Below, piece after piece: positions 1 through 64,000 of a DNA stretch of 64,000 nt. Origin of the DNA: an uncultured Candidatus Binatia bacterium. Lineage in GTDB: Bacteria > Desulfobacterota > Binatia > Bin18. A program made the translations under genes and the position numbers. Positions within the stretch are counted from its first letter, which is position 1. Every line of letters begins with the position of its first letter. Under the pieces are notes generated by a model. The model was given only the letters and a program-made list of their open reading frames with translations. It ran no database searches and had not been told where the DNA came from. The stretch is taken from positions 899,704-963,703 of the forward strand of contig CBDCPK010000005.1 in NCBI GenBank assembly GCA_965220195.1, in the 5' to 3' direction.

Positions 1-813
1 GTGTAAAAACTCGCGGACCACGCCGATAAATCCGTCCGGATTATCGAGCATGACGTGATGGTAGGTGTTCGGCACCTCGACCCAGCAACTGTTGGGCAGA
101 CCGGCACACATCCGTTCCAGTTTTTTCGACGTGAGGACCGGGCTATGCTGTGCCTTCACAATCAGGGTGGGACAGCTGATATGCGGGAGCAAAGACCAGC
201 CATTGATAGGTTCCCGAAAGAGGGTGCGGCGGTCAAGCTTGGCCGTCCATTTCCCGTTCGGGAGTTCGGTAAAGGCAAAAGAGGCCAGGTAACGCAGCTT
301 GTCCTCCGAGACCAGAGACTCGCGCGGGAAGACGCGGAAGCGCGCAATGGCTTGCTGAAATGAGTCAAAGACTTTAGCTGGCTTTTCCCCCATGCGGCGT
401 AGGAGTTTGACTGCCGCTTCAGGGTATCCAGGCTCGATATCGACCAGAATCAAGGCGTCGAGCGCCTGGGCGTGCTCGGCTGCATAGATGAGGGTATTAT
501 GCCCGCCCATTGAGTGGCCCAGCAGCACATGGCGTTCGATACCCAGGGTGTGGACCAGTTGATGAAGATCGTCGACATAGTGCCGGGTGCTATAGGCTGG
601 CGGCTCTGCGTGCTGGCTTTCGCCGTGCCCCCGCCAGTCCGGGGCGATCACCCGAAAGGATTCGATAAAGGCCGGTGCAATAAAGTCCCACCAGCGCGCA
701 TGGGCCGACCCGCCATGGCAGAAAATGAACGGGCGCTGGCCCGCTGCCCCCCAGTCGAGGTAGTGCAGGCGCAGATCATTGATCGTGACAAAGTGAGACT
801 GGGGGCGGGACAT
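1..813 (-). CDS. alpha/beta hydrolase fold protein (partial; runs off the window start, no stop codon in window)
   Basis: Reverse-strand translation from the ATG at about 811-813 gives MSRPQSHFVTINDLRLHYLDWG...HGGSAHARWW...GHSMGGH..., 271 codons open to position 1. The HGG and GHSMGG nucleophile-elbow motifs are present. It is missing from the ORF track because there is no stop in the window. Confidence 0.6.
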   Translation of the reverse strand, partial: MSRPQSHFVTINDLRLHYLDWGAAGQRPFIFCHGGSAHARWWDFIAPAFIESFRVIAPDWRGHGESQHAEPPAYSTRHYVDDLHQLVHTLGIERHVLLGHSMGGHNTLIYAAEHAQALDALILVDIEPGYPEAAVKLLRRMGEKPAKVFDSFQQAIARFRVFPRESLVSEDKLRYLASFAFTELPNGKWTAKLDRRTLFREPINGWSLLPHISCPTLIVKAQHSPVLTSKKLERMCAGLPNSCWVEVPNTYHHVMLDNPDGFIGVVREFLH

Positions 814-875
814 GGTGCTGATAACACCGCAGGGGCGCCGCCCCTGCGGTTCTGTGCTCTTCCCGGCGTGCTTTC

Positions 876-3164
876 CTACGCCCCGCTCTTCTCCAGAATC
901 GCTTTTGCCACTCTGGCTGGAGACATGGGCAACTCGGTCATCCGCACCCCGGTTGCTCTGTAAATGGCATTGGCAATCGCAGCGGGTGGCGGGACGATCG
1001 GCACCTCACCGACGCCACGAATACCGATGGGATGGCCGGGATTGGCCACCTCGACCAGAATGGTTTCGATCATGGGCAGATCGAGACAGGTGGGCATGCG
1101 ATAATCCAGAAAGCCGGTATTCCGCATGGTCCCATCCTCAGCGTAAAAATACTCTTCGTTGAGCGCCCAGCCGACCCCTTGGGCCACGCCGCCCTGAATC
1201 TGCCCCTCGACATAGCTGGGATGGACGGCTTTGCCGACATCCTGGGCGGCAGTGTAGCGGAGAATATCGACTTTCCCGGTCTCGGGATCGACTTCCACAT
1301 CAACCACGTGCGCGGCAAAGGCGGGCCCTACCCCGCGTGGCCGGACAGACGCGCGACCCATAACCGGACCACCGGCACGGGGAAACTTGGGAGCGATTTC
1401 CTTCAAGCTCAGGGATTCGTGGCCATTAGTCAGACAGGAGAGCACCCCGTCCTGGTAGGTGACGTCTTCCGGCTTGACCTTCCAGACTGTGGCCGCCCGC
1501 TGCTTCAGTTGTCCGACGGCGTCTTGGGCCGCTTCATACACGGCCAGACCGGTAGCGAAGGTTACCCGACTGCCGCCGGTCGTATCGGTATGGCCAATGG
1601 ATTCCGTGTCTGCGACAACCGGGTGCATGTCTTCCGCCCTGAGTCCCAGGACCTCGGCCGCAATCATGGCGCACGAGGCCCGGCTGCCGCCGATATCGGG
1701 CGAGCCGGTCACCACATTGGCGCTGCCATCGGTGTTAATGCTCACCGTGGCGCTCGACTGAAACGCGGCATTAAACCAAAAGCCAGTGGCAACTCCCCGC
1801 CCGCGGAGTTTTCCGTTTTCACTCTGGGGCGGTGGCGACTGATAGTGCTCGCTGTTGTGAATGGCCTCAACCGTTTCGAGATAACCGATCCGTTTGAATT
1901 GAGGCCCGGCGGGTTGGGCCGTTCCTTCTTTGGCGCCATTGATCCGTCGTATTTCGAGCGGATCAAGCCCCAGCTTTTCCGCCATCTCGTCAAGAATCGT
2001 TTCAGCCGCCAGAGCGGGGTTGGTGGCACCGGGAGCGCGGTAAGCGCACGTCTTGGGCTTGTTTAGCACAACATCGTAGCCGTCGATCTGAAAATTTTCC
2101 AAGTCGTACGGAGCCAGAACGGTCATACAACCAGCCGCCACCGGTGAACCGGGAAAGGCGCCCGCTTCAAACGAGAGTTGGAGTTCGGCTGCCGTGATTT
2201 TACCCTCAAGGTTGACGCCGATCTTGGCGCGGATATGCGAGCCTGGCGTCGGGCCGGTTGCGCGCAGCACCTCGCTCCGAGACATGACCATTTTCACGGG
2301 TCGGCCGGTCAGTTTGGACAGGAGCAGGGCCACCGGTTCCAAATACACCGTGGTCTTGCCGCCAAAGCCACCCCCGATCTCAGCCGGCACGACTTTGATA
2401 TCCCCGCGGTTTATTTGCAGCATGGTGCCGCACAACTCGCGCACGGCAAATGGCCCCTGAGTGCTGACCCAGACCGTGGCCTTACCGTCCTGGTTATACT
2501 GCGCCACCGCGTTATGGGGCTCGATATAGCCCTGATGGACCATGGTGGTTGCAAACTCGCGGTCAATTACGATCTCGGCAGCGGCAAACCCGGCAGCGAG
2601 ATCGCCCCGCGAGAACTGTATATGGTTCGCAATATTGGTTTCTGTGTCATCCCCTGCATCGACTCCGGCGGTCCGCAGGTCCGGGTGGAGAATAACTGCG
2701 TCGTCCCGCATGGCTCCGAGCACGTTCTGGACAAAGGGCAGCGGTTCGTACTCCACTCTGATGAGCTTGAGCGCCTCCTCGGCAACATGTGGGCTGATCG
2801 CCGCAACGGCCGCGACCGCATGACCATCGTACAGGACTTTGCCGCGGGCCATAATGTTCGCAGCTAGGTGACGCGGGTTGACAAAGTTCTCGCCGATTTG
2901 CAGCATCCCCGGTTCAATCTCAGGAAAGTCGGTACCGGTAATGACCGCTTTGACGCCTGGCAGGGCTTGCGCCTCGGAAGTCTCGATGGATTTGATCCGC
3001 GCGTGGGGGTGTGGACTGCGCAGCACTTTCCCGTGCAGGAGACCCGGCAGGGTAATATCCGCTCCATAGCGGGCGCGTCCCGTGACTTTATCAACCCCGT
3101 CGTGCCGAATGGGACGGGTGCCAATCACCTTGAACTGATGCTCGTGTTGGGCTTCCATGTCCAC
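876..3164 (-). CDS. xanthine dehydrogenase family protein, molybdopterin-binding large subunit (CoxL-like paralog 1)
   Basis: 762 aa. N-terminus HQFKVIGTRPIRHDGVDKVTGRARYGADI is typical of aldehyde oxidase/xanthine dehydrogenase Mo-binding subunits. It has an AYRAPGATN loop rather than the form I CODH AYxCSFR motif. Confidence 0.9.
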   Translation of the reverse strand: MDMEAQHEHQFKVIGTRPIRHDGVDKVTGRARYGADITLPGLLHGKVLRSPHPHARIKSIETSEAQALPGVKAVITGTDFPEIEPGMLQIGENFVNPRHLAANIMARGKVLYDGHAVAAVAAISPHVAEEALKLIRVEYEPLPFVQNVLGAMRDDAVILHPDLRTAGVDAGDDTETNIANHIQFSRGDLAAGFAAAEIVIDREFATTMVHQGYIEPHNAVAQYNQDGKATVWVSTQGPFAVRELCGTMLQINRGDIKVVPAEIGGGFGGKTTVYLEPVALLLSKLTGRPVKMVMSRSEVLRATGPTPGSHIRAKIGVNLEGKITAAELQLSFEAGAFPGSPVAAGCMTVLAPYDLENFQIDGYDVVLNKPKTCAYRAPGATNPALAAETILDEMAEKLGLDPLEIRRINGAKEGTAQPAGPQFKRIGYLETVEAIHNSEHYQSPPPQSENGKLRGRGVATGFWFNAAFQSSATVSINTDGSANVVTGSPDIGGSRASCAMIAAEVLGLRAEDMHPVVADTESIGHTDTTGGSRVTFATGLAVYEAAQDAVGQLKQRAATVWKVKPEDVTYQDGVLSCLTNGHESLSLKEIAPKFPRAGGPVMGRASVRPRGVGPAFAAHVVDVEVDPETGKVDILRYTAAQDVGKAVHPSYVEGQIQGGVAQGVGWALNEEYFYAEDGTMRNTGFLDYRMPTCLDLPMIETILVEVANPGHPIGIRGVGEVPIVPPPAAIANAIYRATGVRMTELPMSPARVAKAILEKSGA

Positions 3165-3232
3165 CTCTCGTACACAAAAACGGGGAAGAGCTAACCCGCC
3201 CTTCCCCGTTCAAAAGTTATCGTAATAGCGGT

Positions 3233-3496
3233 TTACCCGCCTCCAATAGCGGGCACAAAATGGATTTCGCCTTCATCTGGAACCGATTCGGTCAACCCTT
3301 CCGTCCCGATCTCTCCGTTGATCGAAACCGCAATGGAGCCAACCAAGTCTCCGTCCTCAACCACACGGCTCCGAAAACCAGGGAACTGGCGTTCGAGGTC
3401 TTCGACTATTTCTCCGACCGTTTTGCCGGTGGCAGTCGTGCGATCTTTGCCACCGGTTAATTTCCGCAGGAGCGAAGGAATATAGACGGTTGCCAT
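3233..3496 (-). CDS. MoaD/ThiS family sulfur-carrier-like protein
   Basis: 87 aa, beta-grasp sized, C-terminus ...FVPAIGGG (Gly-Gly terminus). Embedded between the two CoxL paralogs. Confidence 0.7.
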   Translation of the reverse strand: MATVYIPSLLRKLTGGKDRTTATGKTVGEIVEDLERQFPGFRSRVVEDGDLVGSIAVSINGEIGTEGLTESVPDEGEIHFVPAIGGG

Positions 3497-3580
3497 TTTC
3501 TTGGGGATTGGGGAGCGGGTGTTGGGGATTAGGGAGTTGCGGTCTTCCTAACCCCCAGTCCCCAATCCCTGATCCCCCAT
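3497..3580. repeat. G-run / C-run imperfect palindrome in the MoaD-like to CoxL2 intergenic spacer
   Basis: TTGGGGATTGGGGAGCGGGTGTTGGGGATTAGGGAG...CTAACCCCCAGTCCCCAATCCCTGATCCCCC. The two halves are approximate reverse complements. Multiple GGGG/CCCC runs. Confidence 0.6.
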
Positions 3581-5850
3581 TATCCGTTTTTCTCCAGGAT
3601 CGCCTTGGTCACGCGGGGGGGTGACATTGGCAGGTCCAACATGCGCACGCCGGTTGCGTTATAGATCGCATTGGCGATGGCAGCCGGCGGCGGAACAATA
3701 GGCACTTCGCCCACACCGCGCACACCCACCGGATGACCGGGGTTCGGGACCTCAACCAGGACGGTTTCAATCATGGGTAAATCCAGACAGGTCGGCATCC
3801 GATAATCCAGGAAGCCGGTGTTCTGCATACACCCGTCTTCGCCGTAGACGTATTCCTCGTTGAGCGCCCAGCCGACCCCTTGGGCCACGCCGCCCTGCAT
3901 CTGGCCTTCCACGTAACTGGGATGGACGGCCTTTCCGACGTCTTGGACAGCCGTGTAGCGCAGTACGTCCACCTTGCCGGTTTCCTCGTCCACGGCCACG
4001 TCAACCACATGGGTGGCGAAGCCTGGCCCCACCCCGCGTGGGTTGACGGACGCGCGACCGGCGACCGGACCGCCGGTCCGGGGCAGCTTGCCGGCGAGTT
4101 CTTTGAGGCCCATGGATTCGTTGCCGTTCTCGGTACAGGTGAAGACACCATCCTGAAACACGACTTTATCCGCATCGACCTTCCAGGATTTGGCCGCCCG
4201 CTCCTTGAGTTGCTTCAGCACATCTTGCGCGGCTTCATACACGGCCGTCCCGGTAGCAAAGGTGACCCGGCTGCCGCCGGTCATATCCGTATGGCCAATG
4301 GACTCGGTATCGGCCACGACCGGATGGACTTCTTCTGCCTTGAGGCAGAGCACCTCCGCCGCAATCATGGCGCAGGACGCCCGCGTGCCACCAATATCGG
4401 TCGAACCGGTCACCACATTGGCGGTGCCGTCAGTGTTAATGGCGACGGTCGCGCTGGACTGAAAACCGGCGTTAAACCAGAAGCCCGAGGCCAGGCCCCG
4501 ACCAACCCGGCGGCCTTCAACCTGAGGCAGCTCGGACTTGAAGTGGTCGCTGTCCTTGGCGGCTTCGAGCGTTTCAAGAAAGCCGATCTGGCCAAACTTC
4601 GGACCCGCAGGCTGTGCCGTGCCCTCTTTGGCGCCGTTGATGCGACGGAACTCCAGGGGATCAATCCCCAACTTTTCCGCGAGTTCGTCAATCACCGTCT
4701 CTGATCCCATGGCCGCGTTGGTTGCGCCCGGAGCCCGGTAGGCCGCGGTCTTGGGCTTGTTGACCAACACGTCGTAGCCGTCGATTTGGAGATTCTCGAT
4801 GTCATACGGAGCAATAACGCACATACAGCCCGCGCCAACCGGAGAGCCCGGAAAGCCACCGGCTTCATAGGCCATCCAGACTTCGGCCGCCGTAATCTTG
4901 CCGTCCTTGTCCGCCCCCATCTTCACCTTGATGTGTGAACCAGGGGTCGGTCCGGTAGCTTTGAGCACATCGGCTCGGCTCATGACCATCTTGACCGGCT
5001 TGCCCGTATGCTTTGACAGCATGAGCGCAATCGGCTCGTAATAAATGGGAATCTTGCCCCCAAAGCCGCCGCCGATCTCTGCGGGAATGACCTTGATCTT
5101 GCTCGGCGGCATGTCGAGCACAAAAGCCGTTTGATCCCGGGCCGTAAACGCGCCTTGGGTACTCACCCATATCGTACTCTGCCCGTCCGAACTGTACTGC
5201 GCCACGGCGTTGTGCGGCTCAATATAGCCCTGGTGGACCATGGAGGTGTCAAATTCACGCTCAATGACCACTTCTGCGGCGGCAAAGCCCTCGGCCAAGT
5301 CTCCACGCGCGAACTGAAGGTGGTTGGCGACGTTCGTATCCGTGGGCTCTCCATCCTCGCCCTTGCCCAGGCCGGGGATCAGGATCGGGGCCTTATCATC
5401 CATGGCCTCAACAACGCTCTGCACGTGCGGCAAGACTTCATAGTCAACCTTGATCAGCTTTGCGGCTTCTTCGGCGATATGCGGGCTGGTGGCGGCGACT
5501 GCGGCCACCACATGGCCGTCGTACAGGACCTTGTCTCGGGCGATACAGTTTAGGGACATATGCTGCGGGTTGATCGGCAGTTCACCCATTGCCGCCATAC
5601 CGGGTCCGATCTCCGGAAAGTCCTGGGCGGTGAGGACCGCTTTCACCCCAGGCATGGCCGCGGCGGCTGAGGTGTCGATCGATTTGATTCTGGCGTGAGC
5701 GTGGGGGCTGCGCAGAACCTTGCCGTGCAAGAGGCCGGCCAAACTGATATCGGCACCATACTGGGCCCGACCGGTAACTTTATCGACCCCATCGTGCCGA
5801 ATCGGACGCGTCCCGATGACCTTGAATTTATGTTCTTGTTGGGCTGCCAT
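3580..5850 (-). CDS. xanthine dehydrogenase family protein, molybdopterin-binding large subunit (CoxL-like paralog 2)
   Basis: 756 aa, clearly paralogous to 876..3164 (HKFKVIGTRPIRHDGVDKVTGRAQYGADI...). The start overlaps and is coupled to the upstream small-subunit gene. Confidence 0.9.
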   Translation of the reverse strand: MAAQQEHKFKVIGTRPIRHDGVDKVTGRAQYGADISLAGLLHGKVLRSPHAHARIKSIDTSAAAAMPGVKAVLTAQDFPEIGPGMAAMGELPINPQHMSLNCIARDKVLYDGHVVAAVAATSPHIAEEAAKLIKVDYEVLPHVQSVVEAMDDKAPILIPGLGKGEDGEPTDTNVANHLQFARGDLAEGFAAAEVVIEREFDTSMVHQGYIEPHNAVAQYSSDGQSTIWVSTQGAFTARDQTAFVLDMPPSKIKVIPAEIGGGFGGKIPIYYEPIALMLSKHTGKPVKMVMSRADVLKATGPTPGSHIKVKMGADKDGKITAAEVWMAYEAGGFPGSPVGAGCMCVIAPYDIENLQIDGYDVLVNKPKTAAYRAPGATNAAMGSETVIDELAEKLGIDPLEFRRINGAKEGTAQPAGPKFGQIGFLETLEAAKDSDHFKSELPQVEGRRVGRGLASGFWFNAGFQSSATVAINTDGTANVVTGSTDIGGTRASCAMIAAEVLCLKAEEVHPVVADTESIGHTDMTGGSRVTFATGTAVYEAAQDVLKQLKERAAKSWKVDADKVVFQDGVFTCTENGNESMGLKELAGKLPRTGGPVAGRASVNPRGVGPGFATHVVDVAVDEETGKVDVLRYTAVQDVGKAVHPSYVEGQMQGGVAQGVGWALNEEYVYGEDGCMQNTGFLDYRMPTCLDLPMIETVLVEVPNPGHPVGVRGVGEVPIVPPPAAIANAIYNATGVRMLDLPMSPPRVTKAILEKNG

Positions 5851-5852
5851 GT

Positions 5853-6329
5853 TTACCTCCCTTGCATTTCAGCGGCGGCGTCTTGCACCGCTCTCACGAT
5901 CTTGTCATAGCCCGTGCAGCGGCAGAGATTGCCAGCCAGGGCATAGCGAATTTCATGCTCAGTCGGGTTGGGGTTCCGGTCCAACAGCGCTTTGGACGTG
6001 ACTAAAAATCCGGGGGTGCAGATGCCGCACTGGAGGGCCGCATGTTCCAGGAATTTCTTCTGGAGCGGATGCAGGGTATCTCCGTCGGCCAGGCCTTCGA
6101 CCGTGGTGATATCTTTGCCCTCGGCTTCAACACCGAGCACCAGACAGGAGTCGGTGGGGCGTCCATCCAGAATGACGCTGCACGCACCGCAGTCGCCCGT
6201 CAGACAGCCTTCTTTCGTGCCGGTATAGCCCACGACATCCCGCAGCACTTCAAGCAGGCTCTGACGTGGTTCACACAGGAACTCGGTCTCTTCCCCATTA
6301 ACTGTTGTTTGTACGTGTACTTTCTTCAT
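5853..6329 (-). CDS. (2Fe-2S)-binding small subunit of molybdenum hydroxylase (CoxS-like)
   Basis: 158 aa with a plant-type ferredoxin cysteine pattern (CLTGDCGACSV) and a second cluster motif (QCGICTPG...CRCTGY). Confidence 0.9.
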   Translation of the reverse strand: MKKVHVQTTVNGEETEFLCEPRQSLLEVLRDVVGYTGTKEGCLTGDCGACSVILDGRPTDSCLVLGVEAEGKDITTVEGLADGDTLHPLQKKFLEHAALQCGICTPGFLVTSKALLDRNPNPTEHEIRYALAGNLCRCTGYDKIVRAVQDAAAEMQGR

Positions 6330-6352
6330 GTATGTCCTGCCTTCCCAGTAAC

Positions 6353-7222
6353 CTAGCGTGCCCGCGCCCGCGCGGCTGCTTCCTTCAAAGTGCGGCGGGT
6401 GAGAACACCGACCAGATGCGTCCGAAATTCTGCCGTGCCGCGCATATCACTAATGGGTGAGGCGGCTTGCTGAGCGAGCTGTGCGGCAGCCTCGATAGCG
6501 GCATCGTCCAGCGTTTTCCCGACCAGAGAATCGCCCGCTTCTTTGGCCAACAGTGGCCGGGCGGCAACCGCACCCAGACCGATACGGGCCGCGGTGCAGG
6601 TGTCGCCATCGAGCGCCACACACGAGCCCACGCCAACGACAGCGATATCCATCTCGTTCCGAGGGATAAAACGTTGGTAACAGTCAGACGCCTGCCCCTG
6701 TGGGGCGGGAATCTGGAACGCCACCAGTAACTCGTTCGGGGCGAGTACCGTCTGGCCGGGCGCGGTGACAAAGTCTTCCACTGCCACTTCCCGCGTCCCG
6801 TTGGGTCCGGCGATATGACAGACCGCGTCCAAAGCAATCAGCGCCGGCGTCGTATCTGCGGCGGGGGAGCCATTGCAGACGTTTCCACCTACCGAGGCGC
6901 GCGCCAGGATCTGATCGGAGCCGATCAGCCCGGCAGCCTCAACCAGCCCCGGATAGTGCTGCTGTACGGTCGCGTCGGCAATAATATCGCAGCACGCGCG
7001 CGCGGCTCCGAGTTGGAGTCCGCTTTGCGCGTCAAAAGACAATGCCTGGAGTTCTGGGATCTTTTTGGCGTCTATCACCTGTCCCGGTTGTCGAACACCG
7101 GCACGCATCTGGATAATCAGATCCGTACCGCCTGCCAGCATACGCCCATTTTCGCCCGCCGCCGCCAAAACACTAATGGCCTGATCGAGCGAAGTCGGCG
7201 CTTCATAATTCAGTTCGTGCAA
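6353..7222 (-). CDS. FAD-binding medium subunit of molybdenum hydroxylase (CoxM-like)
   Basis: 289 aa. MHELNYEAPTSLDQAISVLAAAGENGRMLAGGTDLI is typical of FAD-binding PCMH-type subunit M. Confidence 0.85.
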   Translation of the reverse strand: MHELNYEAPTSLDQAISVLAAAGENGRMLAGGTDLIIQMRAGVRQPGQVIDAKKIPELQALSFDAQSGLQLGAARACCDIIADATVQQHYPGLVEAAGLIGSDQILARASVGGNVCNGSPAADTTPALIALDAVCHIAGPNGTREVAVEDFVTAPGQTVLAPNELLVAFQIPAPQGQASDCYQRFIPRNEMDIAVVGVGSCVALDGDTCTAARIGLGAVAARPLLAKEAGDSLVGKTLDDAAIEAAAQLAQQAASPISDMRGTAEFRTHLVGVLTRRTLKEAAARARAR

Positions 7223-7315
7223 GGTCGCCTCCTTTTCCGATTTTGATTCGTCTTCCTGCCTTTCTACAGGCTCCTAGATTGCTATAGAAAAGCGCCAGGA
7301 AGTGCAAGGGTTCCA

Positions 7316-7366
7316 AAGAGTAAACGTGTCAACAGCTTTGTATCTAGGGGGACACGTTTACTCTTT
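7316..7366. repeat. 51-bp palindromic MITE/REP-like element, copy 1 (variant arms)
   Basis: AAAGAGTAAACGTGTCaacagctttgtatctaggGGGACACGTTTACTCTTT, between coxM and mocA. Confidence 0.8.
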
Positions 7367-7379
7367 CAGGCGTTCTGTC

Positions 7380-7979
7380 TTATGTTTTTCGTCCGCCAAC
7401 CCACCGGGCGTACTCCTCAGGCGTATCAATATCGACGCGAATACCGGGGTCGTCGAGCGCAAGCTCACGCACCCGCTCCGGATCTTTGCGGACCACCACC
7501 TTTGCCCCTCTATCCAGCGGGGCCGCCAGAAGCTCTCCGTAGACACCCTTTGAGAACAGCACCGGATGGCCGCGGCGGCCCTGGTAGGACGCAATGACAA
7601 TGGGAAGGGGATCGGTCGCAAACGACGCCATGAGGGCCTGTATGGTCTCAGCTTGGATAAGGGGGTGATCAACCAGATTGACCACTGCGGCCTCGCTCTC
7701 GGGCGACAGGGTCTGAATCCCCACTTGCAGAGAAGAGAGTTGGCCCAGTCGATACTGCGGGTTTACCACGGTCCGCAGAGCCGGATGGTTCGGGACGACC
7801 GCCCGAATCGGTTCTTCGTGCTCATGCGCACCGAGTACAACGATGAGTTCATCGACTCCGGCGCTCAAAAAGCTGGTGCAAATGTTTTCAATAAAGGTTC
7901 GTCCCTGGTAGTCGAGCAGCGCTTTGGGAGATCCCATCCGCCGGGACTCACCAGCGGTCAGGATAATTCCAGAAATCAT
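7380..7979 (-). CDS. mocA: molybdenum cofactor cytidylyltransferase-like nucleotidyltransferase (MocA-like)
   Basis: The ORF track extends it to 8150, but the MocA-like sequence begins at MISGIILTAGESRRMGSPKALL (ATG at 7977-7979). GlmU-type nucleotidyltransferase fold. The call is consistent with its location in the Mo-enzyme cluster. Confidence 0.75.
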   Translation of the reverse strand: MISGIILTAGESRRMGSPKALLDYQGRTFIENICTSFLSAGVDELIVVLGAHEHEEPIRAVVPNHPALRTVVNPQYRLGQLSSLQVGIQTLSPESEAAVVNLVDHPLIQAETIQALMASFATDPLPIVIASYQGRRGHPVLFSKGVYGELLAAPLDRGAKVVVRKDPERVRELALDDPGIRVDIDTPEEYARWVGGRKT

Positions 7980-8007
7980 ACCGCGTGTTCGTTGAGAAAG
8001 AGCGGAC

Positions 8008-9168
8008 TTAGGGCGTAAATTTGAGCGGTCCGTCAGGCCGGACTTTGGCGGCCAGTGAGAGCGTCTCCGCCGGGCCCTTGCGCCGGGCGCGAACGATCTC
8101 GGCCGTAATGGCGACGGCAATCTCCGCCGGTGTTTCTGCCGCAATATCAAGCCCTAGGGGCGTATGTACGCGGGCGACGTCTTCAGGGCTATAGCCTTGT
8201 TCAACCAAGCGTTCGAGGGTCCTTTTTGAGCGCCGCCGGCTACCGATCATGCCAATATAGGCCGGATTTTTTTTGAGTGCGGCCTTGACCGAAGTCTCGT
8301 CCCACACATGGCCGCGTGTGACCACAACGACAAAGGTCTGCCGGTTGATATTCAGGCTGTTCAGGACATCCTCAAACGGTCCGACTCGAACCTCGGCGGC
8401 ACGAGGAAAGCGTTCCCGATTAGCAAAGGCCCAGCGATCGTCCACCACAACGGTATGAAAGCCGAGCATCGCCCCTATCTCGCACAGCGGCTGCGCAATA
8501 TGGCCGGCCCCAACAATGAGCAAGGTCTGCACCCCGGTTTGCACGTCAACGAAAACACGCGGCCAGTCCTCTTTTCGGACAAGCGCGTCTTCCTGGACTT
8601 CACCCTGGGGTGACACGGCAAATAGTTGGGGTTTGCCTGAAGAGACAGATGAGGAAAATGTCTCGACTGTTTCTGCGGTGATTGAGACGGCCGGAGTCAG
8701 AGACGCCCCGCCGTTTCCATCCTGGCCAAGAGACAGGCAGCTTTTTGTTCCGGGTTGGACTCCGCCGAGCGGGTCGAGTGCCGTGACCAGAGCCGCGGGC
8801 TGGTGAGCCCGCGTCGCCTCGGCCAAGGTCTGCGCTAATGCGCGGTGTTCCTCCGGCTGCCAGAGGTCAAGCGCGACATCCATCACCCCACCACAGACCT
8901 GGATCTCGTCCTGATCAAAGTCGCCGGTTAGATCGACCTGCACAATACGCGGGGGAAGTTTCTGGTCCAGCACCGGATAGGCCCGGCGGAGCACCTCTCC
9001 TTCGCCACAGCCCCCGCCAATAGTCCCAAACGGCTGTCCTTCGGGTGGCACGACCATTTTCGCTCCGACCTCACGCGGCACAGAGCCGCGCGTGCGGATA
9101 ATCGTCGCCAACACAAAAGGCTTGCCAGCCGCCAAAATTTCTTCAGCACGTTCCCAGAGATCTTCCAC
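8008..9168 (-). CDS. XdhC/CoxI family molybdenum hydroxylase maturation factor
   Basis: 386 aa. The N-terminal domain (ILAAGKPFVLATIIRTRGSVPREVGAKMVV...GTIGGGCGEGEV) and the C-terminal Rossmann-like domain are typical of XdhC. Confidence 0.8.
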   Translation of the reverse strand: MEDLWERAEEILAAGKPFVLATIIRTRGSVPREVGAKMVVPPEGQPFGTIGGGCGEGEVLRRAYPVLDQKLPPRIVQVDLTGDFDQDEIQVCGGVMDVALDLWQPEEHRALAQTLAEATRAHQPAALVTALDPLGGVQPGTKSCLSLGQDGNGGASLTPAVSITAETVETFSSSVSSGKPQLFAVSPQGEVQEDALVRKEDWPRVFVDVQTGVQTLLIVGAGHIAQPLCEIGAMLGFHTVVVDDRWAFANRERFPRAAEVRVGPFEDVLNSLNINRQTFVVVVTRGHVWDETSVKAALKKNPAYIGMIGSRRRSKRTLERLVEQGYSPEDVARVHTPLGLDIAAETPAEIAVAITAEIVRARRKGPAETLSLAAKVRPDGPLKFTP

Positions 9169-9229
9169 GGCACGAATCCTATCTGAACAGTTGGGGGGAA
9201 AGCAATGGAATACTGTCCGTTTTGCGAGC

Positions 9230-10240
9230 TTATTGGAAACGGGGCATAATCCGTTGAGCGAAGGTCTGCAACACCTGGGCCGGATCGCCGGTCAGCGGTC
9301 CAAGAAAAATTTTCTTGACCCCGGCCTCGGCTGCGCGCTCGACCTGATAGCGGCAGTCCTGGGGCGTCCCCGCGATGGCAAAGCGTTCGGCCAGATAATC
9401 CTTCAGCCCCAGTTCATCAACCATCCTGGCATGAAACCGTTCGGCGCCGAGCAGTTCGTGTTCATGCGGACGGTAGGCGGCCTTGAGTTTTTCAATCGCC
9501 TCCCACAGTTCGGCCGGAATACGCTTGCCCTCCAAGGTTCGCCGAAAGGCGTGGTTGGCACTCGCGGCCAGGGCCATGCGGATTTCATCCACTGCGGCCT
9601 GCGTGGTCTCGGCCATATTGGTCTTGGCAAAAAACCAGATATCCAAATCGTCAAGTTTCCGTCCGGCAGCCTTGGCCCCGTCCTCGATACGGTTATAGGC
9701 GTCCTGTACAACTGCGGGGCTCAGTCCGCTGCCCACGATCACCCCATCGGCTAACTCACCCGCCAGTTGCAGGATCTTTGGCCCCTCGGCACAGACGTAT
9801 AAAGGAACCGGTCTTTTCACCCAGACTTGGCGAACAGTTTTGCCCTGGAAGCGGGTTTCGCCAGTATAAAACCCTTTGATTGCTTCGAGCGCTTCGCGAA
9901 ACTCGGCGAGTCGAGCGGCCTTGAGACCCACGTTATACACGGCACTGTCACCTGTCCCAATGCCAAGAAAAGCGCGGCCGTCCGACAATTCGTTGATCGA
10001 GGCAATGGCCCCTGCCGTGACCGCGGGATGGCGGGTCAGGGGGTTGGTCACAAACGTTCCCATCCGCAGCCGCTGACTGTTCAGCGCACACTGGGTCAAG
10101 GTCACATAGCAGTCCGGCCATAGCCAGTGCGCATCCGGTACGCCTACCATTTCAAAGCCCCAGGCTTCAATCTGGCGCACCAGCCCCGGCAGGTCAGGAT
10201 AGCTATGCGCAAGGGGAATGGTGGCGAATTGGACGCTCAT
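9230..10240 (-). CDS. LLM class (luciferase-like) flavin/F420-dependent oxidoreductase
   Basis: Luciferase-like monooxygenase fold motifs. Likely start at MSVQFATIP (ATG at 10238-10240) rather than the ORF-track start at 10288. Confidence 0.8.
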   Translation of the reverse strand: MSVQFATIPLAHSYPDLPGLVRQIEAWGFEMVGVPDAHWLWPDCYVTLTQCALNSQRLRMGTFVTNPLTRHPAVTAGAIASINELSDGRAFLGIGTGDSAVYNVGLKAARLAEFREALEAIKGFYTGETRFQGKTVRQVWVKRPVPLYVCAEGPKILQLAGELADGVIVGSGLSPAVVQDAYNRIEDGAKAAGRKLDDLDIWFFAKTNMAETTQAAVDEIRMALAASANHAFRRTLEGKRIPAELWEAIEKLKAAYRPHEHELLGAERFHARMVDELGLKDYLAERFAIAGTPQDCRYQVERAAEAGVKKIFLGPLTGDPAQVLQTFAQRIMPRFQ

Positions 10241-10247
10241 CGGCTTA

Positions 10248-10299
10248 CAGCGTAAACGTGCCAACAGCTTTATACCAGAGGAGGACACGTTTACCTTTT
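10248..10299. repeat. palindromic MITE/REP-like element, copy 2 (degenerate)
   Basis: cagcGTAAACGTGcCaacagctttataccagaggaGGACACGTTTACcttt, between the LLM and lplA-like genes. Shares the caacagcttt spacer with copy 1. Confidence 0.7.
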
Positions 10300-10381
10300 C
10301 CTCTCTTCTGGGAGTAGCCTACCCGCTTCAGTTCAAGAGCACCATTGCTGCGGGTTCCCGTCTGACTTATGCTGCGTTCTT

Positions 10382-11452
10382 ATGCAGGTTCGTTTGCTCA
10401 CCCAATCCGATACGACCCCGCTCCAGAGCGTGGCAACGGACCAGTATTTTCTTCACACCGTCGTTGAGACACAGCTCCCAATCTTGCGCGTCTATACATA
10501 CCCGGAGGATGTGCTGCTGCTCGGTCGGTATCACGCTGCCGGCGCACTCGGCCCAGACCCAGGTCTGACAATCGCTCGGCGTCTGAGTGGCGGACGAGCC
10601 TTTCCGAGCGGTAACGGGTTTGTCCAGTTCTCGCTCATTGTCCCGCACCGTTCGTTCTTCTTCTCCGCCGACCCGCACCACATCGCGCCGTTTCAGATCC
10701 TCAATCGTTATGTTCGCGGGGTGCTGCGCGGCCTCAAAACCGGTGGGGTTGAAGTCTTCTATCCAGGACAAGATTTTCTAACGGTCCAGCGGCTGCCGGT
10801 TGGCTGGCACTCTTTTGTGACAGCAGACAGCGGAGCCGTGCTGTATGAAGGCGGCGTGTTTGTCCAACGGGATATGAGCCTCCTGCCCCGTTTTCTTGAC
10901 CGGGCCGACCCGCAGGGGACTCTTCCCTGTCAGATCTTTATGCCGGACCAGGTTTACAATTTGGATAAAGTCCTCGGGCGGTCTCTTGTGCCGGACCAAG
11001 TTGTTCATCTGCTCCGGAACGGCTTTACCCAGCAGTTCGGGCTGGAATGCCTCGACCGCGACCTGGACAAAAACGAGCGGGCATCCATTCTGGGAAAACA
11101 GGCTCAGTCCGACCTCGTGCCGAACAGCCGCCCGCTGCGATCCGACCTCCCCTATGCAGCAACGAGGCAAACTCCACTTGGAGAACTTCGAGTCCGCTTC
11201 TCTCTCACTCCCGAACGGACAATCGAGGCGATCCAGTTCTCGGGTGATTTTCTTGCCAACCCGGCAGGGATACAGGCGTTGGAGCACAATCTCGAAGGCT
11301 GTCCGCTGGAGAAAGCCTCACTTTGGCAGGTCATTGACCAGACGTTTCTTGAGCCGGAGCACTATCTGATTGGGGCCGGGAAGTTAGCCGACTTGCCCGG
11401 AGTGATGATAAGCGCCTCGAAGAGTAAACGTGTCCAGCATCTCTATACATAG
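10382..11452 (+). CDS. lipoate-protein ligase A-like protein (BPL/LPL catalytic domain)
   Basis: 356 aa, LplA-like N-terminus (PILRVYTYPEDVLLLGRY). The C-terminal residues ...SKSKRVQHLYT and the stop lie inside a 51-bp palindromic repeat copy. Confidence 0.6.
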   Translation: MQVRLLTQSDTTPLQSVATDQYFLHTVVETQLPILRVYTYPEDVLLLGRYHAAGALGPDPGLTIARRLSGGRAFPSGNGFVQFSLIVPHRSFFFSADPHHIAPFQILNRYVRGVLRGLKTGGVEVFYPGQDFLTVQRLPVGWHSFVTADSGAVLYEGGVFVQRDMSLLPRFLDRADPQGTLPCQIFMPDQVYNLDKVLGRSLVPDQVVHLLRNGFTQQFGLECLDRDLDKNERASILGKQAQSDLVPNSRPLRSDLPYAATRQTPLGELRVRFSLTPERTIEAIQFSGDFLANPAGIQALEHNLEGCPLEKASLWQVIDQTFLEPEHYLIGAGKLADLPGVMISASKSKRVQHLYT

Positions 11453-11474
11453 CTGGAGGACACGTTTACTCTTT
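11421..11474. repeat. palindromic MITE/REP-like element, copy 3
   Basis: AGAGTAAACGTGTCCAGCATctctatacatagcTGGAGGACACGTTTACTCTTTT, overlapping the lplA-like 3' end. Confidence 0.8.
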
Positions 11475-11501
11475 TCCCCAGTCCCGCCAATCGAGTAGGC
11501 T

Positions 11502-12386
11502 ATGGAGGACACTCAGAACAAGGCGCTCCAGCACGGTCAGATTGCAGCCGGGCTCCTCGCCGACAATGACCTCACGCGGCTTTCAGCGTTGGCTCTGCTT
11601 GAGTCGGAGAGAACACTAACGTCTCTCTCGGACGACGTGGTCCGTAACCTTCTCACGTGTCTGGGGCATCGTACCAAAAAAATACAACGTGGTGCGGCGA
11701 CCGCCCTCGTCCGCTTCGCCTCCCAACAGCCTGACATTATCGCGGCGCTGACACACAAGCTGACGCATCCGGACGCGCGGCTGCGCTGGACTGCGGCTTT
11801 TACCCTCTCCCAGCTTGAGCTGCCGAGCCCCTCGCCTCAAAGAGTAAACGTGTCCTCCAATCAGACACAACTGCTGGACACGTTTACTCTTCTTCCTGTT
11901 TTAATCGAAAACCTGGGACACCAGGAAAGCGACCTGCGCTGGGCCGCGGCAACTGCGGTCTTGCAGCTCGCCCGGCACTATTCTCAAGACGTTGTTCAGG
12001 CCATGATCCAACTCGTGTATAAGGGCAATGCCGTACAACGCCGTATGGCCCTCTACTGTCTCCGCGACCTGAAGCAAATGGATCACACAGCCCAGGACGC
12101 CTATCTCGCCAGCCTGCGTGACGAGGACCCTATGGTCCGCCTGGGCGGTTTGTCCTGTCTAGGTAAGCTCCGACTGAGGAGTGGAGCAATGCGAGCAGCG
12201 ATTCCCCGGCTTTTAGAACACGACCCGGACATGGGTGTCCGCCGTGCGGCTGCCGTAACCTGCGGGCAGATCGGCGACATGGACACACATATCATTGAGG
12301 CGTTGCAGCGAACAGCTCAAGCGGCTGACACCAGCCTCAGCAAAGCATCGGCCGGAGCACTCAAGAAACTGCTATACCGGACGTAA
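11502..12386 (+). CDS. HEAT repeat (PBS-lyase-like) protein with in-frame repeat-element insertion
   Basis: 294 aa with repeated DxRLRWTAAFTL / DLRWAAATAV / DPMVRLGGLSCL / DMGVRRAAAVTCG HEAT-like units. Residues QRVNVSSNQTQLLDTFTLL are encoded by a 51-bp repeat copy at 11841-11892. Confidence 0.7.
   Translation: MEDTQNKALQHGQIAAGLLADNDLTRLSALALLESERTLTSLSDDVVRNLLTCLGHRTKKIQRGAATALVRFASQQPDIIAALTHKLTHPDARLRWTAAFTLSQLELPSPSPQRVNVSSNQTQLLDTFTLLPVLIENLGHQESDLRWAAATAVLQLARHYSQDVVQAMIQLVYKGNAVQRRMALYCLRDLKQMDHTAQDAYLASLRDEDPMVRLGGLSCLGKLRLRSGAMRAAIPRLLEHDPDMGVRRAAAVTCGQIGDMDTHIIEALQRTAQAADTSLSKASAGALKKLLYRT
11841..11892. repeat. palindromic MITE/REP-like element, copy 4 (inverse orientation, inside HEAT-repeat CDS, in-frame)
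   Basis: AAGAGTAAACGTGTCCTCCAATcagacacaactGCTGGACACGTTTACTCTT. Confidence 0.8.
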
Positions 12387-12404
12387 AATGCGGGTGATGA
12401 AGTT

Positions 12405-12641
12405 TTACGACAGGTAACCCATCGGCTCGTTTTTCAGCAGTTCAACAATTACCTGCTGCCGGGTCTTGGGCCGTGTTTGGTTTTGTCCCTTCCCATCCAA
12501 GACAAACAGACCGCGCTTATACGTTCCACCGCCGTGCTGACACGTGTCCCACAACCGCTGCCACCGCTCGGGCGAGCGGACCCACTGTCTGAGAATTTTC
12601 TCTTGGTTGGTCATCCTTCCGTCTTGACTGAATTCTGACAT
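12405..12641 (-). CDS. hypothetical small protein
   Basis: 78-aa ORF in the gap between the HEAT gene and the MMPL array. No recognisable motif. Confidence 0.3.
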   Translation of the reverse strand: MSEFSQDGRMTNQEKILRQWVRSPERWQRLWDTCQHGGGTYKRGLFVLDGKGQNQTRPKTRQQVIVELLKNEPMGYLS

Positions 12642-12749
12642 GAGCGCAAGAGCCGTACCTGGAAAGTCAGGGTATGCGACGGAAGACCGCTTCCATTATG
12701 AGCAGGCTCTCCCGCTCCGCGTTAAACCAGGCTTACGGGGAAACCGGAC

Positions 12750-15275
12750 TTACGCGGTCTGCCCCTCCACACTCGGCTGTGGCATTTCGACCAAAGCCGT
12801 TTTTCCCCCGTATACGAAGCGGGGTTTGAACGTATTCAGGATCGCCGGCAGGACGGTCATCGAAACCAAGAGACAGGCGCCCATATTCAGCGACAGCATG
12901 GCGCCCAGATAAAAATTGGGCCGAAAATTCGAGGTGAGGAAGACCAAGAAGCTCGCCGTCACAACGAGTGCATTAAAAAAGATCGCTTTGCCCGACGTCG
13001 CCATGGTGGCGGCGGTAATCTTTTCCGGGTCAGTCAATCCAGAGCGGACTTTAATCCGGTATTTATTCAGGAAATGGATCGTATAGTCGATGCCAATGCC
13101 AATCACCATGGAAGCGGTCAACGATTTACCAACCTCAAGGGGAATGCCAAGCAGCCCGAGCAGTCCAAAACTGAAGACCATGACTAAACTAATCGGGATA
13201 ATATTAATCAGCCCAGCGACCCAGGAGCGAAACATAAACGCCGTCAACAAAAAGACGGCCACGAGTGAGACGACGAGACTGGCCAACTGCCCAGACACCA
13301 CCAGTTCGCTGAAACGGGTGGTCAGATAGCCATTGCCGGCAATCCCAAGCCGAAAACCGCTGTTGGTTTCCCAACCAATAACCGTCGGCTCAATACCAGC
13401 CAGCCAGCGTCCAAAGCGGATAGACCACGGATCCTGTGAGCCAGTATCGGCTGTACCGCTATCCCCTGCCTGCCCAAACTCACGCACGGCAAAGTCTTGC
13501 ACAATCCCAACCACGCGTTCGATGTCCTGGGTGCTATCCGACCGCAAAAATACGGTCATGTTGGCGTGCTGATAGTCATAATCCACAATTTCATCAAAAT
13601 CGTCCGGGTCGCCAGAGAAGGAGTAGAGCAACAGGTACTGGGCGATGAGGTCTTGCGAGTCCGGAATCACTTCCATTTCGGGCTGATCCTCGTTCATGAC
13701 CCGGTTCATGCGTTTGATATACTCGGCTAACGATAGCGACCCGCCAACGATAGGGTCTTGTTCGACGACGGTCTGGAGGCGGTCGAGTTTGGCGAGCAGC
13801 ACCGGATCTTTGAGCCGATCAGGCTGATGTCCTTCAAGCGCAATATACAGCGGGAGATTGCCTTGGAATGTCTCGCCTAGGACGGTATCCGCAATCCGCA
13901 CGGGGCTGTTCGGATCGGACATCTTGATAAATGAGGTATCGACAAAAATGCGCTGCGCACCAAGCAGACACACCAGCATGACACTGGCTGTCACGCCCCC
14001 CACCACGAGTGGTTTTCGCGCAACGCCGACGCCTAAGCGGGAGAGCGTCCGTGCCGCCCAGCCCGTCGCCGCGAGGTCACCACTGCGGCCCATTTGGGCT
14101 CGCAAGCCTCGGCTGACTTTGACCGGCAGGAGGCTCAACAGGGCCGGAAAAAAGGTGATGGAGAAGACCATCGCGGCCAGAACGCCAATAGAGGTGAAGA
14201 TGCCAAAATAGCGGATCGGGAGAATGCTGGCGGTCAGGAAGGATAAAAACCCGGCCGCCGTCGTCAAGGAGGTGAAGACCACCGGCTGCCACATCTCTTG
14301 CATCGCGGCGAGTACCGCGCCGACTGAGGAAACGTCCGGATGTTGCAAGACCTCATCGTAATAACGGCTCAGAATGTGAATACCGTTTGCCACCCCAACC
14401 GCCATCAGGATAACCGGCATCATGGTGGAAATGGAATACATCGGAACACCCACGGCCGCCATAATGCCTAAGGTCCAAATCACGGAGACTCCGACTACCG
14501 CCAAGGGGAGCAAGACGCCGCGCACACTCCGATAGGTAAAATACAGCGTGCCGAGGACAATCACGAGAATGAGCGGGATGAAGGTCTCCATGTCCTGCCG
14601 CATCCCCTCCTCAAAGGTGACCTCCAGAGCGCCTTGGCCCGCAATATGGAATTCCTCTGGAGCACCGGCCGCTTTTTTCGCCTCAACCATATCCCGGATC
14701 GTCGTATAAATAGCCATCCGTCTGGCCGTGCCTTCGAGAGTCCCTCCGCCAGGTTCCATTTTGGCCGTGATGAGCATCCCGGTGCCGTCCTGGGAGACGA
14801 TCCAATTGACGAACATCGAATTGTGAAAGAGGGCCTGCCGTAATGCGTCGAGTGACTCGGATGAGTGAGGCACCGTTTCCATGAACGGATCAACGGCCAT
14901 GCCGTCCACCGTCCCGGTGATATTATCGAGCGTGGCCACACTCGCCACGTCTTCATCGCGGACGGCTTTGATGCCAGGCAACAGGGCGATCTTTTCCGAG
15001 AATTCTTTGATCGTTGCGAGCGTACGCGGATTGAAGACGCCGTTTTCGCCCGGATTTTTATTCAGCACTCCGACAACAATTAGGTCGCGTATGCCAAAGC
15101 GCTCCTCGACTAGGTCGTTATAGCTCATGACCGGATCGTTTTGGGGAATAAAGGCGTCGGCATCGCCCTCAAAGCGCAACGACTGCAGCTGGACCCAGGC
15201 CAGGCCGGTACAGCCCAGCACAAGGCCAATGACCAGGAAACGAAAGCGGATGATCCAGCGGAAAAATGATTCCAT
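12750..15275 (-). CDS. MMPL/RND superfamily transporter (paralog 1 of 3)
   Basis: 841 aa with an N-terminal TM helix (MESFFRWIIRFRFLVIGLVLG), a large periplasmic domain, and two hydrophobic multi-helix blocks (by eye) typical of RND/MMPL permeases. Confidence 0.85.
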   Translation of the reverse strand: MESFFRWIIRFRFLVIGLVLGCTGLAWVQLQSLRFEGDADAFIPQNDPVMSYNDLVEERFGIRDLIVVGVLNKNPGENGVFNPRTLATIKEFSEKIALLPGIKAVRDEDVASVATLDNITGTVDGMAVDPFMETVPHSSESLDALRQALFHNSMFVNWIVSQDGTGMLITAKMEPGGGTLEGTARRMAIYTTIRDMVEAKKAAGAPEEFHIAGQGALEVTFEEGMRQDMETFIPLILVIVLGTLYFTYRSVRGVLLPLAVVGVSVIWTLGIMAAVGVPMYSISTMMPVILMAVGVANGIHILSRYYDEVLQHPDVSSVGAVLAAMQEMWQPVVFTSLTTAAGFLSFLTASILPIRYFGIFTSIGVLAAMVFSITFFPALLSLLPVKVSRGLRAQMGRSGDLAATGWAARTLSRLGVGVARKPLVVGGVTASVMLVCLLGAQRIFVDTSFIKMSDPNSPVRIADTVLGETFQGNLPLYIALEGHQPDRLKDPVLLAKLDRLQTVVEQDPIVGGSLSLAEYIKRMNRVMNEDQPEMEVIPDSQDLIAQYLLLYSFSGDPDDFDEIVDYDYQHANMTVFLRSDSTQDIERVVGIVQDFAVREFGQAGDSGTADTGSQDPWSIRFGRWLAGIEPTVIGWETNSGFRLGIAGNGYLTTRFSELVVSGQLASLVVSLVAVFLLTAFMFRSWVAGLINIIPISLVMVFSFGLLGLLGIPLEVGKSLTASMVIGIGIDYTIHFLNKYRIKVRSGLTDPEKITAATMATSGKAIFFNALVVTASFLVFLTSNFRPNFYLGAMLSLNMGACLLVSMTVLPAILNTFKPRFVYGGKTALVEMPQPSVEGQTA

Positions 15276-15400
15276 GCTGACGATAGCTCCTTATATTTCT
15301 GACACTGCTGAGTAGCTGTGAGCAAGTAGAAACGAGAAAGTGAGTTCACCGGTATTAGGCGAATCGACAATTAACACAGGACTAGGGAGTAGGCTATTAC

Positions 15401-15720
15401 GCAGGCCAAGGCGCTGCTCACTGGCCGCTGCGCCCGCTCCGTCATTGCCGACAAAGCCGATGATAGTCAGGAACTCCTGGCCTTCATTAAAAACCAAGGG
15501 GCTACGCCAGTCATTCCTCCCCGGGCAGGGCGCCTAGCGCCCCGGTCCTATGACACGACTCTCTATAAGCACCGCAACTGGATTGAGCGCACCTTCAATC
15601 GGCTCAAACACTGCCGCCGCCTTGCCACCCGCTATGACCGCAAGACCGCCCCCTGCCTCGCCTTCTTACACCTCGCGGCCTTCGCCCTCTGGCAGTATTA
15701 CATGTCGATTCAGCCTAGGC
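15401..15720 (+). pseudogene. IS5-family DDE transposase, C-terminal fragment (no start codon)
   Basis: Frame translation ...ADKADDSQELLAFIKNQGATPVIPPRAGRLAPRSYDTTLYKHRNWIERTFNRLKHCRRLATRYDRKTAPCLAFLHLAAFALWQYY matches the conserved C-terminus of IS5/IS427-group transposases (NxIERxFxxLKxxRRIATRYDK). Only about 105 aa remain, with no upstream start. Confidence 0.5.
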
Positions 15721-18231
15721 CTCAGATTCTTGAACTACCACGAGTGGCGCTTCTTTATCGCCATACACAAAACGGGGTTTAAACCGATTCAAGATCGCCG
15801 GCAGGACCGTCATCGAGACAATCAAGCAGGCTCCCATACTGAGAGACAGCATGACACCCAGGTAAAAGAGGGACTCGAAGTTCGAGGTGAGAAAAATCAG
15901 GAAGCCGCCGATAACCACGACCGCATTAAAAAAGATGGCCTTGCCGGAGGTGGCCATCGTGGCCGCTGTAATCTGCGTGGGGTCTATTTGACCGTCTTGG
16001 AGCCCCTCTCGGACTTTGACCCGATACTTACTCAGAAAGTGAATCGTATAATCGATGCCAATACCGATGGTCATCGAGGCAGTCAGCGATTTCCCAATCT
16101 CTAGCGGGATATTCAGCAGCCCCAGCAGCCCAAAGCTAAAAATCATCACCAGGCTAATCGGCAGGACATTAATCAGCCCGGCAACGAACGAGCGAAACAT
16201 GACCGTGGTAAGCAGAAAGACCGCGCCGAGCGAGGTCACCAAGCTCGCCAGTTGCCCGGACACAATCAGTTCGCTCAGGCGGTTCAGGAGGTAGCCATTG
16301 CCCGCAATCCCGATCCGAAAGCCGCTGTTTGTCTCCCACCCCGCCACCGTGGGCTCAATGCCGGCCAACCAGCGGCCCAAGCGGAGTCCCAGCGGATCAT
16401 GGGTGGCAGCGTCGGTGGCTCCACTCTGGCCAAATTCCTCGACCGCAAAGTCGCGGATAAGCTGCACGACACGTTCGACGTCTCGGGTCCTATCGGAGCG
16501 CAGATAGACCGCTACGTTGGCATGCTGGTAGTCATAATCCACGACATCGTCGAAATCATCCGGATCACCCGAAAACGAATACAGCAGCAGATACTGGGCA
16601 ACCAGGTCACGAGAAGTTGGGATGACTTCCATTTCTGCACGATCTTCATTCATGACCCGGTTCATCCGTTTGATGTATTCCGCTAATGACAAGGAGCCAC
16701 CCACATCAGGATCCTGCTCCACCCGCGTTTGCAGGCGGTCCAGTTGATCGAGCAGGACCGGATCTTTGAGCCGATCAGGCTCATGCCCTTCGATTGCCAC
16801 ATAGATAGGCACGGTGCCTTGAAATGTATCGCGCAGGACCATATCGCTAACGCGTAGCTCGTGGGATGGGTGAAACATTCCGACCATGGTCGAGTTCACG
16901 ACAATCCGCTGCGTGCCGAGTACGCACAGCACAACAACGAGCGCGGCCGGCACCCATACGACCAGTGGACGACGTGCCACACCGCGACCGAGGCGCGCCA
17001 AGAAGCTGGCTGCCCAGCCGGCGGCTGCCAGGTCTCCACTCCGGCTCATTTGATTGCGCAGACCCCGGCTGACGGTCGGCGACAACAAACTCAACATGGC
17101 CGGGAAAAAGGTCAGCGAGAAGAGCATCGCGACCAAGATTCCCACTCCACTAAACACCCCAAAATAGCGGATAGGGACAACGGTCGCAGTCAGAAAAGAT
17201 AAGAACCCGGCTGCGGTGGTCAGCGAGGTCAAAATGACGGGCTGCCACATCTCTCGCATAGTCACAATCACCGCGTCAGCTGAGGAAATATCCGGATGCT
17301 CTAATAGCTCTTCGTAGTAGCGACTCAGAATATGAATGCCATCCGCCACGCCGATGGCCATGAGAACGACCGGCATTATGGAGGTGACAAAGTACATTGG
17401 AATACCGAGCGCGGCCATAATCCCGAGGGTCCAGATCACCGACACGACAACGACGGCCAGCGGCAGGAGGACGCCGCGCAGGCTTCGATACGTACAATAT
17501 AAGGTTCCCAGAAGCACGACCAAGGTCAGGGGTAAGAAGGTTTCCATGTCGCGGGCTTCCTCTTCCGACAAAGTGACTTCGACCGCTCCACGCCCGGCAA
17601 TATGAAATTCTTCCGGCACGCCCGTCGCCTTTTTAGCCTCGACCATGTCTCGGATCGAGGTATACACAGTCATCCGTCGCGCCGTGCCTGCCTGTGTGTC
17701 TTCGGTTGGCTCCATCTTGGCCATGATGAGCAGTCCCGTCCCGTCTTGCGAGACGACCCAATTGACGAACATGTGATTGGCGAAGATGGCCTGTTTAAGA
17801 TCTGCCAGCGCATTGGCTGCGTCGGGAACGGCTTCCATAAACGGATCAACGTTTATACCGTCGACGGCGCCAGTGATATTATCCATCGTGGCGATACTGG
17901 CCACATCTTCGTCCCGGATGGCTTTGATTCCGGGTTGCAGAGCAAGGCGTTCCGAGAACTCTTTGACAATGCCTAAGGTCCGTGGATTAAAGACACCATT
18001 CTCGTCGGCGTTGTCGTTCAGTACCCCAATCATAATGAGATCACGGATGCCGAATCGTTCTTCAACCACTCTGCTATAGGCGAGGATCGGATCATCGAAG
18101 GGGAACATGGCTTCAACATCGTTATCAAAGCGTAATGTTTGAATTGGAAGGGCGATGAGCACAGTGCTACCGAGGACTAGGCCAATGACCAGCCAGCGGA
18201 AACGAATGACGGCCCGAAAGAATGATTCCAT
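15715..18231 (-). CDS. MMPL/RND superfamily transporter (paralog 2 of 3)
   Basis: 838 aa, highly similar to 12750..15275 and 18250..20772 along its full length. Confidence 0.85.
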   Translation of the reverse strand: MESFFRAVIRFRWLVIGLVLGSTVLIALPIQTLRFDNDVEAMFPFDDPILAYSRVVEERFGIRDLIMIGVLNDNADENGVFNPRTLGIVKEFSERLALQPGIKAIRDEDVASIATMDNITGAVDGINVDPFMEAVPDAANALADLKQAIFANHMFVNWVVSQDGTGLLIMAKMEPTEDTQAGTARRMTVYTSIRDMVEAKKATGVPEEFHIAGRGAVEVTLSEEEARDMETFLPLTLVVLLGTLYCTYRSLRGVLLPLAVVVVSVIWTLGIMAALGIPMYFVTSIMPVVLMAIGVADGIHILSRYYEELLEHPDISSADAVIVTMREMWQPVILTSLTTAAGFLSFLTATVVPIRYFGVFSGVGILVAMLFSLTFFPAMLSLLSPTVSRGLRNQMSRSGDLAAAGWAASFLARLGRGVARRPLVVWVPAALVVVLCVLGTQRIVVNSTMVGMFHPSHELRVSDMVLRDTFQGTVPIYVAIEGHEPDRLKDPVLLDQLDRLQTRVEQDPDVGGSLSLAEYIKRMNRVMNEDRAEMEVIPTSRDLVAQYLLLYSFSGDPDDFDDVVDYDYQHANVAVYLRSDRTRDVERVVQLIRDFAVEEFGQSGATDAATHDPLGLRLGRWLAGIEPTVAGWETNSGFRIGIAGNGYLLNRLSELIVSGQLASLVTSLGAVFLLTTVMFRSFVAGLINVLPISLVMIFSFGLLGLLNIPLEIGKSLTASMTIGIGIDYTIHFLSKYRVKVREGLQDGQIDPTQITAATMATSGKAIFFNAVVVIGGFLIFLTSNFESLFYLGVMLSLSMGACLIVSMTVLPAILNRFKPRFVYGDKEAPLVVVQESEA

Positions 18232-18249
18232 AAGGGGCTACTCCCTAGT

Positions 18250-20772
18250 CTATGACCAGGCCGCTGCTTCTTGCTGCGGCGCAGTGCTCATGCCAGCCGC
18301 TTTTCCTTCGCCATACACAAACCGTGGCCGAAACCGATTCAAGATCGCCGGCAGGACCGTCATCGACACAACCAGACAGGCGGCCATATTGAGCGACAGC
18401 ATCGCGCCCAAGTAAAAGTTTACCCGGAAGTTGGAGGAGAGCAGGACCAGGAAGCCGGCGATGACCACCACGGCATTAAAAAAGATCGCCTTGCCTGAGG
18501 TCGCCAGCGTGGCCGCCGTAATCTGGGCCGGGTCGGTCAGCCCCTCCTGGACTTTGAACCGGTACTTACTCAGAAAGTGAATAGTATAGTCGATGCCAAT
18601 GCCAATGACCATACCCGCGGTGAGCGATTTCCCAAGCTCCAACGGGATTCCTAACAGCCCGAGTAGGCCAAAACTAAAGATCATCACCAGGCTGATGGGA
18701 ATGATATTAATCAGGCCGGCGACCCAGGAGCGAAACATGAGCGTGGTGAGCAGAAAGACCGCGCCCAGCGAAGTCACCAAAGTCGAGACCTGTCCGGACA
18801 CTACCAATTCGCTCAAGTGTTTGAACTTGTAGCCATTGCCCGCAATCCCGATCCGAAAGCCACTGTTCGTCTCCCAGCCGGTCACCGTAGGCTCAATGCC
18901 GGTCAGCCAGCGACCCAAGCGGAGGCCAAACGGGTCATCTGCTGCCGTGCTGGAGTCTCGGTTATAGCCAAACTCACGGATGGCGAAGTCGCGGATAATG
19001 TTGACAACCCGCGTCACATCCCGGGTGCGATCGGTGCGCAGAAACACTACTACGTTGGCATGTTGGTAGTCGTAGTCCACGACTTCGTCGAAATCATCCG
19101 GATCCCCGGAGAACGAGTACAGCAACAGATACTGGGCGACGAGATCCTTGGAGGTCGGGATGACTTCCATCTCGGGGCGATCCTCGTTCATAATCCGGTT
19201 CATCCGCTTGATATATTCCGCGAGCGACAAGGAGCCGCCCACGACAGGGTCTTGCTCAACCGTCGCTTGCAGGCGGTCCAGTTGATCGAGCAGGACCGGA
19301 TCTTTGAGCCGATTCTGCTCATGCCCCTCGATCGCCACATAGATGGGGACGGTCCCCTGAAATTTTTCACGCAAGATCGTATCGCTCATGCGCAGCGCGT
19401 TGTCCGGGGCCAGGATACCAATCCACGTCGAGTCGACAAAAATTCGTTGCGCCCCGAACAGGCACAGACCCATCACGATTGCGGTCGGCACCCAGACTGT
19501 GAGTGGGCGGCGTGCCACGCCACGGCCTACGCGCGCCAATAGCGTGGCGGCCCAGCCGGTGGCGGCCATGTCGCCACGCTGCTCTCTCTGCCGACGCAGC
19601 CCTCGGCTGACGGTGGGTGACAACAGGCTCAGCATGGCGGGGAAAAAGGTGAGCGAGAAGACCATCGCGACCAAGACGCCCACGGCGGTAAACACCCCGA
19701 ATTGCCAAATCGGGACAATGGCACACGTCAGAAAGGAGAGGAACCCGGCGGCGGTGGTCAGCGAGGTTAAAATGACAGGTTGCCACATCTCCCGCATGGT
19801 CGCCAGCACGGCGTCAGGCGAGGATGTGTCAGGCTGTTCCAACAGTTCATCGTAATACCGGCTCAGAATATGAATGCCATCCGCCACGCCGATGGCCATG
19901 AGGACGACCGGCATCATGGAGGTGATGAAGAACATCGGGGTACCGAGCACTGCCATAATGCCGAGTGTCCAGATGACCGACACGACAACGACGGCCAGTG
20001 GGAGAAGGACGCCACGGATGCTGCGGTAGGTACAATACAAAGTCACCACAATCACGATCAGGACCAGGGGCAGGAAGGTTGCGGTGTCGCGCGCGCCCTC
20101 TTCCTCGAAGGTGACCTCAATCGCGCCACGCCCGGCAAGCTGGAATGCTTCCGGCACCCCCGTCGCTTTTTTGGCCTCGAGCATGTCGTGGATGGCAGTG
20201 TACACCGCCATCCGCCGCAGCGAGCCCTCCTGCGTGCCGTCTGCCTGTTCCATCTTGGCTATAATGAGCAGTCCGGTCCCGTCCTGGGATACGACCCAAT
20301 TGACGAACATGTGGTTGGCGAATAGGGCCTGTTTGAGGTCGGCCAGGGCTTCCTCGGCCTCGGGTACGGTTGCCATAAACGGATCGACGTTCATGCCATC
20401 GACCGTACCGATGATGTTATCCATGGTGGCGACACTAGCCACATCTTCGTCACGAATGGCTTTGATGCCCGGCAGAAGGGCGATCTGTTCCGAGAATTCT
20501 TTGACAATGCCGAGTGTCCGCGGGTTAAAGACGCCATTTTCGTCGGCGTTGTCGTTTGTCACGCCGACCATAATGAGATCACGGATGCCAAACCGTTCTT
20601 CAACCACCTCGTTATAGTTGATGATCGGATCATCGTCCGGGAAAACGGCGTCCACGTCGCCTTCCAGGCGTAAGGTTTGAATCGGGAGAGCGATGAGCAC
20701 GGTACTCCCGAGGACCAGCGTGATGACCAGCCAGCGGAAACGGATAATGTTCCGAAAGAACGATTCCATCAT
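18250..20772 (-). CDS. MMPL/RND superfamily transporter (paralog 3 of 3)
   Basis: 840 aa. Its N-terminus MMESFFRNIIRFRWLVITLVLG matches the other two paralogs. Confidence 0.85.
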   Translation of the reverse strand: MMESFFRNIIRFRWLVITLVLGSTVLIALPIQTLRLEGDVDAVFPDDDPIINYNEVVEERFGIRDLIMVGVTNDNADENGVFNPRTLGIVKEFSEQIALLPGIKAIRDEDVASVATMDNIIGTVDGMNVDPFMATVPEAEEALADLKQALFANHMFVNWVVSQDGTGLLIIAKMEQADGTQEGSLRRMAVYTAIHDMLEAKKATGVPEAFQLAGRGAIEVTFEEEGARDTATFLPLVLIVIVVTLYCTYRSIRGVLLPLAVVVVSVIWTLGIMAVLGTPMFFITSMMPVVLMAIGVADGIHILSRYYDELLEQPDTSSPDAVLATMREMWQPVILTSLTTAAGFLSFLTCAIVPIWQFGVFTAVGVLVAMVFSLTFFPAMLSLLSPTVSRGLRRQREQRGDMAATGWAATLLARVGRGVARRPLTVWVPTAIVMGLCLFGAQRIFVDSTWIGILAPDNALRMSDTILREKFQGTVPIYVAIEGHEQNRLKDPVLLDQLDRLQATVEQDPVVGGSLSLAEYIKRMNRIMNEDRPEMEVIPTSKDLVAQYLLLYSFSGDPDDFDEVVDYDYQHANVVVFLRTDRTRDVTRVVNIIRDFAIREFGYNRDSSTAADDPFGLRLGRWLTGIEPTVTGWETNSGFRIGIAGNGYKFKHLSELVVSGQVSTLVTSLGAVFLLTTLMFRSWVAGLINIIPISLVMIFSFGLLGLLGIPLELGKSLTAGMVIGIGIDYTIHFLSKYRFKVQEGLTDPAQITAATLATSGKAIFFNAVVVIAGFLVLLSSNFRVNFYLGAMLSLNMAACLVVSMTVLPAILNRFRPRFVYGEGKAAGMSTAPQQEAAAWS

Positions 20773-20918
20773 ATTTCTTCAGCCAATGAGCGCAGATAGT
20801 CTGCCCGGCGGGCATTGATGGCAACCGCATAGCCGCCTTGGGAAAAGCGGCGGGCGAGCGCGGCGCCCAAGCCTGGGCCCACTCCGGTTATCGCTGCAAC
20901 TGGTTTTGATTCTGCCAT
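20769..20918 (-). pseudogene. SDR family oxidoreductase, N-terminal 49-aa fragment
   Basis: MAESKPVAAITGVGPGLGAALARRFSQGGYAVAINARRADYLRSLAEEI then a stop. It has the Rossmann TGxxxGxG N-terminus of an SDR, but the stop falls 8 nt before the MMPL paralog-3 start. A full-length SDR is about 250 aa. Confidence 0.45.
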
Positions 20919-21046
20919 ACGTATTTTCTCCCTATCTGACTCAACAGGTACTCTGCACTTGTCTCCATCACTTGCAAAAAGCAAGCGGCGGGAGAGTACC
21001 TCAACTGATTGTGTAAGGCAAGTGGTTAGGGTAAAGAGAATGAGAT

Positions 21047-21484
21047 ATGGGGTCCAACGCGGAGACACGCCGGTCCGGCTGCCCGATTAGTTGCTCTCTG
21101 GATTTGCTGGGCGATAAGTGGAGCCTGCTGATCGTGCGCGACATGGTCATGCTGAGGAAGCACTATTTTAAGGAATTCCTTGCCTCGGCCGAAGGTATCG
21201 CGACCAACATCCTGACCGATCGGCTCAACCGGCTTGAGGGTGGTGGTATTATCTCCAAGCAGCCCGACCCCGAGAACCGGAGACGGATCGTCTACACGCT
21301 GACCGAGAAGGGCGTTGCCCTGATTCCCGTCTTGGTAGAGCTGATGAGCTGGGGAAAAATCTACGCTGGTACGACCAGTGTCGGCCGCGACAAGGCTCGA
21401 CGGATGCAGCAGGACAGGCGGTACAAGCAACGGGTCATACGCGAACTGACGGAAGGCTGTACCTCTACCCCTGGGCGCTCTTAG
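21047..21484 (+). CDS. HxlR family winged-helix transcriptional regulator
   Basis: CPISCSLDLLGDKWSLLIVRDM...RIVYTLTEKG is the classic HxlR signature. Confidence 0.8.
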   Translation: MGSNAETRRSGCPISCSLDLLGDKWSLLIVRDMVMLRKHYFKEFLASAEGIATNILTDRLNRLEGGGIISKQPDPENRRRIVYTLTEKGVALIPVLVELMSWGKIYAGTTSVGRDKARRMQQDRRYKQRVIRELTEGCTSTPGRS

Positions 21485-22308
21485 CCCTCCCTCCGCTCCT
21501 CAAATGTCTGATCGATCCGTTCAAACCGCCGCCGGATGGGCGTCCGACTTTCCTCGTGAGGCAGGATGTAGAGCCGGTTGACAACAACGGCATCCACGAC
21601 TTGCGCGGCAACATCATCGACGTCCAGGACCCGACCGGCGAGATTTTGATTGTCCTCTCCCTGGTCAAGCACCGGCGGTGACGCTTCCGGGCCACCCAAC
21701 TCGTCGGGACGATTGCGCTCCGAGTGCCCGATATTGGTGGCTACCCGCATCGGACACAGGACCGATACGCCAATGTCGTGCGCTCGCAGCTCTCGACGCA
21801 GGACTTCGGCTAAAGCCACGACCCCATACTTGGAAACACAGTACGGACCAAGCCCAACGTTGGGAACGAGGCCGGCAAACGAGGCGGTAAACAGCATATG
21901 CCCGCCCTGGCCTTGGGCGATCATGCGTTGCGTAAAGGCTTCAACACCGTGGATCGGCCCCCATAAATTGACCCGCATGGTCCACTCCCAGTCACTATGC
22001 TGCATCTCGGCGATTGGCCCGCCAACGGCAACCCCGGCATTATGGAACACAATGTGAACCGCGCCCATTTTTTCAAACGCGGTGTCTGCCAGGTGTTGAA
22101 CGGCCTTCAGGTCGCCGACATCACAGACCACTCCTTCTACGGCGGTACCCGTGGCCGCCAGCTCGGTGGCTGCCCGGTCCAGGGCCGACTCTTCAATATC
22201 GGCTAACACGAGTCGGACGCCACGACTGGCAAGGCGGAGGGCGGTGGCAAAGCCTATCCCACTGGCTCCACCCGTAATGACGGCGACTTTGTCGGTGAGG
22301 TGTTCCAT
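21481..22308 (-). CDS. SDR family oxidoreductase
   Basis: VAVITGGASGIGFATA Rossmann motif, NAG, and the YxxxK catalytic dyad (YCVSK). Confidence 0.85.
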   Translation of the reverse strand: MEHLTDKVAVITGGASGIGFATALRLASRGVRLVLADIEESALDRAATELAATGTAVEGVVCDVGDLKAVQHLADTAFEKMGAVHIVFHNAGVAVGGPIAEMQHSDWEWTMRVNLWGPIHGVEAFTQRMIAQGQGGHMLFTASFAGLVPNVGLGPYCVSKYGVVALAEVLRRELRAHDIGVSVLCPMRVATNIGHSERNRPDELGGPEASPPVLDQGEDNQNLAGRVLDVDDVAAQVVDAVVVNRLYILPHEESRTPIRRRFERIDQTFEERREG

Positions 22309-22351
22309 GCTTCATCTCCTCTCACAAGTGTTTGTCGGTGTGTCACCGTGC

Positions 22352-24088
22352 CTACTCGGCGACTAAAAGCCCCTCGATAAAGTGGAGGTCGGCGGTCTGC
22401 ATATCGATGACCAGGACCTCTTCAAGCCTGTCACGCGCATAGGCCGACAGGGGGTCCAGGGCGGACAGCTCTTGTGGCGTGATTACGAGTGGTGAGCGGC
22501 GAGCCCCCCTTATGAAGGGGGGTTGGGGGGATAGAAATTGCGTCTGGAAGGTCTCCCAACGTTCTCCGAGCATTGCCTGTGGAAGCTGCGCGTGAAGTGC
22601 CTGAAGCTCGGCCCGGTTCAAGGGGTGAATGGTGAGCTGCTTTTTAAGAGAAGAGCCGAGCACCCAACGCGCAAAGGCCGTATTCCAAAGCGCGGTCAGG
22701 CCGACGCCTTCCGGCGCCTTTTCTTCAGGCAGTATGGCCCAGTGCCGGAAGAGCCGGAACCAGGTCGGGATCCGGGCCAGCAGCGATTCGACCTGCCGCA
22801 CTTCAGACAGATGCTCGAAGCGTCGGGACACGATCTCGCCCGGTGTCTCCAGACCAACAAAAAAGAGCGGCTCGCGTCGTCTGATCCCGGCATACATCTC
22901 CCGAAACGGCGGATCAAGATAGCTTTCCCATTCGGACAGACCGCTCTCCTCTAACTGCGTGGCCATGAGACCGGCCTGCTGCTGGAGCCGCTGCAACAAG
23001 CCCCAGCCGATCTGGAAGAATGGACGCATCTGCGTCGTCTGGAGGAGTTCGTGCGCAGCGACCTCATCTTCCTTGGCCGCGTAGGACAGACCAATATTGA
23101 CATAGTCGTGCGCCATGCCGACGCAGCGACGAATCTCGCTGACTTCTCCAGTATCCCGGGCCTCCGCCGTGACAATACTATTGGTCAGATAGGCGAGTTC
23201 CTGACCGATCTGCGCAATGGTCTGGCGTGGCAGGCCCGCCAACACCAGAGAGAAGAAAGACGTGGGCTCGGAGAGAAGCGCTAAGGCATGATCGGGTGGC
23301 GTAAGGGTGTCGTCCCCGGCAGCAAGATGCAGCGTGTCAGGGAGACGTGGATATGTCTGCAAAGAAACGGAGTCCGGCGGGAGAAAGCGGAAGAGCGTTT
23401 GCGCCTCTTCATATCCCGGATAGCCACGATCTTCGAGGCGCGCCGCGCGCCAGCGAAACGCCTGTTCTTCAAGGCCGCTTTCGAGTTCAAACAAACTGTT
23501 TTCGAGGGCATGGAGATACCTGCGGTAATCGAGCGTACGAAGCTGCTCAAGCAGGAGGTATAAAATCGGTTCCGACTCACCCCGGAAGCGGAGGAGATAT
23601 TGCTCATCGAAGGTGAAATATTTGGACTCGTCAAAGTCCGGCTCTTCCTCAACGTCCACTTTGCGGACAACCTCAAAGTGGCGTTGAATCAGGAGGACCA
23701 GGAGTTCGATGTCGGCGTGCAAAACCCATTCGGCCAGCTTACTGCTCCCGCCTTCATCGAGCAGCATCAGCCAGTTCGTCAAGCGCCCGTCATCCAAGCT
23801 GTCCTTGCGCCAACAATCCAGGTCGAGCAGGTCCCGCACCTGTTCAGGCGACGCCATGGCCAGGAGTCCGACCGCATCGTGCAGCCCAATCTCCTTGAGC
23901 GTGTACAATAAGGTCTCCGAGGATAGCGCCCGGACGATTGCCACACCATTCTTTGCGGAGAGGAGGAAGGCTTGCCGATCTGTGGCATCGAGCTGCACCA
24001 GTCGAGCCGCCTGCTCGGCGACTGATAGCGCAGGCAGATCGACTAAGTCGAGATGGGGCATATATTCAGAATCGGCCATATCTTTCAC
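22352..24088 (-). CDS. hypothetical protein (578 aa), translationally coupled to the upstream ICL/PEP-mutase-family gene
   Basis: Long ORF with coding-like composition. Its start overlaps the stop of 24085..24957 (ATGA). No motif I can name. Confidence 0.65.
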   Translation of the reverse strand: MKDMADSEYMPHLDLVDLPALSVAEQAARLVQLDATDRQAFLLSAKNGVAIVRALSSETLLYTLKEIGLHDAVGLLAMASPEQVRDLLDLDCWRKDSLDDGRLTNWLMLLDEGGSSKLAEWVLHADIELLVLLIQRHFEVVRKVDVEEEPDFDESKYFTFDEQYLLRFRGESEPILYLLLEQLRTLDYRRYLHALENSLFELESGLEEQAFRWRAARLEDRGYPGYEEAQTLFRFLPPDSVSLQTYPRLPDTLHLAAGDDTLTPPDHALALLSEPTSFFSLVLAGLPRQTIAQIGQELAYLTNSIVTAEARDTGEVSEIRRCVGMAHDYVNIGLSYAAKEDEVAAHELLQTTQMRPFFQIGWGLLQRLQQQAGLMATQLEESGLSEWESYLDPPFREMYAGIRRREPLFFVGLETPGEIVSRRFEHLSEVRQVESLLARIPTWFRLFRHWAILPEEKAPEGVGLTALWNTAFARWVLGSSLKKQLTIHPLNRAELQALHAQLPQAMLGERWETFQTQFLSPQPPFIRGARRSPLVITPQELSALDPLSAYARDRLEEVLVIDMQTADLHFIEGLLVAE

Positions 24089-24957
24089 TCGGTTTGCGTA
24101 TAGTGATCGATAAAGGCCAGCGCCTGATCCCAGCCGAGTAAGCCGTTGAACACCTCATCAAACGGCAGCATCTCGTGCCACGCCCCTTGGGTTGTGCCCG
24201 TCTCGCGGAGCGTCCGTAAGGTTTTTTTCATATGATACGCAGCCGCCAGGACGCTGGTCACCGGATAGATGGCGAGACAAAAGCCGAGCTCCTCAAGGTC
24301 ACGAGCGGGCAAGAAAGGCGTATTCCCGCCTTCAACCATGTTGACCATCAGCGGAGTAGGCGAAAATTTGCGACAGACCAGCTCCATCTGTTTGACTGAC
24401 TCAAACGCCTCAAAGAACAGCATGTCTGCCCCGGACTCCAGACAGGCGGACGCCCGTGCCATGGCATCGTCGAGTCCATTTACGGCAATCGCGTCAATCC
24501 GGGCAATGATGACGGTGTCAGGATTCGTCCGGTTGTCCACCGCGGCCCGAATTTTGGCCATATGGTCAGCGGTCGAGACCAAACGTTTTCCAGCCAGGTG
24601 GCCGCAGCGGCGCGGCACATCCTGATCCTCAATGTGGAGACCGGCGACATTCACCCGCTCATATTCCTGGACCATACGGACGACGTTCAAGACGGAACCA
24701 AAGCCCGCTTCGGCATCAGCGATAACGGGAACGCCCACCGCGCGGCAGACGCCTTCGAGTTGGATAACCATCTCGGTCAGCGTCCGCATGCCAAAGTCCG
24801 GATAGCCTAGCGCGCCAGCAGAGACACCGCCGGAGTAGTACACCAGCGGAAATCCGGCTTCTTCGACAAGCCGGGCGGAAATAACGTCATAGGCACCCGC
24901 GGCCATGAGAAAGCGGTCCTGGGAAAGCAGAGTCCGGAGGGATTGAGCTTGGGCCAT
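24085..24957 (-). CDS. isocitrate lyase/PEP mutase family protein
   Basis: 290 aa. GAYDVISARLVEEAGF...IEDQDVPRRCGHLAGK matches the ICL/PEPM superfamily active-site region (methylisocitrate lyase / carboxy-PEP mutase-like). Confidence 0.8.
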   Translation of the reverse strand: MAQAQSLRTLLSQDRFLMAAGAYDVISARLVEEAGFPLVYYSGGVSAGALGYPDFGMRTLTEMVIQLEGVCRAVGVPVIADAEAGFGSVLNVVRMVQEYERVNVAGLHIEDQDVPRRCGHLAGKRLVSTADHMAKIRAAVDNRTNPDTVIIARIDAIAVNGLDDAMARASACLESGADMLFFEAFESVKQMELVCRKFSPTPLMVNMVEGGNTPFLPARDLEELGFCLAIYPVTSVLAAAYHMKKTLRTLRETGTTQGAWHEMLPFDEVFNGLLGWDQALAFIDHYTQTE

Positions 24958-25102
24958 GAAAATAGAAACTCCTTACAGATGTGAATATCCGAAGGGACAT
25001 TTCTGACACGCGCGGTGCGCTTGTCAAGGGAGGAAGGAAAACCCAAACCTCTTGCTTTTCAGCGCGGAGTCAGCAACAAGGGCAAAAAAAGGAGGGACTA
25101 TT

Positions 25103-25720
25103 ATGAGTAATCTCGCATATCAAGACGACAGCCCATACACACTCGAACAGCTTGCCGAAGACGTGGAAGCGCTGGTCGCTCGTGAAGAGGAACACGCCGC
25201 GATTGTTGCGGCGGCGGAACCCCTGCTGGAACGTTTTCTGGCCGCCGGCAGCCTCCCGGAAGAATATTGTCAGCCGGCTCCTGGTCGTATTACTACCGAG
25301 CATAAAGACTTCACCCTGTATCGCCTCCACCGTGGGCCTGAAGACTGCTTCAATATTATGGCTGCAATCTGGCCTCCGGGCGGATCGAGCGGGGTGCACG
25401 ATCATGCCGGGAACTGGGTCGTCGAAGGCGTATATCGGAACCAACTCCATACTATTCGGTATAAACGTCTCGACGCCGGGACGCAGCCGGGGTATGCGGA
25501 ACTGCGCGAAACCACCACGCTCGATCTCCGGCCGGGTGATGTCGCTCACGTCCTGTCTCCGAATGAAGAAGTTCATGATTTTCTGAACCAGACTGACGAG
25601 CCGGTTGTGAGCGTCCATATCTATGGCGGGGATATCAGCACCGAAACGCTGAACTATTTTGACCCGGCCGGCAAGTCGGTCGAGCGTGTTGCCCACGACC
25701 TGCAATACGATAACGAATAG
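25103..25720 (+). CDS. cysteine dioxygenase-like cupin protein
   Basis: Cupin metal motif GSSGVHDHAGNWVVEG. Strong RBS AAGGAGGG 8 nt upstream of the ATG at 25103. The ORF-track start at 25052 is likely too early. Confidence 0.65.
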   Translation: MSNLAYQDDSPYTLEQLAEDVEALVAREEEHAAIVAAAEPLLERFLAAGSLPEEYCQPAPGRITTEHKDFTLYRLHRGPEDCFNIMAAIWPPGGSSGVHDHAGNWVVEGVYRNQLHTIRYKRLDAGTQPGYAELRETTTLDLRPGDVAHVLSPNEEVHDFLNQTDEPVVSVHIYGGDISTETLNYFDPAGKSVERVAHDLQYDNE

Positions 25721-25774
25721 GCGCTTCGGAGAGAAGAGACTGCCCCTATCTCTGCGTGGTCAGGCCCTCACCCT

Positions 25775-26569
25775 TCACATTAAGGAGAGCGTGACCGCCG
25801 CAGCTTCCGGGCTGAGCAGGGAAGGGGTCTTTTCCGGCAGCAGCATGAAGTCGTCATAGGCCGCTTCGGATATACTGGTCATTGTGTCAGAGTCTGAGAG
25901 CACGGCGATACCGCGTACCTTTTCCGGCTCAAAACCAAACAGGTCCTTATAGTCCTGGTAGAAATTCACGCTTTCCTGTCGCCACTCACCGGGCTCGGCC
26001 GGTCCGCGCTGTAAGACGACGACCTTGGCGCGCCAATAGACCGGGCTGTCGAAACGCGTGCCAACCGCGAGCGTCGAACTCCAGACGTATTTAATCGCCC
26101 GCGGCAGCAGGCGGCTCCCAAAAATTACGTAGACGGCCGCGGCCGAATCATTCGTTTTTTTCGCTCGTTCGTTGGCGCCGAGAGGGAGTTTGGTTGCGCG
26201 CCAGCGCCAGCGCAAAATGGGGTAGTCCTGAGGCTCACATATATGTTCTATGCCGATCTGGACATCCTGGTTGTTGGCATAGGCGTGCAGAAACCGATTG
26301 CCTTCTTCCTCGGCAATGCGGTAGACGGCCTGCGCGGTCGCTTCGCTGCCACGCACCTTCCAGCCCGACGGGAAGACACCGGCCGGGTATTGCTGAAAAG
26401 TCTCCTGAAAGGGCGTCGAGCCCTGGAGTGTCTGCGCCTGCCCATCGTCAGGGTCTACCGCTCTGGAAAGAGTAAACGTGTCCAGCATCTCACGGCTATT
26501 GGAGGATACGTTTACTCTTTGGGCCAAAACGCAGACGATCAGGAATGCCGTGAACCACACAACACGCAC
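25775..26569 (-). CDS. secreted hypothetical protein carrying an in-frame repeat-element insertion after the signal peptide
   Basis: Probable GTG start with a GGAGG RBS, giving VRVVWFTAFLIVCVLAQ (signal-peptide-like). Then RVNVSSNSREMLDTFTLS, encoded by the repeat at 26467-26520, then the mature domain (...AYANNQDVQIGIEH...). The ORF-track N-terminal extension to 26881 is unlikely. Confidence 0.45.
   Translation of the reverse strand: MRVVWFTAFLIVCVLAQRVNVSSNSREMLDTFTLSRAVDPDDGQAQTLQGSTPFQETFQQYPAGVFPSGWKVRGSEATAQAVYRIAEEEGNRFLHAYANNQDVQIGIEHICEPQDYPILRWRWRATKLPLGANERAKKTNDSAAAVYVIFGSRLLPRAIKYVWSSTLAVGTRFDSPVYWRAKVVVLQRGPAEPGEWRQESVNFYQDYKDLFGFEPEKVRGIAVLSDSDTMTSISEAAYDDFMLLPEKTPSLLSPEAAAVTLSLM
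26467..26520. repeat. palindromic MITE/REP-like element, copy 5 (inside secreted-protein CDS, in-frame)
   Basis: AAAGAGTAAACGTGTCCAGCATctcacggctATTGGAGGAtACGTTTACTCTTT. Confidence 0.8.
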
Positions 26570-26796
26570 TCTCACCTCCCCAAACCTCTCTTGCTGACCG
26601 AGTCGGGTCCGAACCGTCTCAAATAAACCATTGCGGATAGGAGCATCGATAGAGGAAGGACCTGCGGAGTGCAAGTCTGGCAAGGATGGCCGCTCTTTCG
26701 TGGCATTGGCACGTCTCCTGGGACTGTGGTATCTAGGCGGCACGCTATTAAGAACAAGCAAAGACCTGTTTGGACTTTTTGAGGAGACTGCTGCAC

Positions 26797-27768
26797 ATGG
26801 AAATTCTGGCAGAGGGGCAGGGCGCATACCTTCCCCCTGATCCCGATGGCTTCCGTGCCTGGGTGAGAGACAATAAGCCACGGACGCTCGTGCCTAAAAT
26901 GCTGAACGAGCACGAGGCAATCGAGAAGTTTGTGTCTGATGGAGACTATGTGGCGTATGACTGCAACTACTTCCAGCGCGGCCCGAGTTCGCTGATCCGC
27001 GAGATCATTCGCCAACAGAAAAAAGACCTGTGGGTCTGCGGGAAATTCACCTATGTGGCGCTCGCGCTGCTGGTCGAAGGGGGCTGCGCCACCAGGGCGG
27101 ATATCGGGTTTGTTGGTTTTGGACCATGGTTGTCCAAAGCCGTCGCAGCAGGTCGCCTCCAAACCTACGAGTACTCAAATGTGGTGATGACGTATCGTCT
27201 ACAGGCAGGCGCACAAGGCTTGCCGTTTATTGGCGTGCGCTCGTTTGGCGGGACCGAGGGCTTTCCCCAGTCCGGGGCCAAGCTGGTCACAGATCCGTTT
27301 TCGGACAAGCCGGTTGTCCTGCTACCAGCGCTGAATCCGGATGTTTCGATCATCCATGTGCATCAGGCGGACGTGTACGGCAATGCCCGTGTCTTTGGCA
27401 CTGGAATATCGCATGTTGATTGTGCCCTGGCGTCCAAAAAGGTCATTGTGTCTGCCGAAGAAATCATCGAAACGGACGAATTTCGACGCGACCCAGCCCG
27501 GACGTCCATCCCCCACTTTACGGTTGATGCGGTCGTTCATGCGCCTTTCGGCGCCTATCCGGGGACGGTCCAGGGGCGCTATGCCTCCGATGTCCAGCAC
27601 GTTGTCGAGTGTTTCGGCGGGACCATGCGCGGCGACCTGCAACCCTACCTTGAAAAATGGGTGTATAGTGTCGATTCGCACGACGAGATGTTGGAAAAGC
27701 GCGTGGGGTGGAAAAAACTCCAGGAACTACAACGCCGCGAAACCATTCGGGAGGGGTATTCGATATGA
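26797..27768 (+). CDS. CoA-transferase family I, subunit A
   Basis: Glutaconate/3-oxoacid CoA-transferase A-like sequence. GAGGAG RBS 11 nt before the ATG at 26797. Confidence 0.8.
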   Translation: MEILAEGQGAYLPPDPDGFRAWVRDNKPRTLVPKMLNEHEAIEKFVSDGDYVAYDCNYFQRGPSSLIREIIRQQKKDLWVCGKFTYVALALLVEGGCATRADIGFVGFGPWLSKAVAAGRLQTYEYSNVVMTYRLQAGAQGLPFIGVRSFGGTEGFPQSGAKLVTDPFSDKPVVLLPALNPDVSIIHVHQADVYGNARVFGTGISHVDCALASKKVIVSAEEIIETDEFRRDPARTSIPHFTVDAVVHAPFGAYPGTVQGRYASDVQHVVECFGGTMRGDLQPYLEKWVYSVDSHDEMLEKRVGWKKLQELQRRETIREGYSI

Positions 27769-28616
27769 CACCGGCCACACATTTTGCGGAACGAGAGCAT
27801 TTGATCTGTGCTGTCTCGCGGGTCATTGAGGAAGAAAAAAGCTATTGGGTCGGTGGTGGTGGCGAGCCCTTATACAGCATTTTACTGGCTCAGCGGCTGT
27901 ACGCCTCAGGCGTCCAATACATGACCGAGGATGGCGTGATTGCCCCGCAGTCCATGATGCCCTGGGACCCGCTTATGACCATGGTCGCCTCACGCGCCGG
28001 CTATCGCGCGCTCCAGTGGGGGACGATGAATACGGCGGGCAATTTTGCCCAACTCGGCTATGTCGATGTCGGTATCCTCAACACCCTCCAGGTTGATCGC
28101 TACGGCAATATCAATTCAACCGTATTGGGAGAATACGAAGGGGGCCAGGGCCGGCGTTTTGGCGGGCCGGGTGGTGCCGATACTATTGCTGCCCAATGCT
28201 GGCGCACAATTCTGATGACCGACCAACAAAAGCGGAAGTTCCCCGAACGGGTGGACTTTGTTTCATCACCGGGCTTTCTCGACGGACCAGGCGCGCGCGA
28301 GGCAAATGGCCTGCCCCCAGGCACCGGTCCCTGGCGCGTGTTCACCCCGTGGGCGATGTTCGGCTATGAAGAACAGTCGTGTGAGCTGATGCTTATGGCG
28401 ATTTCACCGTTTGTCACGGTCGATATGGTTCTGGCCGAGATGTCATTTGAGCCGAAAATAGCCCCGACCATCGAAACGCTTGACCCACCCATGGAAGAAG
28501 AGTTGGAGATCATCCGCACCCGGCTTGATACGGATGGGCAAACAACGGGCCGCGGGCAGTGGGTCGAAAAACGGGACGGCAAATATGTTTTTGCCGAAAC
28601 GCAGGGCCGCGAGTAA
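27765..28616 (+). CDS. CoA-transferase family I, subunit B
   Basis: Start ATG overlaps the subunit A stop (ATGA). Subunit B-like (…GGGG…EYEGGQG…). Confidence 0.8.
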   Translation: MTPATHFAEREHLICAVSRVIEEEKSYWVGGGGEPLYSILLAQRLYASGVQYMTEDGVIAPQSMMPWDPLMTMVASRAGYRALQWGTMNTAGNFAQLGYVDVGILNTLQVDRYGNINSTVLGEYEGGQGRRFGGPGGADTIAAQCWRTILMTDQQKRKFPERVDFVSSPGFLDGPGAREANGLPPGTGPWRVFTPWAMFGYEEQSCELMLMAISPFVTVDMVLAEMSFEPKIAPTIETLDPPMEEELEIIRTRLDTDGQTTGRGQWVEKRDGKYVFAETQGRE

Positions 28617-28671
28617 GGGGCCTCAAAGTCCTTGCGTCTATCTTCTGCTGGTGGGCAAGGGCCACGACGTA

Positions 28672-29160
28672 TTACTCCTCGCCGCTCCTCACACGATCAT
28701 TATTCTGCCCCGTTTCTTCCGCCCATTGCCGAGTAATTTTCTCCAGCCGTGCTGCATTTGTACTCGTCAGACCATGGATAAAGCGTCCCACCTTCGTCTG
28801 TCGCCAGATGGGAAGCCTTTTATGCTCAGGCATTGACTCAAAGGGGAAAAAGGTCTCACGATACAGTGCGGCTATGATTTTACGGGTTTGTTTTTTGTCA
28901 ATATTGCCCCAGCACCAACGGAAGAACTCTTGGAGTTGAAAGACGACGAGGGTGAAGAAAAAAGTTTCTAGCCACTCCTTGGGCGGTATCTTTTCTGGTT
29001 GCCTCCGGTCCGGCTCACTCTTCTTTGCCTCCTTTTTTGTGGCCGCAACTTTTTTCCTTGTGACCGATTTCTTCACGGTCCGGATTGTCTGTGGTCGTGT
29101 CCCCTTCTTTTTCAGTTGAGCTGTTGTTTTTTGCTCCTTTTGCGCCTTCCTCGCCATCAC
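28672..29160 (-). CDS. hypothetical protein with histone H1-like Lys/Ala/Thr-rich N-terminal tail
   Basis: 162 aa. The N-terminal 55 aa are highly basic (KAQKEQKTTAQLKKKGTRPQTIRTVKKSVTRKKVAATKKEAKK). A Trp/Phe-rich domain follows. The local region is lower-GC. Confidence 0.5.
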   Translation of the reverse strand: MMARKAQKEQKTTAQLKKKGTRPQTIRTVKKSVTRKKVAATKKEAKKSEPDRRQPEKIPPKEWLETFFFTLVVFQLQEFFRWCWGNIDKKQTRKIIAALYRETFFPFESMPEHKRLPIWRQTKVGRFIHGLTSTNAARLEKITRQWAEETGQNNDRVRSGEE

Positions 29161-29418
29161 TATATCATACCAAGACTTCCTTTTACGTCCATCGCTTTCT
29201 GAAATAGGCGGCTAAATTTTCTCCACAATATACTTATCCCTTGAGCTGTTTTGGGTAAAAGTCTTTTTACAACAGTGGCTTAAAAAGTACACAACGAAGC
29301 TCTCGAGTGCGTTTTCACACGGAAGCAGAATGACTTCTCCCCCGGAAAAGGCTGCTCTCTACGTCATGACGGGGAGTGGAGGCGAGGTGGACTTCCCCCT
29401 GGAATCGGGGATGAGGGA

Positions 29419-30489
29419 CTAGCCGCCGCCGGGCGAAGCAGCAGGCGTCTCCACCCGCTGGGAGCCAGGGGCCGGCAGACCGCAGGCTTCGGCGATGAGT
29501 TCATAGGAGCGTACGCGCTTGGAAAAATCATAACAAATCGTAACAACGCCGAGGTCGGTGGTCTGAAAGACCTCGGCCAGATGTTCGAGTTGCTCTTTCA
29601 CCTGCTGTGGGTCTCCGTCGACATTGGCGCGGCGGTATTGTTCCAGATAGGCCAGTTCGTCAGCGCTATACGGGTAGGCGCGAGCTTCCTCAGGCGTGGG
29701 GACCCCGTGCCGGCGACCGCGGATGATGTTCAGCCGTACCAGATTTCTGCTTGCCGACAGATAGTGCGCCTCTTCTTCGGTCTCCGCACATAAAGCCTGA
29801 ACGGTCACGTTGACTTTGGGCTCGGCCAAGGCTTCCGACGGACGAAAGTGGCGGCGGTAGCTCTCAACAATAGCCGGCCCATGCTGGACGCCCATCCCGA
29901 AGAAATAAGCGTAGCTAAACGGCAGACTCCGCTCAGCTGCAATGAGGGCCGAGTCAATGCCCGAGCCGAGCAACCACACCTCCGGTGTGGTGCCTGCTGT
30001 TGGTCCGGCATGCACATCGGCAAACCGATGATCCGGCGGGAGATCATCTGCCAGGTAGGCAATCAGGTCGTCGACCTGCTCCGGGTAATACCGAATATCG
30101 CGGGGTTGGCCGGGGTAGGAGAGCGCAACCGCGGTCCGCTGATCGCTCCCCGGCGCACGGCCAAGACCGAGGTCTATGCGGCCAGGATAAAAGGATTCAA
30201 GGACGCGAAATATCTCGGCAACTTTGAGGGCGCTATAGTGGGACAGCATCACGCCCCCGCTCCCGACTCGAATATGTTGCGTACGGGCGGCAATTTGGCC
30301 AATCACGATTTCCGGACTGGTCCCGGCAAAGCCGGGCAGATTGTGATGCTCGGCCACCCAGAAGCGTTCATAGCCGAATTTTTCTACCGCCTCAGCAAGA
30401 GCGACCGTCTCCCGCAACGCTTGGGCGGCTGTCCCCCCTTGTCGGACAGGGGACTGATCCGCCACACTCAAATGCAGTGGTTGGGCCAT
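29419..30489 (-). CDS. LLM class flavin-dependent oxidoreductase (MsnO8-like)
   Basis: 356 aa. FGYERFWVAEHHN...GSGGVMLSHYS is typical of luciferase-like monooxygenases. Confidence 0.8.
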   Translation of the reverse strand: MAQPLHLSVADQSPVRQGGTAAQALRETVALAEAVEKFGYERFWVAEHHNLPGFAGTSPEIVIGQIAARTQHIRVGSGGVMLSHYSALKVAEIFRVLESFYPGRIDLGLGRAPGSDQRTAVALSYPGQPRDIRYYPEQVDDLIAYLADDLPPDHRFADVHAGPTAGTTPEVWLLGSGIDSALIAAERSLPFSYAYFFGMGVQHGPAIVESYRRHFRPSEALAEPKVNVTVQALCAETEEEAHYLSASRNLVRLNIIRGRRHGVPTPEEARAYPYSADELAYLEQYRRANVDGDPQQVKEQLEHLAEVFQTTDLGVVTICYDFSKRVRSYELIAEACGLPAPGSQRVETPAASPGGG

Positions 30490-30550
30490 AGCTTAAAAAA
30501 AGGGCAGCCCCGTAGGACTGCCCCCTGTTGCCTTGTCTGCGAGACAGGTT

Positions 30551-31435
30551 TTATGCCGTCTGTTCCTTAAAGAACGTTCCGATCTCTTCGATAGCCTGCT
30601 GGCCTTCGGGAAGAATCGGCGCAAACAAATGCCACACATGCGGCATTTCATCCCAGATTTTCAGCGTCACATCGACATCTGCTTTCCGGGCGCGTTCCGT
30701 GATTCTTGTGGCGTCGTCCAGCAAGGTCTCTGCATCTCCGACCTGAATCAGCAATGGCGGCAGACCCGCAAGATTGGCATGCAGCGGAGCAGCCAGCGGG
30801 TTTTTCGGGTCCGCGCCGCCCAAATATATCTTGGCCATACCGAGCAGACCCTCTTTCTGGACAACCGGATCGACCGCCGCCCGCGTGGTCATCGACTCTC
30901 CCATCCCTTCCATATCGACCCAGGGCGAAATACCAATGCCCGCGGCCGGCACAGGCTCCCCGGCGTCACGGATAGCGATGAGGGCGGCAAGCGCGAGGCC
31001 GCCACCAGCCGAGTCCCCGGCAATAGCCATGTTTGAGGCCTGAATACCCTGTCCGAGCAACCAACGGTAGGCCGCCACCGCATCATCGACGGGAGCGGGG
31101 AAGGGATGCTCGGGAGCCAGACGATAGTTGAGGGAGAGCACGCGGGCGCCCGCAGCCTGTGACAGACGACCGGTCATATCGCGGTGGGACCCGGCGGAGC
31201 CCATCACATATCCGCCACCATGGACGTACAAGATGACCTTATCCTGGTCCGCGCCATCGGCAACGCTCCATTCGGCAGACACCCCACCAGCTTCAACCGG
31301 GGTACACGTTACGCCAGCCGGGGCTTGCGCTTCTATCATGATCGCGCGCATGGCGTTGATATCTTTTGCCTCGGCCATCTTCGCCCCCATCTCTTTGAAC
31401 ATATCGAGGGTCTGTTGTAGTTGTGGACTTGCCAT
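30551..31435 (-). CDS. alpha/beta hydrolase (hormone-sensitive-lipase-type esterase)
   Basis: HGGGYVMGS oxyanion motif, GDSAGG nucleophile elbow, and an apparent catalytic Asp/His near the C-terminus. Confidence 0.8.
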   Translation of the reverse strand: MASPQLQQTLDMFKEMGAKMAEAKDINAMRAIMIEAQAPAGVTCTPVEAGGVSAEWSVADGADQDKVILYVHGGGYVMGSAGSHRDMTGRLSQAAGARVLSLNYRLAPEHPFPAPVDDAVAAYRWLLGQGIQASNMAIAGDSAGGGLALAALIAIRDAGEPVPAAGIGISPWVDMEGMGESMTTRAAVDPVVQKEGLLGMAKIYLGGADPKNPLAAPLHANLAGLPPLLIQVGDAETLLDDATRITERARKADVDVTLKIWDEMPHVWHLFAPILPEGQQAIEEIGTFFKEQTA

Positions 31436-31541
31436 AGAGAACCTCCTTTTTTTTATAGATCAATCGTCTCGCCGGACTCGAAACGTATAACCGGTATAAC
31501 CCCGGCCGGGTGTTGTCAACTCAAACGGGTCAGAACACCCT

Positions 31542-32249
31542 CTAGGGGGACTCAAGCGCCGTCAGCAGTTCGTCCAGGCGATGGACGACATGGCAGTCTT
31601 CGGTGTGCTGCTGACGACCGGAGCGCTCAATCAGGACCGGAGTGAGTCCGGCCTGCTGCGCGCCAACAATATCCAGCTCGTAGCTGTCACCGATATGCAG
31701 GGCTTCCTGCGGCTGGATACCACATCCCGCGAGTGCTTTCTGAAAGATGGCGGTCTCGGGCTTGGCCGCCCCGGCGTACGTCGAGGCGACAATAGGGTCG
31801 AAGAAGTGGCCGATGTCCAAGCCGTCCAGCACGCCAAACAGGCGCGCGTCGAAATTTGAAATCACCCCGAGACGATATCCCCGCGCGTGCAGGGCCGTCA
31901 GCGTCTGGCGAGCTTCCGGATAAAGTTGCCACGCCTGCGGTTCGGCAAAGAAATCGTACAGGGCCGTGAAGTAAGCTTCAAAACCGGGAAACGGACCGAG
32001 CGGGGCAAAGACCTGCTGAACCAGATCATGCCACCAGGCTTTCTCCAGCCGCGGAATCTGGGCCGCGCCCGCACCCGGAAAGGCCATGGGCGGCGCGGTG
32101 GCAAAGCAGCGTCGAAAGCCGGCTTCCAGGTCTTGGACGCTGACGATTTTACCATACTCACGGGCCAGTCGGGCATAGGTTTCACCAACTGAACCGTTCA
32201 CGCGGAACAGCGTGCCCGCGGCATCGAAAAATATAACGCGAATATCCAT
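31542..32249 (-). CDS. HAD-IA family hydrolase
   Basis: The true start is MDIRVIFFDAAGTLF (DxDGT-type motif I). The ORF-track N-terminal extension (MRQRVNVFSHRHGMLNTFTLSS) is translation of the adjacent 51-bp repeat. Confidence 0.8.
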   Translation of the reverse strand: MDIRVIFFDAAGTLFRVNGSVGETYARLAREYGKIVSVQDLEAGFRRCFATAPPMAFPGAGAAQIPRLEKAWWHDLVQQVFAPLGPFPGFEAYFTALYDFFAEPQAWQLYPEARQTLTALHARGYRLGVISNFDARLFGVLDGLDIGHFFDPIVASTYAGAAKPETAIFQKALAGCGIQPQEALHIGDSYELDIVGAQQAGLTPVLIERSGRQQHTEDCHVVHRLDELLTALESP

Positions 32250-32257
32250 CCGGCTAG

Positions 32258-32311
32258 AAAGAGTAAACGTGTTCAGCATCCCATGTCTATGGGAGAACAC
32301 GTTTACTCTTT
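32258..32311. repeat. palindromic MITE/REP-like element, copy 6
   Basis: AAAGAGTAAACGTGTtCAGCATcccatgtctATgGGAGaACACGTTTACTCTTT, overlapping the aminotransferase 3' end and upstream of the HAD gene. Confidence 0.8.
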
Positions 32312-33534
32312 GCCTCACCGTCCGTCTTCATTATCTCATCCAGCGCGGTTAACAAGGCATCGAGGTCGTCCCGGCTGGTATAGTAATGAATCGAGACCCG
32401 TAGCCCGCCAACCCCGGAGCAGTACCGCACGGTCGGATAGATGTTCCGGGCTTCCAGCGCCTGATTGAGTTGGTGGACCCGGTCCGCGTCCGGAAACGGC
32501 TCGCAGGTGATAATGCCCGACCGCAGCGCGTGCGCCTCTTGGGTCCAGACCTTGATGTCGCGGCGTTTCAGCTCCTCTATCAGAAAGTCGCCCAGCGACA
32601 GAATATGCTCGGTGACGGCGGCGGAGTCGAGCTGGTTGACATAGGCCAGCGACTCCGCCAGGCCAGCGGTCCCAAGATTTTTGGGCATGCCATGCACCTC
32701 AAACCGGCGGGCGTCCGAGGCCAAAGGCAGGGACATAAAAGGTGTCAGTCCTGGGTCGCCAAGATAGCGTAGCCAGCCTTCCGGTGGCTCGGCCAGCGCG
32801 AACAGACCGTGCGCCAAGCCCGGTTCGACCTGCTCCTGAATTCCTGAACGGATGTATAACAGTCCGATATTAAACGGTGCGTTCAGCCATTTCTGGGCAC
32901 CCGCGGCCAGGAAGTCAATGTGCAGATCCGAAACGTCGAGCGGCAGGGCGCCCAACTGCTGAATGGCGTCCACCACCAGAAAACAGCCCCGCTCTTCAGC
33001 CAGGTGTGAAAACGCGGCCAGATCCATGCGCAGGCCGTTGATCCATTGCACCGAGCTCACCACAATCGCGCGGGTGTGTTGGTCTATCAGCCGGGTATAG
33101 TCATCCACCCCAATCAAGCCGTCCCGATGACGTGCAACCCGAACCTCAACTGCCTGATGCTTCTGGGAGTGCGCGGCGCTGATGGCAACCTGCGGATACT
33201 CCAGGTCGCACAGCACAATATTGTCCCCAGGCGCAAAAGGAATGGCAGCCAGGGCGGTGTTCAGCCCCATGGTGGTATCATCGGTAAAGGCGATTTCCGT
33301 AGGCTGAGCTCTGAGCAGCCGAGCGGCTTCCTGTCTGGCCTGAACGCTCGGTTTACCTAGCGCCTGATAATAGGCTGGGTAGCCCATCTCAGCCGGCCCC
33401 TGACCGAGCAGGGTCGCCGCGCGTTGGACGGCCTGGGTGGCGGACCTCGGCGGCAGCCCAATCCCGGCGGCATTCAGATAGACCTGTTGTGTTGTTCCCG
33501 GAAAATCCGCGCGTATTGCGTTCACGTCAAACAT
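32287..33534 (-). CDS. aminotransferase class V (cysteine desulfurase/kynureninase-like fold)
   Basis: 415 aa class V PLP enzyme-like sequence. Its last residues ...EAKSKRVLP and the stop are encoded by the 51-bp repeat at 32258-32311. Confidence 0.75.
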   Translation of the reverse strand: MFDVNAIRADFPGTTQQVYLNAAGIGLPPRSATQAVQRAATLLGQGPAEMGYPAYYQALGKPSVQARQEAARLLRAQPTEIAFTDDTTMGLNTALAAIPFAPGDNIVLCDLEYPQVAISAAHSQKHQAVEVRVARHRDGLIGVDDYTRLIDQHTRAIVVSSVQWINGLRMDLAAFSHLAEERGCFLVVDAIQQLGALPLDVSDLHIDFLAAGAQKWLNAPFNIGLLYIRSGIQEQVEPGLAHGLFALAEPPEGWLRYLGDPGLTPFMSLPLASDARRFEVHGMPKNLGTAGLAESLAYVNQLDSAAVTEHILSLGDFLIEELKRRDIKVWTQEAHALRSGIITCEPFPDADRVHQLNQALEARNIYPTVRYCSGVGGLRVSIHYYTSRDDLDALLTALDEIMKTDGEAKSKRVLP

Positions 33535-33628
33535 ACGCCCTCCCAAAGCGCCATTACTGTCAGATTCACCCGCTGCCCAGCATCGATGGGTCCGGCATGT
33601 TTGTCAACAAAAACCGTGCACTCCTCGA

Positions 33629-34183
33629 CTAATGATACACTACGCGCTCTTCACCGGACGAGCTAATCTCACCCAGGAGGCGGTCAATGGTGATCCGAAG
33701 CTGGCGCTCATTTTCTTTGAGCCGGGCGTCTATGGCGGCAAGGGCTCGGCCCTCTCCGGCTCGCTCCCGGAAGGCGTCGAGCTGGATTTCCAGGCGCTCG
33801 GCAAGCAAACGATCAGTGTCCGCCAAGGCGGGCAGGCTGAGGCGTCCGGTGTCCAGTTCATCTGCAACAGTCAGCAGACGATTGAGTAAGCCCGTGTGGT
33901 ATTTGCCAACTGCTGTCAGCAGGGACGAGTCTTGACGAATGGGCCTGAGAAAAAAGGCACTCCCAAACGCCTGAACAGCCCCAGCCAAGTCGCCTCGTTC
34001 GAGCAGTTCATCGCCGCGCTGACAGCGCAGACTCTGACGACGAAAAGCCGCCCGTTCAAACAGGCCGCCAAAGGAAGTACGGAATCCCCCCAGAAAAACC
34101 TTGCCCAGGATATAAAGGAGGCCAATACTGATGGCCAGAAAGCACAGGCTCAAGAGCAGCGTGAGAGCAGACACGTCCAGCAT
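33629..34183 (-). CDS. hypothetical membrane-anchored protein
   Basis: N-terminal TM helix LTLLLSLCFLAISIGLLYIL followed by an Arg/Leu/Glu-rich region that looks coiled-coil-like. Confidence 0.4.
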   Translation of the reverse strand: MLDVSALTLLLSLCFLAISIGLLYILGKVFLGGFRTSFGGLFERAAFRRQSLRCQRGDELLERGDLAGAVQAFGSAFFLRPIRQDSSLLTAVGKYHTGLLNRLLTVADELDTGRLSLPALADTDRLLAERLEIQLDAFRERAGEGRALAAIDARLKENERQLRITIDRLLGEISSSGEERVVYH

Positions 34184-34444
34184 GCCGCCACCTTACCACC
34201 TCTTATGCGGGAGGGCAGTGGGGAGTGACACAGGAGCATGGTGGCGAATATCCCGAGTACGGGAACAGGCATGAATACCCTTGCATGATCGACCGCATGC
34301 GCAGGGGCTTGTCTCCCTCCCGCATGGACTGACGCCGTTGTCCGCAACCCGCATAGGTCATCATTTTTTCTTGGTGTCCGCGGTTTTTCCCGTAGTCTTG
34401 CTCTTCTTGATTTTGCGGCGGACATTTTGCCTCGATGGGGGCCG

Positions 34445-34963
34445 CTATGCAATGCCTTGCTCAATATACTCACGGGCAAACTTGACATAATTATTGGCCG
34501 AGCGGTGGAGCGAGGCAACTTCCTCGGGGGTGAGCGAGCGCACTATCTTGCCTGGATTCCCAAGGACCAACGAATGCGGCGGAATCTTCGTTCGTGGGGT
34601 GACCACCGCGCCGGCGCCAATCAGACATTCTTTCCCCACTTCAGCCCCATCCAAGACAATAGCACCCATGCCGACCAGGGTGAAATCACCAATAGTGCAG
34701 GCGTGGATCACTACATTATGGGCGACCGAGACGCCATCCCCAAGAATGGTTGGAATGCCTCCACTAAAGACATGAATAGTGGCATTGTCCTGGATGTTGA
34801 CCCGTGCTCCGATTCGGATCACGCACACATCACCGCGGACCACCGCGTTAAACCAGACGCTGGACTGCGGACCGATCCGAACATCGCCGATAATCTGAGC
34901 ACTCCGCTGGATATAGGCGCTGGAATCGATCTGAGGCGTCATCCCGTGGTGGGTGATAATCAT
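34445..34963 (-). CDS. gamma-carbonic anhydrase family (left-handed beta-helix hexapeptide) protein
   Basis: 172 aa. IDSSAYIQRSAQIIGDVRIGPQSSVWFNAVVRGD... hexapeptide repeats with the His ligands of gamma-CA/PaaY. Confidence 0.8.
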   Translation of the reverse strand: MIITHHGMTPQIDSSAYIQRSAQIIGDVRIGPQSSVWFNAVVRGDVCVIRIGARVNIQDNATIHVFSGGIPTILGDGVSVAHNVVIHACTIGDFTLVGMGAIVLDGAEVGKECLIGAGAVVTPRTKIPPHSLVLGNPGKIVRSLTPEEVASLHRSANNYVKFAREYIEQGIA

Positions 34964-35126
34964 AGCGTTCTCCGTTCTGTCGGATCGTCATAAGCGCTGA
35001 CTTACCCTGGGTCAAGGAGACCGGCTTACGATGGGCTGACCAGCCCAAACCGCATTCCCTCTTGTCCCCGTGTATGGAAGGGTCTATGAAGGTCAAAGAA
35101 AGATAGAGACGACGAGCGGACGTATC

Positions 35127-36278
35127 ATGAGCCGGACTTCTCTTTTCGCTGGTCTCGTGTTTGGGGCAGGACTTGTCCTCCTGAGTGCGACCCAGGTTCT
35201 GACCCAAGAGAGAACGTTGCAAACCGAAGGCTGGCAGGGCAAGCGACCACAGCCCTCGGAGCAGCGGACCCCCGCTCCAGCCCCGCAGCGGCTAGCTCCC
35301 TCCGGGAAGCAGGTGCTCGAAATTCCCGTCCAGCCCCAACGCCCCGCCCTTCCGCCTCAGAGCCAGCAGGCGAGCCTCCCGCCTCGCCTCCAGCCTCTCC
35401 GCCCGCGTCCCAAACAACTGGTGACCGTTACCGTGACGGATCAAAATGGCGGCTACGTGCCCGGACTGCAAACGAACGATTTTGTGGTGTATGAAGGCGA
35501 CACGCGTCAGGAGATTACCTACTTCAATACCGGCGAGAATGAACCGGTCAGTCTGGGCTTAATCGTCGATTCGAGCGGCAGCATGCAGAATAAAATTGGG
35601 CACGCGCGCCACGCCCTGCAGCGGTTTATCGGCTCTATTAAGCCGCAGGACGAGGGCTTCCTGGTTGGATTCAGCGCACAGCCGTTTGTGCTGCAAGACT
35701 TCACGGACAGTCGGATGCTCCTGGCGCAGGGCATCGGCCTCCTCCGTCCACGGGGCGGAACCTCCCTATACGACGCGATTCTCACCGGTCTGCGGCGGAT
35801 GAGACAGGGTAAACACCGCAAGAAAGCCCTGATTGTGATGACCGACGGCATGGATACCGCCAGCCTATCCTCCCTCACGCAAACGATTGCCGTCTCGCAA
35901 CGCGCCGGCGTGCTGATTTACACGATTGGGATCGGCAATCCGCACCACCGTTACACGGCCGGTGGAAGCGGATTCGCTATCGGCCCATTCGGCGTTGTCG
36001 TTGGTGGGCATGATGAGCGTGTGGATTCACGAACGCTTCGGCGGTTGAGTGATGAAACCGGCGGACGCCACTTCCTGCTCAATACCAGGGATGTAGTCAA
36101 CAGCAGAACCGTGCTTGATACGGCGACCCAGACGATCTCGCGCGAACTCCGCTTCCAGTACAGTCTCGGCTACGTGTCCTCGGGAGGTGGCAATCAGTAC
36201 CGGAGTGTCCGCGTGGAAAGCACCCGGCCAGACGTCGTGATCCGCACCCAAAAGGGCTATGTGGCTGAGAGAGAGTAA
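35127..36278 (+). CDS. VWA domain-containing secreted protein with Pro/Gln-rich linker
   Basis: Signal peptide, PQ-rich low-complexity stretch, then vWA MIDAS (LIVDSSGSM...TSLYDA...MTDGMDT). The stop TAA is the first bases of the 51-bp repeat at 36270. Confidence 0.75.
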   Translation: MSRTSLFAGLVFGAGLVLLSATQVLTQERTLQTEGWQGKRPQPSEQRTPAPAPQRLAPSGKQVLEIPVQPQRPALPPQSQQASLPPRLQPLRPRPKQLVTVTVTDQNGGYVPGLQTNDFVVYEGDTRQEITYFNTGENEPVSLGLIVDSSGSMQNKIGHARHALQRFIGSIKPQDEGFLVGFSAQPFVLQDFTDSRMLLAQGIGLLRPRGGTSLYDAILTGLRRMRQGKHRKKALIVMTDGMDTASLSSLTQTIAVSQRAGVLIYTIGIGNPHHRYTAGGSGFAIGPFGVVVGGHDERVDSRTLRRLSDETGGRHFLLNTRDVVNSRTVLDTATQTISRELRFQYSLGYVSSGGGNQYRSVRVESTRPDVVIRTQKGYVAERE

Positions 36279-36322
36279 ACGTGTCCTCCAATGAGCGTGG
36301 ATAATGCTGGACACGTTCGCTC
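36270..36322. repeat. palindromic MITE/REP-like element, copy 7 (inverse orientation; right arm degenerate)
   Basis: GAGAGTAAACGTGTCCTCCAATgagcgtggataATGCTGGACACGTTcgCTCc. Supplies the VWA gene stop codon. Confidence 0.7.
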
Positions 36323-36354
36323 CTTGTAGCACGGCAGCCGCCTGCCCGGCCCTG

Positions 36355-36738
36355 TTATTTTTTCTTCAGCAGGTTCTCGCGGACCTTTTCGCGATCAAGC
36401 GGCGTGGTTGCCAGCGTGTCAAATATGCTGGCCAGGGCTTGCATACAACGGACAAAATCCGGCCAGACCGCCTGGGGGCTGGTAAAAGTCAGGTGAGTCG
36501 AATGCACACCTTCGTGGGTGTGGGACTCTCCACCGTCACGCGTGCTTTTGACATCAAACGGCCGCGCCGCTGTCGTAATAGTGAGGTGGAAGACATCTGA
36601 GTCCTCCTCGCCAACCGGACGACGCAGCTCCATGGATAAGCCACCATCGCCACCGTCTACCTCAACGATATACCATGCGCCCGGATAGGCGCTGGAGACT
36701 TGTATCTTGGGAAGCTTTTCTGTTGGGTCGGTTGCCAT
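36355..36738 (-). CDS. hypothetical protein
   Basis: 127-aa ORF with coding-like composition, no named motif. Confidence 0.4.
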   Translation of the reverse strand: MATDPTEKLPKIQVSSAYPGAWYIVEVDGGDGGLSMELRRPVGEEDSDVFHLTITTAARPFDVKSTRDGGESHTHEGVHSTHLTFTSPQAVWPDFVRCMQALASIFDTLATTPLDREKVRENLLKKK

Positions 36739-36739
36739 G

Positions 36740-37384
36740 GGTTGCCACCTGAAAAATAGAAAGGCCCTGTGAGGGGCCTTTCTTCTGAATTTGCTCGCCT
36801 GTAGATCAACCTCAGGGTTGATCCTGTCTACCTCGCAGTAGCGTCCGCGTCCGGAGTGTGGAGGTCGAAAGAACAGCTAGGGAAGCGGGTTGGTCCCCTC
36901 GCGCTTATTTTCAACGACTTCCATTCTTGGTTGGGAACCCCATTCCTGACCGTGAACCCTAGGCAAAGCTCGTTCTGAAACAGTTCTTTACCAAAACAGC
37001 AGAAAAGCGTCAATGCCCAAATGGCATTTTGGAAAAGTTTTTTCAAAAAAAAGTCCTTTTGAAATAGGGAGTTCGTCAACTTAAAATGGTGTTGCTAAAA
37101 ACGGATGTCCCAAAATAACAGAACGTTCTAAATTCAACCCCCAGCTCCGATACGATTCGACACAAGCAGTGCTTTTTGTGATGCCTCAGGTATTGACCCT
37201 GGGGGTGGAGTTCGCTAGGCTGCTGGATGCGTAGAGACGTCCGGAGTGTGGGAACCCCGCCGTCTTGAGCCCTAGGCCCGGATGTCTCATCCGGGCCTTT
37301 TTTTGACCCTTCTCCTCATGTTTTTCAGGCACTTCAATCTTCTTCATACCGACCGACCCCGTTAAAGAAGAACAAGGAAGAACG
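36740..37384. other. about 640-bp AT-rich non-coding region with duplicated motifs (CGTCCGGAGTGTGG...GGGAACCCC...CCCTAGGC at about 36850 and about 37235) and hairpins
   Basis: No ORF. GC is visibly lower than the flanks. Internal repeat structure. See findings. Confidence 0.5.
37275..37304 (+). terminator. intrinsic terminator-like hairpin (GGCCCGGATG-tctc-ATCCGGGCC followed by TTTTTTT)
   Basis: A 9-bp perfect GC-rich stem plus a 7-T run on the plus strand, about 80 nt upstream of the beta-helix gene start. Confidence 0.5.
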
Positions 37385-38650
37385 ATGAAGACGATTTTTG
37401 TGTCGCCTCACTCCACTCGCGCCGATGCCCGCTCGCTCTCAGAAGCCCTCCAAAAGGCGCAACCGGACGATGTCGTCCTGGTCGAGCCTGGGCGTTACTC
37501 CCCGTCTCTGACCGGAGAGCGTCTGCCCTTAACCTTGCCGCCTGGCGTCCATGTCCAAGGCGCGGCCAGACAGGAGTGCATTATTGATGGAGAAGGACAC
37601 TTCTCTCCTTCCTTTCAGCCTATCCAACCGGAGCAGTCGGTCGTCGTCCTCAAGGACGGGACGAGTCTGAGTGGCGTGACCGTCACCCAGGGAGGCGGAC
37701 ACGGGATTGGCGTTCCCCCGTCAGCCTCGGTCACAGTCCGCTCGTGCACGATCAGCAACCACGGAGATCACGGCATTTTCTTATGCGGGGTGGCCGCGGC
37801 ACTCATAACAGACTGTGATTTTTCAGATAACGGACTGGAACGCTTCGAACCATCCCTGCCCCGCGGAACGGGTGCGCGCCAGGGCCATCATATTTTTGCC
37901 GAGGCCCGGGCCGGCCAACGCAACCAGCTCTCCATTACCGGCAATATCATGCGCCGCTGCTTTGCCGATGGGCTCGCCTTTATCTGTTTCTTTCCTGAAC
38001 CGGACGGGGTGTCCTTTGACGCCACGGTTTTGCGCAACACGATTGAAGACTGTGAACGGGGCGGCCTGCTATTTTCATGTTCGTTCGGACCGGCGTCTAA
38101 TAGGCAATCGCTGACCGTCGCGGACAATATCCTCCGGGATAACAAGCAGTTTGGCATCAACATCCTGACCGCCATTCCCCTGGCGGACAAGGTGCCACAA
38201 CAAGGCCAGCTCACCGCCCTGCTTGCGGGCAATACGATTGCCAACAGCCCGGTGGGCATCGCCGTTCACGGGGCGCTGGGAGAGGCCCAACATAACACCT
38301 GTCGCGTCGTGATTGATCGGAATGAGATTGCAGACTGGAAAGCCCACGCGATCCGTCTGGTCGGCGGGTCCGGCCTGGATAACGTCGAGACCACGGCCAA
38401 CCGGGTCGTGGCGACGCTCTCCCGGAATGTTTTCAACGGGCAGTCACCGGCCGTTGTGATACAGGGAGCAAGCGGAACGACGCACAGTCACACCAGCCAA
38501 AATAGGGTCACTGCCCGTGTGCTTGCCAACGATCTCGATAGCGCCGGTGACCAGCCCATTCTGGTGAGCGACGGCCGGCCCGATAATCACGCCGAGGTAC
38601 AGGCAGCGGGAGACCTCTACACACGGAAGGATGAAGACCTGCTGAGTTGA
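37385..38650 (+). CDS. right-handed parallel beta-helix repeat protein (pectin-lyase fold)
   Basis: 421 aa with repeated ...ITDCDFSDNG..., ...TGNIMRRCFADG..., ...ADNILRDN... beta-helix repeat units. Confidence 0.7.
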   Translation: MKTIFVSPHSTRADARSLSEALQKAQPDDVVLVEPGRYSPSLTGERLPLTLPPGVHVQGAARQECIIDGEGHFSPSFQPIQPEQSVVVLKDGTSLSGVTVTQGGGHGIGVPPSASVTVRSCTISNHGDHGIFLCGVAAALITDCDFSDNGLERFEPSLPRGTGARQGHHIFAEARAGQRNQLSITGNIMRRCFADGLAFICFFPEPDGVSFDATVLRNTIEDCERGGLLFSCSFGPASNRQSLTVADNILRDNKQFGINILTAIPLADKVPQQGQLTALLAGNTIANSPVGIAVHGALGEAQHNTCRVVIDRNEIADWKAHAIRLVGGSGLDNVETTANRVVATLSRNVFNGQSPAVVIQGASGTTHSHTSQNRVTARVLANDLDSAGDQPILVSDGRPDNHAEVQAAGDLYTRKDEDLLS

Positions 38651-38784
38651 GCCGCACTTGCCCGACGCTTTACGGCCTTGGTCCGACGCGCTATGACGGC
38701 GGCTGGACAGCGGCAGCCCAGACGACTCATCGGACGGGAAGACTCAGCGCCCCGCTGTCCCGACCGAGAAAAAGGAGGTATCCC

Positions 38785-39567
38785 ATGATTCGCTTAACCT
38801 TTGTCCTGCGTCGCAAACCGGAGATGTCACGGGCCGAATTCCAACAGTACTGGCGCAATGTCCATGGCCCTCTGGTAGCAAAGAGTTCCACCGCGCTGAA
38901 CATCCTGCGCTACGTCCAGGTGCACACCCTGGACGACCCCATTAACGACCAGCTTGCCGAAGCCCGCGGCGGCATGGAGGACCCCTATGACGGCGTGGCG
39001 GAAGTGTGGTGGCCCAACCGCGCGGCGCTCACCTCAGCTCTGGAGAACGCGGACGGTCAGGCTGCGGCAAAAGAACTCGTCGAGGATGAGGCGCGCTTCA
39101 TCGATCTGGCCCATTCGCCGTTGTGGTTCAACTATGAATACCCGCAGGTCAACCCGATACCGGAAGAAATGGTGGCCCGAGAATCCAGCCCGTTGGTGAA
39201 AATTTTCTTCTGTCTGCGCCATCCCGAGCATCTCAGCCTCGAACAGGCCCAGCTCTACTGGCGTACCAACCACGGCCCGGTCATTCGAGGCGTGGCCCAG
39301 GGCATGGGCATGCAGCGCTATTTCCAGGTTCACTACTACGCAGACGAGCTGGAAGATCAGCTACGGGCCAGCCGCGGGACAACCACCCCGCCCTACACCG
39401 GCCACGCCGAAGCCTGGTTCAACCGGGCCGACCTGGCCACCCTGGCCAACATCCCGGAAGCCAAACGGGCCATGGAGATCGCGGTTGATGACGAGTCTCA
39501 TTTTATTGATTTTCCGCGCTCGGCCATGTGGATAGCCAAAGAGCGCGTCTTCATTGATCGCAGATAG
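38785..39567 (+). CDS. tandem EthD-domain protein
   Basis: GGAGG RBS 7 nt before the ATG at 38785. Two repeated modules (MIRLTFVLRRKPEMSRAEFQQYWRNVHGPLV and VKIFFCLRHPEHLSLEQAQLYWRTNHGPVI). Confidence 0.65.
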   Translation: MIRLTFVLRRKPEMSRAEFQQYWRNVHGPLVAKSSTALNILRYVQVHTLDDPINDQLAEARGGMEDPYDGVAEVWWPNRAALTSALENADGQAAAKELVEDEARFIDLAHSPLWFNYEYPQVNPIPEEMVARESSPLVKIFFCLRHPEHLSLEQAQLYWRTNHGPVIRGVAQGMGMQRYFQVHYYADELEDQLRASRGTTTPPYTGHAEAWFNRADLATLANIPEAKRAMEIAVDDESHFIDFPRSAMWIAKERVFIDRR

Positions 39568-40810
39568 GCGCCCTCGCTCTGCGAGCGTATGCAGGCCGGC
39601 ATCCCTCCATACGCTCGCTGCTGCCTGCATCCGTCCGCTTGAAAGGCAGAGGTTCTTGCATAGGCATACAGCAGTCTTAGGTATTGCGTTGTGCGCGCTA
39701 GTGATGGCGTCTCCGCTCTTGGCGGACGAGCGCGTATCCCCTCAGGAAGAAGATACCACAACCTTTGCAGTGGTCGGCGGGCATATCGTCGGCCACGGGA
39801 AAGCAACGTTGGTTGTCCGGGCCGGCCGAATCGAAGCGATTACACCGGCCGCGCCGAGCACGACCTTACGGACCGTGAATGCCAACGGCCGTTATCTTGC
39901 GCCTGCCTTTATCGACAGCCACGTCCATTTAGCCTACCGCTTCAGCGCGCCTGAACTCGCCCGTGGCGGGATCGCGGCAGCGGTTGATTTGGCTGCGCCG
40001 GTTTCGTTGCTGGCAGAAGACCTGAAGCCGCTCCAAACAATTCTTGCCGGCCCGATGGTGACCGCCCTAACCGGCTACCCAACCCGGAGCTGGGGAAGCG
40101 ATGGATACGGACTGGAAATTAGTGGGGCGCAGGCGGCCCGAGAAGCAGTGGATCGCCTGCACGCAGCAGGAGCTCGGGTGATCAAGTTGCCGGTTGGCGA
40201 CGCAACAGGTGGGGGAGCCCTCTCAATGGCGAAAAATCCCTCCATACTCAGCGATCAGGAAATGAAGGCCATTGCCGATCAAGCGCACTCATATGGCATG
40301 CGCGTTGTCGCGCATGCGCTCAATGATATTGATGTTCTGCGGGCTGCGGTGGCGGGGGTTGATGTGCTTGCGCATACACCAACCGAATCCCTCGGCGACG
40401 CGACCGTGCAGGCATGGTCTGGCCGCGCCGTCATTTCCACCCTGGCCGCGTTTCCCGATTTAGCCGAGCCGGCGGAGAACCTGCGTCGTTTGCGGGCCGG
40501 CGGTGCCACCGTGCTATACGGCACCGACATGGGTTATACGACCTTTATCGGGATTAATCCCCAGGAACTCGAACTCTTAGGCAAGGCCGGTCTTGACAGT
40601 CAAGCAATTCTCGCTGCCGGGACGACGATACCGGCACAGTTTTGGAGTTTCGAGGACGGTCTTGGGACCCTCGCCCCTGGGCATGCGGCAAGCTTCCTCA
40701 TTCTCGATGCAGATCCTGAACGCGATCTTCTGACGCTTTCCCGACCAGTGGCAGTCTATCTTGATGGTGTACACATGTCCCCAATCACGGGACAAGCGGG
40801 ATCGGAGTGA
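39554..40810 (+). CDS. amidohydrolase family protein (secreted; true start uncertain, probably near 39690)
   Basis: Signal-peptide-like LGIALCALVMASPLLA, then the metal-dependent hydrolase motifs FIDSHVHLAY and ...HAL...D.... Confidence 0.7.
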   Translation: MIADRRPRSASVCRPASLHTLAAACIRPLERQRFLHRHTAVLGIALCALVMASPLLADERVSPQEEDTTTFAVVGGHIVGHGKATLVVRAGRIEAITPAAPSTTLRTVNANGRYLAPAFIDSHVHLAYRFSAPELARGGIAAAVDLAAPVSLLAEDLKPLQTILAGPMVTALTGYPTRSWGSDGYGLEISGAQAAREAVDRLHAAGARVIKLPVGDATGGGALSMAKNPSILSDQEMKAIADQAHSYGMRVVAHALNDIDVLRAAVAGVDVLAHTPTESLGDATVQAWSGRAVISTLAAFPDLAEPAENLRRLRAGGATVLYGTDMGYTTFIGINPQELELLGKAGLDSQAILAAGTTIPAQFWSFEDGLGTLAPGHAASFLILDADPERDLLTLSRPVAVYLDGVHMSPITGQAGSE

Positions 40811-40871
40811 GGGGCAGACGCCCCGAACCGAGGTGTGAAATGACCTCGGTTGAGAACCTGCCAGCGCCCCT

Positions 40872-42509
40872 TTATTTCAACACAAACCCGGCGTAGCCCC
40901 GTTCCGCCACCTCATCACACTTCTGCCGATAGGCCGGAGAGCCGCCGGCATACATCAGGAAGGTCCGTTTCTTGCCGGGGATATTCGCCCCTACAAACCA
41001 GGACGGGGTATCGAGCAGAATCGTGCCTTCGGCCACTTCGTTGACGTGCGCCGTCCAGTCGTCTTCGGCCTCTGGGGTCGCGACGATCTGGGCATACTCG
41101 TGCGCACGCATATGGCGCAGACAGTCGGTCACCCACTCGACATTCTGCTCAATACAGCGCGGGATATTGCAGAAGGTGGCCCCGTTGTGAGGGCCGACAA
41201 CCGTGAACAGGTTGGGAAAGCCGGCAGTCTGCAAGCCGAGATAGGTGCGCGGCCCATCGGCCCACTTGTCCTTGAGCGTCCGGCCACCCACCCCGCGAAT
41301 ATCGATCTGATTGAAGGCCCCGGTGACCGCATCGAAGCCCGTGGCATACACGATGACATCGCATTCATATTCGGCGTCGCTGGTCTTGATGCCCGTGGGG
41401 GTGATGCTCTCGATCGGTGTCTCGTTGAGGTCAACCAGGAGTACATTGTCCCGATTATACGCCTCGTAATAGCCGCTCTCTAAGGGGACGCGCTTGGTTC
41501 CCCACGGATGGTCCTTGGGCACCAGCTTTTCGGCGATCAGCGGGTCGTTGACGCGCTCGCGGATCTTATTGCGGACGAACTCCGTCATGGTGGCGTTGGC
41601 CTTCAGGTCCGACATGGTATCGCCGAAGTTGCCAAACCATTTGGCGAAACCGGGCTGGGCCCACAATTCTTCGTAGCGCGCCAGTCGTTCTTCCTCGGAC
41701 ACTTCGAGCGCCGAGCGTGTATCAAAGTCGTGCAGGAAGCCGGCAAAGGTCTCCCGACAGCGTTTGAAAATCTCGGGATAGCTGGCTTTGATTTTCTGCT
41801 GGGCCTCGGGGTCTATCGGTCCGTTCCTGAGCGGTGCGCAGTAATTTGGCGTACGCTGGAACACGGTCAGCTGTCCCACATTCTTGGCGACTTCGGTGAT
41901 GAGTTGGACCGCGGTCGCACCGGTGCCGATGACACACACCCGCTTATCGCTGAAATCCAGGGGCTCCTTGGGCCACTGGCCCGTATGGAAGCTCGGGCCG
42001 GTGAAGCTCTCACGGCCCGCAAAGTCGGGAATATACGGCGCGGACAGGACGCCAATGGCGGTAATCAGAAACCGTGCCTGCGCCCGCTCGCCGGTGTCAG
42101 TCTGGACCTGCCAGCACTGCGCGGCCTCGTCATAGGCTGCCGCGCCGACCCGGGTGCTGAGCCGGATGTCGCGGCGGAGGTCGAACTTATCCGCCACGTA
42201 GTTGAGATAGCGCTCGGTCTCCGGCTGGCCGGCAAAGTGTTCGCTCCAGTCCCATTCCTGCAAGAGTTCCTCCGAGAACGAATACCCATAGGTATAACTC
42301 TCGGAATCGAAACGCGCGCCCGGGTAGCGGTTCCAATACCAGGTCCCGCCCACACCCGTGCCGGCCTCGTACACCCGCACCGAGAGTCCCAACTCCCGGA
42401 GGCGGTATAACTGGTACAGGCCGGCCACCCCGGCCCCGATAATGATCGCGTCAAACTGATCGGTCGCCTGGGTACCGACGGGCTGCGGATCGTGAGAAGA
42501 CGTTGCCAT
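40872..42509 (-). CDS. Baeyer-Villiger flavin monooxygenase (cyclohexanone-monooxygenase type)
   Basis: Start MATSSHD at the ATG at 42507-42509, with GAGG upstream. FAD motif GAGVAG, BVMO fingerprint FTGPSFHTGQWP, second Rossmann motif GTGATA. Confidence 0.85.
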   Translation of the reverse strand: MATSSHDPQPVGTQATDQFDAIIIGAGVAGLYQLYRLRELGLSVRVYEAGTGVGGTWYWNRYPGARFDSESYTYGYSFSEELLQEWDWSEHFAGQPETERYLNYVADKFDLRRDIRLSTRVGAAAYDEAAQCWQVQTDTGERAQARFLITAIGVLSAPYIPDFAGRESFTGPSFHTGQWPKEPLDFSDKRVCVIGTGATAVQLITEVAKNVGQLTVFQRTPNYCAPLRNGPIDPEAQQKIKASYPEIFKRCRETFAGFLHDFDTRSALEVSEEERLARYEELWAQPGFAKWFGNFGDTMSDLKANATMTEFVRNKIRERVNDPLIAEKLVPKDHPWGTKRVPLESGYYEAYNRDNVLLVDLNETPIESITPTGIKTSDAEYECDVIVYATGFDAVTGAFNQIDIRGVGGRTLKDKWADGPRTYLGLQTAGFPNLFTVVGPHNGATFCNIPRCIEQNVEWVTDCLRHMRAHEYAQIVATPEAEDDWTAHVNEVAEGTILLDTPSWFVGANIPGKKRTFLMYAGGSPAYRQKCDEVAERGYAGFVLK

Positions 42510-42537
42510 GTTTTCCTCTGCTTCTCTGCTGTATCTA

Positions 42538-43053
42538 CTAGGCGGCCTTTCTCCGGCTTCGCGTCGTCTTGGCGGCCTTCGCGGTCGCGCGCTTTTTGGT
42601 ACTCCGTTTGGCCTTGGCTCTGGTCCGCTTCTTTTTGGCCTCATCGACCATCAACTGAATCGTCCGCCAGTCCAGCACATGGGCGATATTACCGTTCTCG
42701 TCGTGGAAACCGACCGGCCCATAGACGTTGGCCAGATAGATGGTATCAACCGGATGTGAGGTGGCTTCATGCACCGCCCCGGCCGGCTCATACACCCAAT
42801 CCCCGGCCCGCGCAGACCCGCCCCGATAGTCGAAGCCCCCGGAGATGACATAGAAATCGGCCGCACCCAGATGCGTATGGGGCGGATTCACCTGGCCCTT
42901 GTCGGCCTTGATGAGGGCGCTCCAGGCTCCGGTCTCTTTACTGATCCGCAGCACCTTGAACTGATTCCCGTCTCCGCTCTGAATCCACTCTTCTGCATCG
43001 GTCCGCACCAGGGCCGCATCCAACGCATCAAATACTTGTTTCGCTTTTGCCAT
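42538..43053 (-). CDS. cupin domain protein with C-terminal Lys/Ala/Arg-rich histone-like tail
   Basis: Cupin core (HTHLGAADFYVISGG...) followed by the tail KKKRTRAKAKRSTKKRATAKAAKTTRSRRKAA. Confidence 0.6.
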   Translation of the reverse strand: MAKAKQVFDALDAALVRTDAEEWIQSGDGNQFKVLRISKETGAWSALIKADKGQVNPPHTHLGAADFYVISGGFDYRGGSARAGDWVYEPAGAVHEATSHPVDTIYLANVYGPVGFHDENGNIAHVLDWRTIQLMVDEAKKKRTRAKAKRSTKKRATAKAAKTTRSRRKAA

Positions 43054-43111
43054 TTCGAGTCCCTCCTTTTACTATCAATTCGATCGACCATTGTAGTCAG
43101 GCCGGGCAAAA

Positions 43112-44689
43112 GTGTGCAAGGGGTTGGGCAACGAGACACGGGCCGATATTGAGCACACGCCGAACCAGGACTATAATAGTGACCAGCCGGAGAACCCTGC
43201 TCGGCAACCCATGGCACGAGCAGCCGACGAGCCGATGGCAGCGCCCACGATTGAGCGACATCGCACTGCAATCACGCGGACCGACCTCTCCCGTCCGGTC
43301 CGTCTCGCGCTTGAGGACGGCCTGATCACCCCGGAGACGAGCGTCTTTGATTATGGCTGCGGGCGGGGCACGGATATTCTGCATCTCAGACATCGGCAGA
43401 TTCCCTGCCAGGGCTGGGACCCGGCCTATTTCCCGGACACCGAGCGAACGCCGGCCGATATTGTGAATCTGGGCTATGTGGTCAACGTGATCGAAAACCC
43501 AGGCGAGCGTACCGACGCCCTCCGCCGGGCCTGGGCACTGACCCGAACAGTGCTGATTGTGTCCGCCCGACTCAGCCTCGAAGCGGCGCTCGATACGCTG
43601 ACCCCTCATACCGACGGGGGCATTACCCGCCGCGGGACCTTTCAGAAATTTTTTGAACAGCAGGAACTCCGCGAGTGGATCGACACTGTGCTCGGCGTTT
43701 CGAGCGTGCCGGCCGGACCGGGGATTTTCTATGTGTTTCGGGACCCGCAGCAACGCCAGTCTTTTGCCGCCTCGCGCTATCGCCGCCGGTTCACGGTACC
43801 GCGCCAGCGTCTCAGCGAGGTCCTGTTCGAGCAGCATAAGGCTATCCTGGAGCCGCTGATAGAATTTCTGACGGCCCGGGGTCGCTTACCGGAGGACACG
43901 GAGCTGCCCGAGACGGAAGACATTTGTCAGGCATTAGGCAGTCTCAAACGGGCCTATGGCGTCATCCGGCGCGTCACCGGCGATGAAGAGTGGAATACAA
44001 TTCGCGCCGAGCGACAGCAGGATGTTCTCCTCTATGTCGCGCTCTCACGCTTTGAGGGCCGCCCGCGCTTCACCCAGCTCCCGCGTGATTTACAGCGTGA
44101 CGTGCGCGCGTTTTTCTCGTCCTATCGCCGCGCCTGCGCGCTGGCCGACGATCTGTTGTTTTCCGCGGGCGACCGGGCTGCGGTCGATCGGGCCTGCCGG
44201 AGCGTCGCAGTCGGGAAACTGACGCGCCAGGCCCTATACGTACACGAGTCCGCCCTGCCTCAACTCCCGCCCATTCTGCGTGCCTTTGAGGGGTGTGCGC
44301 GGGCGTATATCGGGGTGGTGGAGGGCGCGAATATCATCAAGCTGCACCGCGACCAGCCCCAGGTCTCTTATCTTTCGTACCCGGACTTCGAGCGCGACCC
44401 GCACCCCGCCCTGGCCAGCTCTCTGCTCGTGCCCTTGCAGACGTTCAAGATTCGCTACCGCACCTACCGGGAGTCGCCCAACCCGCCGATTCTGCACCGC
44501 AAAGAAACCTTTATCGCCACCGACCATCCCCTGTATGAAAAATTCTCCCGCCTGACATGCCAAGAAGAGAAAAAGGGACTATACGAAAAGCCCGAGTTGA
44601 TCGGCACCCGTGAAGGCTGGCAGGTCGCCCTGGCCGCCCGCGGCCTCCGCTTGGCCGGGCACCGGCTGATGCGCAAGGCTGCGCGTTAG
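43112..44689 (+). CDS. SAM-methyltransferase-like N-terminal domain protein with large uncharacterised C-terminal domain (resembles 'DNA phosphorothioation-associated putative methyltransferase' family)
   Basis: Class I MTase motif I-like VFDYGCGRGTDIL near the N-terminus, then about 350 aa with no motif I can name. The real start is probably 43211 or 43235 (MARAADEP/MAAPTIERHRTAI). The family assignment is from memory of the motif and context, not from a search. Confidence 0.55.
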   Translation: MCKGLGNETRADIEHTPNQDYNSDQPENPARQPMARAADEPMAAPTIERHRTAITRTDLSRPVRLALEDGLITPETSVFDYGCGRGTDILHLRHRQIPCQGWDPAYFPDTERTPADIVNLGYVVNVIENPGERTDALRRAWALTRTVLIVSARLSLEAALDTLTPHTDGGITRRGTFQKFFEQQELREWIDTVLGVSSVPAGPGIFYVFRDPQQRQSFAASRYRRRFTVPRQRLSEVLFEQHKAILEPLIEFLTARGRLPEDTELPETEDICQALGSLKRAYGVIRRVTGDEEWNTIRAERQQDVLLYVALSRFEGRPRFTQLPRDLQRDVRAFFSSYRRACALADDLLFSAGDRAAVDRACRSVAVGKLTRQALYVHESALPQLPPILRAFEGCARAYIGVVEGANIIKLHRDQPQVSYLSYPDFERDPHPALASSLLVPLQTFKIRYRTYRESPNPPILHRKETFIATDHPLYEKFSRLTCQEEKKGLYEKPELIGTREGWQVALAARGLRLAGHRLMRKAAR

Positions 44690-44801
44690 GCTGGCTCACA
44701 CTTTGCCAGCAATCAGGATGACGACCTTCGTGTCTGAGGAGTGCGGCATGTTGTCCGTACATTCACCGTATGCTAGGGTACTGCCGAACAGGAGGCGATT
44801 C

Positions 44802-45077
44802 ATGTCAATTGCCGAGGCCAAGTCAGAACGCATTGAGGTCCGCACCACGCCGCATATGAAGGCATTACTGCAACGCGCGGCCACTGCTTCGCATAAGAGC
44901 GTAACGGAATTCCTGCTTGAAGCGGGCATGAGCGCCGCCGAGGACGCCCTGATAAACAGACGATTGTTCCGGCTTGACGACGAGCAGTGGCAGATATTTC
45001 AGGATGCGCTTGACCGCCCGGTCACCGGGAAACCTCGCTTGGCTCGACTGCTGGCCGAAAAGAGCGTGCTGGAGTGA
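44802..45077 (+). CDS. DUF1778 (TacA-like) antitoxin
   Basis: AGGAGG RBS. MSIAEAKSERIEVRTTPHMKALLQRAATASHKSVTEFLLEAG is an RHH-type DUF1778 antitoxin partner of GNAT toxins. Its stop overlaps the toxin start. Confidence 0.75.
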   Translation: MSIAEAKSERIEVRTTPHMKALLQRAATASHKSVTEFLLEAGMSAAEDALINRRLFRLDDEQWQIFQDALDRPVTGKPRLARLLAEKSVLE

Positions 45078-45598
45078 CAGCGGAAGCCGAATCCTATTCT
45101 CCGATTGAGAAGCTGCACGAAACCCACCGTCTCGACGCCTTTCACTGCGGGAAAGAGCCGCTTGACCGTTTCTTGAAGCGGTTTGCACTGCTCAACCAAA
45201 AGGCTGGCGGCGCGCAGACCTACGTCGTTTGTCGGGACCGTAAGCGTGTTGTCGGCTATTACAGTCTGGCAGTTGGCGCGGTTGAGCACGCAGAAGCGCC
45301 CGGCCGGGTCGGCAGGGGGTTGGCCCGGCATCCTATTCCGGTGATGCTTCTCGCCCGGCTCGCAATTGACCGGACAGAGCAGGGCAAGGGTTTGGGCAAG
45401 GCACTCCTCAAAGATGCCCTGCTCAGGACCGCTCAAGCCGCAGACATTGCCGGCATCCGGGCGCTTCTTGTCCACGCCAAGGACGATGAGGCGCGGGTCT
45501 GGTATGAGAATCTGGAATTCGAGCCCAGTCCGACCGACCCCTACCATCTCTTCCTGCTGATGAAGGACCTGCGGGCACTCCTGAGCAATAGGCCATAA
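45074..45598 (+). CDS. GNAT family N-acetyltransferase toxin (TacT-like)
   Basis: GNAT acetyl-CoA motif (QGKGLGKALL) and 4-nt overlap coupling to the DUF1778 gene. Confidence 0.8.
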   Translation: MTAEAESYSPIEKLHETHRLDAFHCGKEPLDRFLKRFALLNQKAGGAQTYVVCRDRKRVVGYYSLAVGAVEHAEAPGRVGRGLARHPIPVMLLARLAIDRTEQGKGLGKALLKDALLRTAQAADIAGIRALLVHAKDDEARVWYENLEFEPSPTDPYHLFLLMKDLRALLSNRP

Positions 45599-45644
45599 GT
45601 CTCCTATTTCTTGCAAAATAGAAATGGATTTCTAAAATGCAAGA

Positions 45645-45917
45645 ATGCTGGCACGAAAAATCACAGCGGTTCTGCGCGCCCGGCAGCGGTCCTACCCGTC
45701 AGAAGAGGCGAAGATTCTTATCGCCGTCAAGCTCTATGAGATGGGTCGATTATCCACCGGTGCGGTAGCGAAGTTTGCCGGTGTACCCAAGCCACTATTT
45801 CTGACAAAGCTGGCGGACTATGGTGGCGATACCTTCGACCTGTCAAATGAGGAGCTTCGGTCTGTAAGGAGGTCAAATTTCGCAAAGCAATCAGGAATTG
45901 AACAGTCTGTCTGGTAA
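45645..45917 (+). CDS. UPF0175 family antitoxin-like protein (orphan)
   Basis: 90 aa. ...AVKLYEMGRLSTGAVAKFAGVPKPLFLTKLADYG is the UPF0175 signature. No DUF3368 partner follows it. Confidence 0.6.
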   Translation: MLARKITAVLRARQRSYPSEEAKILIAVKLYEMGRLSTGAVAKFAGVPKPLFLTKLADYGGDTFDLSNEELRSVRRSNFAKQSGIEQSVW

Positions 45918-46208
45918 ACTGGTATTCATACGTTCGGCTTCAGGGAAATAGCTTGCAAAGACATCTTTCAGATTATCCAATTCTGTCTCCTCCAAGGGCT
46001 CTCCGATATGGTAGGCAATAAATCGGGAAGCAAAGGCGGCAGCTTGCTTCCCGCTAACGATTCTAGCTCCATTCATTAGAATCCTCTGCCACATCGGATT
46101 ATCAATCTCCCAATTCACTTGATTAATGCGCTCTAGGATGCTCTCCCAAGACAGTCTTGATCCATCAGGTTGTTCTGCATTTTTCAGTCTTATGACTGCT
46201 AGCATCAA
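45891..46208 (-). CDS. hypothetical protein (low-GC), last gene of the DUF4007/P-loop operon
   Basis: 105-aa ORF 73 bp downstream of the P-loop gene on the same strand. GC is visibly lower than in neighbouring genes. Confidence 0.4.
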   Translation of the reverse strand: MMLAVIRLKNAEQPDGSRLSWESILERINQVNWEIDNPMWQRILMNGARIVSGKQAAAFASRFIAYHIGEPLEETELDNLKDVFASYFPEAERMNTSLPDRLFNS

Positions 46209-46281
46209 CGATAATTGAGAAATTGGCTTCCCTAGGAGCAGACTTCCCCTTATCTCTATTCGCTTCTCATCTCCACCCTCC

Positions 46282-49200
46282 TCACGACACCTTCCGCTTT
46301 GTTGACCAGCTCTCGGTTGGAGTATCCGCCGCAGCCTTGAGATACCGGGCGCTCATCTCGGCCAGGGCAGCCAGGATGATATTCCGCCGCTTTTCCCCGC
46401 TGTGCTCTAGGGCTTCCTCCACCTGATCGATCAACACATCCACCTTCTCCCGTTCCAGGTCGGTAATATCAAACTCGTCGTGGACCGGCGTGGGACGGCC
46501 GCCCATACTCACCACCACGGCCATAGCATGTCGTTTGTCCGGCCGTCCCTTTACATGGGCAAAGACCTCCGCGCGGATAAACTGCTGCGCCAGTTGCGCC
46601 AACTCAACCGCTGCCCGGTCGATGTCGGAGTCTACCCAGTTTTGGGCCGGCTTGTTGGTTGCCATACTCGCCAGACTCTCCATGTCCTCGTTGTTACCCT
46701 GAAACTGTCCGAGCCGGACGATGAAAGCTTCCAGGCGATGATCGCCGCCCAGTTGGCGGATGTTTTCGGCACGAGCGCGCAGTTCGGCCAACATTGGGGG
46801 TGAGGTATTCGGCACTTCTAGCTCGGCCAACAGCGTTTCCCGTAGACGATGCAGCATTGAGGGATAGGCTTCGCGTAGCTCTCTCAGCCCCTCACGCATG
46901 TGGTCTACGATTCGACGCAGATCGTCGCCCTCGTGGATATCGGCACCGTTACTCAGCAGGTTAGGGATATCGTCAAAAATCAGCTTGTTCGGGTCATTGG
47001 CCTGCTTGAATAACTGCCGTACCTGTTTCGCATTAGCGGAAAGCTGTTGTGTACGGAATACCCACGGCGACAGCCGATCATAGATTGCAACCAGACCCCT
47101 AGCTACATCAATGGGCTCCAGGTCAGTCAGTGCATTCTCCTCGTCCAGCTCGCGGACAACGGCGGCCATATCGGAGAGGAGCCGACGCGATGTATCCGAA
47201 AGGTCCATCCAACGTAGCTGAATGTCGGTCGGGTCTTTGACCAGGTAATCCATGTCCAGGTCGGACATACGCGCCTGAAAGAGACCCTGACGATAAAAGG
47301 CCAGATCGTGACGCTTCGACAGGATGAATGCGACCAACAGCACCGGCAACAGCCCGTCTTTGATGCCGAACGATGCCTGACGCCAGATATCGTATATCTC
47401 GACTGCTGATACCGTGCGGTACGCGTTGTCCTCAAGGAACCTAGTTGCCCTCCACCAAGCCGGTCCGAGGTTGCGGGTATCTTCGTCGTTGGCCGTGGGC
47501 GCAACAAAGGTCCAGCCCAGGATCGTTCTTCGGTATAGCCCGGTCGCCTCCAGTAGCGATGCAAACAGTCCGCCCTCAGCAGGGAAACCCTCGATACCGA
47601 GACGCTCTTCGCCTTCGTTGAAAATCATTCTCCGTAGCAGCGCATTCCGCGCGGCAGCCGCGTTACTCGACGGTTTGCTACGGTTCAGGAGTTCGTTATG
47701 CAGACGCGGCGACTCCTTAAATTGCGCGTCCGCCAGGACAGAGGCTAGGCTATTGAGTTCGGTCCGCGTGAGCGGCTTGGTATCGTGCTGTTTCCGATAC
47801 CACAGAGCGTTATTGGACGCGCGATCCAACTCACTTTCCAGCCGCCCCTGGAGGAGCGCTATGCGGGCTTCAACCTCGCGCCGTGCTACTTGGTCGCCTT
47901 GCAGCTCCGGCGTCTCGTCGCTCACCTGCTCCAAGGCTAACAGCTCCCGCGCAAGGGACGTGATATCCCAAGCGTCCTGAGGCAGGCCAACTACAATATC
48001 CCAGTCCTGAGACCGATCTACAGCACGACGACATATATGCTCGATCTCCTCCCCCAACTCGCCCTGGGTCGGAATCGCTAGGAAGAAGGCCCCAATGGCT
48101 CCGTGCCGGGGGGTGTAGTTGGCTACAGCCTGTTCGATCTCGGCCAATGGCATGAGAGCTACGTCGAACCAGCGCAGCGTACCTGTCGCGTGGTAATGAC
48201 GCTTGGCCACAATAGGCTGAAGGTCAGCAAGAGCGTTGAGCCTGGCAAAGTCTACCTCGCTGATGGTCGTCAAAGCCTGCTCTACCGCGTGCTCAATGTC
48301 GAAGTCACTACCCTCAAAGACAGCATAGGCGTTATTAAACTTGCGGAAGATAATCAGCGCCTGGTCTTGCAGCTTCGCTAGAGCTTGTCCGATCTCTTCC
48401 GAACCGCAGTCGGGCAGCGCATGTTTCAGAAGATCAAGGCTTGCCACCAAACCGGAGCGGTCTTTCAGTAAATCCACGAGCGCGATGGTCTTGAGCAGCC
48501 TCAGATGCAGTTCCTCGCCGCCTATGGCTTCGCACCGTTCCAGGACATCGGCAGCCAAGGCCCAGCGGTGGCCGTCGGGTGAGGCCATGATGGAAGGTTC
48601 GAGGTTAATGCGCAGATAGTCCCACAGACGGTCCGGCGCATAGAGGCCGCCATCTCCTGCGGATCGCAGAAAATCTTGAAAGCCCTGTGGCTCAGTGGAG
48701 TTGAGAAACCCAAAAATGCTGCGCTGGTTCTGACCGAATCGACGCCGCGACAGGGGGCCTAGCAAGCAGGCGACTATGGGATGAAGCGGCCAACAGTCTT
48801 CCAGCATCTGCGCTAGATGTGAAGACGTATGTCTGCGCAGTACGGCCACGCTTTCGGCCAAGGCGCTCGGCTTCTTCGGCTCACGGTTGCTCTCGATAGC
48901 GCGGCTAAGGAGGTCAATCTGCTCGTCCCCACCAATATTGACAGCAAGGTCCACAAACCGGCCTTGAATCTTGGCCCACTCGTCGCGCATCTCACGCGCC
49001 AAACGATGGGCGTACTCTTCAAACGCCTGGTGGAGGATACCGACGACAATGAGTCGCTTGTTGCTACGCGAAGCCAATTCAGCGAGTTGCTGAAAGAAGT
49101 AAATATCGGTCCCGTCGTAGGCAGCCGCCTCCAGAAACTTGCCCATCTCGTCAATGAATACCAACAGCCCGCCACCAGCGCGTGGATACTGCGCCGCGAG

Positions 49201-49668
49201 ATTTTGGAGAGACTCCAGTGCGAGCGGCTCGCTCCAGGTCTTTGGGGTCTTACCGGTCAAAAGTCTGGTCGCTTCTATAGCTTCACCGACCACCTGGGCT
49301 GGGCGGTCACGCCGGCCGACAACAGGCAGGACGCGCCAGCCCTTAGTACGGGGCGGTAGCGCGTCCCAGATAGGATCAGCCGTATTTTCACCAAGGACCG
49401 AGGCCGCATAATACCTGAGATCGCCGTCTCCGTTCAGGAGGGCGCTGAATGCCACGGCCAGGCTCGACTTGCCACTGCCATAGGGGCCGGTCCAGGTAAA
49501 AGCGCCTTGCCCGTTCTCGGCAATGTGGCGCGCCATGGTCTTGAGGATATCGGCGGAGGATGGGGGGCAGATGAACCCTTTCAGAGCCGCCGGGTCGGCG
49601 AGGTCCGTGTCAATACGGATAGCACGCTGGAAGCGTCGGGCGATATGGACACGATCAGCTAGGGCCAT
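46282..49668 (-). CDS. large P-loop NTPase (1128 aa), candidate ATPase of a Dnd/Ssp- or BREX-like defence/modification cassette
   Basis: Walker A GPYGSGKSS (aa about 62-70) and Walker B-like LLVFIDEMG (aa about 178-186). The remaining roughly 900 aa look helical or repetitive. Its start ATG overlaps the stop of the upstream DUF4007-like gene (TAATG). Confidence 0.8.
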   Translation of the reverse strand: MALADRVHIARRFQRAIRIDTDLADPAALKGFICPPSSADILKTMARHIAENGQGAFTWTGPYGSGKSSLAVAFSALLNGDGDLRYYAASVLGENTADPIWDALPPRTKGWRVLPVVGRRDRPAQVVGEAIEATRLLTGKTPKTWSEPLALESLQNLAAQYPRAGGGLLVFIDEMGKFLEAAAYDGTDIYFFQQLAELASRSNKRLIVVGILHQAFEEYAHRLAREMRDEWAKIQGRFVDLAVNIGGDEQIDLLSRAIESNREPKKPSALAESVAVLRRHTSSHLAQMLEDCWPLHPIVACLLGPLSRRRFGQNQRSIFGFLNSTEPQGFQDFLRSAGDGGLYAPDRLWDYLRINLEPSIMASPDGHRWALAADVLERCEAIGGEELHLRLLKTIALVDLLKDRSGLVASLDLLKHALPDCGSEEIGQALAKLQDQALIIFRKFNNAYAVFEGSDFDIEHAVEQALTTISEVDFARLNALADLQPIVAKRHYHATGTLRWFDVALMPLAEIEQAVANYTPRHGAIGAFFLAIPTQGELGEEIEHICRRAVDRSQDWDIVVGLPQDAWDITSLARELLALEQVSDETPELQGDQVARREVEARIALLQGRLESELDRASNNALWYRKQHDTKPLTRTELNSLASVLADAQFKESPRLHNELLNRSKPSSNAAAARNALLRRMIFNEGEERLGIEGFPAEGGLFASLLEATGLYRRTILGWTFVAPTANDEDTRNLGPAWWRATRFLEDNAYRTVSAVEIYDIWRQASFGIKDGLLPVLLVAFILSKRHDLAFYRQGLFQARMSDLDMDYLVKDPTDIQLRWMDLSDTSRRLLSDMAAVVRELDEENALTDLEPIDVARGLVAIYDRLSPWVFRTQQLSANAKQVRQLFKQANDPNKLIFDDIPNLLSNGADIHEGDDLRRIVDHMREGLRELREAYPSMLHRLRETLLAELEVPNTSPPMLAELRARAENIRQLGGDHRLEAFIVRLGQFQGNNEDMESLASMATNKPAQNWVDSDIDRAAVELAQLAQQFIRAEVFAHVKGRPDKRHAMAVVVSMGGRPTPVHDEFDITDLEREKVDVLIDQVEEALEHSGEKRRNIILAALAEMSARYLKAAADTPTESWSTKRKVS

Positions 49669-50630
49669 TACGCGGCATCCCTCTTGTTATTCACGGCGTA
49701 GTCCAGATTGATGAAGTCAAGCGCAGCCTCGACGGACAACTCACGCTTGCGGATGAGTTGCTTCAGACCGGCCGTCTCCGACCACGTGTAGATGCCTTCG
49801 CTCGCCTCTTCCAGGTCAGTAAGCATATCCACCACACCGTTTTCGTCCAGTAGAAAGACCCGACCGGGTGACCCAGGCTCATAGGCAAGGGTCTCAAAGG
49901 ATAGCGTCTGGGCGGTTTTGGAAAACCGATTCCAGAAGTCCGTTACCGCATAGCAGAACACGCCAGCGCCGAGAGACGGCTTCTGCCCATGGACGAACCT
50001 GAACCGCTCGCTCTTGCCCACTCGTTTAACCAGACCAAGCTCGGTTAAGGGTGACTCCAGGGCGTCTTCCTGGCTGGCTTGTTTTGATGAGCGCTGCGCA
50101 ACATAGGTCCGTACAAAACAGGTCACGTCTCTTCCGATGGTGGCCTTGGAGGCACGATCCCAAGTGCACTCCTCGGCGAGTTTGCCAAGGGCTTTGACCA
50201 AGGTTTCACGCTCGAAGAACAGAGCCGGATAATGGCTGAAGGTCCAGAACCACGTAGTCTTATTTGGACGGCCACACAGATGCCAATGGATCAACCACGA
50301 CGTAGCCGGGTCTTCCATATAGGGATCAAGTCCGTCTGTGCCGAACAAGCGCTGTCCAAGAGCAGTGGTTACGAGCCCGTTCTTGTCGGTGGCCTCCTCA
50401 ATGATGCCTGTCGCCGTAGCCCAATGGCGCATGGAGGAAACCATGTTCTTACCAACGCCGAATCGGGCGATGGCATCTTCGCCAGAGAAAACCGATCTGT
50501 TGTCGTCCTGGTCTTCGGCTGCTTGGATGGCGTCAAAAGCCTTTTTTAACCAGCCATAGCGGAGCGGAAAAGTTTCGTGTCCCGAAAACTGCGGCTTGTA
50601 GCTGTCCTCAAAAAGTGGTCCGCGTGCCAT
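49668..50630 (-). CDS. DUF4007-like protein (SspB-like by motif recollection)
   Basis: 320 aa. The N-terminal FSGHETFPLRYGWLKK is the motif I associate with DUF4007, the domain of the phosphorothioation nickase SspB. Translationally coupled to the P-loop gene. Confidence 0.6.
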   Translation of the reverse strand: MARGPLFEDSYKPQFSGHETFPLRYGWLKKAFDAIQAAEDQDDNRSVFSGEDAIARFGVGKNMVSSMRHWATATGIIEEATDKNGLVTTALGQRLFGTDGLDPYMEDPATSWLIHWHLCGRPNKTTWFWTFSHYPALFFERETLVKALGKLAEECTWDRASKATIGRDVTCFVRTYVAQRSSKQASQEDALESPLTELGLVKRVGKSERFRFVHGQKPSLGAGVFCYAVTDFWNRFSKTAQTLSFETLAYEPGSPGRVFLLDENGVVDMLTDLEEASEGIYTWSETAGLKQLIRKRELSVEAALDFINLDYAVNNKRDAA

Positions 50631-50758
50631 CTGCCCTCTAGCTACTGGGTGGAGCCTTCAGATCATGTGTAGCTCATATCCTATACCCTATGTTAGGGTC
50701 AGGCAAAAGCACGCAAGCTGAGGTTCCACCCTCAGATTCCATATATAATTGAGAAACA
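50631..50758. promoter_or_regulatory. divergent promoter region between DUF4007-like operon and cysteine desulfurase gene
   Basis: 128-bp AT-richer intergenic region between divergently oriented genes, with TATA-rich stretches (tccatatataattgagaaacaATG). Confidence 0.3.
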
Positions 50759-51946
50759 ATGAAAATCGGCAAAACCCTCTATTTCGACCATCAGGCCACA
50801 ACGCCGGTCGATGCGCGTGTTATGGCCGCCATGACTCCCTATTTCGTGGAATCATTCGGCAATCCTCATTCCTCGGATCATAGCCTTGGTTGGGAATCCG
50901 CGAGTGCCGTGGAAAAAGCCGCCGCGCGCGTGACGCGGCTTATCGGCGCGGACGCCGACGAAATCACCTTCACCTCGGGAGCAACCGAGTCAAATAACTT
51001 AGCCCTGCTCGGCTTGGGCCGCCGGGCTGCCGGGGGCAAGCGCCGCCGCATCTTGGTCAGCGCCATCGAACATAAATGCGTGTTGGCCGCTGCCAGAGTT
51101 TTACAAGAGCAGTTCGGTTTCGCCGTAGAACTGATCCCGGTTGACCATCAAGGTTTCGTGAAAATGGCGGCTCTGGAAGAAGCGTTAGACGATGATGTTC
51201 TCGTCGTGTCGGTCATGGCGGTCAATAACGAAATCGGGACGATTCAAGATATTGGGCGAATATCCGAACTAGTAAGAGGCTACGGGGCCGTTTTTCATTG
51301 TGATGCAGCCCAAGCGCCCCTTGCCATGAATATGGAATCGATGGCGAGCCAGGCCGATATGCTGAGCCTTTCGGCGCACAAGATGTATGGCCCGAAAGGC
51401 ATTGGAGCCATCTATATTGCGCGTGAATTGCAGGACCAAATCGAGCCACTGATCTATGGCGGCGGACAGCAGAATGGTCTACGCTCGGGCACGGTTCCGG
51501 TTCCGCTCTGCGTTGGGATGGGTGCAGCAGCAGATATCTTTACCGCTGCCGACACGGAAGAGAAGCGGGCGCAGTTATGCCGCCGTCGCGATACGTTTGT
51601 TGAAATGCTCAACCGTCTACCGTGGCCGATAACGTTGAACGGCCCTCAAGGGCAGGCCCGCCACCCCGGCAATGCCAATATCCGGTTCGCTGGATTTTCA
51701 GCGGAGGACATCCTCAGCACTTTACAGCCGCACCTCGCGGCATCCACCGGTTCTGCCTGCACCTCGGGTATCCCCGAGCCGTCGCACGTTCTGAGAGCTA
51801 TCGGGTTGAGTGGTGAGGAGGCGGAATCCTCGATTCGTTTCAGCCTCGGCTTTGACACCACCGACGCAGACCTTGAAGAGGCGGTGCGGCTAATTACGGA
51901 GGCATTGACGCGGTTGGCGCGGGCCGGGCTGTGTGCTGGGTCGTAG
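50759..51946 (+). CDS. cysteine desulfurase (IscS/NifS/DndA-like class V aminotransferase)
   Basis: 395 aa. LYFDHQATTPVD start, PLP lysine region SLSAHKMYGPKGIGA, and the catalytic Cys in the C-terminal loop (ASTGSACTSG). Confidence 0.85.
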   Translation: MKIGKTLYFDHQATTPVDARVMAAMTPYFVESFGNPHSSDHSLGWESASAVEKAAARVTRLIGADADEITFTSGATESNNLALLGLGRRAAGGKRRRILVSAIEHKCVLAAARVLQEQFGFAVELIPVDHQGFVKMAALEEALDDDVLVVSVMAVNNEIGTIQDIGRISELVRGYGAVFHCDAAQAPLAMNMESMASQADMLSLSAHKMYGPKGIGAIYIARELQDQIEPLIYGGGQQNGLRSGTVPVPLCVGMGAAADIFTAADTEEKRAQLCRRRDTFVEMLNRLPWPITLNGPQGQARHPGNANIRFAGFSAEDILSTLQPHLAASTGSACTSGIPEPSHVLRAIGLSGEEAESSIRFSLGFDTTDADLEEAVRLITEALTRLARAGLCAGS

Positions 51947-51974
51947 AAAACCCATCCCGCCGCTGACGCGGCAC

Positions 51975-52028
51975 AAAGAGAGAACGTGTCCAGCATCACA
52001 TGTGTATTGGAGGACACGTTTCCTCTTT
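51975..52028. repeat. palindromic MITE/REP-like element, copy 8
   Basis: AAAGAGAgAACGTGTCCAGCATcacatgtgtATTGGAGGACACGTTTcCTCTTT, 30 bp after the cysteine desulfurase stop. Confidence 0.8.
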
Positions 52029-52993
52029 CCCTCCCAAGACGTGTGATGTGTATTATTAGCCAGGGACGAGGGTGGTGAGTGCTAAGGTGGGCCGTCCGAA
52101 GAGGTGATTCAGCCACAGGCCGAGATTGCCGGCGTCCAACTGGGCCGCGATGCGGGTCAGCAAGCCGTGGGCGGTCTGGGCGCCCGGAAAGTGTCGGCCA
52201 CAGGGGCGTGTGAGGGGGCCATGGATGGTCTCGACGATCGGGCGCCAGCGGCCCTACGGGCGTTTGACGGGAGCCCGCGTTGCCGCCCGCCCCTTCGGGG
52301 GCGGGAGTACCGGCGCCCCGCCAGAGCGCGGGGAGAGTGGGGAATGCAGGTATTGAAGACAGGCGAATGAGAGAATATATTCTGGCTCGAAAGCAGAAGA
52401 CACTCTGAGCGAAACGCGGGCGGCGCCCACCGGACATAGAACGCTGTTTAACATGTGGCTGATTTTGAATTGGTGATTGGGCCATAATTGTGTCGGGGCG
52501 CCGCATGCGGCGCTCCTGTCGGTCGTATATGTCATAAAATGTCGTACAAAAAGACAAATTACGGCTCAATAAGCCATCAAAGTGTGCACAAAAAGACCCC
52601 CTGCGGTTCAATAAGTTATTGATTTCATTGCATTCAGGTCGGAGACCCCCCCCTATATTTTTTTGGGGTGTTTGCTATAGAAGAACAGCGTTTTATAATA
52701 CTTTCCCAAGAGTCCCCCGCAGACACGAGAAAACCGGGTCGCTCCCTTCTCCTCCCCGCTCGGGACGGGTGAGGCGTTTTGCCGCGTCAGCCCAGGAAGA
52801 GGGGGGCAACGGCCACGGCGGGCCGGCCGAAGCGGTGGGTGAGCCAGGGGCCGAGAGTGCCGGCGGCGCGCTTGGCGGCCAGTCGGGGCAACCAGCCCCG
52901 GGGGCTGTGGGCGCCCGGACAGGGCAAGCCTAGCCTATCCTCGACACGCTCCTTATAAAGTGCCCCCTAATCTGCATCACCCCTCCCAAGAGG

Positions 52994-54291
52994 CTGACAA
53001 GGGTAGGTAACCGCCGCGTCATGGCGGTCCATACGTCACCTGGAGATGCGGGGGCGGCTGAGGCCAGGGCTCAGGCAGGAGCCACAAGCTACGCCACAGC
53101 CGGCCCTGGAGGAGTTGGCGGCCGAACCACTGCAAGCCTTGGCGGAAGACACTGAGGGGGCGGGGGCCGGGCGGCGGCGGGTCCCGCGGTGTCCGTAAGT
53201 GGGCGGGCGGCACGCCCTGCGTCTGGGCGTCCTCACTGCGGGTGCCATAGGCCACGACCCACAAGGTCGCGACCGCCAACACTAACCAGTGGCGCGCCAC
53301 GCGCGCGGGATCGGTCCGGCGGGTGTGCTGCCACTGCCAGCCTACGCCTTTCAGAGCGCGGAAGCCGCATTCAATCCACATCCGTAAGCCGTACCAACAC
53401 AGCCCGACTTGGGCCGGGGCGAGATCGGTCACCACCACCCACGGTTCCCGTTGCTCCGCGCCCCAGACCACTACGAGTGTGCCCACCCGCTGGCGCTGGC
53501 GCTCCTGAAAGAGCACCCCGCGCCCGACCCAGCCCTCCCCTGGAGCCCGGACCAAGGTCGCGGCTGGCTGGCGCGCGGCCCCGAACGGTTGAAAGGCGGT
53601 CGCCTGACGCACTCGCATCATCGGATGCCAACCCCCGGCCCGAATCGTCCGCCACAGCCGGGGGCTCCACAGCCCCCGGTCCGCGAACACCACCACCTGC
53701 ATCTCCTTGGGAATGGCGGGGCGCAACTGGCGCAGCAAGCGCCCCAAGGGGCGCAGCCATGCGCCCTTGCGATTCGCCGGTAAGATATGCCACGCCACTG
53801 GCACCGCACTCCCGCGATACAAGACACTGACCACTAATGCCGCCACGCGCTGCCCGTGCAAGGTCGCATCCACGGCCAAGGCTAACTCGCGCCCTTGCCA
53901 CCAAGCTAAGAGCCAGCCCAGCAACGGCGCGAAACATTGCTCGACCTCCACTTGCGGCTGACACGGCGCCGCTTTATCGGCCCCATCGTACAACCATTCC
54001 CGGAGGTATTGCCGGACCGTGTGAAAGCGGCCGACCGCCCCTAACGCACTCACCACCGCGTTCTGACACGCACTCTGGGCGACCACGGCCCCATACACCC
54101 ACAACGCTAACCCCCGCCGCTGGGCCGGCCGTAAGACCGGTAAATACTGGGCAAGCTGCTCTTCCATCTGGTAACATTCTCGTGGCAAGCGCATGGGCTC
54201 CCTCCGACACCATTCGAGTTTCAGCACTCCAAATGATGCCGGAGGCCCTTGCGCTTGCCTATGGCTCCGCCCTTTTACCTACCCCTCTGAG
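52994..54291 (-). mobile_element. intact IS4-family-like insertion sequence (about 1.3 kb) with imperfect terminal inverted repeats and 11-bp target-site duplication CTCCCAAGAGG
   Basis: IRL CTGACAAGGGTAGGTAA (52994-53010) and IRR reverse-complement CTCAGAGGGGTAGGTAA (54275-54291) match at 14 of 17 positions. The flanking direct repeats CTCCCAAGAGG sit at 52983-52993 and 54292-54302. Joining the flanks recreates the CACCCCTCCCAAGAGGGGATGGGG hairpin repeat seen elsewhere. Confidence 0.65.
53019..54227 (-). CDS. DDE transposase (IS4/IS701-like)
   Basis: 402 aa. ...LAVDATLHG...VVFADRGLW...YGLRMWIECGFRALK carries the DDE residues and the IS4-type Y-x2-R-x3-E-x6-K motif. Confidence 0.8.
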   Translation of the reverse strand: MLKLEWCRREPMRLPRECYQMEEQLAQYLPVLRPAQRRGLALWVYGAVVAQSACQNAVVSALGAVGRFHTVRQYLREWLYDGADKAAPCQPQVEVEQCFAPLLGWLLAWWQGRELALAVDATLHGQRVAALVVSVLYRGSAVPVAWHILPANRKGAWLRPLGRLLRQLRPAIPKEMQVVVFADRGLWSPRLWRTIRAGGWHPMMRVRQATAFQPFGAARQPAATLVRAPGEGWVGRGVLFQERQRQRVGTLVVVWGAEQREPWVVVTDLAPAQVGLCWYGLRMWIECGFRALKGVGWQWQHTRRTDPARVARHWLVLAVATLWVVAYGTRSEDAQTQGVPPAHLRTPRDPPPPGPRPLSVFRQGLQWFGRQLLQGRLWRSLWLLPEPWPQPPPHLQVTYGPP

Positions 54292-54322
54292 CTCCCAAGA
54301 GGGGATGGGGATATCGGGTAAA

Positions 54323-54529
54323 ATGATGCGGAAACAGACAATTGAATACCCCTCCCCCTTTGATGCGTTGATAGCAGTGACGAAGCGGCTGAGCATTTAT
54401 GAGAGCCAGCAGCAGATGGACTCGGAGGAGTTCTTTGATCGGTACAACCGGGGCAAACTGTCGGATGACACGGTGTTTGTGGAATGGGCGAACGATTACC
54501 GCCATTATTTGGAACTTCGCCAGAAATGA
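54323..54529 (+). CDS. hypothetical small protein (68 aa)
   Basis: ATGATG start 20 nt after the IS right flank. MMRKQTIEYPSPFDALIAVTKRLSIYESQQQMDSEEFFDRYNRGKLSDDTVFVEWANDYRHYLELRQK. Possibly an addiction-module component, which is speculative. Confidence 0.35.
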   Translation: MMRKQTIEYPSPFDALIAVTKRLSIYESQQQMDSEEFFDRYNRGKLSDDTVFVEWANDYRHYLELRQK

Positions 54530-54682
54530 GAAAAAAGCCTGCACGATGTTGCAGCATGTCATGGACGCGGTGGTTAGAGAATGAGGACGTATAACGCGGA
54601 ACAGACTGGACTTGTTTGACTCTCCTGTGAATCAGGATACGATGCCTGGGAATAGCCATCGAAACGACAAGGAGCACGAAAC

Positions 54683-54952
54683 ATGTCGAGACGGCTTAAC
54701 TTTGAAGTGGAAGTTCCGGACGACGTGTGTGTACATCTCCCTCAGGAGGAGTTTGCCGCTAAGGCAAAAGAGGCGCTGGTTATGGAGCTCTTGCGTGAGC
54801 ACCAGATATCGCAAGGCAAGGCCGCAGAGATGCTTGAGATACCGCGCCATGACTTGTTTGACCTGATGACGAGATATCAAGTCTCGGTTCTTGATCTAAC
54901 GCACGAGGAACTCAAGGCTGAACTACAGAAGCCCTTTCCCCGAGCTTCTTAA
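54683..54952 (+). CDS. UPF0175 family antitoxin-like protein
   Basis: 89 aa. ...ALVMELLREHQISQGKAAEMLEIPRHDLFDLM. Followed 10 nt later by a DUF3368 gene. Confidence 0.65.
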   Translation: MSRRLNFEVEVPDDVCVHLPQEEFAAKAKEALVMELLREHQISQGKAAEMLEIPRHDLFDLMTRYQVSVLDLTHEELKAELQKPFPRAS

Positions 54953-54961
54953 GCGTTCTAT

Positions 54962-55444
54962 ATGCAGGTTGTTGCGGATGCCGGTCCTCTTCTCTCATTT
55001 GCCCGCGCCGAGCGTCTAGCCCTCCTCAAATCCGTCACGGGCTCTGTCATTATTCCAACAGCCGTCTACGAAGAGATTGTCGTTAAGGGTGCTGGTAAAC
55101 GTGGCGCGGATGAGGTGGAGCACGCAGACTGGATTGAGCGCCGATCCGTTAGAGATCAGACGTTCGCCGATCGCTTACCCCATAAACTCCATAGTGGAGA
55201 ACGCGAAGCCATCACACTCGCCAGGGAGATTGGCGGGAGCTTGTTAGTTGACGAGTTGGAAGTCAGGAAGGAAGCGCAACGCCTCGGCGTTCACTATTTT
55301 GGCAGTCTTGCCCTGCTTAAAGAAGCAAAGCAGCGTGGGCGCATTCTCGCGGTAAAGCCGGTCCTAGACGAGCTGATTGCAGCCGGCACCTATATTAGCA
55401 AATCGCTCTATCAAGACGTGCTTGAACAGGTTGGGGAGACATAG
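54962..55444 (+). CDS. DUF3368 (PIN-like) domain toxin-like protein
   Basis: MQVVADAGPLLSFARAERLALLK...LVDELEVRKEA is the typical DUF3368 partner of UPF0175. Confidence 0.7.
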   Translation: MQVVADAGPLLSFARAERLALLKSVTGSVIIPTAVYEEIVVKGAGKRGADEVEHADWIERRSVRDQTFADRLPHKLHSGEREAITLAREIGGSLLVDELEVRKEAQRLGVHYFGSLALLKEAKQRGRILAVKPVLDELIAAGTYISKSLYQDVLEQVGET

Positions 55445-55491
55445 CGGGCCGGGTTGGGTGTGGGGTCGGAGAGTACCCACCCCGCCTTCGG

Positions 55492-55514
55492 CACCCCTCC
55501 CAAGAGGGGATGAG
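55492..55514. repeat. C/G-rich hairpin repeat (REP2 family: CACCCCTCCCAAGAGGGGATG...)
   Basis: Between convergent DUF3368 and TauD genes. The same motif occurs at 58711-58734 (thiG-thiE spacer) and, split by the IS, at 52978-52993 plus 54292-54310. Confidence 0.6.
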
Positions 55515-55534
55515 AAGGGTGGGCAAAGATAATA

Positions 55535-56404
55535 TTACAAGGTGGAAGAGCCGGGGCCGGCAAATTCGGACGCCGGGTCGCCGGCGATTCTGGCGTGGTA
55601 CATCACTCGCGCTTCGGTCATGTCCCAGGGACAGGCCTGGTGCAGCAGGCGGCGGTTATCCCACAGCACGGCGTCGCCGGCAGTCCACCGGTGATGATAG
55701 ACGCGTGGCGGCCGGCAGGTATGGTCCACCAGCGCCCGGAGCAAGTGTTCGGATTCGGCCGGGTCCATTCCCGGAATGCCGTAGGCATGACGGCCGATCA
55801 GCAGGGACTTGCGCCCGGTCTCGGGATGCGTTTTCACCAGGGGTCTCAGCGGCGGGTCCTTCACATCCAGACCATAGCCGTTATAGTCGCCGCCTTTTTT
55901 GGCTGCAAACCCGATCTTTTTCTGTGAGTAGCGCAGGGAATGGTAGGCCGACAGGTCGGCGACTTTCTCTTTCATGGCGTCGTCGAGCGCATCATACCCG
56001 GCGCGTAAATCCGCCCAGCCGGTCTCCCCGCGCGCCGCAGGCACGACGTGGGCCGTGAACACCGCGCCCTTGGCCTGCACGGGCATATAGGTACTGTCAC
56101 AATGCCAGCCCATATTCCCTTTGAGCACTTGAATCATCTCGTCGGAATCGTCTTCGACGCGAATGCTGCCGTCTTTTTTGACGTTGCTGATCGGCACCAG
56201 ATCAAACTCCAGCTCACCGAAGCGTTTGGCAAATTCGACCTGCTGGTCGTTGGAGAGATGCTGGTCCGGGAAGATGAGCAGCGCGTACTCAAGCCAGGTG
56301 TCGTACAGCCGGCTGAAGGTTGTCTCGTCAATTTCGGCCAGCTTGAGTCCGGTCACGGTCGCCCCAAAGCTCGCGTCGAGCGGTTTCACATGAAAATCTG
56401 TCAT
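55535..56404 (-). CDS. TauD/TfdA family Fe(II)/2-oxoglutarate-dependent dioxygenase
   Basis: 289 aa with the HxD...H facial triad context (WHCDSTY ... H) and overall TauD-like sequence. Confidence 0.85.
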   Translation of the reverse strand: MTDFHVKPLDASFGATVTGLKLAEIDETTFSRLYDTWLEYALLIFPDQHLSNDQQVEFAKRFGELEFDLVPISNVKKDGSIRVEDDSDEMIQVLKGNMGWHCDSTYMPVQAKGAVFTAHVVPAARGETGWADLRAGYDALDDAMKEKVADLSAYHSLRYSQKKIGFAAKKGGDYNGYGLDVKDPPLRPLVKTHPETGRKSLLIGRHAYGIPGMDPAESEHLLRALVDHTCRPPRVYHHRWTAGDAVLWDNRRLLHQACPWDMTEARVMYHARIAGDPASEFAGPGSSTL

Positions 56405-56687
56405 CGGTCTGCGTCCTCCTCGGTTGCCCCAGCATGACGTGCGGAAGAAAACCTGTCAATCCGTTCCATATGTTGATTGTCCGGCTAATCTCTCCCTTCA
56501 TCAAATTACTGATACGAGGCTGGGTCTTACCAAAGAAGGCCGCGGCCTCAACCTGGGTCCAGTCCCGGTCTTGAATGTATTGCCGTAGGTCGAGCATGAG
56601 GTCGGCGCGGATTTTCAAATTAGCTGCTTCTTCTGCATCAAATCCCAGGTCCTCAAAGACATTGTCTTGGCCTCGTGTGACGCTCAT
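56328..56687 (-). CDS. XRE-family HTH antitoxin-like protein (HigA-type), orphan; C-terminus atypical or degraded
   Basis: N-terminal 70 aa (NVFEDLGFDAEEAANLKIRADLM...TQVEAAAFFGKTQPRISNLMKGEISR) match HigA-like antitoxins. The C-terminal 45 aa do not, and they overlap the TauD gene by 77 bp. Confidence 0.5.
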   Translation of the reverse strand: MSVTRGQDNVFEDLGFDAEEAANLKIRADLMLDLRQYIQDRDWTQVEAAAFFGKTQPRISNLMKGEISRTINIWNGLTGFLPHVMLGQPRRTQTDDRFSCETARRELWGDRDRTQAGRN

Positions 56688-56765
56688 GACCTGACTTCCG
56701 TTTTCGAGCCTTCTGTAAGCCCTTGTTCTTACCAGGCTTACTGTCCACCTGCATGCATGTTCCGG

Positions 56766-57827
56766 TTAGGAAACGCGCGCCCAAATGTCGTCACGGCGAT
56801 GCAGCATACTGGTATGACGGGGACCACGTTCATACACCATAATCCGCATCCCTTGACTCTCGTTCAACGGGAAATAGTGATGCCGGTCACCGGACGGCTC
56901 GACCGCGAGCCCCTTCGCTCCAGGTGGCAGCGGAATCCCATCGCAGGTGACCATGGTAATGCCCTTGGCCGCCATGTGGTCATAGAACGCATCGAGATCG
57001 TCCACTTCAGCAGCCACTTCCATGGCATAGCCATCACCTTTTTCTTTGAGAAGATCCCGCACATACCCGGCTGCCGTCGGCTGAACCAATTGCACCCAAA
57101 CACCATTAGCCTCAATAAACGCGCATTGCATATCACCAAGGTTGTTCGCGCGCCCGTCAAGGCTAAATTCAGCGGGATGGCGCTTGAGTCCCATGACTTC
57201 GGTATAGAATGCTGCCGTCTTCGACAGGTCTTCGGTAAGAATGCACACGCGATCAATGCGCGGACTATGCGGCCTGGGGTTTTCATTCACCCACGCCTCG
57301 TCGCGAATGTTTAAGAGGTTGGTCGCATCGTCCAGCCGCCGCTCGTAGACTTCAATGGTCGTCCCACAACTGATGTCTGCCGGCCAGTAGGCAATGAGCT
57401 GTCCGGTCTCAGCGGTCGCCGCATCCCCACGTACGCTTTCTTGGATTCTTCCACCATCTTTGAGTGGAGAGCCGTCCATGCTGAGCATCTGAATGCCTTT
57501 CGCGTCCATCTCCTCAAGCACCCTTCGATAGTCCGCATCAACCGCTTCAAAATTAACCTCGACAATGGCGCCCTCACCGACCTCTTCCAATATGTCCATG
57601 CCGGGTCCGGGGGATGTTGGTAAAACCAACTCCAACCACAAGCCACCACCATGAACGAAGACCGCTTTCATGCCGCCTGTTGTTTCGTCTTCTGCGCTGA
57701 CATCAACCTCCATGGGGTGGCGCTTCCAGCCAACCGTCTCGGTCAGGAACGCAGCCGTTTTATCGATGTCTTCTACCCAGACTGCTAGATGATCGAGTCG
57801 CAATTTTGGCTTTCCCCGCTCGTTCGG
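56766..57827 (-). CDS. VOC (glyoxalase/bleomycin-resistance/dioxygenase) family protein with repeated VOC modules
   Basis: Likely start at MPNERGKPKLRLDHLAVWVEDIDKTAAFLTE. Two LDHLA/IDRVCILTEDL-type beta-alpha-beta-beta-beta modules. Confidence 0.7.
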   Translation of the reverse strand, partial: PNERGKPKLRLDHLAVWVEDIDKTAAFLTETVGWKRHPMEVDVSAEDETTGGMKAVFVHGGGLWLELVLPTSPGPGMDILEEVGEGAIVEVNFEAVDADYRRVLEEMDAKGIQMLSMDGSPLKDGGRIQESVRGDAATAETGQLIAYWPADISCGTTIEVYERRLDDATNLLNIRDEAWVNENPRPHSPRIDRVCILTEDLSKTAAFYTEVMGLKRHPAEFSLDGRANNLGDMQCAFIEANGVWVQLVQPTAAGYVRDLLKEKGDGYAMEVAAEVDDLDAFYDHMAAKGITMVTCDGIPLPPGAKGLAVEPSGDRHHYFPLNESQGMRIMVYERGPRHTSMLHRRDDIWARVS

Positions 57828-57895
57828 CATAACCTCCTCCTGGCACGTGAACAACACTGCAAAAAAATGAATCAAATCAGAAGAAGCTTAGCAAG

Positions 57896-57920
57896 AAAAA
57901 GCCCTTGCAAACACAAGGGC
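57896..57920 (-). terminator. intrinsic terminator downstream of tRNA-Thr (minus strand)
   Basis: Minus-strand hairpin GCCCTTG-tgttt-GCAAGGGC followed by TTTTT, immediately 3' of the tRNA. Confidence 0.5.
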
Positions 57921-57928
57921 TTGGGCAG

Positions 57929-58001
<73 letters not shown>

Positions 58002-58059
58002 GCGTGTTCTGGCGGGGATTCTACCAGTGAGGCGAACTGCGGGGCAAGCCCGATGCGCT

Positions 58060-58671
58060 TCAGTCAAGCTCCCGCAATAACTCGCGCGCGGCCTGAGCCG
58101 GGTCGGTTGCCGCACTGATGGCCGAAATCATGGCAATCCCATGCGCGCCGGTCTCCAGTACTTCAGCCACACGCTCGGTCTTGATACCGCCAATCGCAAA
58201 AATCGGCACCGCACTGTAGGCAACCGCTGTGCGCAGGCGGTCGAGCCCCAGGGGCTCGCCATAGGCGGCTTTTGAGGGCGTGTAATAGACCGGGCCGAAG
58301 ACCATGAAATCGGCCCCCTGGGCCGCGGTGATTTCGTGCCGGGAATGGGTTGAAACGCCGATGAGTTTCCCGGCTCCCAGCAGACGGCGCGCGTCTTCGA
58401 CCACAAAGGAGTGCTGTCCGAGATGGACGCCGTCGGCCTCAACCGCCAGGGCGACGTCCAGGCGGTCGTTGACCAACAGGTGCGCCTGATAGCGCAGGGT
58501 CAACGCCCGAAGCTGCTCGGCCAATGCGTACAGCTCGCGGCCTTCGAGGTCTTTTTCCCGGAGTTGAACGGCCCGCACCCCGCCGTCGAGAGCGGCGTGC
58601 ACGACGTCGGTAAGGGGCCGGCTGGCGGTCTGGGTGCGGTCGGTGACGAAATACAGGCGAAAGTTGAGCAT
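58060..58671 (-). CDS. thiE: thiamine-phosphate synthase
   Basis: Starts at MLNFRLYFVTDR and has the typical ThiE ...GVHLGQ... / ...FGPVYYT... motifs. Confidence 0.85.
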   Translation of the reverse strand: MLNFRLYFVTDRTQTASRPLTDVVHAALDGGVRAVQLREKDLEGRELYALAEQLRALTLRYQAHLLVNDRLDVALAVEADGVHLGQHSFVVEDARRLLGAGKLIGVSTHSRHEITAAQGADFMVFGPVYYTPSKAAYGEPLGLDRLRTAVAYSAVPIFAIGGIKTERVAEVLETGAHGIAMISAISAATDPAQAARELLRELD

Positions 58672-58710
58672 CGGTCGGACGGCCTGGGGAAACCCACCCC
58701 AGCCTTCGGC

Positions 58711-58734
58711 CACCCCTCCCAGGAGGGGATGGGG
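58711..58734. repeat. C/G-rich hairpin repeat (REP2 family copy)
   Basis: CACCCCTCCCAGGAGGGGATGGGG, preceded by CCCACCCCAGCCTTCGGC as in the 55470-55514 copy. Confidence 0.6.
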
Positions 58735-58741
58735 TGATTGG

Positions 58742-59524
58742 CTAGGCGATCATTCCGTCGAGCGGGCTGGAGGCGGTGGCGTACAGCTTTTTACCCATGC
58801 GCCCGGCCAGATAGGCCTTGCGCCCGGCTTCCACCCCCTGGCGCATGGCATCCGCCATGAGAATGGGATCTTTTGCCGCGGCAATGGCCGTGTTCATCAG
58901 TACCGCGTCACAGCCCATCTCCAGGGCAACCGCGGCGTCCGAGGCCGTGCCCACCCCGGCGTCAACAATCACCGGTACGCTGCTGTGTTCGAGGATGATA
59001 CGAATATTATACGGATTGCGGATGCCGAGCCCGGAACCGATGGGGGCGGCCAGCGGCATGACCGCGGCGCAACCCATGTCTTCGAGCTTTTGACAGGAGA
59101 TCGGGTCGTCATGAATATAGGGCAGGACAATAAAGCCGTCGTCAACCAGGGTCTGAGCCGCCTCAAGCGTACCCGGAATATCGGGGAAGAGGGTCTTGTC
59201 ATCGCCAATGACTTCCAGCTTGATCATATTACCCACCCCGGCCTCGCGGGCCAGGCGGCAGGTCCGCACCGCGTCGGCGGCGTTATAGCAGCCGGCCGTG
59301 TTGGGTAGGATGGTGTAGTGCTTGGGGTCAATATAGTCGAGCAGATTTTCCTGGTTGGGGTCGGTGATATTCACGCGGCGGACCGCAACCGTCACAATTT
59401 CGGCCCCCGAGGCCTCAATCGCCCGTTTGGTTTCCGCAAAATCCTTATACTTGCCCGTGCCAACAATAAGCCTGGAATGATATTCCTTGCCTGCGAGTAC
59501 AAAGGGGTCTTTGGGGCCTTGCAT
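58742..59524 (-). CDS. thiG: thiazole synthase
   Basis: 260 aa. ...LLPNTAGC... and the ...VMPL(A/G)APIGSG... motif are diagnostic of ThiG. Confidence 0.9.
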
Positions 59525-59559
59525 GGCGTCCTCACTGTGTTGATCTGTGCGCGCTCTGG

Positions 59560-59763
59560 CTAGCAGCCTCCGCCAACGAAGTGTACGATTTCAACCTCAT
59601 CGTCCGCCTTCAGTGCGCAGTTGGCGTATTCGTCATGGGGAATGATATCCCGGTTGACCTCAACCGCAATCCGCTTATTTCCAAGGCCGAGTTCTTCGAC
59701 TAAGGCTGCGATAGTGATACCCTCTCGGCACTCCCGCACATCGCCGTTGAGCCGCAATGTCAT
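59560..59763 (-). CDS. thiS: sulfur carrier protein ThiS
   Basis: Starts at [10 protein letters not shown] 66-67 aa beta-grasp with the Gly-Gly near the C-terminus (…FVGGGC). Lies upstream of thiG. Confidence 0.7.
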
Positions 59764-59889
59764 CGCGGCCCACCATATGCCGACGGGTTTCCCTTTACAA
59801 CCCAGGAGGCTTCTGGTATTCCCCTGTCTGCCCATCCAGGCATATCTAGATGGACGTCTTTCCAACCCGTTATCATCAAGGAGTACCCC

Positions 59890-61476
59890 ATGGCTACTGT
59901 CACCCGCGCCCTGATTAGCGTGAGCGACAAACGTGGCATTGTTGATCTGGCCCGTGGCCTGGCCGAGCTTGGTATCGAAATTCTCTCAACCGGCGGTACG
60001 GCCAAAGCGCTGACCGCAGCCGGCGTTGCGGTGACTCCGGTTGAAGACTTTACCGGCTTTCCCGAAATGCTCGACGGCCGGGTGAAGACCCTGCACCCCC
60101 GCATCCACGCCGGGATTCTGCACCGCCGGAGCGACCCCAGCCATCTCCAGGCCATGACTGAGCATGACCTCAAAGCCATTGATCTGGTGGTGGTCAACCT
60201 CTACCCGTTCGAACAAACCGTGGCTAGGCCGGACTGCCGCTTTGCCGACGCGATTGAAAACATCGATATCGGCGGGCCGTCTCTCTTGCGCGCTTCAGCC
60301 AAGAATCACGCCGACGTGGGCGTCGTTGTTGACCCGGACGATTATCCGGCCATTCTGACCGCGCTCACACGGGACGGCACCCTGTCGGCCGAGTACAAGC
60401 TCGCCCTGGCCAAGAAAGCCTTCCAGCTCACCGCTCGCTACGATGGCGCCATTGCCGATTACCTGGGCAGCTTCGACGGAGAAGAGCGTCGGCCTTTTGG
60501 CGACACCCTGCATCTGCAATACACCAAGGCCCAGGACCTCCGCTACGGAGAAAACCCGCACCAGTCTGCGGCCTTTTACCGCAGCCCGGTCGTCCGGGAA
60601 GCCTGCATTGCCAACGCCAGACAGCTCCAGGGCAAGGCACTGTCGTATAATAATATTGTGGATGCCAATGCCGCGTTTGCCCTGCTCCAGGAGTTTGATG
60701 AAATTGCCACGGTGGCCATCAAGCATACCAACCCGTGTGGCGCGGCCACCTCGACGGATTCTCTGGCCGACGCCTTTCGGAAGACGCGTGCCTGCGATCC
60801 GATTTCCATTTTTGGTGGGATTGTTGGTTTGAATCGTGAGGTCGATGCGGCGACCGCCCAGGAAATCCTGAACCTGTACGAACAGGGCTTTCTTGAGATT
60901 GTGCTCGCCCCCGGCTATGCGGCCCCGGCCCTGGAGATGCTGGCCTCGTCCAAGCGCCTCCAGAACATCCGCTTGCTGGAAATCCCGGAGATCGTCGACG
61001 CGCAGCCGGCCCGCTACGAGGCCAAACCGATTGCCGGCGGCCTGCTGTATCAGGAACGCGATACCGGCCAAGTCAATGTGCAAGACTGCGAGGTCGTGAC
61101 CAAGCGTCGGCCGACCGACGCGGAGTACCAGGCATTGGCCTTTGCCTGGCGGGTATGCAAACACGTCAAGTCCAACGCCATTGTGCTGACCTCAAGCGAT
61201 CAGGTTGTTGGTGTGGGCGCCGGTCAGATGAGCCGGGTTGACTCTGCCAAGATCGCCGTCTCCCGGGCACACGACCTCGGGCTGGACACCCACGGCAGCG
61301 TGGTCGGCTCGGACGCGTTTTTCCCCTTTCGCGACGGGCTCGACGTGGTGGCTCAGGCCGGCGCAACCGCCGCGATTCAGCCCGGCGGCAGCCTGCGCGA
61401 CAAGGATGTTATCGCGGCTGCGGATGAGCACGGCATGGCCATGCTTGTCACCGGCATGCGGCATTTTCGGCATTAG
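59890..61476 (+). CDS. purH: bifunctional AICAR transformylase / IMP cyclohydrolase
   Basis: 528 aa. MGS-like N-terminus [18 protein letters not shown]...STGGTAKAL and the AICARFT C-terminal domain. Confidence 0.9.
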
Positions 61477-61495
61477 CCATGATTCGGCGTTAGCA

Positions 61496-62767
61496 ATGAA
61501 AATATTGGTGATCGGCAGCGGCGGCCGGGAACACGCCCTGGTGTGGAAAATTCGCCAGAGTCCGCGCGTCTCAAAAATCTACTGTGCGCCGGGCAACGCC
61601 GGGATTGCAGATCACGCCGAGCCGGTTGCGCTGGCCACGGACGACGTCGATGGGCTGTGCGCGTTTGCGGAAAAAGAACGGATAGGGCTGACGATTGTCG
61701 GTCCTGAGTTGCCGCTGAGTCTCGGGATCGTCGATCTGTTTGAGTCGCGGGGTCTGCGCGTGTTTGGCCCGAACCGGGCTGCGGCCCAACTCGAAGGCAG
61801 TAAAGCCTTTACCAAAGAACTCTTGCAGCAGCAGGGCGTGCCCACCGCCGCCTTTGGCGTGTTTCACGACCCGGACGAAGCCAGCCGCTATATCGAAAAG
61901 GTCGGGGCGCCGATTGTGGTCAAAGCCGACGGACTGGCCGCGGGGAAAGGCGTCCTGTTGTGCGCCACCCAGGCCGAAGCCCAGGCCGCAATCACCACCA
62001 TTATGCGCGAGCGTCAGTTTGGCGCAGCGGGCGACCAGGTGGTGGTTGAAGAGTTTTTGCGCGGCGAAGAGGCTTCGTTTCTGGCGTTGACAGACGGAAG
62101 CCATATCCTGCCCCTGGCTTCTTCTCAGGATCATAAGCAAGTCTTTGACGGCGACCAAGGGCCGAATACCGGTGGGATGGGAGCCTACTCGCCGGCGCCG
62201 GTCGTCACCCCGGCGCTGACCGATCAGGTTGTGCAGGGCATTCTCACTCCGGTTGTCCAGGGGCTCAGACAACGCAACATTGTATATAAAGGTGTCCTGT
62301 ACGCCGGGCTGATGATCCACCACGGTCAGGCAAAAGTCCTTGAATTCAACGTCCGCTTTGGTGACCCGGAATGTCAGCCGCTCATGCTGCGCCTCAAGTC
62401 AGACCTCGTCGAGGTCATGCAGGCCGTGATTAATGAGCGTCTCGACCAGGTGAGCCTCGACTGGGATGACCGCGCTGCGGTGTGTGTCGTGCTCACGGCC
62501 GAGGGCTATCCGGGCAGCTATGAGAAGGGGCGGGCAATTGCCGGGCTGGAGCAATTCGCGGACTGGCAGGACGGGGCGATTTTTCATGCCGGCACAAAGC
62601 GGCAGGCAGACGCACTGGTCACCAGTGGGGGCCGCGTGCTGGGTGTGACCGCGACCGGGACGGATATTCGTCAGGCCATTGTGACAACCTATCAGGCGGT
62701 GCAACGCATATCGTGGCCGGGCATGCACTATCGGCGGGATATCGGCCAGCGGGCACTGGCAGGCTAA
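61496..62767 (+). CDS. purD: phosphoribosylamine--glycine ligase
   Basis: True start at MKILVIGSGGREHAL (ATG at 61496). The ORF-track N-terminal extension overlaps purH in another frame. ATP-grasp motifs are present. Confidence 0.9.
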   Translation: MKILVIGSGGREHALVWKIRQSPRVSKIYCAPGNAGIADHAEPVALATDDVDGLCAFAEKERIGLTIVGPELPLSLGIVDLFESRGLRVFGPNRAAAQLEGSKAFTKELLQQQGVPTAAFGVFHDPDEASRYIEKVGAPIVVKADGLAAGKGVLLCATQAEAQAAITTIMRERQFGAAGDQVVVEEFLRGEEASFLALTDGSHILPLASSQDHKQVFDGDQGPNTGGMGAYSPAPVVTPALTDQVVQGILTPVVQGLRQRNIVYKGVLYAGLMIHHGQAKVLEFNVRFGDPECQPLMLRLKSDLVEVMQAVINERLDQVSLDWDDRAAVCVVLTAEGYPGSYEKGRAIAGLEQFADWQDGAIFHAGTKRQADALVTSGGRVLGVTATGTDIRQAIVTTYQAVQRISWPGMHYRRDIGQRALAG

Positions 62768-62880
62768 AACCGAAGGTCCCCCCCTTCTTTCAGGGGGAAG
62801 CCCGAAGGGCAGGGGGCAAACTAGAGATCCCCCCTTTTTTTCAGGGGGAAGCCCGAAGGGCAGGGGGCAAAAGAACCATG
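62768..62880. repeat. two tandem copies of a 54-55-bp unit (TCCCCCCxTTCTTTCAGGGGGAAGCCCGAAGGGCAGGGGGCAAA), each with two short hairpins
   Basis: The two units are near-identical on direct reading, at 62775-62826 and 62829-62880. Confidence 0.7.
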
Positions 62881-64000
62881 GCACAGATTCGTCCCTTTCG
62901 CGCGTTGCGCTACAATCCGACAGTGGTTGGCGATTTGAAAAACGTCGTCTCCCCGCCGTACGACGTGATCAGTCCGGAACAACAAACGCTCCTCCACCTT
63001 CAGAGTCCGTATAATGCTACCCATCTCGATTTCAATACGGCAGACGACCCCTATACGACAGCGGCCCGGACTTTCCAGGATTGGCTGTCCCAGCAGGTTG
63101 TACAGCCCGACCCGGAGCCCGGCTTCTACTGCTACACGCAGGAGTACACGCTCCAGGACGGCCAGCCACGTCGCCGGACCGGTATTTTTGCCGCGCTACG
63201 GGTTGAGGATTTCGAGTCCGGGGTCATTCGCCCGCACGAGCGTACCTTTGAGCGGGCCAAAAAAGATCGCCTCGCCCTGCTGCGTGCCTGCCGGGCGCAC
63301 CTGAGTTCGATCTTCTGTCTATACGCCGGCTCAGGCTGGTCGCTCGAACACACGCTCCGGGATGCGCTCGCCCGGCCGGCTGCGGTTGAGGTCGCAGACG
63401 ACGCAGGTGTCACTCATCGGCTGTGGCCCATTCAGGATCCGGCAAGCATTGCGGACATTACGGCTCGGCTCTCTGACAAATCGCTGATTATCGCCGACGG
63501 TCATCACCGCTATGAAACCGCGCTGCAATACAGCCGCGAGCGGACGGCGGAAACCGGCGCCGGCGAAGCCAAGCCCTTTCAGTACGTCTTGGCGTATCTG
63601 ACCAGTGCCGAGGATAGCGGCCTGACTATCCTCCCAACCCATCGGCTCATCCGGCAGACCCGTCTGCCCAGTCCGACCAGCCTGCAAGCCGTTCTCAAGC
63701 GCGACTTTCGACTGGCCCGCTATGCGCCGGCCCATCGTCAGGCGTTTCTCGACGCCCTTTCGGCTCCCGGCCCGGAGCGCCGCATTGGATGCGTCATGGC
63801 CGGAGCCGAGCATGACTGGCTGTTATCCTTTGATGACCGCGTGACGCACGGCCTGCCCGCCTCGTCCGCCATGCGGGCGCTGGATGTCACCGTGTTGCAC
63901 GATGTGCTGTTCGAGCGTTTTCTGGGCCTACCGCCTGATGTCCAAAAGCAGGCCGTCTCGTATACGAGCGATACTGACGAGGCGCTGCAACGTGTGACCG
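62878..64000 (+). CDS. DUF1015 family protein (partial; runs off window end)
   Basis: MAQIRPFRALRYNPTVVGDLKNVVSPPYDVIS... is the hallmark DUF1015 N-terminus. Open to position 64000, so it is absent from the ORF track. Confidence 0.7.
   Translation, partial: MAQIRPFRALRYNPTVVGDLKNVVSPPYDVISPEQQTLLHLQSPYNATHLDFNTADDPYTTAARTFQDWLSQQVVQPDPEPGFYCYTQEYTLQDGQPRRRTGIFAALRVEDFESGVIRPHERTFERAKKDRLALLRACRAHLSSIFCLYAGSGWSLEHTLRDALARPAAVEVADDAGVTHRLWPIQDPASIADITARLSDKSLIIADGHHRYETALQYSRERTAETGAGEAKPFQYVLAYLTSAEDSGLTILPTHRLIRQTRLPSPTSLQAVLKRDFRLARYAPAHRQAFLDALSAPGPERRIGCVMAGAEHDWLLSFDDRVTHGLPASSAMRALDVTVLHDVLFERFLGLPPDVQKQAVSYTSDTDEALQRVT

Follow-up and report, generated by a model that had tools for sequence, protein, structure and literature searches.

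A dispersed 54-nt hairpin repeat of Candidatus Binatia, very probably mobile, with exactly filled and empty sites and loops inverted in place

The 64-kb stretch of Candidatus Binatia DNA that we analysed, called the window here, contains eight copies of a short palindromic repeat. An earlier note on this DNA had reported at least eight; a covariance model trained on 70 members of the family and run with the filters off found exactly these eight and no more. The half-site GTAAACGTGTCC, with at most one mismatch, matched 13 times in the window compared with 0.17 matches expected from shuffled sequence. In keeping with the earlier note, the copies are not pieces of a duplicated gene. The window also holds an insertion sequence (52993-54292) with a DDE transposase gene (53019-54194), and a tRNA-Thr that was its sole match to Rfam; around copy 5, Rfam returned chance matches to miRNA models alone (E > 1). 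The copies and their neighbouring genes are as follows, with covariance-model scores in bits.

Copy 1, 7315..7366, plus strand: 52 nt, CAACAGCTTT loop subfamily, 55.7 bits; intergenic, with the stop of a MobA-like NTP-transferase gene (7380-7979) on one side and the start of a CO-dehydrogenase flavoprotein gene (6353-7222) on the other; both genes are on the minus strand and were assigned by Pfam.
Copy 2, 10247..10299, plus strand: a decayed copy of 53 nt whose arms depart from the consensus at 6 positions, 32.2 bits; in the spacer that separates two divergent genes, luciferase-like monooxygenase (9230-10240, minus strand) and LplA-like (10382-11452, plus strand).
Copy 3, 11419..11474, plus strand: 56 nt; the LplA-like gene originally ended ~30 nt beyond the insertion point.
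Copy 4, 11839..11892, minus strand: 54 nt; 18 codons in frame (QRVNVSSNQTQLLDTFTL) between HEAT repeats in the gene at 11502-12386 (plus strand).
Copy 5, 26467..26520, plus strand: 54 nt; 18 codons in frame (RVNVSSNSREMLDTFTLS) in a DUF3047 gene (25775-26569, minus strand), directly following the N-terminal hydrophobic segment of the protein.
Copy 6, 32258..32311, plus strand: 54 nt, compensated arm variant GTGTTC / GAACAC, 76.1 bits; fills the space separating two minus-strand genes, one for a class-V aminotransferase (32287-33534) and one for a HAD hydrolase (31542-32279).
Copy 7, 36270..36325, minus strand: 56 nt, 3′ arm decayed, 48.9 bits; its TAA (element positions 7-9; 36276-36278) is the stop of a VWA-domain gene (35313-36278, plus strand), which is convergent with an ORF at 36355-36738 (minus strand).
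Copy 8, 51975..52028, plus strand: 54 nt, arm variant GAGAGAACG / CGTTTCCTC, 70.9 bits; intergenic, 28 nt 3′ of sspA (50759-51946, plus strand), a cysteine-desulfurase gene.

The consensus unit is 54 nt long (AAAGAGTAAACGTGTCC-AGCATCTcatgtcTATTGGAGG-ACACGTTTACTCTTT) and the window copies range from 52 to 56 nt, which corrects the 51-54 bp given earlier. Its edges are sharp, with information content falling from ~2 bits to ~0 at either end in a logo of 99 copies. The arms, previously put at about 20 bp, are 17 bp each and perfectly inverted in the consensus (AAAGAGTAAACGTGTCC and GGACACGTTTACTCTTT), and the stem has no bulges or extrahelical bases. The loop is 20 nt long and asymmetric. A variable spacer of 9-13 bp had been described in its place; a variable centre does exist but it measures just 6-8 nt, and the outer parts of the loop (AGCATCT... 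and ...TATTGGAGG) are conserved. The distinct loop start CAACAGCTTT that had been noticed in copies 1 and 2 marks a subfamily that is also present in other genomes. Every window copy folds into a hairpin (RNA dG of −15 to −32 kcal/mol, z of −2.6 to −8.2) and the consensus folded as DNA gives −17.3 kcal/mol, with z of −7.7 and −9.1 for the two strands. The two arms covary: 97.6% of cells are paired, both-side changes occur in 9 of 16 pairs, and 34 cells have double changes compared with 4.3 in shuffles.

Outside the window we recovered ~200 further copies, some from metagenomes and the others from 19 genomes of Candidatus Binatia; the lineage-wide tally is 157 + 55 copies. The 54-nt hairpin is carried by 19 or more species-level genomes of Binatia and, in this genome scan, they were its sole hosts; zero copies were recovered from phages. 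The earlier view of a lineage-specific and interspersed palindrome therefore holds genome-wide. The family accounts for 179 of the 229 perfect hairpins with a stem of at least 12 bp in all the DNA sampled. There are ~155 copies in 856 kb of Binatia loci and eight in the window. The density is about one copy per 8-15 kb of sampled DNA, which would amount to several hundred copies per genome of 4-5 Mb. In the literature that we searched, no such repeats were described for the uncultured class Binatia.

Most copies are intergenic, as the earlier note had stated, with 84 of 107 independent sites outside genes and 23 within them. The upstream gene's stop codon is held by 31 of 157 copies, and ~43% of copies lie on a stop codon or at most 30 nt past one. 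In the window the stop codon of the upstream gene is inside copies 3, 6 and 7. As read from the sequence, the loop of copy 6 contains both the aminotransferase stop (32287-32289) and candidate ATG starts of the hydrolase gene. Independent sites are found 14 times in divergent and 6 times in convergent spacers, indicating that the 3′ ends of genes are not a specific target. Orientation relative to the host gene is biased 59:25 after collapsing orthologues. The earlier remark on a multiple-of-3 length and open frames holds up for the copies inside genes: copies 4 and 5 are exact 18-codon inserts, and at least eight further in-gene insertions were verified against empty orthologous ORFs. Such copies survive because 54 nt make 18 codons with open frames. 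The positional pattern as a whole is that expected from random insertion followed by selection.

Presence/absence polymorphism between relatives, which had been suggested as a check, was found, and sites are precisely filled or empty. At least 20 orthologous pairs are exactly filled in one member and empty in the other, with a gap of 0, no target-site duplication and no common target motif; for most of the empty intergenic sites, the polarity (gain or loss) is not assignable. The flanks have an information content of ~0 and thus no conserved tetra- or pentanucleotide target. Exactly empty counterparts include those of copies 1, 3, 4 and 5. Copy 1 is missing from the same junction in L026, where the DNA is ~97% identical. 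The site of copy 2 is also filled in L026, and in L149 it holds a copy in the flipped orientation. Copy 3 is full in L148, represented by its left arm alone in L026, and absent in L149, where the LplA reading frame continues to a stop 3 nt upstream of the HEAT gene start. The insertion of copy 3 means that the LplA-like gene of the window now ends at a TAG inside the loop (11450-11452). The site of copy 5 is exactly empty in L041 and filled in the orthologues in L014 and L051.

The HEAT gene offers the longest history of a single site. Pfam HEAT matches flank the copy 4 insert on both sides. Homologues with the insert are 294 aa long and those without it 276 aa, and the DNA junction of the insert is exact in L148 and L149. 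A tree of the orthologues shows one gain followed by about nine separate exact losses of 18 codons. The insertion is ancient, and the old copy has arm changes without compensation. A single old gain with about nine exact losses favours seamless excision, while exchange of alleles between lineages, and not recurrent excision, could account for part of the scatter of filled and empty alleles on the tree.

A second kind of change takes place without movement of the element. In 18 of 71 orthologous pairs, and at 9 of 34 site groups, species with the same flanks differ in having the loop, and nothing else, reverse-complemented. In one such pair the flanks are 98% identical and the loop is exactly reverse-complemented. 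Both orientations do occur, with copies 4 and 7 opposite to the other six. The earlier note had read the swapping of sides between copies as showing insertion both ways; since the loop flips in place, the two orientations are no proof of this.

Taken together, these observations leave us confident that the 54-nt hairpin is a mobile palindromic repeat family. The reading that we favour, and think probable, is that the family is specific to Candidatus Binatia and consists of non-autonomous mobile DNA hairpins, of the REPIN or Rickettsia-palindromic-element type, which a putative enzyme mobilises in trans. It is a new family, but one of a familiar kind, that of small selfish repeats.

How such an element might move is suggested by its form. 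It would move as a folded single strand with both ends meeting at the foot of the stem, where an enzyme encoded elsewhere in the genome would cut and rejoin it. By analogy with what has been proposed for REPINs, the likeliest candidate would be a single-copy HUH tyrosine (RAYT or IS200-like) transposase. We give somewhat less than even weight to the tentative proposal of a Y1/HUH enzyme as the driver of the element. A crude search (phmmer with two approximate query sequences, plus the HUH..Y motif) detected no Y1/RAYT or IS200-like ORF, neither in the window nor across the 1.15 Mb of DNA that surrounds ~210 copies. Loop flips and paired arm changes could arise from strand switching or repair in the hairpin during replication. 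Selection would then purge the copies that break genes, and the survivors would be intergenic copies, copies at last codons, where the TAA of the element is often the stop, and in-frame copies in tolerant protein loops. A bolder version, which we regard as a long shot, is that the mover belongs to an enzyme class new to transposition, or is a domesticated, target-free, single-copy HUH enzyme, cutting at a fully paired hairpin foot, with the loop flip an ongoing population-level switch and the copies in genes and at gene ends reversible cassettes. If true, these cassettes would alter protein loops, C-termini and stop/start junctions at hundreds of Binatia loci.

Copies might instead be gained, lost and flipped without a dedicated transposase, if the replication and repair machinery of the host worked on the hairpin or cruciform. 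The routes would include template switching, slippage at the stem foot, nuclease cleavage of hairpins or junctions, and recombination over short patches with other copies. This is consistent with the search near ~210 copies, in which no transposase of any type was found, and loop inversion with paired arm changes is exactly what strand switching in a palindrome produces. Polymerase bypass of the hairpin would fit with exact loss at the foot of the stem, and CGTC-type REPs are likewise reported to lack a dedicated transposase (PMC3733652). We nonetheless consider this explanation unlikely, because, although it can account for loss and flipping, it does not account for the base-exact arrival of the 54-nt unit at more than 100 unrelated, non-homologous sites, and slippage predicts ragged ends whereas most junctions are exact.

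The concentration of ~43% of copies on or within 30 nt past a stop codon, a stem that is strong in either orientation and the 59:25 orientation bias could also indicate a host signal under selection, such as a bidirectional terminator, an mRNA-stabilising hairpin or a protein site, with mobility secondary or past. Such roles have been credited to REPs (PMC3733652). But divergent spacers hold more independent sites than convergent ones, 23 sites are in genes, and individual copies are dispensable in close relatives. Intrinsic terminators have a G+C-rich stem and a U-tract after genes; the tail of the Binatia hairpin is only CTCTTT, and a terminator scan reported an inner sub-hairpin of copy 4 and did not pick the full hairpin. 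Pairing is lost in old copies, with ~2.6 arm mismatches per 34 positions in an unbiased subset, a decay more in line with selfish DNA than with a host signal. An apparent extra conservation of the arms proved to be an ascertainment artefact. A selected host function is thus quite improbable as the primary explanation, and the observations can be accounted for with no role as an RNA or a protein-binding site, which the earlier note had offered as a possibility.

The earlier note had also used the label MITE. A classical MITE would be a deletion derivative of a DDE insertion sequence, moved as double-stranded DNA through its 17-bp terminal inverted repeats. Terminal inverted repeats, small size, interspersion and occasional in-frame fusions are typical MITE traits (PMC10969869), and a DDE transposase gene does lie in the window. 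The label does not hold, however, as none of the exact filled/empty pairs has a target-site duplication and no parent insertion sequence with the same ends was found. The 18-bp ends of the insertion sequence in the window are unrelated to the hairpin arms, and ~0.9-1 Mb of sampled loci contained no solo arms or longer elements with the family ends. Seamless loss that restores the reading frame is also unlike what DDE cut-and-paste leaves behind. We therefore regard a MITE origin as very improbable. Hardly credible are sites of folded-single-strand recombination (integron attC-like) or invertase switches: the folded arms do show AAC...GTT when read from the sequence and the loops invert, yet AGTAAAC / GTTTACT mismatches the core RYYYAAC / GTTRRRY, extrahelical bases are missing from the stem, the copies lie dispersed in both orientations rather than in an array beside an integrase, an invertible segment of 20 bp is below the length for synapsis by Hin/Gin-type invertases, and no recombinase gene recurs beside the copies.

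To our knowledge, few mobile DNAs are as poorly understood as REPs, REPINs and Rickettsia palindromic elements (RPEs), and their mode of insertion is not established even in model bacteria. The favoured Binatia-specific mobile hairpin is an unusually clean case, as a single perfect hairpin with base-exact borders makes up the entire element. Orthologous sites that are filled, empty or flipped are available by the dozen in closed long-read genomes from one lineage. Together with a site history of one gain and many losses, this allows insertion, seamless excision and loop inversion to be measured directly. It is now also feasible to look for an enzyme whose occurrence co-varies with that of the repeat. 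The repeat can also mark contigs as coming from Binatia; it gives rise to annotation errors, through shifted starts and stops and 18-residue protein inserts, and it is likely to cause assembly breaks in short-read MAGs.

Several known systems share part of this behaviour. Parvovirus termini are flip/flop hairpins in which the loop is found in either orientation. In plastid DNA (for example PMC6342102, PMC7393888), non-coding hairpin-loop micro-inversions resemble the Binatia flips in that the loop, which lies between short inverted repeats, occurs either way in close relatives and the changes are recurrent and homoplastic. These plastid and viral flips are single-locus mutations or replication intermediates, whereas those in Binatia affect a dispersed bacterial repeat family. 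IS200/IS605 elements and their miniatures resemble the Binatia hairpin in that they insert and excise seamlessly, leave no duplication, depend on DNA hairpins and have a strand or orientation bias. They differ in having a fixed 4-5-nt target at the left end and a separate subterminal hairpin at each end, while in Binatia one hairpin is the whole element and its flanks have no conserved target. Bacterial MITEs such as Correia, ERIC and RUP (PMC10969869) are likewise small and non-autonomous, with terminal inverted repeats, inter- and intragenic copies and effects at gene ends, but they have target-site duplications and usually a traceable insertion sequence with the same ends, and the Binatia hairpin has neither.

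Rickettsia palindromic elements (PMC10969869) are closer, as they insert in frame into unrelated genes, adding a short peptide and leaving the protein intact, and have no known transposase. By description they are set apart as sequence families of ~100-150 bp, unrelated to the 54-nt Binatia unit, in an obligate intracellular alphaproteobacterium. Just about one-fifth of the Binatia sites are intragenic, and repeated exact loss and loop flips are documented in Binatia. Tagged REPs (PMC3733652) are, like the Binatia hairpin, high in copy number, interspersed and mostly extragenic. The REP part of the earlier label nevertheless fails for this tagged type: the ends AAAGAG...CTCTTT are fully paired in the 99-copy logo with no unpaired GTAG/CGTC tag, and the unit of 54 nt and stem of 17 bp exceed the 20-40 bp and 5-13 bp of tagged REPs, with the 20-nt loop compared with 2-20 nt. 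Compared with a REP arm, the Binatia arm is not itself a palindrome. In REPIN-RAYT systems a cognate RAYT (HUH/Y1) gene is in the same genome and is usually flanked by the repeat (PMC3116915). With the REPINs and REPs of Pseudomonas and enterobacteria (PMC3116915, PMC3733652), the Binatia family shares a high-copy, short interspersed hairpin whose conserved inverted arms enclose a spacer, together with compensatory arm changes, events of excision, occasional intragenic copies and no target-site duplication, as well as long vertical persistence in a lineage combined with polymorphism of the sites.

The window contains eight copies of a palindromic repeat. The half-site GTAAACGTGTCC, allowing up to one mismatch, matched 13 times in the window, whereas dinucleotide-preserving shuffles predict 0.17 matches. 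The 13 matches assemble into eight hairpins (copies 1-4 at 7315-7366, 10247-10299, 11419-11474 and 11839-11892; copies 5-8 at 26467-26520, 32258-32311, 36270-36325 and 51975-52028), which is where an earlier note made from the sequence had placed them. A covariance model built from 70 family members and run over the window without filters recovered the same eight, with no further match above noise. All eight are long hairpins with RNA folding energies of -15 to -32 kcal/mol (z = -2.6 to -8.2). Folded as single-stranded DNA, the consensus gave -17.3 kcal/mol on both strands (z = -7.7 and -9.1).

We extracted 157 orientable copies from the window and the genome-scan loci. Counted position by position, the 99 copies with the modal length gave the consensus AAAGAGTAAACGTGTCC AGCATCT catgtc TATTGGAGG ACACGTTTACTCTTT; a search pattern for the family would be AAAGAGTAAACGTGT-N16-34-ACACGTTTACTCTTT with mismatches allowed. 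In these 99 copies the information content is about 2 bits in the arms and falls to about zero within one base beyond either end. Thus, the element is a 54-mer with sharp boundaries, and 63% of copies are exactly 54 nt long. It has 17-bp arms around a 20-nt loop, the ends of which are conserved yet non-complementary, so every copy has an orientation. Across 150 aligned copies, 97.6% of the stem cells are paired, 9 of 16 stem pairs have changes on both sides, and 34 cells carry double changes versus 4.3 in shuffles; slid controls gave far lower values. The family accounts for 179 of the 229 perfect hairpins with a stem of at least 12 bp in all fetched DNA.

With the pattern GTAAACGTGT-N18-40-ACACGTTTAC, a search through prokaryotic genomes, one for each species, returned at least 112 stretches. 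Among the matches listed, about 100 belong to 19 Candidatus Binatia assemblies, many of them closed 4-5 Mb chromosomes and one labeled Thermodesulfobacteriota; a metagenome scan added 32 loci with 55 copies. Matches in other genomes (Bacteroidota, Desulfovibrio and others) lack the family ends and loop and were set aside as chance or unrelated palindromes. The density of eight copies per 64 kb in the window and about one further copy per 11-15 kb in fetched blocks implies several hundred copies per genome, an extrapolation rather than a count. No Rfam family resembles the element. A phage vector finds no support in a scan of viral contigs, which gave three chance matches without the family flanks or loop. 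Window positions 4361-12442, about 8 kb, are approximately 97% identical to a contig of the Binatia MAG jk18x40bins.50 (comparison locus L026), and some other parts are 80-99% identical to other Binatia genomes. MAGs with jk18x names occur in an Ircinia sponge microbiome study that recovered Binatia MAGs (PMC9531527), so this MAG is probably from that sponge series.

Several other hairpins among the comparison loci (L-numbers) resemble the element. L059, from Danxiaibacter flavus (Bacteroidota), has two 41-nt perfect palindromes (2417-2457 and 3667-3707), one GTAAACGTGTCCTGCATTTT.AAAATGCAGGACACGTTTAC and the other a compensated variant, which flank a SAM-methyltransferase gene and not a transposase. 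They have 16 of 17 bases in common with the Binatia arm and loop start (GTAAACGTGTCCAGCAT), which could be chance or could mean that another phylum has a distantly related family of hairpins. A metagenome contig (LXNJ01002517.1, L116) carries at 5400-5451 a hairpin with arms AAGAGGAAACCTGCCC / GGGCAGGTTTCCTCTT, which keeps the ends and layout of the family but has changes on both sides of the inner stem and another loop; its sequence suggests that diverged sister subfamilies exist. The site at which L012 and L020 have the 54-nt element is occupied in L007 (1896-1949) and L099 (6687-6734) by a hairpin that matches it in size and layout but is unrelated. This hairpin has 16-bp arms AAAAAATATCACCGCC / GGCGGTGATATTTTTT and a loop of about 16-22 nt, and it adjoins another hairpin, which is terminator-like. 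Possible explanations are replacement of the element, the existence of a second family, and a common preference for that spacer.

We compared the 200-bp flanks of each copy with all other loci. One class of sites is filled in several species with flank identities of 81-99%. The other comprises at least 20 filled/empty pairs in which the flanks meet exactly at the position of the 54-mer, with no duplicated bases and no common target sequence. Copy 1 is missing in L026, which retains only the left arm of copy 3; copy 3 is missing in a more distant relative and copy 5 in L041. Near window position 24981, two relatives have a copy where the window has none. The family is thus polymorphic between relatives and is not confined to the window. 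Together, the polymorphism and the genome-wide spread rule out the alternative, raised in the earlier note, that the copies are parts of one duplicated gene. In L103 (OZ242288.1, 3133-5659) there are three in-gene copies within 2.5 kb, of an arm variant without TAA (GAGGRAACG / CGTTYCCTC). All three are exactly missing from L053, the flanks of which are 90-98% identical; this would mean a local burst within one subfamily or, in the relative, three excisions.

When orthologous copies are counted once, 107 independent sites remain, of which 23 fall within predicted genes. Copy 5 is an exact 18-codon insertion in a DUF3047 protein, C-terminal to its N-terminal hydrophobic segment; the protein reads ...FTAFLIVCVLAQ-RVNVSSNSREMLDTFTLS-RAVDPDD... 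in the window, L014 and L051, and ...FTAFLLACVLAP-RAADPDD... in L041, the empty form. Copy 4 lies within a HEAT-repeat gene, and Pfam finds HEAT repeats on either side of it. A search with this protein found close homologues of two lengths, 294 and 276 residues, which when aligned differ by exactly QRVNVSSNQTQLLDTFTL, between ...LPSPSP and LPVLIENLG.... Contigs encoding two of the 276-residue forms have the exact DNA junction CTCGCC|TCTTCC. We built a neighbor-joining tree of 44 orthologues with the insert columns left out. The outgroups lack the insert, 28 sequences have it with loop-encoded residues that are always identical, and the 276-residue forms are dispersed inside the filled clade, one of them being 96% identical to the window protein. 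Because parsimony requires 10 changes, the tree points to one gain followed by about nine exact losses. The simplest reading is that an old insertion was excised repeatedly and seamlessly; some of the pattern could come from allele exchange between lineages.

There are at least eight further in-gene events, in which long open reading frames run through filled and empty orthologues and arm lengths match. At one site with three 55-nt copies, a 1-nt flank loss offsets the extra base for a net gain of 54 nt. In-gene copies in the phase where the arm TAA would be a stop have GGA or GAA instead, and the other arm is changed to match. Elsewhere the element supplies or adjoins the end of a gene: the stop codon of the upstream gene is inside the element in 31 of 157 copies (24 of them at its own TAA; copies 3, 6 and 7 in the window hold such a stop), and another 36 of the 157 start no more than 30 nt after a stop. 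The repeat can also shift gene calls, for example in L149 (ENA contig ctg328674, 1747-2997). Here an LplA-like gene is called as 416 residues versus 356 in the window; it has its own in-gene copy at 2035-2084 that is missing from the window, and the call starts inside the orthologue of copy 2.

The loop often differs between orthologous filled sites in a specific way. Where flanks and arms are identical, one loop is often the exact reverse complement of the other. The loop is flipped in 18 of 71 unique orthologous pairs, and both orientations occur in 9 of 34 orthologous site groups. For example, L064 and L065 have flanks that are 98% identical and loops that are CCAGCATCTCCATGCTGTTGGAGG and its exact reverse complement; L067 and L093 have a rare loop variant in common with L002 in the opposite orientation; and the copy 2 orthologue in L149 is flipped. 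Since flipped orthologues have rare loop variants in common, these flips are inversions at the site and not independent insertions. The earlier note had taken the two orientations as proof of insertion both ways. This does not hold, since loops invert in place. A 20-bp segment is below the length needed for a recombinase synapse, so the likely route of the flip is a switch of strands inside the hairpin as it is replicated or repaired, which would also yield the paired arm changes. The same flipping of hairpin loops is described for plastid spacers (e.g. PMC6342102, PMC7393888). We found loop inversion nowhere mentioned in the REPIN paper PMC3116915.

Of 84 independent sites that are informative, 59 have the AGCAT...GGAGG strand antisense to the neighboring or host gene (p = 3e-4; raw counts 78:34). 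This bias tracks local GC skew about as well as gene direction, which makes replication-strand and transcription origins inseparable. For in-gene copies, part of it is dictated by open frames; read from the sequence, a flipped HEAT copy would gain a TGA stop. By spacer type, 61 independent sites lie between tandem genes, 14 between divergent and 6 between convergent genes. This distribution is unlike that of a terminator, and a terminator scan did not recognize the full hairpin. The distribution fits insertion that has little preference for particular sites, with selection acting afterwards. Arms are 94-97% identical versus 86% for the largely coding flanks, a comparison that is biased because loci were fetched by exact arm matches and that we rejected as a sign of purifying selection on arms in place. 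In an unbiased subset, consisting of sites whose locus was fetched for another copy, genuine family members differ from the arm consensus at a mean of about 2.6 of 34 positions, and some copies are truncated. The ancient HEAT copy has uncompensated changes, such as F to S in ...DTFTL with no partner change. Given this decay, we find no good evidence that individual copies are maintained for the sake of a host function.

We looked for an enzyme that could move the element. The other features of the window are as follows.

Window features outside the hairpin family
46282-49668, minus strand, SspC (1337 bits)
49668-50630, minus strand, SspB (DUF4007)
50759-51946, plus strand, SspA, cysteine desulfurase
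52993-54292, insertion sequence with DDE_Tnp_1, the only transposase of the window (53019-54194, minus strand)
52993-53010 and 54275-54292, ends of this insertion sequence, 18-bp imperfect inverted repeats GCTGACAAGGGTAGGTAA / TTACCTACCCCTCTGAGC
57928-58001, minus strand, tRNA-Thr (anticodon CGT), the sole Rfam/ARAGORN match in the window

The Ssp genes (46282-51946) are DNA-phosphorothioation defense genes; neither SspD nor SspE was identified among the neighbors tested. Copy 8 lies 28 nt 3' of sspA, and the highest G+C of the window (0.645) is at 52001-54000. On the minus strand, 12750-20772 contains three paralogous genes in a row, each encoding about 840 residues, the first tested being MMPL/RND-like. 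Judged from matches in L051, two are about 80% identical in DNA to the third. A markedly positive AT skew, +0.10 to +0.15, sets this stretch apart from the rest of the window.

The DDE_Tnp_1 insertion sequence is not the parent, as its end repeats are unrelated to the hairpin family, and no solo arms pointing to a longer parent element were found in the sampled loci. All open reading frames of the window and 144 loci were searched with phmmer and scanned for HUH...Y motifs. The phmmer queries were E. coli RayT and IS608 TnpA, and detection was crude. Neither the window nor 1.15 Mb surrounding about 210 copies yielded an HUH/Y1 (RAYT or IS200-like) reading frame. We estimate that, at about 300 copies per genome, this sample would have caught a RAYT flanked by canonical copies with a probability of roughly 0.75; the negative result is weak evidence, mildly informative at best, and not proof of absence. 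A protein-database search with the element-encoded peptides concatenated as one query gave two word-sharing candidates and no hits and was uninformative. An origin driven purely by the host can account for the loss and flipping of copies, but it cannot account for an identical 54-mer arriving at unrelated sites.

The family is real, abundant, lineage-specific small palindromic mobile DNA. New are its host lineage and its one-hairpin, base-exact architecture, as well as the repeated exact loss documented for one gene and the frequent in-place inversion of the loop. The whole element is one hairpin with ends that meet at the stem foot, it inserts exactly and without duplication, its excision is seamless, and the family shows long vertical persistence with turnover. 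These properties agree with what is known or proposed for single-strand HUH transposition and for REPIN-RAYT systems (PMC3116915, PMC3733652). Unlike IS200/IS605, the Binatia element has no fixed flanking target, and unlike tagged REPs it has no GTAG or CGTC tag and is of a different size. It resembles REPINs in its hairpin unit, covariation, excision and persistence, and Rickettsia palindromic elements in its in-frame insertion into genes (PMC10969869). By their defining features, it is a member of neither.

Follow-up and report, generated by a model that had tools for sequence, protein, structure and literature searches.

The gene for a HEAT-repeat protein in an uncultured Candidatus Binatia bacterium was found to carry, in frame, a 54-nt copy of a dispersed palindromic repeat. 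The account that we consider very probable is one old in-frame insertion into a functional gene, followed by vertical inheritance and later seamless removals. The gene (11502–12386, + strand; 294 aa) lies in the window, the 64,000-nt stretch of DNA analyzed here.

The insert and its host gene

The host gene was assigned from the ORF list and by Pfam, AlphaFold, and Foldseek analyses. Its ORF matched the Pfam models HEAT_2 (1e-18), HEAT (3e-17), and HEAT_EZ. The AlphaFold model (49 sequences) was an all-helical solenoid with a mean pLDDT of 89.7 and a pTM of 0.84. The tandem helix-turn-helix repeats, the alpha-solenoid, and the Pfam HEAT models over threshold identify the product as a HEAT-repeat protein. 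Foldseek comparison with PDB retrieved designed HEAT-like proteins (alphaRep), armadillo repeat proteins, and importin-alpha, that is, only generic HEAT/armadillo solenoids that provided no functional clue.

A protein search returned orthologues of two lengths, 294 and 276 aa. In the protein alignment, the long orthologues carried the peptide QRVNVSSNQTQLLDTFTL, and the short ones read ...LPSPSP|LPVLIENLG.... A scan using one genome per species yielded 41 loci (numbered with the prefix L), almost all of them labelled Candidatus Binatia. Comparison of filled and empty orthologous sites placed the insertion at 11838–11891 (+), corresponding to codons 113–130. The filled site is ...TCGCCT[ CAAAGAGTAAACGTGTCC TCCAATCAGACACAACTGCT GGACACGTTTACTCTT ]CTTCCT..., i.e., ...TCGCCT[CAAAGAG...ACTCTT]CTTCCT..., and empty alleles read ...TCGCCT|CTTCCT...; the difference is exactly 54 nt, or 18 codons. 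Owing to a shared C, the boundary is ambiguous by 1 nt, and target-site duplication is absent. An earlier note on this DNA had described an in-frame insertion of 51 bp and 17 codons; the open frame was verified, and the size is to be replaced by the values above.

The palindrome that the same note had placed at 11841–11892 was also borne out. The insert contains a left arm, AAAGAGTAAACGTGTCC (11839–11855, +), a 20-nt loop, TCCAATCAGACACAACTGCT (11856–11875, +), and a right arm, GGACACGTTTACTCTT (11876–11891, +). The 16 nt of the left arm from 11840, AAGAGTAAACGTGTCC (11840–11855), are the exact reverse complement of 11876–11891 and pair perfectly with the right arm across the 20-nt spacer. RNA folding of the insert segment gave −25.6 kcal/mol with z = −6.4. 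The orientation of the loop was identical in all insert-bearing HEAT orthologues; as read from the sequence, a flipped loop would place a TGA in frame. Scans of 11300–12500 for promoters and terminators were negative except for a weak terminator-like match on the minus strand, located inside the element. The predicted tryptic peptide of the insert-bearing protein is VNVSSNQTQLLDTFTLLPVLIENLGHQESDLR.

In the AlphaFold model, the insert forms the connection between helix 92–103 and helix 127–138. The pLDDT falls below 50 at residues 111–125 and is confident on both sides of this loop, and the final four residues of the insert, TFTL, start the next helix. The structural model thus supports the reading of the insert as a tolerated loop, modelled at low confidence, between two HEAT units. 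The suggestion of a tolerated extra loop in the earlier note is supported by the orthologues, by this mapping, and by the intact ORFs described below.

Other copies of the repeat family

The arm motif occurred 15 times in the window with three or fewer mismatches, where shuffled sequence would give 0.30. The 15 matches pair into eight hairpin copies, among them the HEAT insert, whose hairpin is listed at 11839–11892, and a metagenome scan added 35 further copies. The family consensus consists of the arm AAAGAGTAAACGTGTCC, followed by AGCATCTCATRTCTATTGGA and then GGACACGTTTACTCTTT. Its members have 17-nt inverted arms, a modal loop of 20 nt, a length of 52–57 bp (modal 54 nt), and the termini AAAGAG...CTCTTT. 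Across the family, the arms covary at positions 5, 7, and 8. Two of the three reading frames of the arms are open, and the third meets TAA. The open frames read (Q/K)R(V/G)NVS...DT(F/S)(T/P)L (frame A) and KSKRV...GHVYS (frame B).

No family for the repeat was found when the whole window was searched against Rfam at gathering thresholds, which returned tRNA only. A crude regular-expression search of the window and 65 loci (about 0.7 Mb) identified no ORF with the transposase signature HUH...Y(x3)[NQ][PA], which is a weak negative. Our literature search found nothing specific on Binatia repeats. Integron attC sites were considered and rejected by inspection, as the arm does not fit RYYYAAC / GTTRRRY.

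Six of the copies in the window, all listed without strand, lie outside the HEAT gene and its upstream neighbour. The 52-nt copy at 7315–7366 is intergenic and flanked by GGGTTCC| and |CAGACG; its presence is patchy among species, and the empty site, GGGTTCC|CRRAYRTTCT, shows neither duplication nor microhomology. The copy at 10247–10299 has degenerate arms and lies between luciferase-like and LplA-like genes. The copy at 26467–26520 occupies the 5′ part of a DUF3047 ORF, upstream of the domain. Two copies supply stop codons: that at 32258–32311 holds the stop (32287–32289) of an aminotransferase ORF (32287–33546, −), and that at 36270–36325 contributes GAG TAA, of which the TAA is the stop (36276–36278) of a VWA-domain ORF (35070–36278, +). 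The copy at 51975–52028 lies downstream of an aminotransferase gene (50759–51946). At the orthologous intergenic sites 7315–7366 and 10247–10299, the loop between the arms was inverted among species (window compared with L003, L006, L007, L008, L013, L019, L043, and L045). The copy at the 7315 site in L007–L009 has a 6-nt loop and forms a 40-nt hairpin.

A sister copy of the HEAT insert was identified in the LplA-like gene located just upstream (10382–11452, +; ORF list and Pfam). Filled and empty sites define it as a 58-nt insertion at the 3′ end of the coding sequence (11416–11473, +; hairpin listed at 11419–11474). It provides the last 11 codons and the stop of the gene. The site is empty in L003 to L008, L010, L013, L019, L043, and L045, and in species without the sister copy the LplA-like stop precedes the start codon of the HEAT gene by 3 nt. 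The C-terminus is SLVLPTK* in L003 and SPVLPTQ* in L045, versus the element-encoded SKSKRVQHLYT* in the window. An identical truncated half-element, ending ...SKSKRVQHQ* (at about 5960–6000), is common to L002, L012, L016, and L017, which points to recombination between lineages.

The LplA-like gene of the window also has an empty site, GGCGCA|CTCGGC, at 10546–10547 (+), as judged from the filled vs. empty comparison. At this site, within the catalytic domain, an in-frame 54-nt copy is present in L007 and L008 (5051–5104 in both), L013 (5030–5083), L043 (5033–5086), and L044 (2917–2970), and its peptide reads QSGNVSTSRVR(F/L)ED(T/R)FPL. More in-frame copies were found on metagenome contigs: L051 (641–694 and 2931–2984), L049 (2421–2474), L060 (382–435), and L054 (3712–3766). 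The hosts of these copies are a UvrD/AddA-like helicase, an AddB-like PD-(D/E)XK protein, a TonB-receptor ORF, a cytochrome c, and an unassigned ORF. Besides the HEAT gene, the hosts thus comprise at least four domain-bearing genes (LplA-like, UvrD/AddA-like, AddB-like, and cytochrome c) and two long open frames. In total, at least seven in-frame copies lie within long ORFs; six of seven have the 20-nt loop (54 nt), a length that the detection method favours. This family has colonized coding sequence in frame repeatedly.

The window holds other repeated sequences as well. A 51-nt unit, AAACCGAAGGTCCCCCCCTTCTTTCAGGGGGAAGCCCGAAGGGCAGGGGGC, is present in two tandem copies with 88% identity at 62767–62868. 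A different 31-nt dispersed motif, CTCCCAAGAGGGGATGGGG..., occurs three times (54292–54322, 55497–55527, and 58716–58746) and may represent another small repeat family. At the gene level, three tandem paralogous MMPL/RND-type transporter genes (12750–20772, −; 838–841 aa) share 66–81% DNA identity with one another (D1–D6). Two adjacent long ORFs on the same strand (876–3164 and 3580–5850; 762 and 756 aa) have stretches of 74–77% identity (D7 and D8). The orthologue of the latter ORFs in L043 and L045 contains molybdopterin-dehydrogenase large-subunit domains (Ald_Xan_dh_C and MoCoBD).

Presence, absence, and loss across the Binatia clade

In the clade L001–L019, the HEAT insert was present in 16 of 19 species-level genomes. 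The 18 residues were missing from L006, L013, and L018 and from all 15 scorable outgroup loci (among L020–L036), which answers the orthologue comparison proposed in the earlier note. At least one repeat copy of any kind was detected in 18 of the 19 ingroup loci (none in L018) and in none of the 22 outgroup loci. Among the loci scanned, the family is restricted to L001–L019 and L042–L045.

Variants of the insert followed the relationships of the host genes. The TTT (Phe) variant was confined to a shallow clade (the window, L001–L004, and L019), with TCT (Ser) elsewhere, and the variant ACACCA was common to the sister taxa L011 and L015. The insert of L009 has diverged by 8–11 of 54 nt, about as fast as the rest of its gene. 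Since the variants track the gene tree and the L009 copy decays like its gene, a single ancient insertion that was vertically inherited is indicated.

In the gene tree, empty alleles were nested among filled ones, and every empty allele had one identical, ancestral junction, ...CCT|CTTCC.... The empty L042 shares 97.7% identity with the HEAT gene of the window, as compared with 97.9% for the filled L001. The empty L043 and L044 are sister to the filled L004, from which they show no differences in alignment columns 318–481 around the site and two in columns 318–649. Further empty lineages are L045/L006 and L013. An assembly artefact was rejected as the source of the empty alleles, since they were recovered in five independent assemblies and typical k-mers are longer than the arms. 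That the losses are seamless and that direct repeats are absent would favour enzyme-mediated excision over replication slippage.

The alignment also indicates recombination among these lineages. The HEAT gene of L004 is a mosaic relative to that of L043, being near-identical in columns 318–649 and carrying 35 differences in columns 650–925, and the HEAT gene of L002 differs from that of the window mainly within the first 90 nt, at a divergent 5′ end. In these sequences, recombination is demonstrable, and some empty alleles may stem from allele replacement rather than excision.

Instead, the patchy distribution could stem from horizontal spread in recent times or from site-specific insertion that occurred repeatedly, which would also account for the low divergence of the insert. 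We regard this as unlikely. The insert is 94–100% identical among species whose HEAT genes are 73–98% identical, and recombination between lineages is evident. In addition, three target sites look alike (GCYT|YTCC), and similar loops occur in other copies, e.g., that at L060:382. Against this explanation, the flanks of the 35 further copies showed neither target specificity nor duplication; at four polymorphic sites, likewise, target-site duplication or microhomology did not exceed 1–2 nt. The mismatched TCT arm variant, found in some 10 deep lineages, is distributed in accordance with the gene tree, and the divergence of the L009 copy is gene-like. Furthermore, synonymous differences in the flanks start 6 nt from the junction and track the phylogeny, which argues against a co-transferred tract.

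We therefore return to the single old insertion, for which the following course of events is proposed. A small non-autonomous palindromic repeat would have inserted once between codons 112 and 113, without target duplication, in the ancestor of one Binatia clade. It may have survived owing to its length of 3n and to its landing in one of the two stop-free frames of the element. The 18 extra residues would be translated and would lie between HEAT units, as a disordered surface loop together with the opening turn of the next helix. The gene would have kept its function while the insert was passed on vertically, and the insert would have been removed seamlessly in several lineages later. The removal was most likely carried out by the family's own hairpin-recognizing transposition of the single-strand type, as in IS200/IS605 and REPIN/RAYT.

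Frozen sites in coding copies and relation to known elements

Synonymous and nonsynonymous divergence was compared among the 16 insert-bearing sequences (15 species loci and the window). Outside the insert, pS was 0.355 and pN 0.121, and the resulting pN/pS of 0.34 indicates purifying selection on the HEAT gene. Within the insert, pS was 0.035 and pN 0.066 (pN/pS about 1.9). Third-position diversity was 0.021 in the insert, as against a median of 0.276 and a minimum of 0.150 in 238 other windows of the gene, none of which was as low. Loop and arms were each frozen when scored apart. A similar pattern was observed for the in-frame copy of the LplA-like gene, where third-position diversity was 0.037 vs. 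0.269 and the flanks diverge. The intergenic orthologous copy 1.5 kb away decays normally, differing at 5–14 of 54 nt where the HEAT copy differs at 0–3. Frozen third positions are not predicted by a neutral translated loop.

These observations favour a reading in which the intragenic hairpin is kept for a nucleic-acid function, as an mRNA structure modulating expression or as a segment that would be bypassed or removed by processing, with the peptide incidental or unmade. We nevertheless judge it improbable. No compensatory pair changes were found in the 16 orthologous HEAT copies, each change breaking a pair, and an A-C mismatch sits in mid-stem in most deep lineages; the frozen pattern does not resemble selection that favours base pairing. 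The 54-nt length of six of the seven in-frame copies suggests read-through, although the detection method favours this length. The insert also contains no stop codon and no matching pair of take-off and landing codons as in T4 gene 60, which speaks against bypass, and the Rfam search gave no match for it. Possible causes of the freezing are selection at the nucleic-acid level or some form of homogenization. As the cause, ectopic gene conversion by copies elsewhere in the genome was rejected, since the loop, which is specific to this copy, is no less frozen than the arms. It is rather doubtful that the copies in coding sequences are held by nucleic-acid selection and not for their peptide, whether as a signal in mRNA or DNA that is bound, bypassed, or processed, or in the form of a reversible cassette excisable by an enzyme. 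If true, such selection would account for frozen synonymous sites in two independent genes alongside the decay of the intergenic neighbour.

The earlier note had also raised the possibility of a still-intact pseudogene in the making, with the protein inactivated by the insertion. A foreign 18-residue segment between repeat units is what could suggest this, but the idea is very improbable: an intact ORF was retained in each of the 16 insert-bearing sequences analyzed and in 27 insert-bearing protein clusters, the pN/pS of the gene is that of a constrained protein, the core around the insertion site, LPVLIENLGHQESDLRWAAATA, is almost invariant, and the flanks of the loop are confident in the model. 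These data support the conclusion that the HEAT gene is still functional and not decaying. That the 18 residues are ancestral, with the family born from the HEAT gene, or that the likeness is coincidental, is scarcely credible: the same note had named such residues in orthologues from genomes free of the repeat as grounds for this view, yet the 15 scorable outgroup loci lack both the residues and the family, and empty alleles exist for unrelated sites, intergenic and genic, that the element also occupies.

The insert was then compared with known systems. Rickettsia palindromic elements (RPEs) were reportedly described by Ogata et al. in 2000. RPEs are about 100–150 bp long and occur in Rickettsia. 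Both RPEs and the Binatia element are dispersed palindromic repeats found in frame within unrelated protein-coding genes. In each case, the peptide gained is family-specific and sits where the fold can accommodate it, and the host genes are functional and have orthologues in relatives that are without the segment. In-frame insertion of the Rickettsia elements is documented (PMC10969869). The Binatia element differs in its length of 52–57 bp (modal 54), with a single 17-bp stem and a 20-nt loop, and its length, its host, and the lack of an Rfam match set it apart from the RPE sequence family. Repeated seamless loss and frozen synonymous sites, documented for the Binatia element, go beyond the RPE pattern. 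By this comparison, the insert is functionally an instance of the Rickettsia palindromic element phenomenon in another phylum and with a much smaller element.

REPINs consist of two inverted REP units, each a palindrome, and REPs are extragenic by definition. RAYTs are IS200/IS605-like Y1 transposases that mobilize REPs and REPINs. The Binatia element resembles REP/REPIN sequences as a short and abundant hairpin, with about one copy per 4–8 kb and mostly at gene ends. It further shares with them the lack of target duplication, vertical inheritance within a clade, excision, and covarying arms. Excision of REPINs has been observed in sequencing reads (PMC3116915), and a REP is a 20–40-nt imperfect palindrome, one end of which bears a conserved tetranucleotide, GTAG or CGTC (PMC3733652). 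The Binatia element has no such GTAG or CGTC end, and its 17-nt arm is not self-complementary, so that it forms a single stem-loop. In addition, the crude motif search found no RAYT in the window and 65 loci, and at least seven copies lie in frame inside long ORFs.

Terminal inverted repeats (here 16–17 nt), non-autonomy, and short length are also features of MITEs such as Correia/NEMIS, ERIC, BOX, and Nezha, for which occasional in-frame fusions with host ORFs have been described (PMC10969869). The Binatia element differs from these in the absence of target-site duplication in four filled vs. empty comparisons, in being smaller than typical MITEs, and in having no known parent insertion sequence. 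In mechanism, the element resembles REP/REPIN sequences although it fails their sequence definitions, and for want of target duplication it is not a classical MITE.

In bypass inserts, the take-off codon matches the landing codon and is followed by a stop, and the insert need be neither 3n in length nor open. Like those of T4 gene 60 and the byps of Magnusiomyces mitochondria, the Binatia insert is a short, mobile, hairpin-forming insert in coding sequence with conserved nucleotides. It differs in being open and 3n, with CCT before and CTT CCT after it and neither a stop nor a take-off/landing pair.

Selfish hairpins that colonize coding sequences are best known from Rickettsia. Here, an element of only 54 nt does the same in an uncultured phylum of free-living bacteria, Binatia (Binatota). 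For annotation, it matters that repeat copies provide several of the gene ends and stop codons of this genome. The frozen synonymous sites in two host genes suggest a constraint on the nucleic acid which, if true, would change how such inserts are read. Insertion has led to protein-length polymorphism between close relatives, apparently reversible without a scar, and the filled and empty alleles constitute a natural series for the study of how such elements excise.

Follow-up and report, generated by a model that had tools for sequence, protein, structure and literature searches.

The type system for single-strand DNA phosphorothioation (PT) is SspABCD, described from Vibrio cyclitrophicus FF75 and E. 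coli 3234/A (Xiong et al. 2020, as relayed in PMC8092258, PMC7188994, and PMC10853773). In published accounts of the intact system, SspA draws sulfur from cysteine, and SspD, a binding partner of SspA, presumably receives and activates this sulfur; the choice and preparation of the DNA site fall to SspB (a triple wHTH nickase) and SspC (an ATPase), and a single-strand phosphorothioate, for example CpsCA, results. The accepted minimal PT gene set is sspBCD, the SspD/DndC pyrophosphatase is reported to be essential, and SspC is homologous to BrxC of BREX type 4 (brxP-brxC-pglZ-brxL), DUF6079 being found in both (PMC12914056). Against this background, we examined a locus within a 64-kb stretch of DNA, which we refer to in its entirety as the window. 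The locus is very probably a broken copy of an SspABCD cluster of this already described type, not a new defence system. The preliminary description had put forward an undescribed modification/defence cassette and offered a degenerate Ssp-like remnant as the alternative. We reject the first claim, since the locus holds canonical SspA, SspB, and SspC genes next to a deletion scar and every informative relative has sspD; of the two, the second is the correct reading. The value of the result is thus mainly corrective, in that a seemingly new sulfur-dependent cassette would be known SspABCD just after the loss of an essential gene. The features on which the argument draws are as follows.

43112..44689, + strand: TIGR04096 [quoted passage not shown], 525 aa, intact, convergent with the ssp operon
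44703-45077, + strand: TacA-like antitoxin (Pfam TacA1, 88.5 bits), probable true start near 44802
45074-45598, + strand: GNAT acetyltransferase (Acetyltransf_7/10/1), read as a TacT-like toxin
45645..45917, + strand: UPF0175-family small protein, 90 aa, antitoxin-like (Pfam UPF0175, 52 bits)
45891..46208, - strand: 105-aa open reading frame, the open tail of the DndB-like remnant, with a fortuitous TTG start
45897..46280, - strand: 3' remnant of a DndB-like (ParB-superfamily) gene, residues 295-422 of 423 (tblastn)
46256..46281, - strand: deletion scar, retaining the sspD ribosome-binding site (GGAGG) and ATG (46270-46268)
46282..49668, - strand: sspC, 1128-aa P-loop ATPase of the DUF6079 / SspC-BrxC family, full length
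49668..50630, - strand: sspB, 320-aa DUF4007 protein, the Ssp nickase/DNA-recognition subunit, intact
50759..51946, + strand: sspA, 395-aa cysteine desulfurase, intact, divergent from sspB
53019..54227, - strand: IS4-family transposase (Pfam DDE_Tnp_1; NCBIfam IS4, 107 bits)
54962-55444: DUF3368 gene

All five open reading frames originally described (525, 105, 1128, 320, and 395 aa) are present where they had been placed, and the dndA/ssp-like layout recognised at the outset holds. As in SspABCD, sspA diverges from sspB-sspC, the start and stop of sspB and sspC overlap (by one base, with position 49668 in common), and all three proteins give full-length family matches. The 395-aa protein, rightly called a cysteine desulfurase, scores 437 bits against PADLOC SspA, 421 bits against DndA, and 274 bits against Pfam Aminotran_5 in HMM searches. 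SspA itself is dispensable where IscS substitutes for it. For the 320-aa protein, the proposed likeness to DUF4007/SspB is confirmed by scores of 305 bits against Pfam DUF4007 (PF13182; cutoff, 27) and 367 bits against PADLOC SspB and by a match to SspB of PDB 6JUF (E 1.9e-39); the motif quoted for it, FSGHETFPLRYGWLKK, is present. A scan of the ssp operon for promoters and terminators gave counts no higher than chance.

The 1128-aa ATPase, in which the Walker A (GPYGSGKSS) and Walker B (LLVFIDEMG) motifs are both found, matches the PADLOC SspC profile PDLC02780 with 1337 bits over profile positions 1-1044 of 1045. It had been taken for a protein about twice the size of SspC, which is mistaken: SspC proteins do not have about 560 aa, and the PADLOC profiles for them span 1011-1123 positions (828 in one case), so its size is ordinary for the family. 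More than 5000 homologues are on record; among the matches listed, full-length ones have about 1122-1141 aa, and some carry PF19557. A PDB sequence search with SspC returned zero matches. An exact-sequence look-up of the window SspC returned no record, and relatives were therefore used for comparison. Nor does the suggested BrxC/KAP likeness of the ATPase stand. The protein shares homology with BrxC (373 bits with the best PADLOC BrxC model), and DUF4007 is found in BrxP, but the SspC score is far higher, and NCBIfam BrxC gives 19 bits against a cutoff of 400. Furthermore, DUF4007 stands alone in the window SspB, with no PAPS-reductase fusion, and the 64 kb contain no PAPS-reductase gene. The novelty argument of the preliminary description had leaned on the size of the ATPase and its BrxC/KAP likeness.

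With DndABCDE, the locus shares a divergent cysteine desulfurase, a DndB-family accessory gene (a remnant in the window), and a TIGR04096 methyltransferase. It differs in that the window lacks DndC, DndD, and DndE, for which tblastn with the proteins of locus L090 gave no match at E <= 0.01, confirming the reported absence of DndE- and DndC-type genes; the ATPase is of the SspC type, not the ABC/SMC type of DndD, and the DndB domain (PF14072, about 340 positions) is present as a fragment only. The window also differs from SspABCD systems in that tblastn searches, for which GmrSD_N and DndB-like proteins and an SNF2 helicase of relatives served as queries, revealed neither an SspE (DUF262/GmrSD-type) nor a Vibrio-type SspFGH partner. 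The tail of a DndB-like gene was the sole match; the GmrSD_N queries found none, as the earlier report of a missing SspE-type partner leads one to expect. We considered the name SspFGH for the DndB-like and SNF2-helicase genes of related loci L001 and L006 and rejected it: they receive no Ssp name from PADLOC, and Vibrio SspF, which carries a Walker A motif, and SspH, which is FtsK-like (PMC8092258), differ from them.

The only component of the SspABCD set absent from the window is sspD. The SGGxDS motif occurs in none of the six frames across 64 kb, in agreement with the original failure to find a PP-loop gene, and tblastn with the SspD proteins of three relatives gave nothing better than E 0.5. 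Among 86 related loci, chosen by SspC similarity alone, 85 have sspD, either directly 3' of sspC (81 loci) or after an insertion of about 1.2 kb (4 loci); the sole locus without it is L067, whose contig of 3.6 kb breaks off at sspC. The relatives' sspD genes encode 275-279 aa (the L080 product scores 453 bits against PADLOC SspD), and close relatives of the window locus show the complete sspABCD gene order. Most of the related loci come from metagenome assemblies in which several allelic types co-exist, and of sspBCD two diverged types are in circulation within the lineage. The suspicion that these genes are fragments left by the degeneration of a canonical ssp operon is thus borne out, but the rest of the operon does not lie just outside the window; part of it was deleted within the locus.

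Because SspD is missing, the remaining SspA, SspB, and SspC should not make phosphorothioate, and we infer that this degenerate module is most likely inactive. The loss of sspD was probably recent, since sspA, sspB, and sspC remain intact. Private changes in sspB and sspC (14 nonsynonymous and 25 synonymous, versus 77 and 248 in the pooled comparison; Fisher p 0.12) show no significant nonsynonymous excess, and decay is demonstrated only for the deletion itself. The intact genes and the lack of significant relaxation of constraint would also suit a module that still works with an SspD/DndC-type enzyme acting in trans from elsewhere in the genome, for example from another ssp or dnd cluster. 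In favour of this, the lineage has sspBCD in two diverged allelic types, some genomes carry Ssp together with Dnd clusters (PMC12914056), and the frequent occurrence of TIGR04096 genes within dnd operons makes a dnd cluster elsewhere conceivable. We nevertheless regard such supply as improbable: the contiguity of sspD with sspC in 85/85 informative loci argues for tight functional coupling, no SspD- or DndC-like gene is found in the 64 kb, and the sole reported cross-complementation test failed, brxC not being replaceable by sspC (PMC12914056). The intact frames and absence of significant relaxed selection likewise make it conceivable, though very unlikely, that SspABC, possibly with the TIGR04096 methyltransferase, might retain activity without the cognate SspD, either through an unlinked PAPS-reductase/ThiI-type enzyme or with SspB-SspC as a PT-independent DNA-scanning/nicking module.

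The reading of the locus as a broken SspABCD cluster gains a concrete form at the 3' end of sspC. Here, the match to L001-L006 (86-91% nucleotide identity, blastn) stops at 46268, 14 nt beyond the sspC stop, and the match to positions 16048-16458 of L080, in the interior of its DndB-like gene, starts at 46280 (blastn). In a three-way alignment (A1), the crossover falls inside a shared 10-mer, GGTGGAGATG (46277-46268), made up of the sspD ribosome-binding site and ATG; the retained ATG now opens a 4-codon frame, ATG AGA AGC GAA TAG. L080 comes from a related Candidatus Binatia genome, and its DndB-family gene encodes 423 aa (Pfam DndB, 121 bits). By tblastn, this protein is 90% identical to the window (E 5e-72) over query residues 295-422 only, and since only this C-terminal part matches, the 105-aa open reading frame is a DndB fragment. 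Consistent with this, that frame covers profile positions 284-336 of 338 in PF14072 with 20 bits, below the cutoff of 29.1, and PADLOC DndB too gives a weak C-terminal match to the remnant. The low GC content that had been noted for the 105-aa frame is real (44% versus 59% for the window); the remnant, also at 44%, is akin to the GIY-YIG and DndB-like genes of L080, at 42-43%.

Judging from the junction itself, a single deletion scar would account fully for the sspD-less arrangement. The starting state would have been a canonical Ssp module, with sspA divergent from sspB-sspC-sspD, on a Candidatus Binatia-like chromosome. A single microhomology-mediated deletion or illegitimate recombination would then have fused the start codon of sspD with the inside of a DndB-like gene located downstream. 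By L080 coordinates, about 2.7 kb would have been lost: sspD, which encodes an ATP pyrophosphatase of the PAPS-reductase type, a GIY-YIG-like gene, and the initial ~70% of the DndB-like gene. In taking the modification-essential sspD together with the GIY-YIG/DndB-like partners, one deletion could offer a plausible safe route to discard modification-linked defence. The exact predicted ancestor, type-1 sspBCD followed by an L080-type GIY-YIG/DndB-like pair, is in no sampled genome, so the event may have been a two-allele recombination instead of a simple deletion, with the same outcome either way. We also sought a left crossover within sspA; it could not be placed, because sspA is equally similar (85-93% nucleotide identity) to the sspA genes of both sspBCD allelic types of related Binatia loci and cannot discriminate between them.

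The junction could in principle be an assembly artefact: a wrong join between contigs or strains, with sspABCD intact in the real genome next to a GIY-YIG/DndB-like partner. In favour of this, most relatives stem from metagenome assemblies in which several allelic types co-exist, and in a scan of JGI metagenome contigs the scar junction had 0 matches, leaving the junction allele so far known only from the window; this is a weak negative, because ENA, not JGI, is the source of most relatives. A mis-join is highly unlikely, however, as the joined parts share 10 bp only, far under assembler k-mer or overlap lengths, and both flanks are collinear with the relatives' locus in the right order and orientation, as a true internal deletion gives.

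The preliminary description was right to assign the 525-aa protein to the TIGR04096 type (625 bits against an NCBIfam cutoff of 150), and the SAM-methyltransferase motif reported for it, VFDYGCGRG, is present. Its true start is probably the Met at 43211 or the Met eight codons later; the protein is about 60% identical to hundreds of homologues of about 480-500 aa. The family is widespread, very conserved, and tied to both Dnd and Ssp loci; a literature search on TIGR04096 found nothing functional, and a PDB search with the family profile gave marginal matches only (best E, 0.03). In L090-L093, the gene is the sixth of dndBCDE operons, and in L087-L089 it has no PT genes nearby, whereas the window member adjoins an Ssp, not a Dnd, locus and is convergent with and outside the operon. 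It lies within 10 kb of ssp in 4/86 loci, and sspD is kept alongside in three of these four; no informative relative has an sspD-less set, and the four genes therefore do not form a conserved neighbourhood without sspD. Because it also stands beside relatives that keep sspD, among them L006 and L080, the methyltransferase is no substitute for SspD and is a separate known PT-associated gene. A distinct SspD-independent modification/defence system made of SspA, SspB, SspC, and the methyltransferase, although all four genes are intact and the TIGR04096 family is genuinely PT-associated, is barely credible and already largely refuted, given an arrangement unique among 86 loci, a scar with the sspD ribosome-binding site and ATG and a truncated neighbour gene that explains it fully, the sspD-keeping loci beside the same methyltransferase, and a toxin-antitoxin module separating the convergent, non-co-operonic genes.

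The surroundings match the depiction of an island with toxin-antitoxin modules and an IS, in that the TacA/GNAT pair, the UPF0175 and DUF3368 genes, and the IS4 transposase are all found. According to the gene table of L006 and blastn boundaries, the TacA/GNAT module (44703..45598) fills the slot held by HigB/HTH_3 in L006, and the UPF0175 gene is island cargo outside ssp. The IS4 transposase sits inside a segment (~51975-54291) that parts sspA from the right flank; in L005 the same flank adjoins sspA, and comparison with L005, L031, and L023 places it otherwise directly beside sspA. A composite transposon formed by the 402-aa frames at 35070 and 53019 was considered and dismissed, as the two have no mutual nucleotide similarity and the first encodes a VWA-domain protein. 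The window has the MTase-Cupin_7 flank in common with L006 and L080 and the FMO gene with L006 alone; its sspA side recurs in L004, L005, L023, and L031. Conserved flanks in the Binatia lineage studied are thus sspA on one side and the TIGR04096 methyltransferase on the other, between which diverged sspBCD alleles and different partner or toxin-antitoxin cargo are swapped.

The cassette is a degenerate form of the known SspABCD system. The genes at issue in the window are as follows.

43112-44689, plus strand: 525-aa TIGR04096 protein (MTase)
45891-46208, minus strand: 105-aa open reading frame (ORF)
46282-49668, minus strand: sspC
49668-50630, minus strand: sspB
50759-51946, plus strand: sspA

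The three core proteins are unambiguously SspA, SspB and SspC, with PADLOC scores of 437, 367 and 1337 bits, respectively; the SspC match spans profile positions 1-1044 of 1045. All ORFs of the preliminary description are present exactly as listed there, their translations contain the quoted motifs, and its observation is confirmed: the 395-aa protein matches the class-V aminotransferase/cysteine desulfurase families, the 320-aa protein matches the DUF4007 HMM (305 bits; cutoff, 27) and crystallised SspB (PDB 6JUF; E 1.9e-39), the 525-aa protein matches TIGR04096, [quoted passage not shown] (625 bits; cutoff, 150), the 105-aa ORF is low in GC (44% versus 59% for the window), and the PP-loop motif SGGxDS is absent from every frame of the whole 64 kb. 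The preliminary description wrongly put the ATPase at about twice the size of DndD/SspC. Because the 12 PADLOC SspC profiles have lengths of 1011-1123 positions, save one of 828, 1128 aa is normal for SspC. SspC and BrxC are known homologues with DUF6079 in common (PMC12914056), and PF19557 is a precomputed domain on several close homologues; BrxC models score far below SspC on this protein (PADLOC, 373 bits; NCBIfam, 19 bits against a cutoff of 400).

According to published work, SspA mobilises the sulfur of cysteine, and SspD, an ATP pyrophosphatase bound by SspA, is thought to accept this sulfur (PMC7188994). The nickase SspB has a triple-wHTH architecture, and the ATPase SspC has been assigned by one analysis to the Orc/Cdc6 clade (PMC7188994, PMC10853773). 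We compared the window with 86 loci selected by SspC similarity alone, 6 from exact-protein look-ups of the closest SspC homologues (90-94% identity) and 80 from a scan with one genome per species. By tblastn, 85 of the 86 carry sspD, encoding a protein of 275-279 aa whose PP-loop reads LSGGRDS; the gene directly follows sspC in 81 and comes after an insertion of ~1.2 kb in 4; the copy in L080, a related Candidatus Binatia locus, scores 453 bits against PADLOC SspD. The sole locus without sspD (L067) is represented by a contig of 3.6 kb, which stops 41 nt past sspC. When three relatives' SspD proteins were used as tblastn queries against the 64-kb window, the best E value was 0.5. An SspD or DndC encoded elsewhere in the genome could act in trans, but the universal sspC-sspD linkage argues otherwise, and we consider this unlikely.

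Nucleotide homology with the closest loci, L001-L006 (86-91%), covers sspB and sspC and ends at window position 46268, 14 nt past the sspC stop codon. Leftward from 46280, the window is 90% identical to positions 16048-16458 of L080 (chromosome OY761159.2), which form the interior of a 423-aa DndB-family gene (Pfam DndB, 121 bits). At the junction the two homologies overlap in the 10-mer GGTGGAGATG (three-way nucleotide alignment A1), which in intact relatives covers the sspD ATG and the last bases of the ribosome-binding site ahead of it; its presence inside the L080 DndB-like gene is a chance occurrence. The sspD ribosome-binding site and ATG are kept in the window, and the next codons are AGA AGC GAA TAG. 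Measured on L080, about 2.7 kb has been lost, taking with it sspD, a GIY-YIG-like gene of 162 aa and codons 1-294 of the DndB-like gene. Of the DndB-like protein, the window still encodes residues 295-422 alone (90% identity, E 5e-72), and the 105-aa “gene” is this tail read from TTG. Its derivation from an L080-type DndB-like gene explains both its weak DndB C-terminal HMM matches and its low GC content; the L080 GIY-YIG and DndB-like genes have a GC content of 42-43%.

Type-1 sspBCD and L080-type partner genes were found together in no sampled genome. The junction could stem from a simple deletion, in an ancestor that was not sampled, or from replacement of one allele by another through a homologous crossover in sspA and an illegitimate one at the microhomology; either route would yield the same product. 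An assembly mis-join is unlikely, since only 10 bp are in common at the junction and both sides come from the same syntenic locus. The GIY-YIG-like/DndB-like pair follows sspD in L080 (14763-16437), and a 35%-identical pair lies upstream of dndA in the dnd operon of L092 and L093 (about 1-1372). The pair is possibly a recurrent phosphorothioate (PT)-associated effector/regulator module, for which PADLOC holds no name beyond DndB.

Both window flanks are collinear with relatives. The MTase-side flank shares the TIGR04096 MTase and Cupin_7 with L006 and L080 and an FMO-like gene with L006, and the opposite flank has sspA, then toxin-antitoxin (TA) genes and TauD, in common with L004, L005, L023 and L031. 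The sspA gene is 85-93% identical in nucleotide sequence to sspA of two sspBCD allelic types, whose mutual identity is only 55-73% from the first sspB codons onward; the two types begin to diverge at the start codon of sspB, near 50600 (window versus L006, L080, L031, L023 and L064). Different genomes carry different cargo in the interval from sspD to the MTase.

L006: DndB-like gene, SNF2 helicase, AAA_14, HigBA
L080: GIY-YIG, DndB-like gene, small ORFs
L031: GmrSD-like gene
Window, MTase side of ssp: TacA/GNAT module and UPF0175

With collinear flanks and cargo that differs between genomes, the locus behaves as a hotspot of recombination bounded by conserved flanks and looks like a site of cassette exchange. 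The TacA antitoxin and GNAT module (44703-45598) occupies the slot of HigB/HTH_3 in L006. Beside it, a surviving 91-bp stretch (45608-45698; 97% identity to L006 11614-11704) marks another cargo replacement.

The TIGR04096 family is large and strikingly conserved (about 60% identity across phyla; typical length, 480-500 aa). In two of three homologue look-ups, the MTase is the sixth gene of a dndA/dndB-C-D-E operon and either overlaps dndE or directly abuts it (L090-L093); in the third, its neighbours are housekeeping genes and no PT gene lies within 8 kb of it (L087-L089). Because it occurs within 10 kb of ssp in only 4 of the 86 loci (L006, L031, L056 and L080), all with sspD, it is neither an SspD replacement nor a regular Ssp component; three of these four correspond to the window's own Binatia locus. 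An AlphaFold2 model built from a 52-sequence alignment is confident (pLDDT 91, pTM 0.87) and shows a class-I SAM-MTase fold at its N-terminus. Each of the top PDB matches spans only about 124-181 residues, so the last ~300 aa of the model appear to lack a PDB match. A literature search for functional work on this MTase found none. The headline of the preliminary description, a new modification or defence system, is contradicted by the deletion scar, by an arrangement unique among relatives and by an MTase that also adjoins intact loci; its fallback, a degenerate Ssp-like remnant, stands, and the type of system is already known.

For PT synthesis, sspBCD is regarded as the minimal set, and the PAPS-reductase-type enzyme is reported to be essential (PMC12914056). 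With sspD gone and an SspD-type enzyme essential, we infer that the locus can no longer make phosphorothioate. The three remaining ssp genes are intact, and their lineage-specific substitutions (14 nonsynonymous/25 synonymous versus 77/248 in six relatives; Fisher p 0.12) do not differ significantly; thus, the loss is probably recent, or the test is short of power. A 94%-identical relative, seen in two independent samples, retains sspD but has its sspC broken into ORFs of 991 aa and 127 aa (L094 10001-13388; L095 2252-5639). It represents a second decaying allele of this ssp clade, independent of the first, and decay of the cluster seems recurrent in the clade. One deletion took sspD and its GIY-YIG/DndB-like partner together. 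By analogy with SspFGH and DndFGH, which are toxic in PT-less cells (PMC8092258), we speculate that modification-gene loss may be tolerated when the linked effector is also lost, with which the deletion is compatible.

An extra window segment (about 51975-54291) with an IS4 transposase parts sspA from the sequence that adjoins sspA in L005. Beyond the IS, 54292-54874 is common to L005 and L064, and 54292-55444 is more TA-like cargo. A 321-aa ORF (51646-52611, minus strand) is probably not a gene, because it overlaps the sspA end and has no family match. Further features are as follows.

876-3164 and 3580-5850, minus strand: adjacent paralogous genes, ~760 aa, mutual nucleotide identity 71%
12750-20772, minus strand: three tandem MMPL/RND-type transporter paralogues, ~840 aa, mutual nucleotide identity 70-79%
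52058-52191 and 52789-52922: 134-bp direct repeat between sspA and the IS4 transposase, 72% identity
54962-55444: DUF3368 (PIN-like) gene, TA-like cargo beyond the IS, preceded by a small ORF (54683-54952)

The gene at 876-3164 encodes molybdopterin-binding (xanthine/aldehyde dehydrogenase-type) domains. A REP-like intergenic repeat of ~55-59 bp occurs in both orientations at 11420-11474, 11836-11891, 26463-26521, 32254-32312, 36272-36326 and 51974-52028, and also in the relative L002 (6251-6307).

What the first reader, a model, noticed from the sequence alone, without database searches (positions are those of the whole stretch)
46282..49668. 1128-aa P-loop NTPase with N-terminal ATPase core and about 900 aa of unassigned, probably helical sequence
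Walker A sits at residues about 62-70 and a DE-containing Walker B at about 180. The rest has no motif I can place. It contains long Leu/Ala/Glu/Arg-rich stretches (ELRARAENIRQLGGDHRLEAF..., QVARREVEARIALLQGRLESELDRASN) suggesting coiled-coil or SMC-like arms. Its start codon shares a base with the DUF4007-like stop (TAATG). Proteins of this size with an N-terminal P-loop occur as BrxC/PglY in BREX and as DndD/SspC (smaller) in phosphorothioation systems. Which it is determines what the cassette does.
Basis: seen in the sequence. Interest (0 to 1): 0.6.

Follow-up and report, generated by a model that had tools for sequence, protein, structure and literature searches.

The report
SspC ATPase in a broken cassette
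The 1128-residue protein is an ordinary member of the known SspC family, the ATPase of the Ssp system that puts sulfur into the DNA backbone, but here the essential partner gene sspD has been deleted, so the cassette is most likely a recently disabled remnant.

Summary
The ORF is real: minus strand, 49668..46282, 1128 aa, Walker A at residues 61-68, Walker B D173-E174, and an ATG that overlaps the upstream stop (TAATG). It is SspC. It matches the PADLOC SspC profile over its full length (E=0, 1337 bits). It lies directly after sspB (DUF4007) and next to a divergent sspA (cysteine desulfurase).

The predicted fold is not SMC-like. It has an ORC/Cdc6-type AAA+ core, a lid, three winged-helix-like modules around an alpha+beta domain, and a roughly 300-aa helical tail. 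The best solved match is the N-terminal half of BREX BrxC, followed by ORC/Cdc6 proteins.

The only unusual point concerns the cassette, not the protein. All 82 informative relatives carry sspD just downstream of sspC (directly in most, within about 1.2 kb in four). No sspD exists anywhere in this 64 kb window. The junction is readable. The sspD ribosome-binding site and ATG (GGTGGAGATG) are fused through a 10-nt microhomology to the inside of a dndB-like gene, leaving a 4-codon stub and a 128-codon dndB tail.

sspA, sspB and sspC are intact and show no relaxed constraint, so the deletion looks recent. The family and system are known. Interest is low.

The parts
46282..49668 (-). sspC: 1128-aa AAA+ ATPase of the ORC/Cdc6 clade. 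Walker A K67, Walker B D173/E174, candidate arginine-finger pair K233/R237. Predicted domains: P-loop core 36-262, lid 263-362, winged-helix-like 363-452, alpha+beta 453-634, winged-helix-like 635-725 and 730-822, helical tail 823-1115.
   Evidence: ORF and translation. PADLOC SspC PDLC02780, E=0, 1337 bits, protein 3-1054 on profile 1-1044/1045. Motif positions. Invariant residues in 64 homologues. AF2 model. Foldseek top hits are BrxC 9zll/9zdx, then ORC/Cdc6.
49668..50630 (-). sspB (DUF4007, 320 aa). Its stop overlaps the sspC start (TAATG).
   Evidence: Pfam DUF4007, 6e-91, 305 bits. PADLOC SspB, 1.5e-110, full length. Overlap confirmed.
50759..51946 (+). sspA (class-V aminotransferase-fold cysteine desulfurase, 395 aa), transcribed divergently from sspBC.
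   Evidence: Pfam Aminotran_5, 1.8e-81. PADLOC SspA, 1.7e-131. NCBIfam IscS/DndA-like, below the equivalog cut-offs.
46268..46277 (-). Deletion junction: the 10-nt microhomology GGTGGAGATG. This is the sspD ribosome-binding site plus start codon in relatives, and it also occurs inside the dndB-like gene of L074. To the left the window follows sspABCD relatives (L081, L082, L001). To the right it follows the interior of the L074 dndB-like gene.
   Evidence: blastn break points: homology to L001, L081 and L082 ends at window 46268, and homology to L074 begins at 46280. The three sequences were read side by side.
46256..46270 (-). Stub of sspD: the retained ATG followed by AGA AGC GAA TAG (M-R-S-E-stop).
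   Evidence: Sequence read directly. Relatives continue MERHVLGLSGGRDS..., the SspD PP-loop.
45891..46280 (-). 3' remnant of a dndB-like (DGQHR) gene. It corresponds to residues 295-422 of the 423-aa protein of L074, at 90% identity. A 105-codon TTG ORF (46208..45891) survives by chance.
   Evidence: tblastn of the L074 DndB-like protein: residues 295-422 match window 46280-45897, 90% identity, 5e-72. Pfam DndB positions 284-336/338. PADLOC DndB. The full-length L074 protein hits Pfam DndB at 7.9e-35.

Best explanation
The ORF encodes SspC, the AAA+ ATPase of the SspABCD system that makes single-strand DNA phosphorothioate modifications.

Shown here:
- Full-length family membership.
- An intact P-loop.
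- A predicted ORC/Cdc6-type AAA+ core, followed by a lid, winged-helix-like modules, an alpha+beta domain and a helical tail.
- Translational coupling to sspB, and an adjacent sspA.

Inferred from published work on Ssp and on the homologous BrxC:
- SspC binds ATP at K67/E174.
- It oligomerises face-to-back through a trans-acting K233/R237 finger pair, into rings or stacks on DNA.
- It uses its winged-helix and alpha+beta domains, together with the SspB nickase / DNA reader, to select sites.
[quoted passage not shown] A deletion mediated by a 10-nt microhomology removed all of sspD after its start codon. It also removed the 5' two-thirds of a downstream dndB-like gene, about 2.7 kb on the coordinates of relative L074. 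What remains is sspA, sspB and sspC, with no sulfur-inserting enzyme and no restriction partner in the window. The three surviving genes show no decay, so the loss is probably recent. Unless a PAPS-reductase-like enzyme is supplied from elsewhere in the genome, the cassette most likely no longer modifies DNA.
For: Identity:
- PADLOC SspC, E=0, 1337 bits, end to end.
- More than 5000 homologues, the closest 94% identical and of the same length.
- sspB and sspA assignments.

Fold:
- AF2 model with pLDDT 73.
- Foldseek top hits are Acinetobacter BrxC 9zll/9zdx (E 4e-8, prob 1.0, about 590 aligned columns), then S. cerevisiae ORC/Cdc6 and archaeal ORC2.
- K233 and R237 are invariant in 64 homologues and lie just before strand 5.
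- They have the same K-x3-R spacing as the BrxC fingers K326/R330, and a similar offset from Walker B (PMC13326643).

Loss of sspD:
- tblastn with two SspD proteins finds nothing better than E=0.75 in 64 kb.
- A profile built from 79 SspD sequences finds nothing better than E=0.75 (5 bits) in the six-frame translation.
- 79 of 79 informative genome loci have sspD just downstream of sspC, directly in most and within about 1.2 kb in four.
- So do the closest metagenomic relatives L081, L082 and L083.
- The junction was read at nucleotide level.

No decay:
- SspC deviates at 4 positions that are at least 95% conserved, against a median of 7 in relatives.
- dN/dS between the window and L081 is 0.10.
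- Lineage-specific changes are 49 synonymous to 12 non-synonymous, no worse than in relatives that keep sspD.

Need for the PAPS-reductase partner:
- brxP plus brxC are the minimal set for phosphorothioate synthesis in the homologous BREX type 4 system (PMC12914056).
- Reviews list sspD among the core activities (PMC12707154).
Against: - Only 64 kb of the genome is visible. An sspD, dndC or brxP elsewhere could complement the loss.
- The strong purifying selection on sspC is also what one would expect if the gene were still in use.
- The mechanism of SspC has not been determined experimentally for any member. Oligomerisation and the finger residues are transferred from BrxC, which is only 11-12% identical over the structural alignment.
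- The C-terminal 160 residues are modelled with low confidence.
- An assembly error at the junction cannot be excluded without reads.
Confidence: 0.77

Rival explanations
1. The cassette still works. sspA, sspB and sspC are retained because a PAPS-reductase-like enzyme (a second sspD, dndC or brxP) encoded outside the window supplies the sulfur-insertion step in trans.
For: sspC and sspB show normal purifying selection and no disabling changes. A phosphorothioation-associated methyltransferase gene (TIGR04096) and a dndB remnant nearby show that this region has a history of PT-related genes. The literature notes that sulfur-system genes can be unlinked: the cysteine desulfurase often is (PMC12707154).
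Against: In all 82 informative relatives sspD lies within about 1.2 kb downstream of sspC, usually overlapping its end. This argues for tight co-expression. No PAPS-reductase-like sequence occurs in the window. The conservation is equally explained by a recent deletion.
Confidence: 0.13
2. The missing sspD is an assembly artefact or a minority variant. Two co-occurring strains were joined at a short shared sequence, and the real genome has an intact sspABCD.
For: All close relatives come from metagenomes. The window's sspBC resembles one lineage (L001/L081/L082). The sequence beyond the junction resembles another (L074).
Against: The shared sequence is only 10-11 nt, shorter than assembler k-mers or long-read overlaps. 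Both sides of the junction belong to the same conserved chromosomal neighbourhood: the thiE-TauD-sspA flank and the methyltransferase flank are about 86-93% identical to single Binatia chromosomes L025 and L074. Junctions at short microhomology are typical of genuine deletions.
Confidence: 0.06
3. The protein is the BrxC/PglY ATPase of a BREX system (type 4, phosphorothioate-based) rather than SspC.
For: One PADLOC BrxC profile aligns almost end to end (PDLC02478, 9e-112, 373 bits). The best solved structural match is BrxC. The literature treats BrxC and SspC as homologues (PMC12914056, PMC12839542).
Against: The SspC profile scores 1337 bits against 373. NCBIfam BREX_BrxC gives 19 bits against a cut-off of 400. 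No PglZ, BrxL or BrxP is found among the ORFs scanned in the window. The DUF4007 protein is a separate SspB-type gene, not a BrxP fusion. Every relative has the sspA|sspBCD layout.
Confidence: 0.02
4. The protein is a DndD-like or SMC-like ABC ATPase with long coiled-coil arms, as the Leu/Ala/Glu/Arg-rich stretches suggested.
For: Composition is rich in L, A, R and E. The last 300 or so residues are predicted to be helical. BrxC relatives are described as having a C-terminal coiled-coil extension (PMC12839542).
Against: No DndD, PbeC or SMC profile hits this protein in PADLOC or Pfam. The fold search returns AAA+ proteins, not ABC/SMC heads. The ATPase domain is contiguous, not split by a coiled coil. 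The longest predicted helix has 36 residues.
Confidence: 0.01

Closest known systems
SspC of the SspABCD(-SspE/-SspFGH) DNA phosphorothioation systems (Vibrio cyclitrophicus FF75, E. coli 3234/A, V. anguillarum FF-93)
   Same: Full-length profile match. Same size. Same position immediately after sspB (DUF4007), with sspA adjacent. Intact Walker A and B motifs. AAA+ fold of the ORC/Cdc6 clade, as described for the family (PMC10853773).
   Different: The cassette lacks sspD, which all 82 informative relatives examined here possess. No SspE, SspFGH or Pbe-type restriction partner is present in the window. The host appears to be an uncultured Candidatus Binatia-like bacterium, judged from flanks 86-93% identical to Binatia MAG chromosomes.
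BrxC/PglY of BREX systems (solved N-terminal structure of Acinetobacter BrxC, PDB 9zdx/9zll; BREX type 4 BrxC)
   Same: Best solved structural match over about 590 residues. Same overall order of domains: AAA+, lid, wHTH, alpha+beta, wHTH(s), helical C-terminus (against PMC12839542). An equivalent K-x3-R finger pair before strand 5. A near end-to-end match to one PADLOC BrxC profile.
   Different: Only 11-12% identity to type 1 BrxC in the structural alignment, and no sequence-level PDB hit. It fails the NCBIfam BrxC threshold. No PglZ, BrxL, BrxB or BrxP partners are present. In experiments sspC did not substitute for brxC (PMC12914056).
DndD of DndABCDE phosphorothioation systems
   Same: Functional analogue: the ATPase subunit of a DNA phosphorothioation machine that works with a cysteine desulfurase and a PAPS-reductase-like enzyme (PMC12707154).
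   Different: Unrelated fold. DndD is an ABC/SMC-type ATPase with a coiled-coil insert, whereas SspC is an ORC/Cdc6-type AAA+ (PMC10853773). This protein gives no DndD profile hit.

Membership tests
SspC (Ssp phosphorothioation ATPase) | End-to-end match to an SspC family profile | tested here: met
   PADLOC PDLC02780, E=0, 1337 bits, residues 3-1054 on profile 1-1044/1045. Eleven further SspC profiles also hit.
SspC (Ssp phosphorothioation ATPase) | Intact P-loop NTPase motifs (Walker A lysine, Walker B acidic pair) | tested here: met
   GPYGSGKS at 61-68 and LLVFIDE at 168-174. G61-S68 apart from Y63 and S65, together with D173/E174, are invariant in 64 homologues.
SspC (Ssp phosphorothioation ATPase) | AAA+ fold of the ORC/Cdc6 clade, followed by DNA-binding winged-helix modules | tested here: met
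   The predicted model matches BrxC, ORC, Cdc6 and archaeal ORC2 at prob 1.0. The winged-helix assignment rests on secondary-structure topology only. The C-terminal half has no significant PDB match.
SspC (Ssp phosphorothioation ATPase) | Encoded immediately downstream of sspB (DUF4007), with a cysteine desulfurase sspA/iscS available | tested here: met
   sspB is at 50630..49668 with a TAATG overlap. sspA is at 50759..51946.
SspABCD system (as a functional cassette) | sspD (PAPS-reductase-like PP-loop enzyme) adjacent to sspC | tested here: not met
   There is no SspD-like sequence in the 64 kb window. It is present in 79/79 informative genome loci and in L081-L083. The deletion junction was read directly. 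This fails the test for a complete system, not for SspC as a protein.
SspABCD system (as a functional cassette) | ATPase activity of SspC and phosphorothioate in the host DNA | not testable with these tools
   Needs biochemistry and LC-MS/MS of PT dinucleotides.
BrxC/PglY (BREX) | Passes the curated BrxC model | tested here: not met
   NCBIfam NF033441 BREX_BrxC gives 19.4 bits against a cut-off of 400. The PADLOC BrxC profile scores 373 bits, far below SspC at 1337.
BrxC/PglY (BREX) | PglZ (and BrxL, or BrxP in type 4) in the same gene cluster | tested here: not met
   No such hits among the ORFs scanned, which cover the immediate neighbourhood and the larger ORFs across the window. The rest of the window is metabolic or housekeeping.
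DndD / SMC-like ABC ATPases | ABC-type head split by long antiparallel coiled coil | tested here: not met
   No DndD or SMC profile hit. The AAA+ domain is contiguous. The longest predicted helix has 36 residues. The fold search returns AAA+ proteins only.

The most novel reading that the evidence does not exclude
SspB and SspC are kept under selection without SspD because they have a phosphorothioate-independent role. One possibility is a DNA-scanning ATPase/reader pair that now serves another modification enzyme, such as the nearby TIGR04096 'phosphorothioation-associated' methyltransferase. This would mirror the way BrxC serves a methyltransferase in BREX type 1 and a PAPS reductase in type 4.
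Probability: 0.04. Interest if true: 0.6.

Novelty: already known. Interest (0 to 1): 0.15.

Why it matters
The large 'unassignable' P-loop protein is SspC, so the cassette is an Ssp DNA-phosphorothioation module, not BREX and not Dnd.

It matters little beyond annotation. The family, its system and its fold class are all published.

Two small practical points remain.
- Pfam and NCBIfam do not name this protein, so genomes like this one will carry it as 'ATP-binding protein'. A defence-specific profile library resolves it at once.
- The locus is a clean natural example of a modification module inactivated by a single microhomology-mediated deletion. Presence of sspB and sspC alone should not be counted as a working PT system in surveys.

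Tried and rejected
- Sequence search of the PDB with the single protein and with a 64-sequence profile gave no meaningful hit.
- Pfam gave only sub-threshold AAA_29.
- NCBIfam gave only a 19-bit BrxC hit.
- A separate AF2 model of the C-terminal half, residues 560-1128 (pLDDT 67), found no solved structure (best E 0.42). The winged-helix and alpha+beta labels for that half therefore rest on topology and on the published BrxC description.
- I looked for sspD, Pbe-type and SspE-type genes elsewhere in the window with tblastn and a custom SspD HMM. There were none.
- I tested for decay of sspC after the loss of sspD, using deviations at conserved columns, dN/dS and lineage-specific changes. No signal appeared.
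- I tested whether variability in SspC is concentrated in one domain. The alpha+beta and two winged-helix-like modules are only modestly more variable (0.55-0.58 against 0.65-0.70 identity).
- The 321-codon minus-strand ORF 51646..52611 was rejected as a gene. Its only similarity to relatives is the antisense of the sspA 3' end, and it has no family hits.
- The 205-codon minus-strand ORF 44999..45616 was rejected in favour of the GNAT gene on the plus strand.
Full report
**1. The observation**

- The window has an uninterrupted ORF of 1128 codons at 46282..49668.
- Walker A (GPYGSGKS) is at residues 61-68. Walker B (LLVFIDE) ends at D173-E174.
- The ATG shares base 49668 with the TAA stop of the upstream gene (GTAATGG on the coding strand).
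- Pfam gives only a sub-threshold AAA_29 hit. NCBIfam gives only 19 bits to BREX_BrxC, against a cut-off of 400.

**2. What it is**

- The PADLOC library settles the identity. The protein matches an SspC profile end to end (PDLC02780, E=0, 1337 bits, residues 3-1054 on profile 1-1044/1045).
- Eleven further SspC profiles follow. One BrxC profile comes far behind at 373 bits. No DndD profile hits at all.
- The upstream, translationally coupled gene (50630..49668) is SspB/DUF4007 (Pfam 6e-91, PADLOC 1.5e-110).
- The divergent gene at 50759..51946 is the cysteine desulfurase SspA.
- The family is large. 5221 proteins scored E<=1e-5, the best 94% identical and also 1128 aa.
- 80 genome loci were retrieved, led by Candidatus Binatia MAGs. 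The window's flanks are 86-93% identical to Binatia chromosomes.

**3. Fold**

An AlphaFold2 model built on 64 homologues has mean pLDDT 73. It is confident to about residue 960 and poor for 971-1069. Its secondary structure divides as follows.

| Residues | Predicted element |
|---|---|
| 36-262 | P-loop alpha/beta core. Walker A follows strand 1, Walker B is on strand 3, and two helices are inserted between strands 2 and 3 |
| 263-362 | Helical lid |
| 363-452 | Helix-helix-helix-strand-strand module (winged-helix-like) |
| 453-634 | alpha+beta domain |
| 635-725 | Winged-helix-like module |
| 730-822 | Winged-helix-like module |
| 823-1115 | All-helical tail; longest helix 36 residues (915-950) |

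- Foldseek against the PDB puts the N-terminal 550-residue structure of Acinetobacter BrxC first (9zll_D, E 4e-8; also 9zdx). Yeast ORC/Cdc6 and Aeropyrum ORC2 follow, all at probability 1.0.
- This agrees with the literature. SspC is described as an ORC/Cdc6-clade AAA+ that replaces the ABC ATPase DndD (PMC10853773). It is 'essentially' a BrxC homologue sharing DUF6079 (PMC12914056).
- BrxC is described as AAA+, helical bundle, wHTH, alpha+beta, wHTH(s), then a coiled-coil end (PMC12839542).
- The SMC-like reading is therefore rejected.
- The C-terminal half, modelled alone, finds no solved relative.

**4. Catalytic residues (inference)**

- In the BrxC cryo-EM dimer, ATP is held by K78 (Walker A), E269 (Walker B) and R430 (sensor 2) of one subunit. 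K326 and R330 of the neighbouring subunit act as the arginine fingers (PMC13326643).
- In SspC the invariant K233 and R237 have the same K-x3-R spacing. They sit at the end of the helix just before strand 5. They lie 59 and 63 residues after the Walker B glutamate, against 57 and 61 in BrxC.
- Sensor 2 could be one of the invariant R308, R310 or R316. I could not decide among these.

**5. The unexpected part: sspD is gone**

- Every relative has the order sspA | sspB sspC sspD. sspD is a 275-284-aa PP-loop / PAPS-reductase-like protein (PADLOC SspD 3e-138 for L001).
- 79 of 79 informative genome loci carry sspD just downstream of sspC, starting at or within tens of bases of its end in most and within about 1.2 kb in four.
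- The closest metagenomic relatives carry it too: L081 and L083 (94% SspC identity) and L082 (91%).
- In the window, tblastn with two SspD proteins gives nothing better than E=0.75.
- An HMM built from 79 SspD sequences gives nothing better than E=0.75 (5 bits) against all six frames.

**6. The junction**

- DNA homology to L001, L081 and L082 runs from sspA through sspC and stops at window 46268.
- Homology to L074, a syntenic Binatia chromosome, restarts at 46280. That point corresponds to L074 position 16048, inside a 423-aa DndB-like (DGQHR) gene.
- Read side by side:
  - relative L081: ...GTCGTGAGGGGGGGTGGAGATGGAACGGCAC, where ATG GAA CGG CAC is the sspD start (MERH)
  - L074: ...CCGAAGGTGGAGATGAAAAGCGAATAGAGATAAG
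  - window: ...GTCGTGAGGAGGGTGGAGATGAGAAGCGAATAGAGATAAG
- The shared GGTGGAGATG (window 46277-46268) is the crossover point.
- The sspD start codon survives and is followed by three codons and a stop.
- The next 385 bases are residues 295-422 of the DndB-like protein, at 90% identity.
- On L074 coordinates about 2.7 kb is missing.
- In L074 that interval holds sspD, two small ORFs, a GIY-YIG protein and the first 294 codons of the dndB-like gene. Whether the window's ancestor had exactly those intervening genes is unknown.

**7. State of the survivors**

- SspC deviates from relatives at only 4 columns that are at least 95% conserved. The median for the 63 relatives is 7.
- dN/dS to L081 is 0.10.
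- Changes unique to the window lineage are 49 synonymous to 12 non-synonymous. The figures are 48:16 for L081 and 54:24 for L082, which both keep sspD.
- SspB and SspA are full length.
- So either the deletion is recent or the genes are still used.

**8. Surroundings**

- Downstream of the remnant lie a UPF0175 gene (45645..45917, +) and a GNAT gene (45074..45598, +).
- Next is a TIGR04096 'DNA phosphorothioation-associated putative methyltransferase' (43112..44689, +, 625 bits). The same methyltransferase sits beside complete sspABCD cassettes in L074 and L025. It is therefore not a substitute for sspD.
- Beyond sspA are an IS4-family element and a UPF0175/DUF3368 pair. Then come TauD, thiE, thiG, purH and purD.
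- The left part of the window is metabolic: molybdenum hydroxylases, three MMPL transporters and others.
- No PglZ, BrxL, BrxP, SspE, SspFGH or Pbe gene was found among the scanned ORFs. BREX is excluded, and no restriction partner is visible.

**9. Mechanism and verdict**

- Shown: this is an SspC orthologue with an intact ATPase site, in an sspA|sspBC arrangement.
- Inferred from published Ssp and BrxC work: SspC undergoes ATP-driven, DNA-stimulated oligomerisation. Acting with SspB, it positions the sulfur-transfer enzymes at target sites (PMC10853773, PMC12707154, PMC13326643).
- The PAPS-reductase-type partner is required for phosphorothioate synthesis in the homologous BrxP/BrxC pair (PMC12914056), and reviews list sspD among the core activities. 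This cassette most likely no longer modifies DNA.
- The main rival is complementation by an unlinked sspD or dndC. It cannot be tested in a 64 kb window.
- An assembly artefact is unlikely. The overlap is only 10 nt, and both sides belong to the same conserved neighbourhood.
- The protein and its system are already known. The only noteworthy feature is a neatly resolved gene-loss event.

Noticed in passing
window 43112-44689 (+): A 525-aa protein matches TIGR04096, 'DNA phosphorothioation-associated putative methyltransferase', at 625 bits but has no Pfam hit. Orthologues at 90-92% identity lie beside complete sspABCD cassettes in Binatia loci L074 and L025. Its function and its link to PT systems are uncharacterised.
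   Followed up: partly
L006 14261-17868; L066 14257-17789; L074 14275-16437, and at least 15 other related loci: In many relatives sspD is followed by a small ORF (150-173 aa), a DndB-like DGQHR protein (420-474 aa) and an SNF2/PbeA-like helicase. In L074 a GIY-YIG protein precedes the DndB-like gene. This recurrent module is not SspE or SspFGH by PADLOC. It may be an undescribed restriction partner of SspABCD.
   Followed up: partly
window 50759-51946 versus 46282-50630; loci L017, L025, L058, L074: Four Binatia relatives share about 90% identical SspA and flanking genes with the window, but only 56-60% identical SspB and SspC. SspD stays 82-83% identical to that of L001. This suggests the sspBC pair is exchanged as a unit between lineages, as expected for specificity-determining subunits.
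   Followed up: partly
window 52993-54292: An IS4-family insertion sequence carries a transposase at 53019..54227 (-) and 18-nt terminal inverted repeats. CTCCCAAGAGG flanks it on both sides and is a probable target-site duplication. It lies within a 3.6-kb insertion (51960-55555) relative to locus L025.
   Followed up: partly
window 54300-55444 (+): A UPF0175-like small protein and a DUF3368 protein match the PADLOC candidate defence families PDC-M44A and PDC-S70. They look like a toxin-antitoxin-type pair next to the IS. A second UPF0175 gene (45645-45917) sits beside a GNAT gene (45074-45598).
   Followed up: no
window 51975-52028; also 32266-32316, 26475-26520, 11839-11861, 11454-11474, 36272-36327: A palindromic intergenic repeat of about 50 nt (26-nt arms, 2-nt loop) occurs in several copies in the window. 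It is also present in relative L082. It resembles a REP or MITE element.
   Followed up: no
window 12750-20772 (-): Three tandem paralogous MMPL/RND-type transporter genes of 838-841 aa each lie in a row.
   Followed up: no
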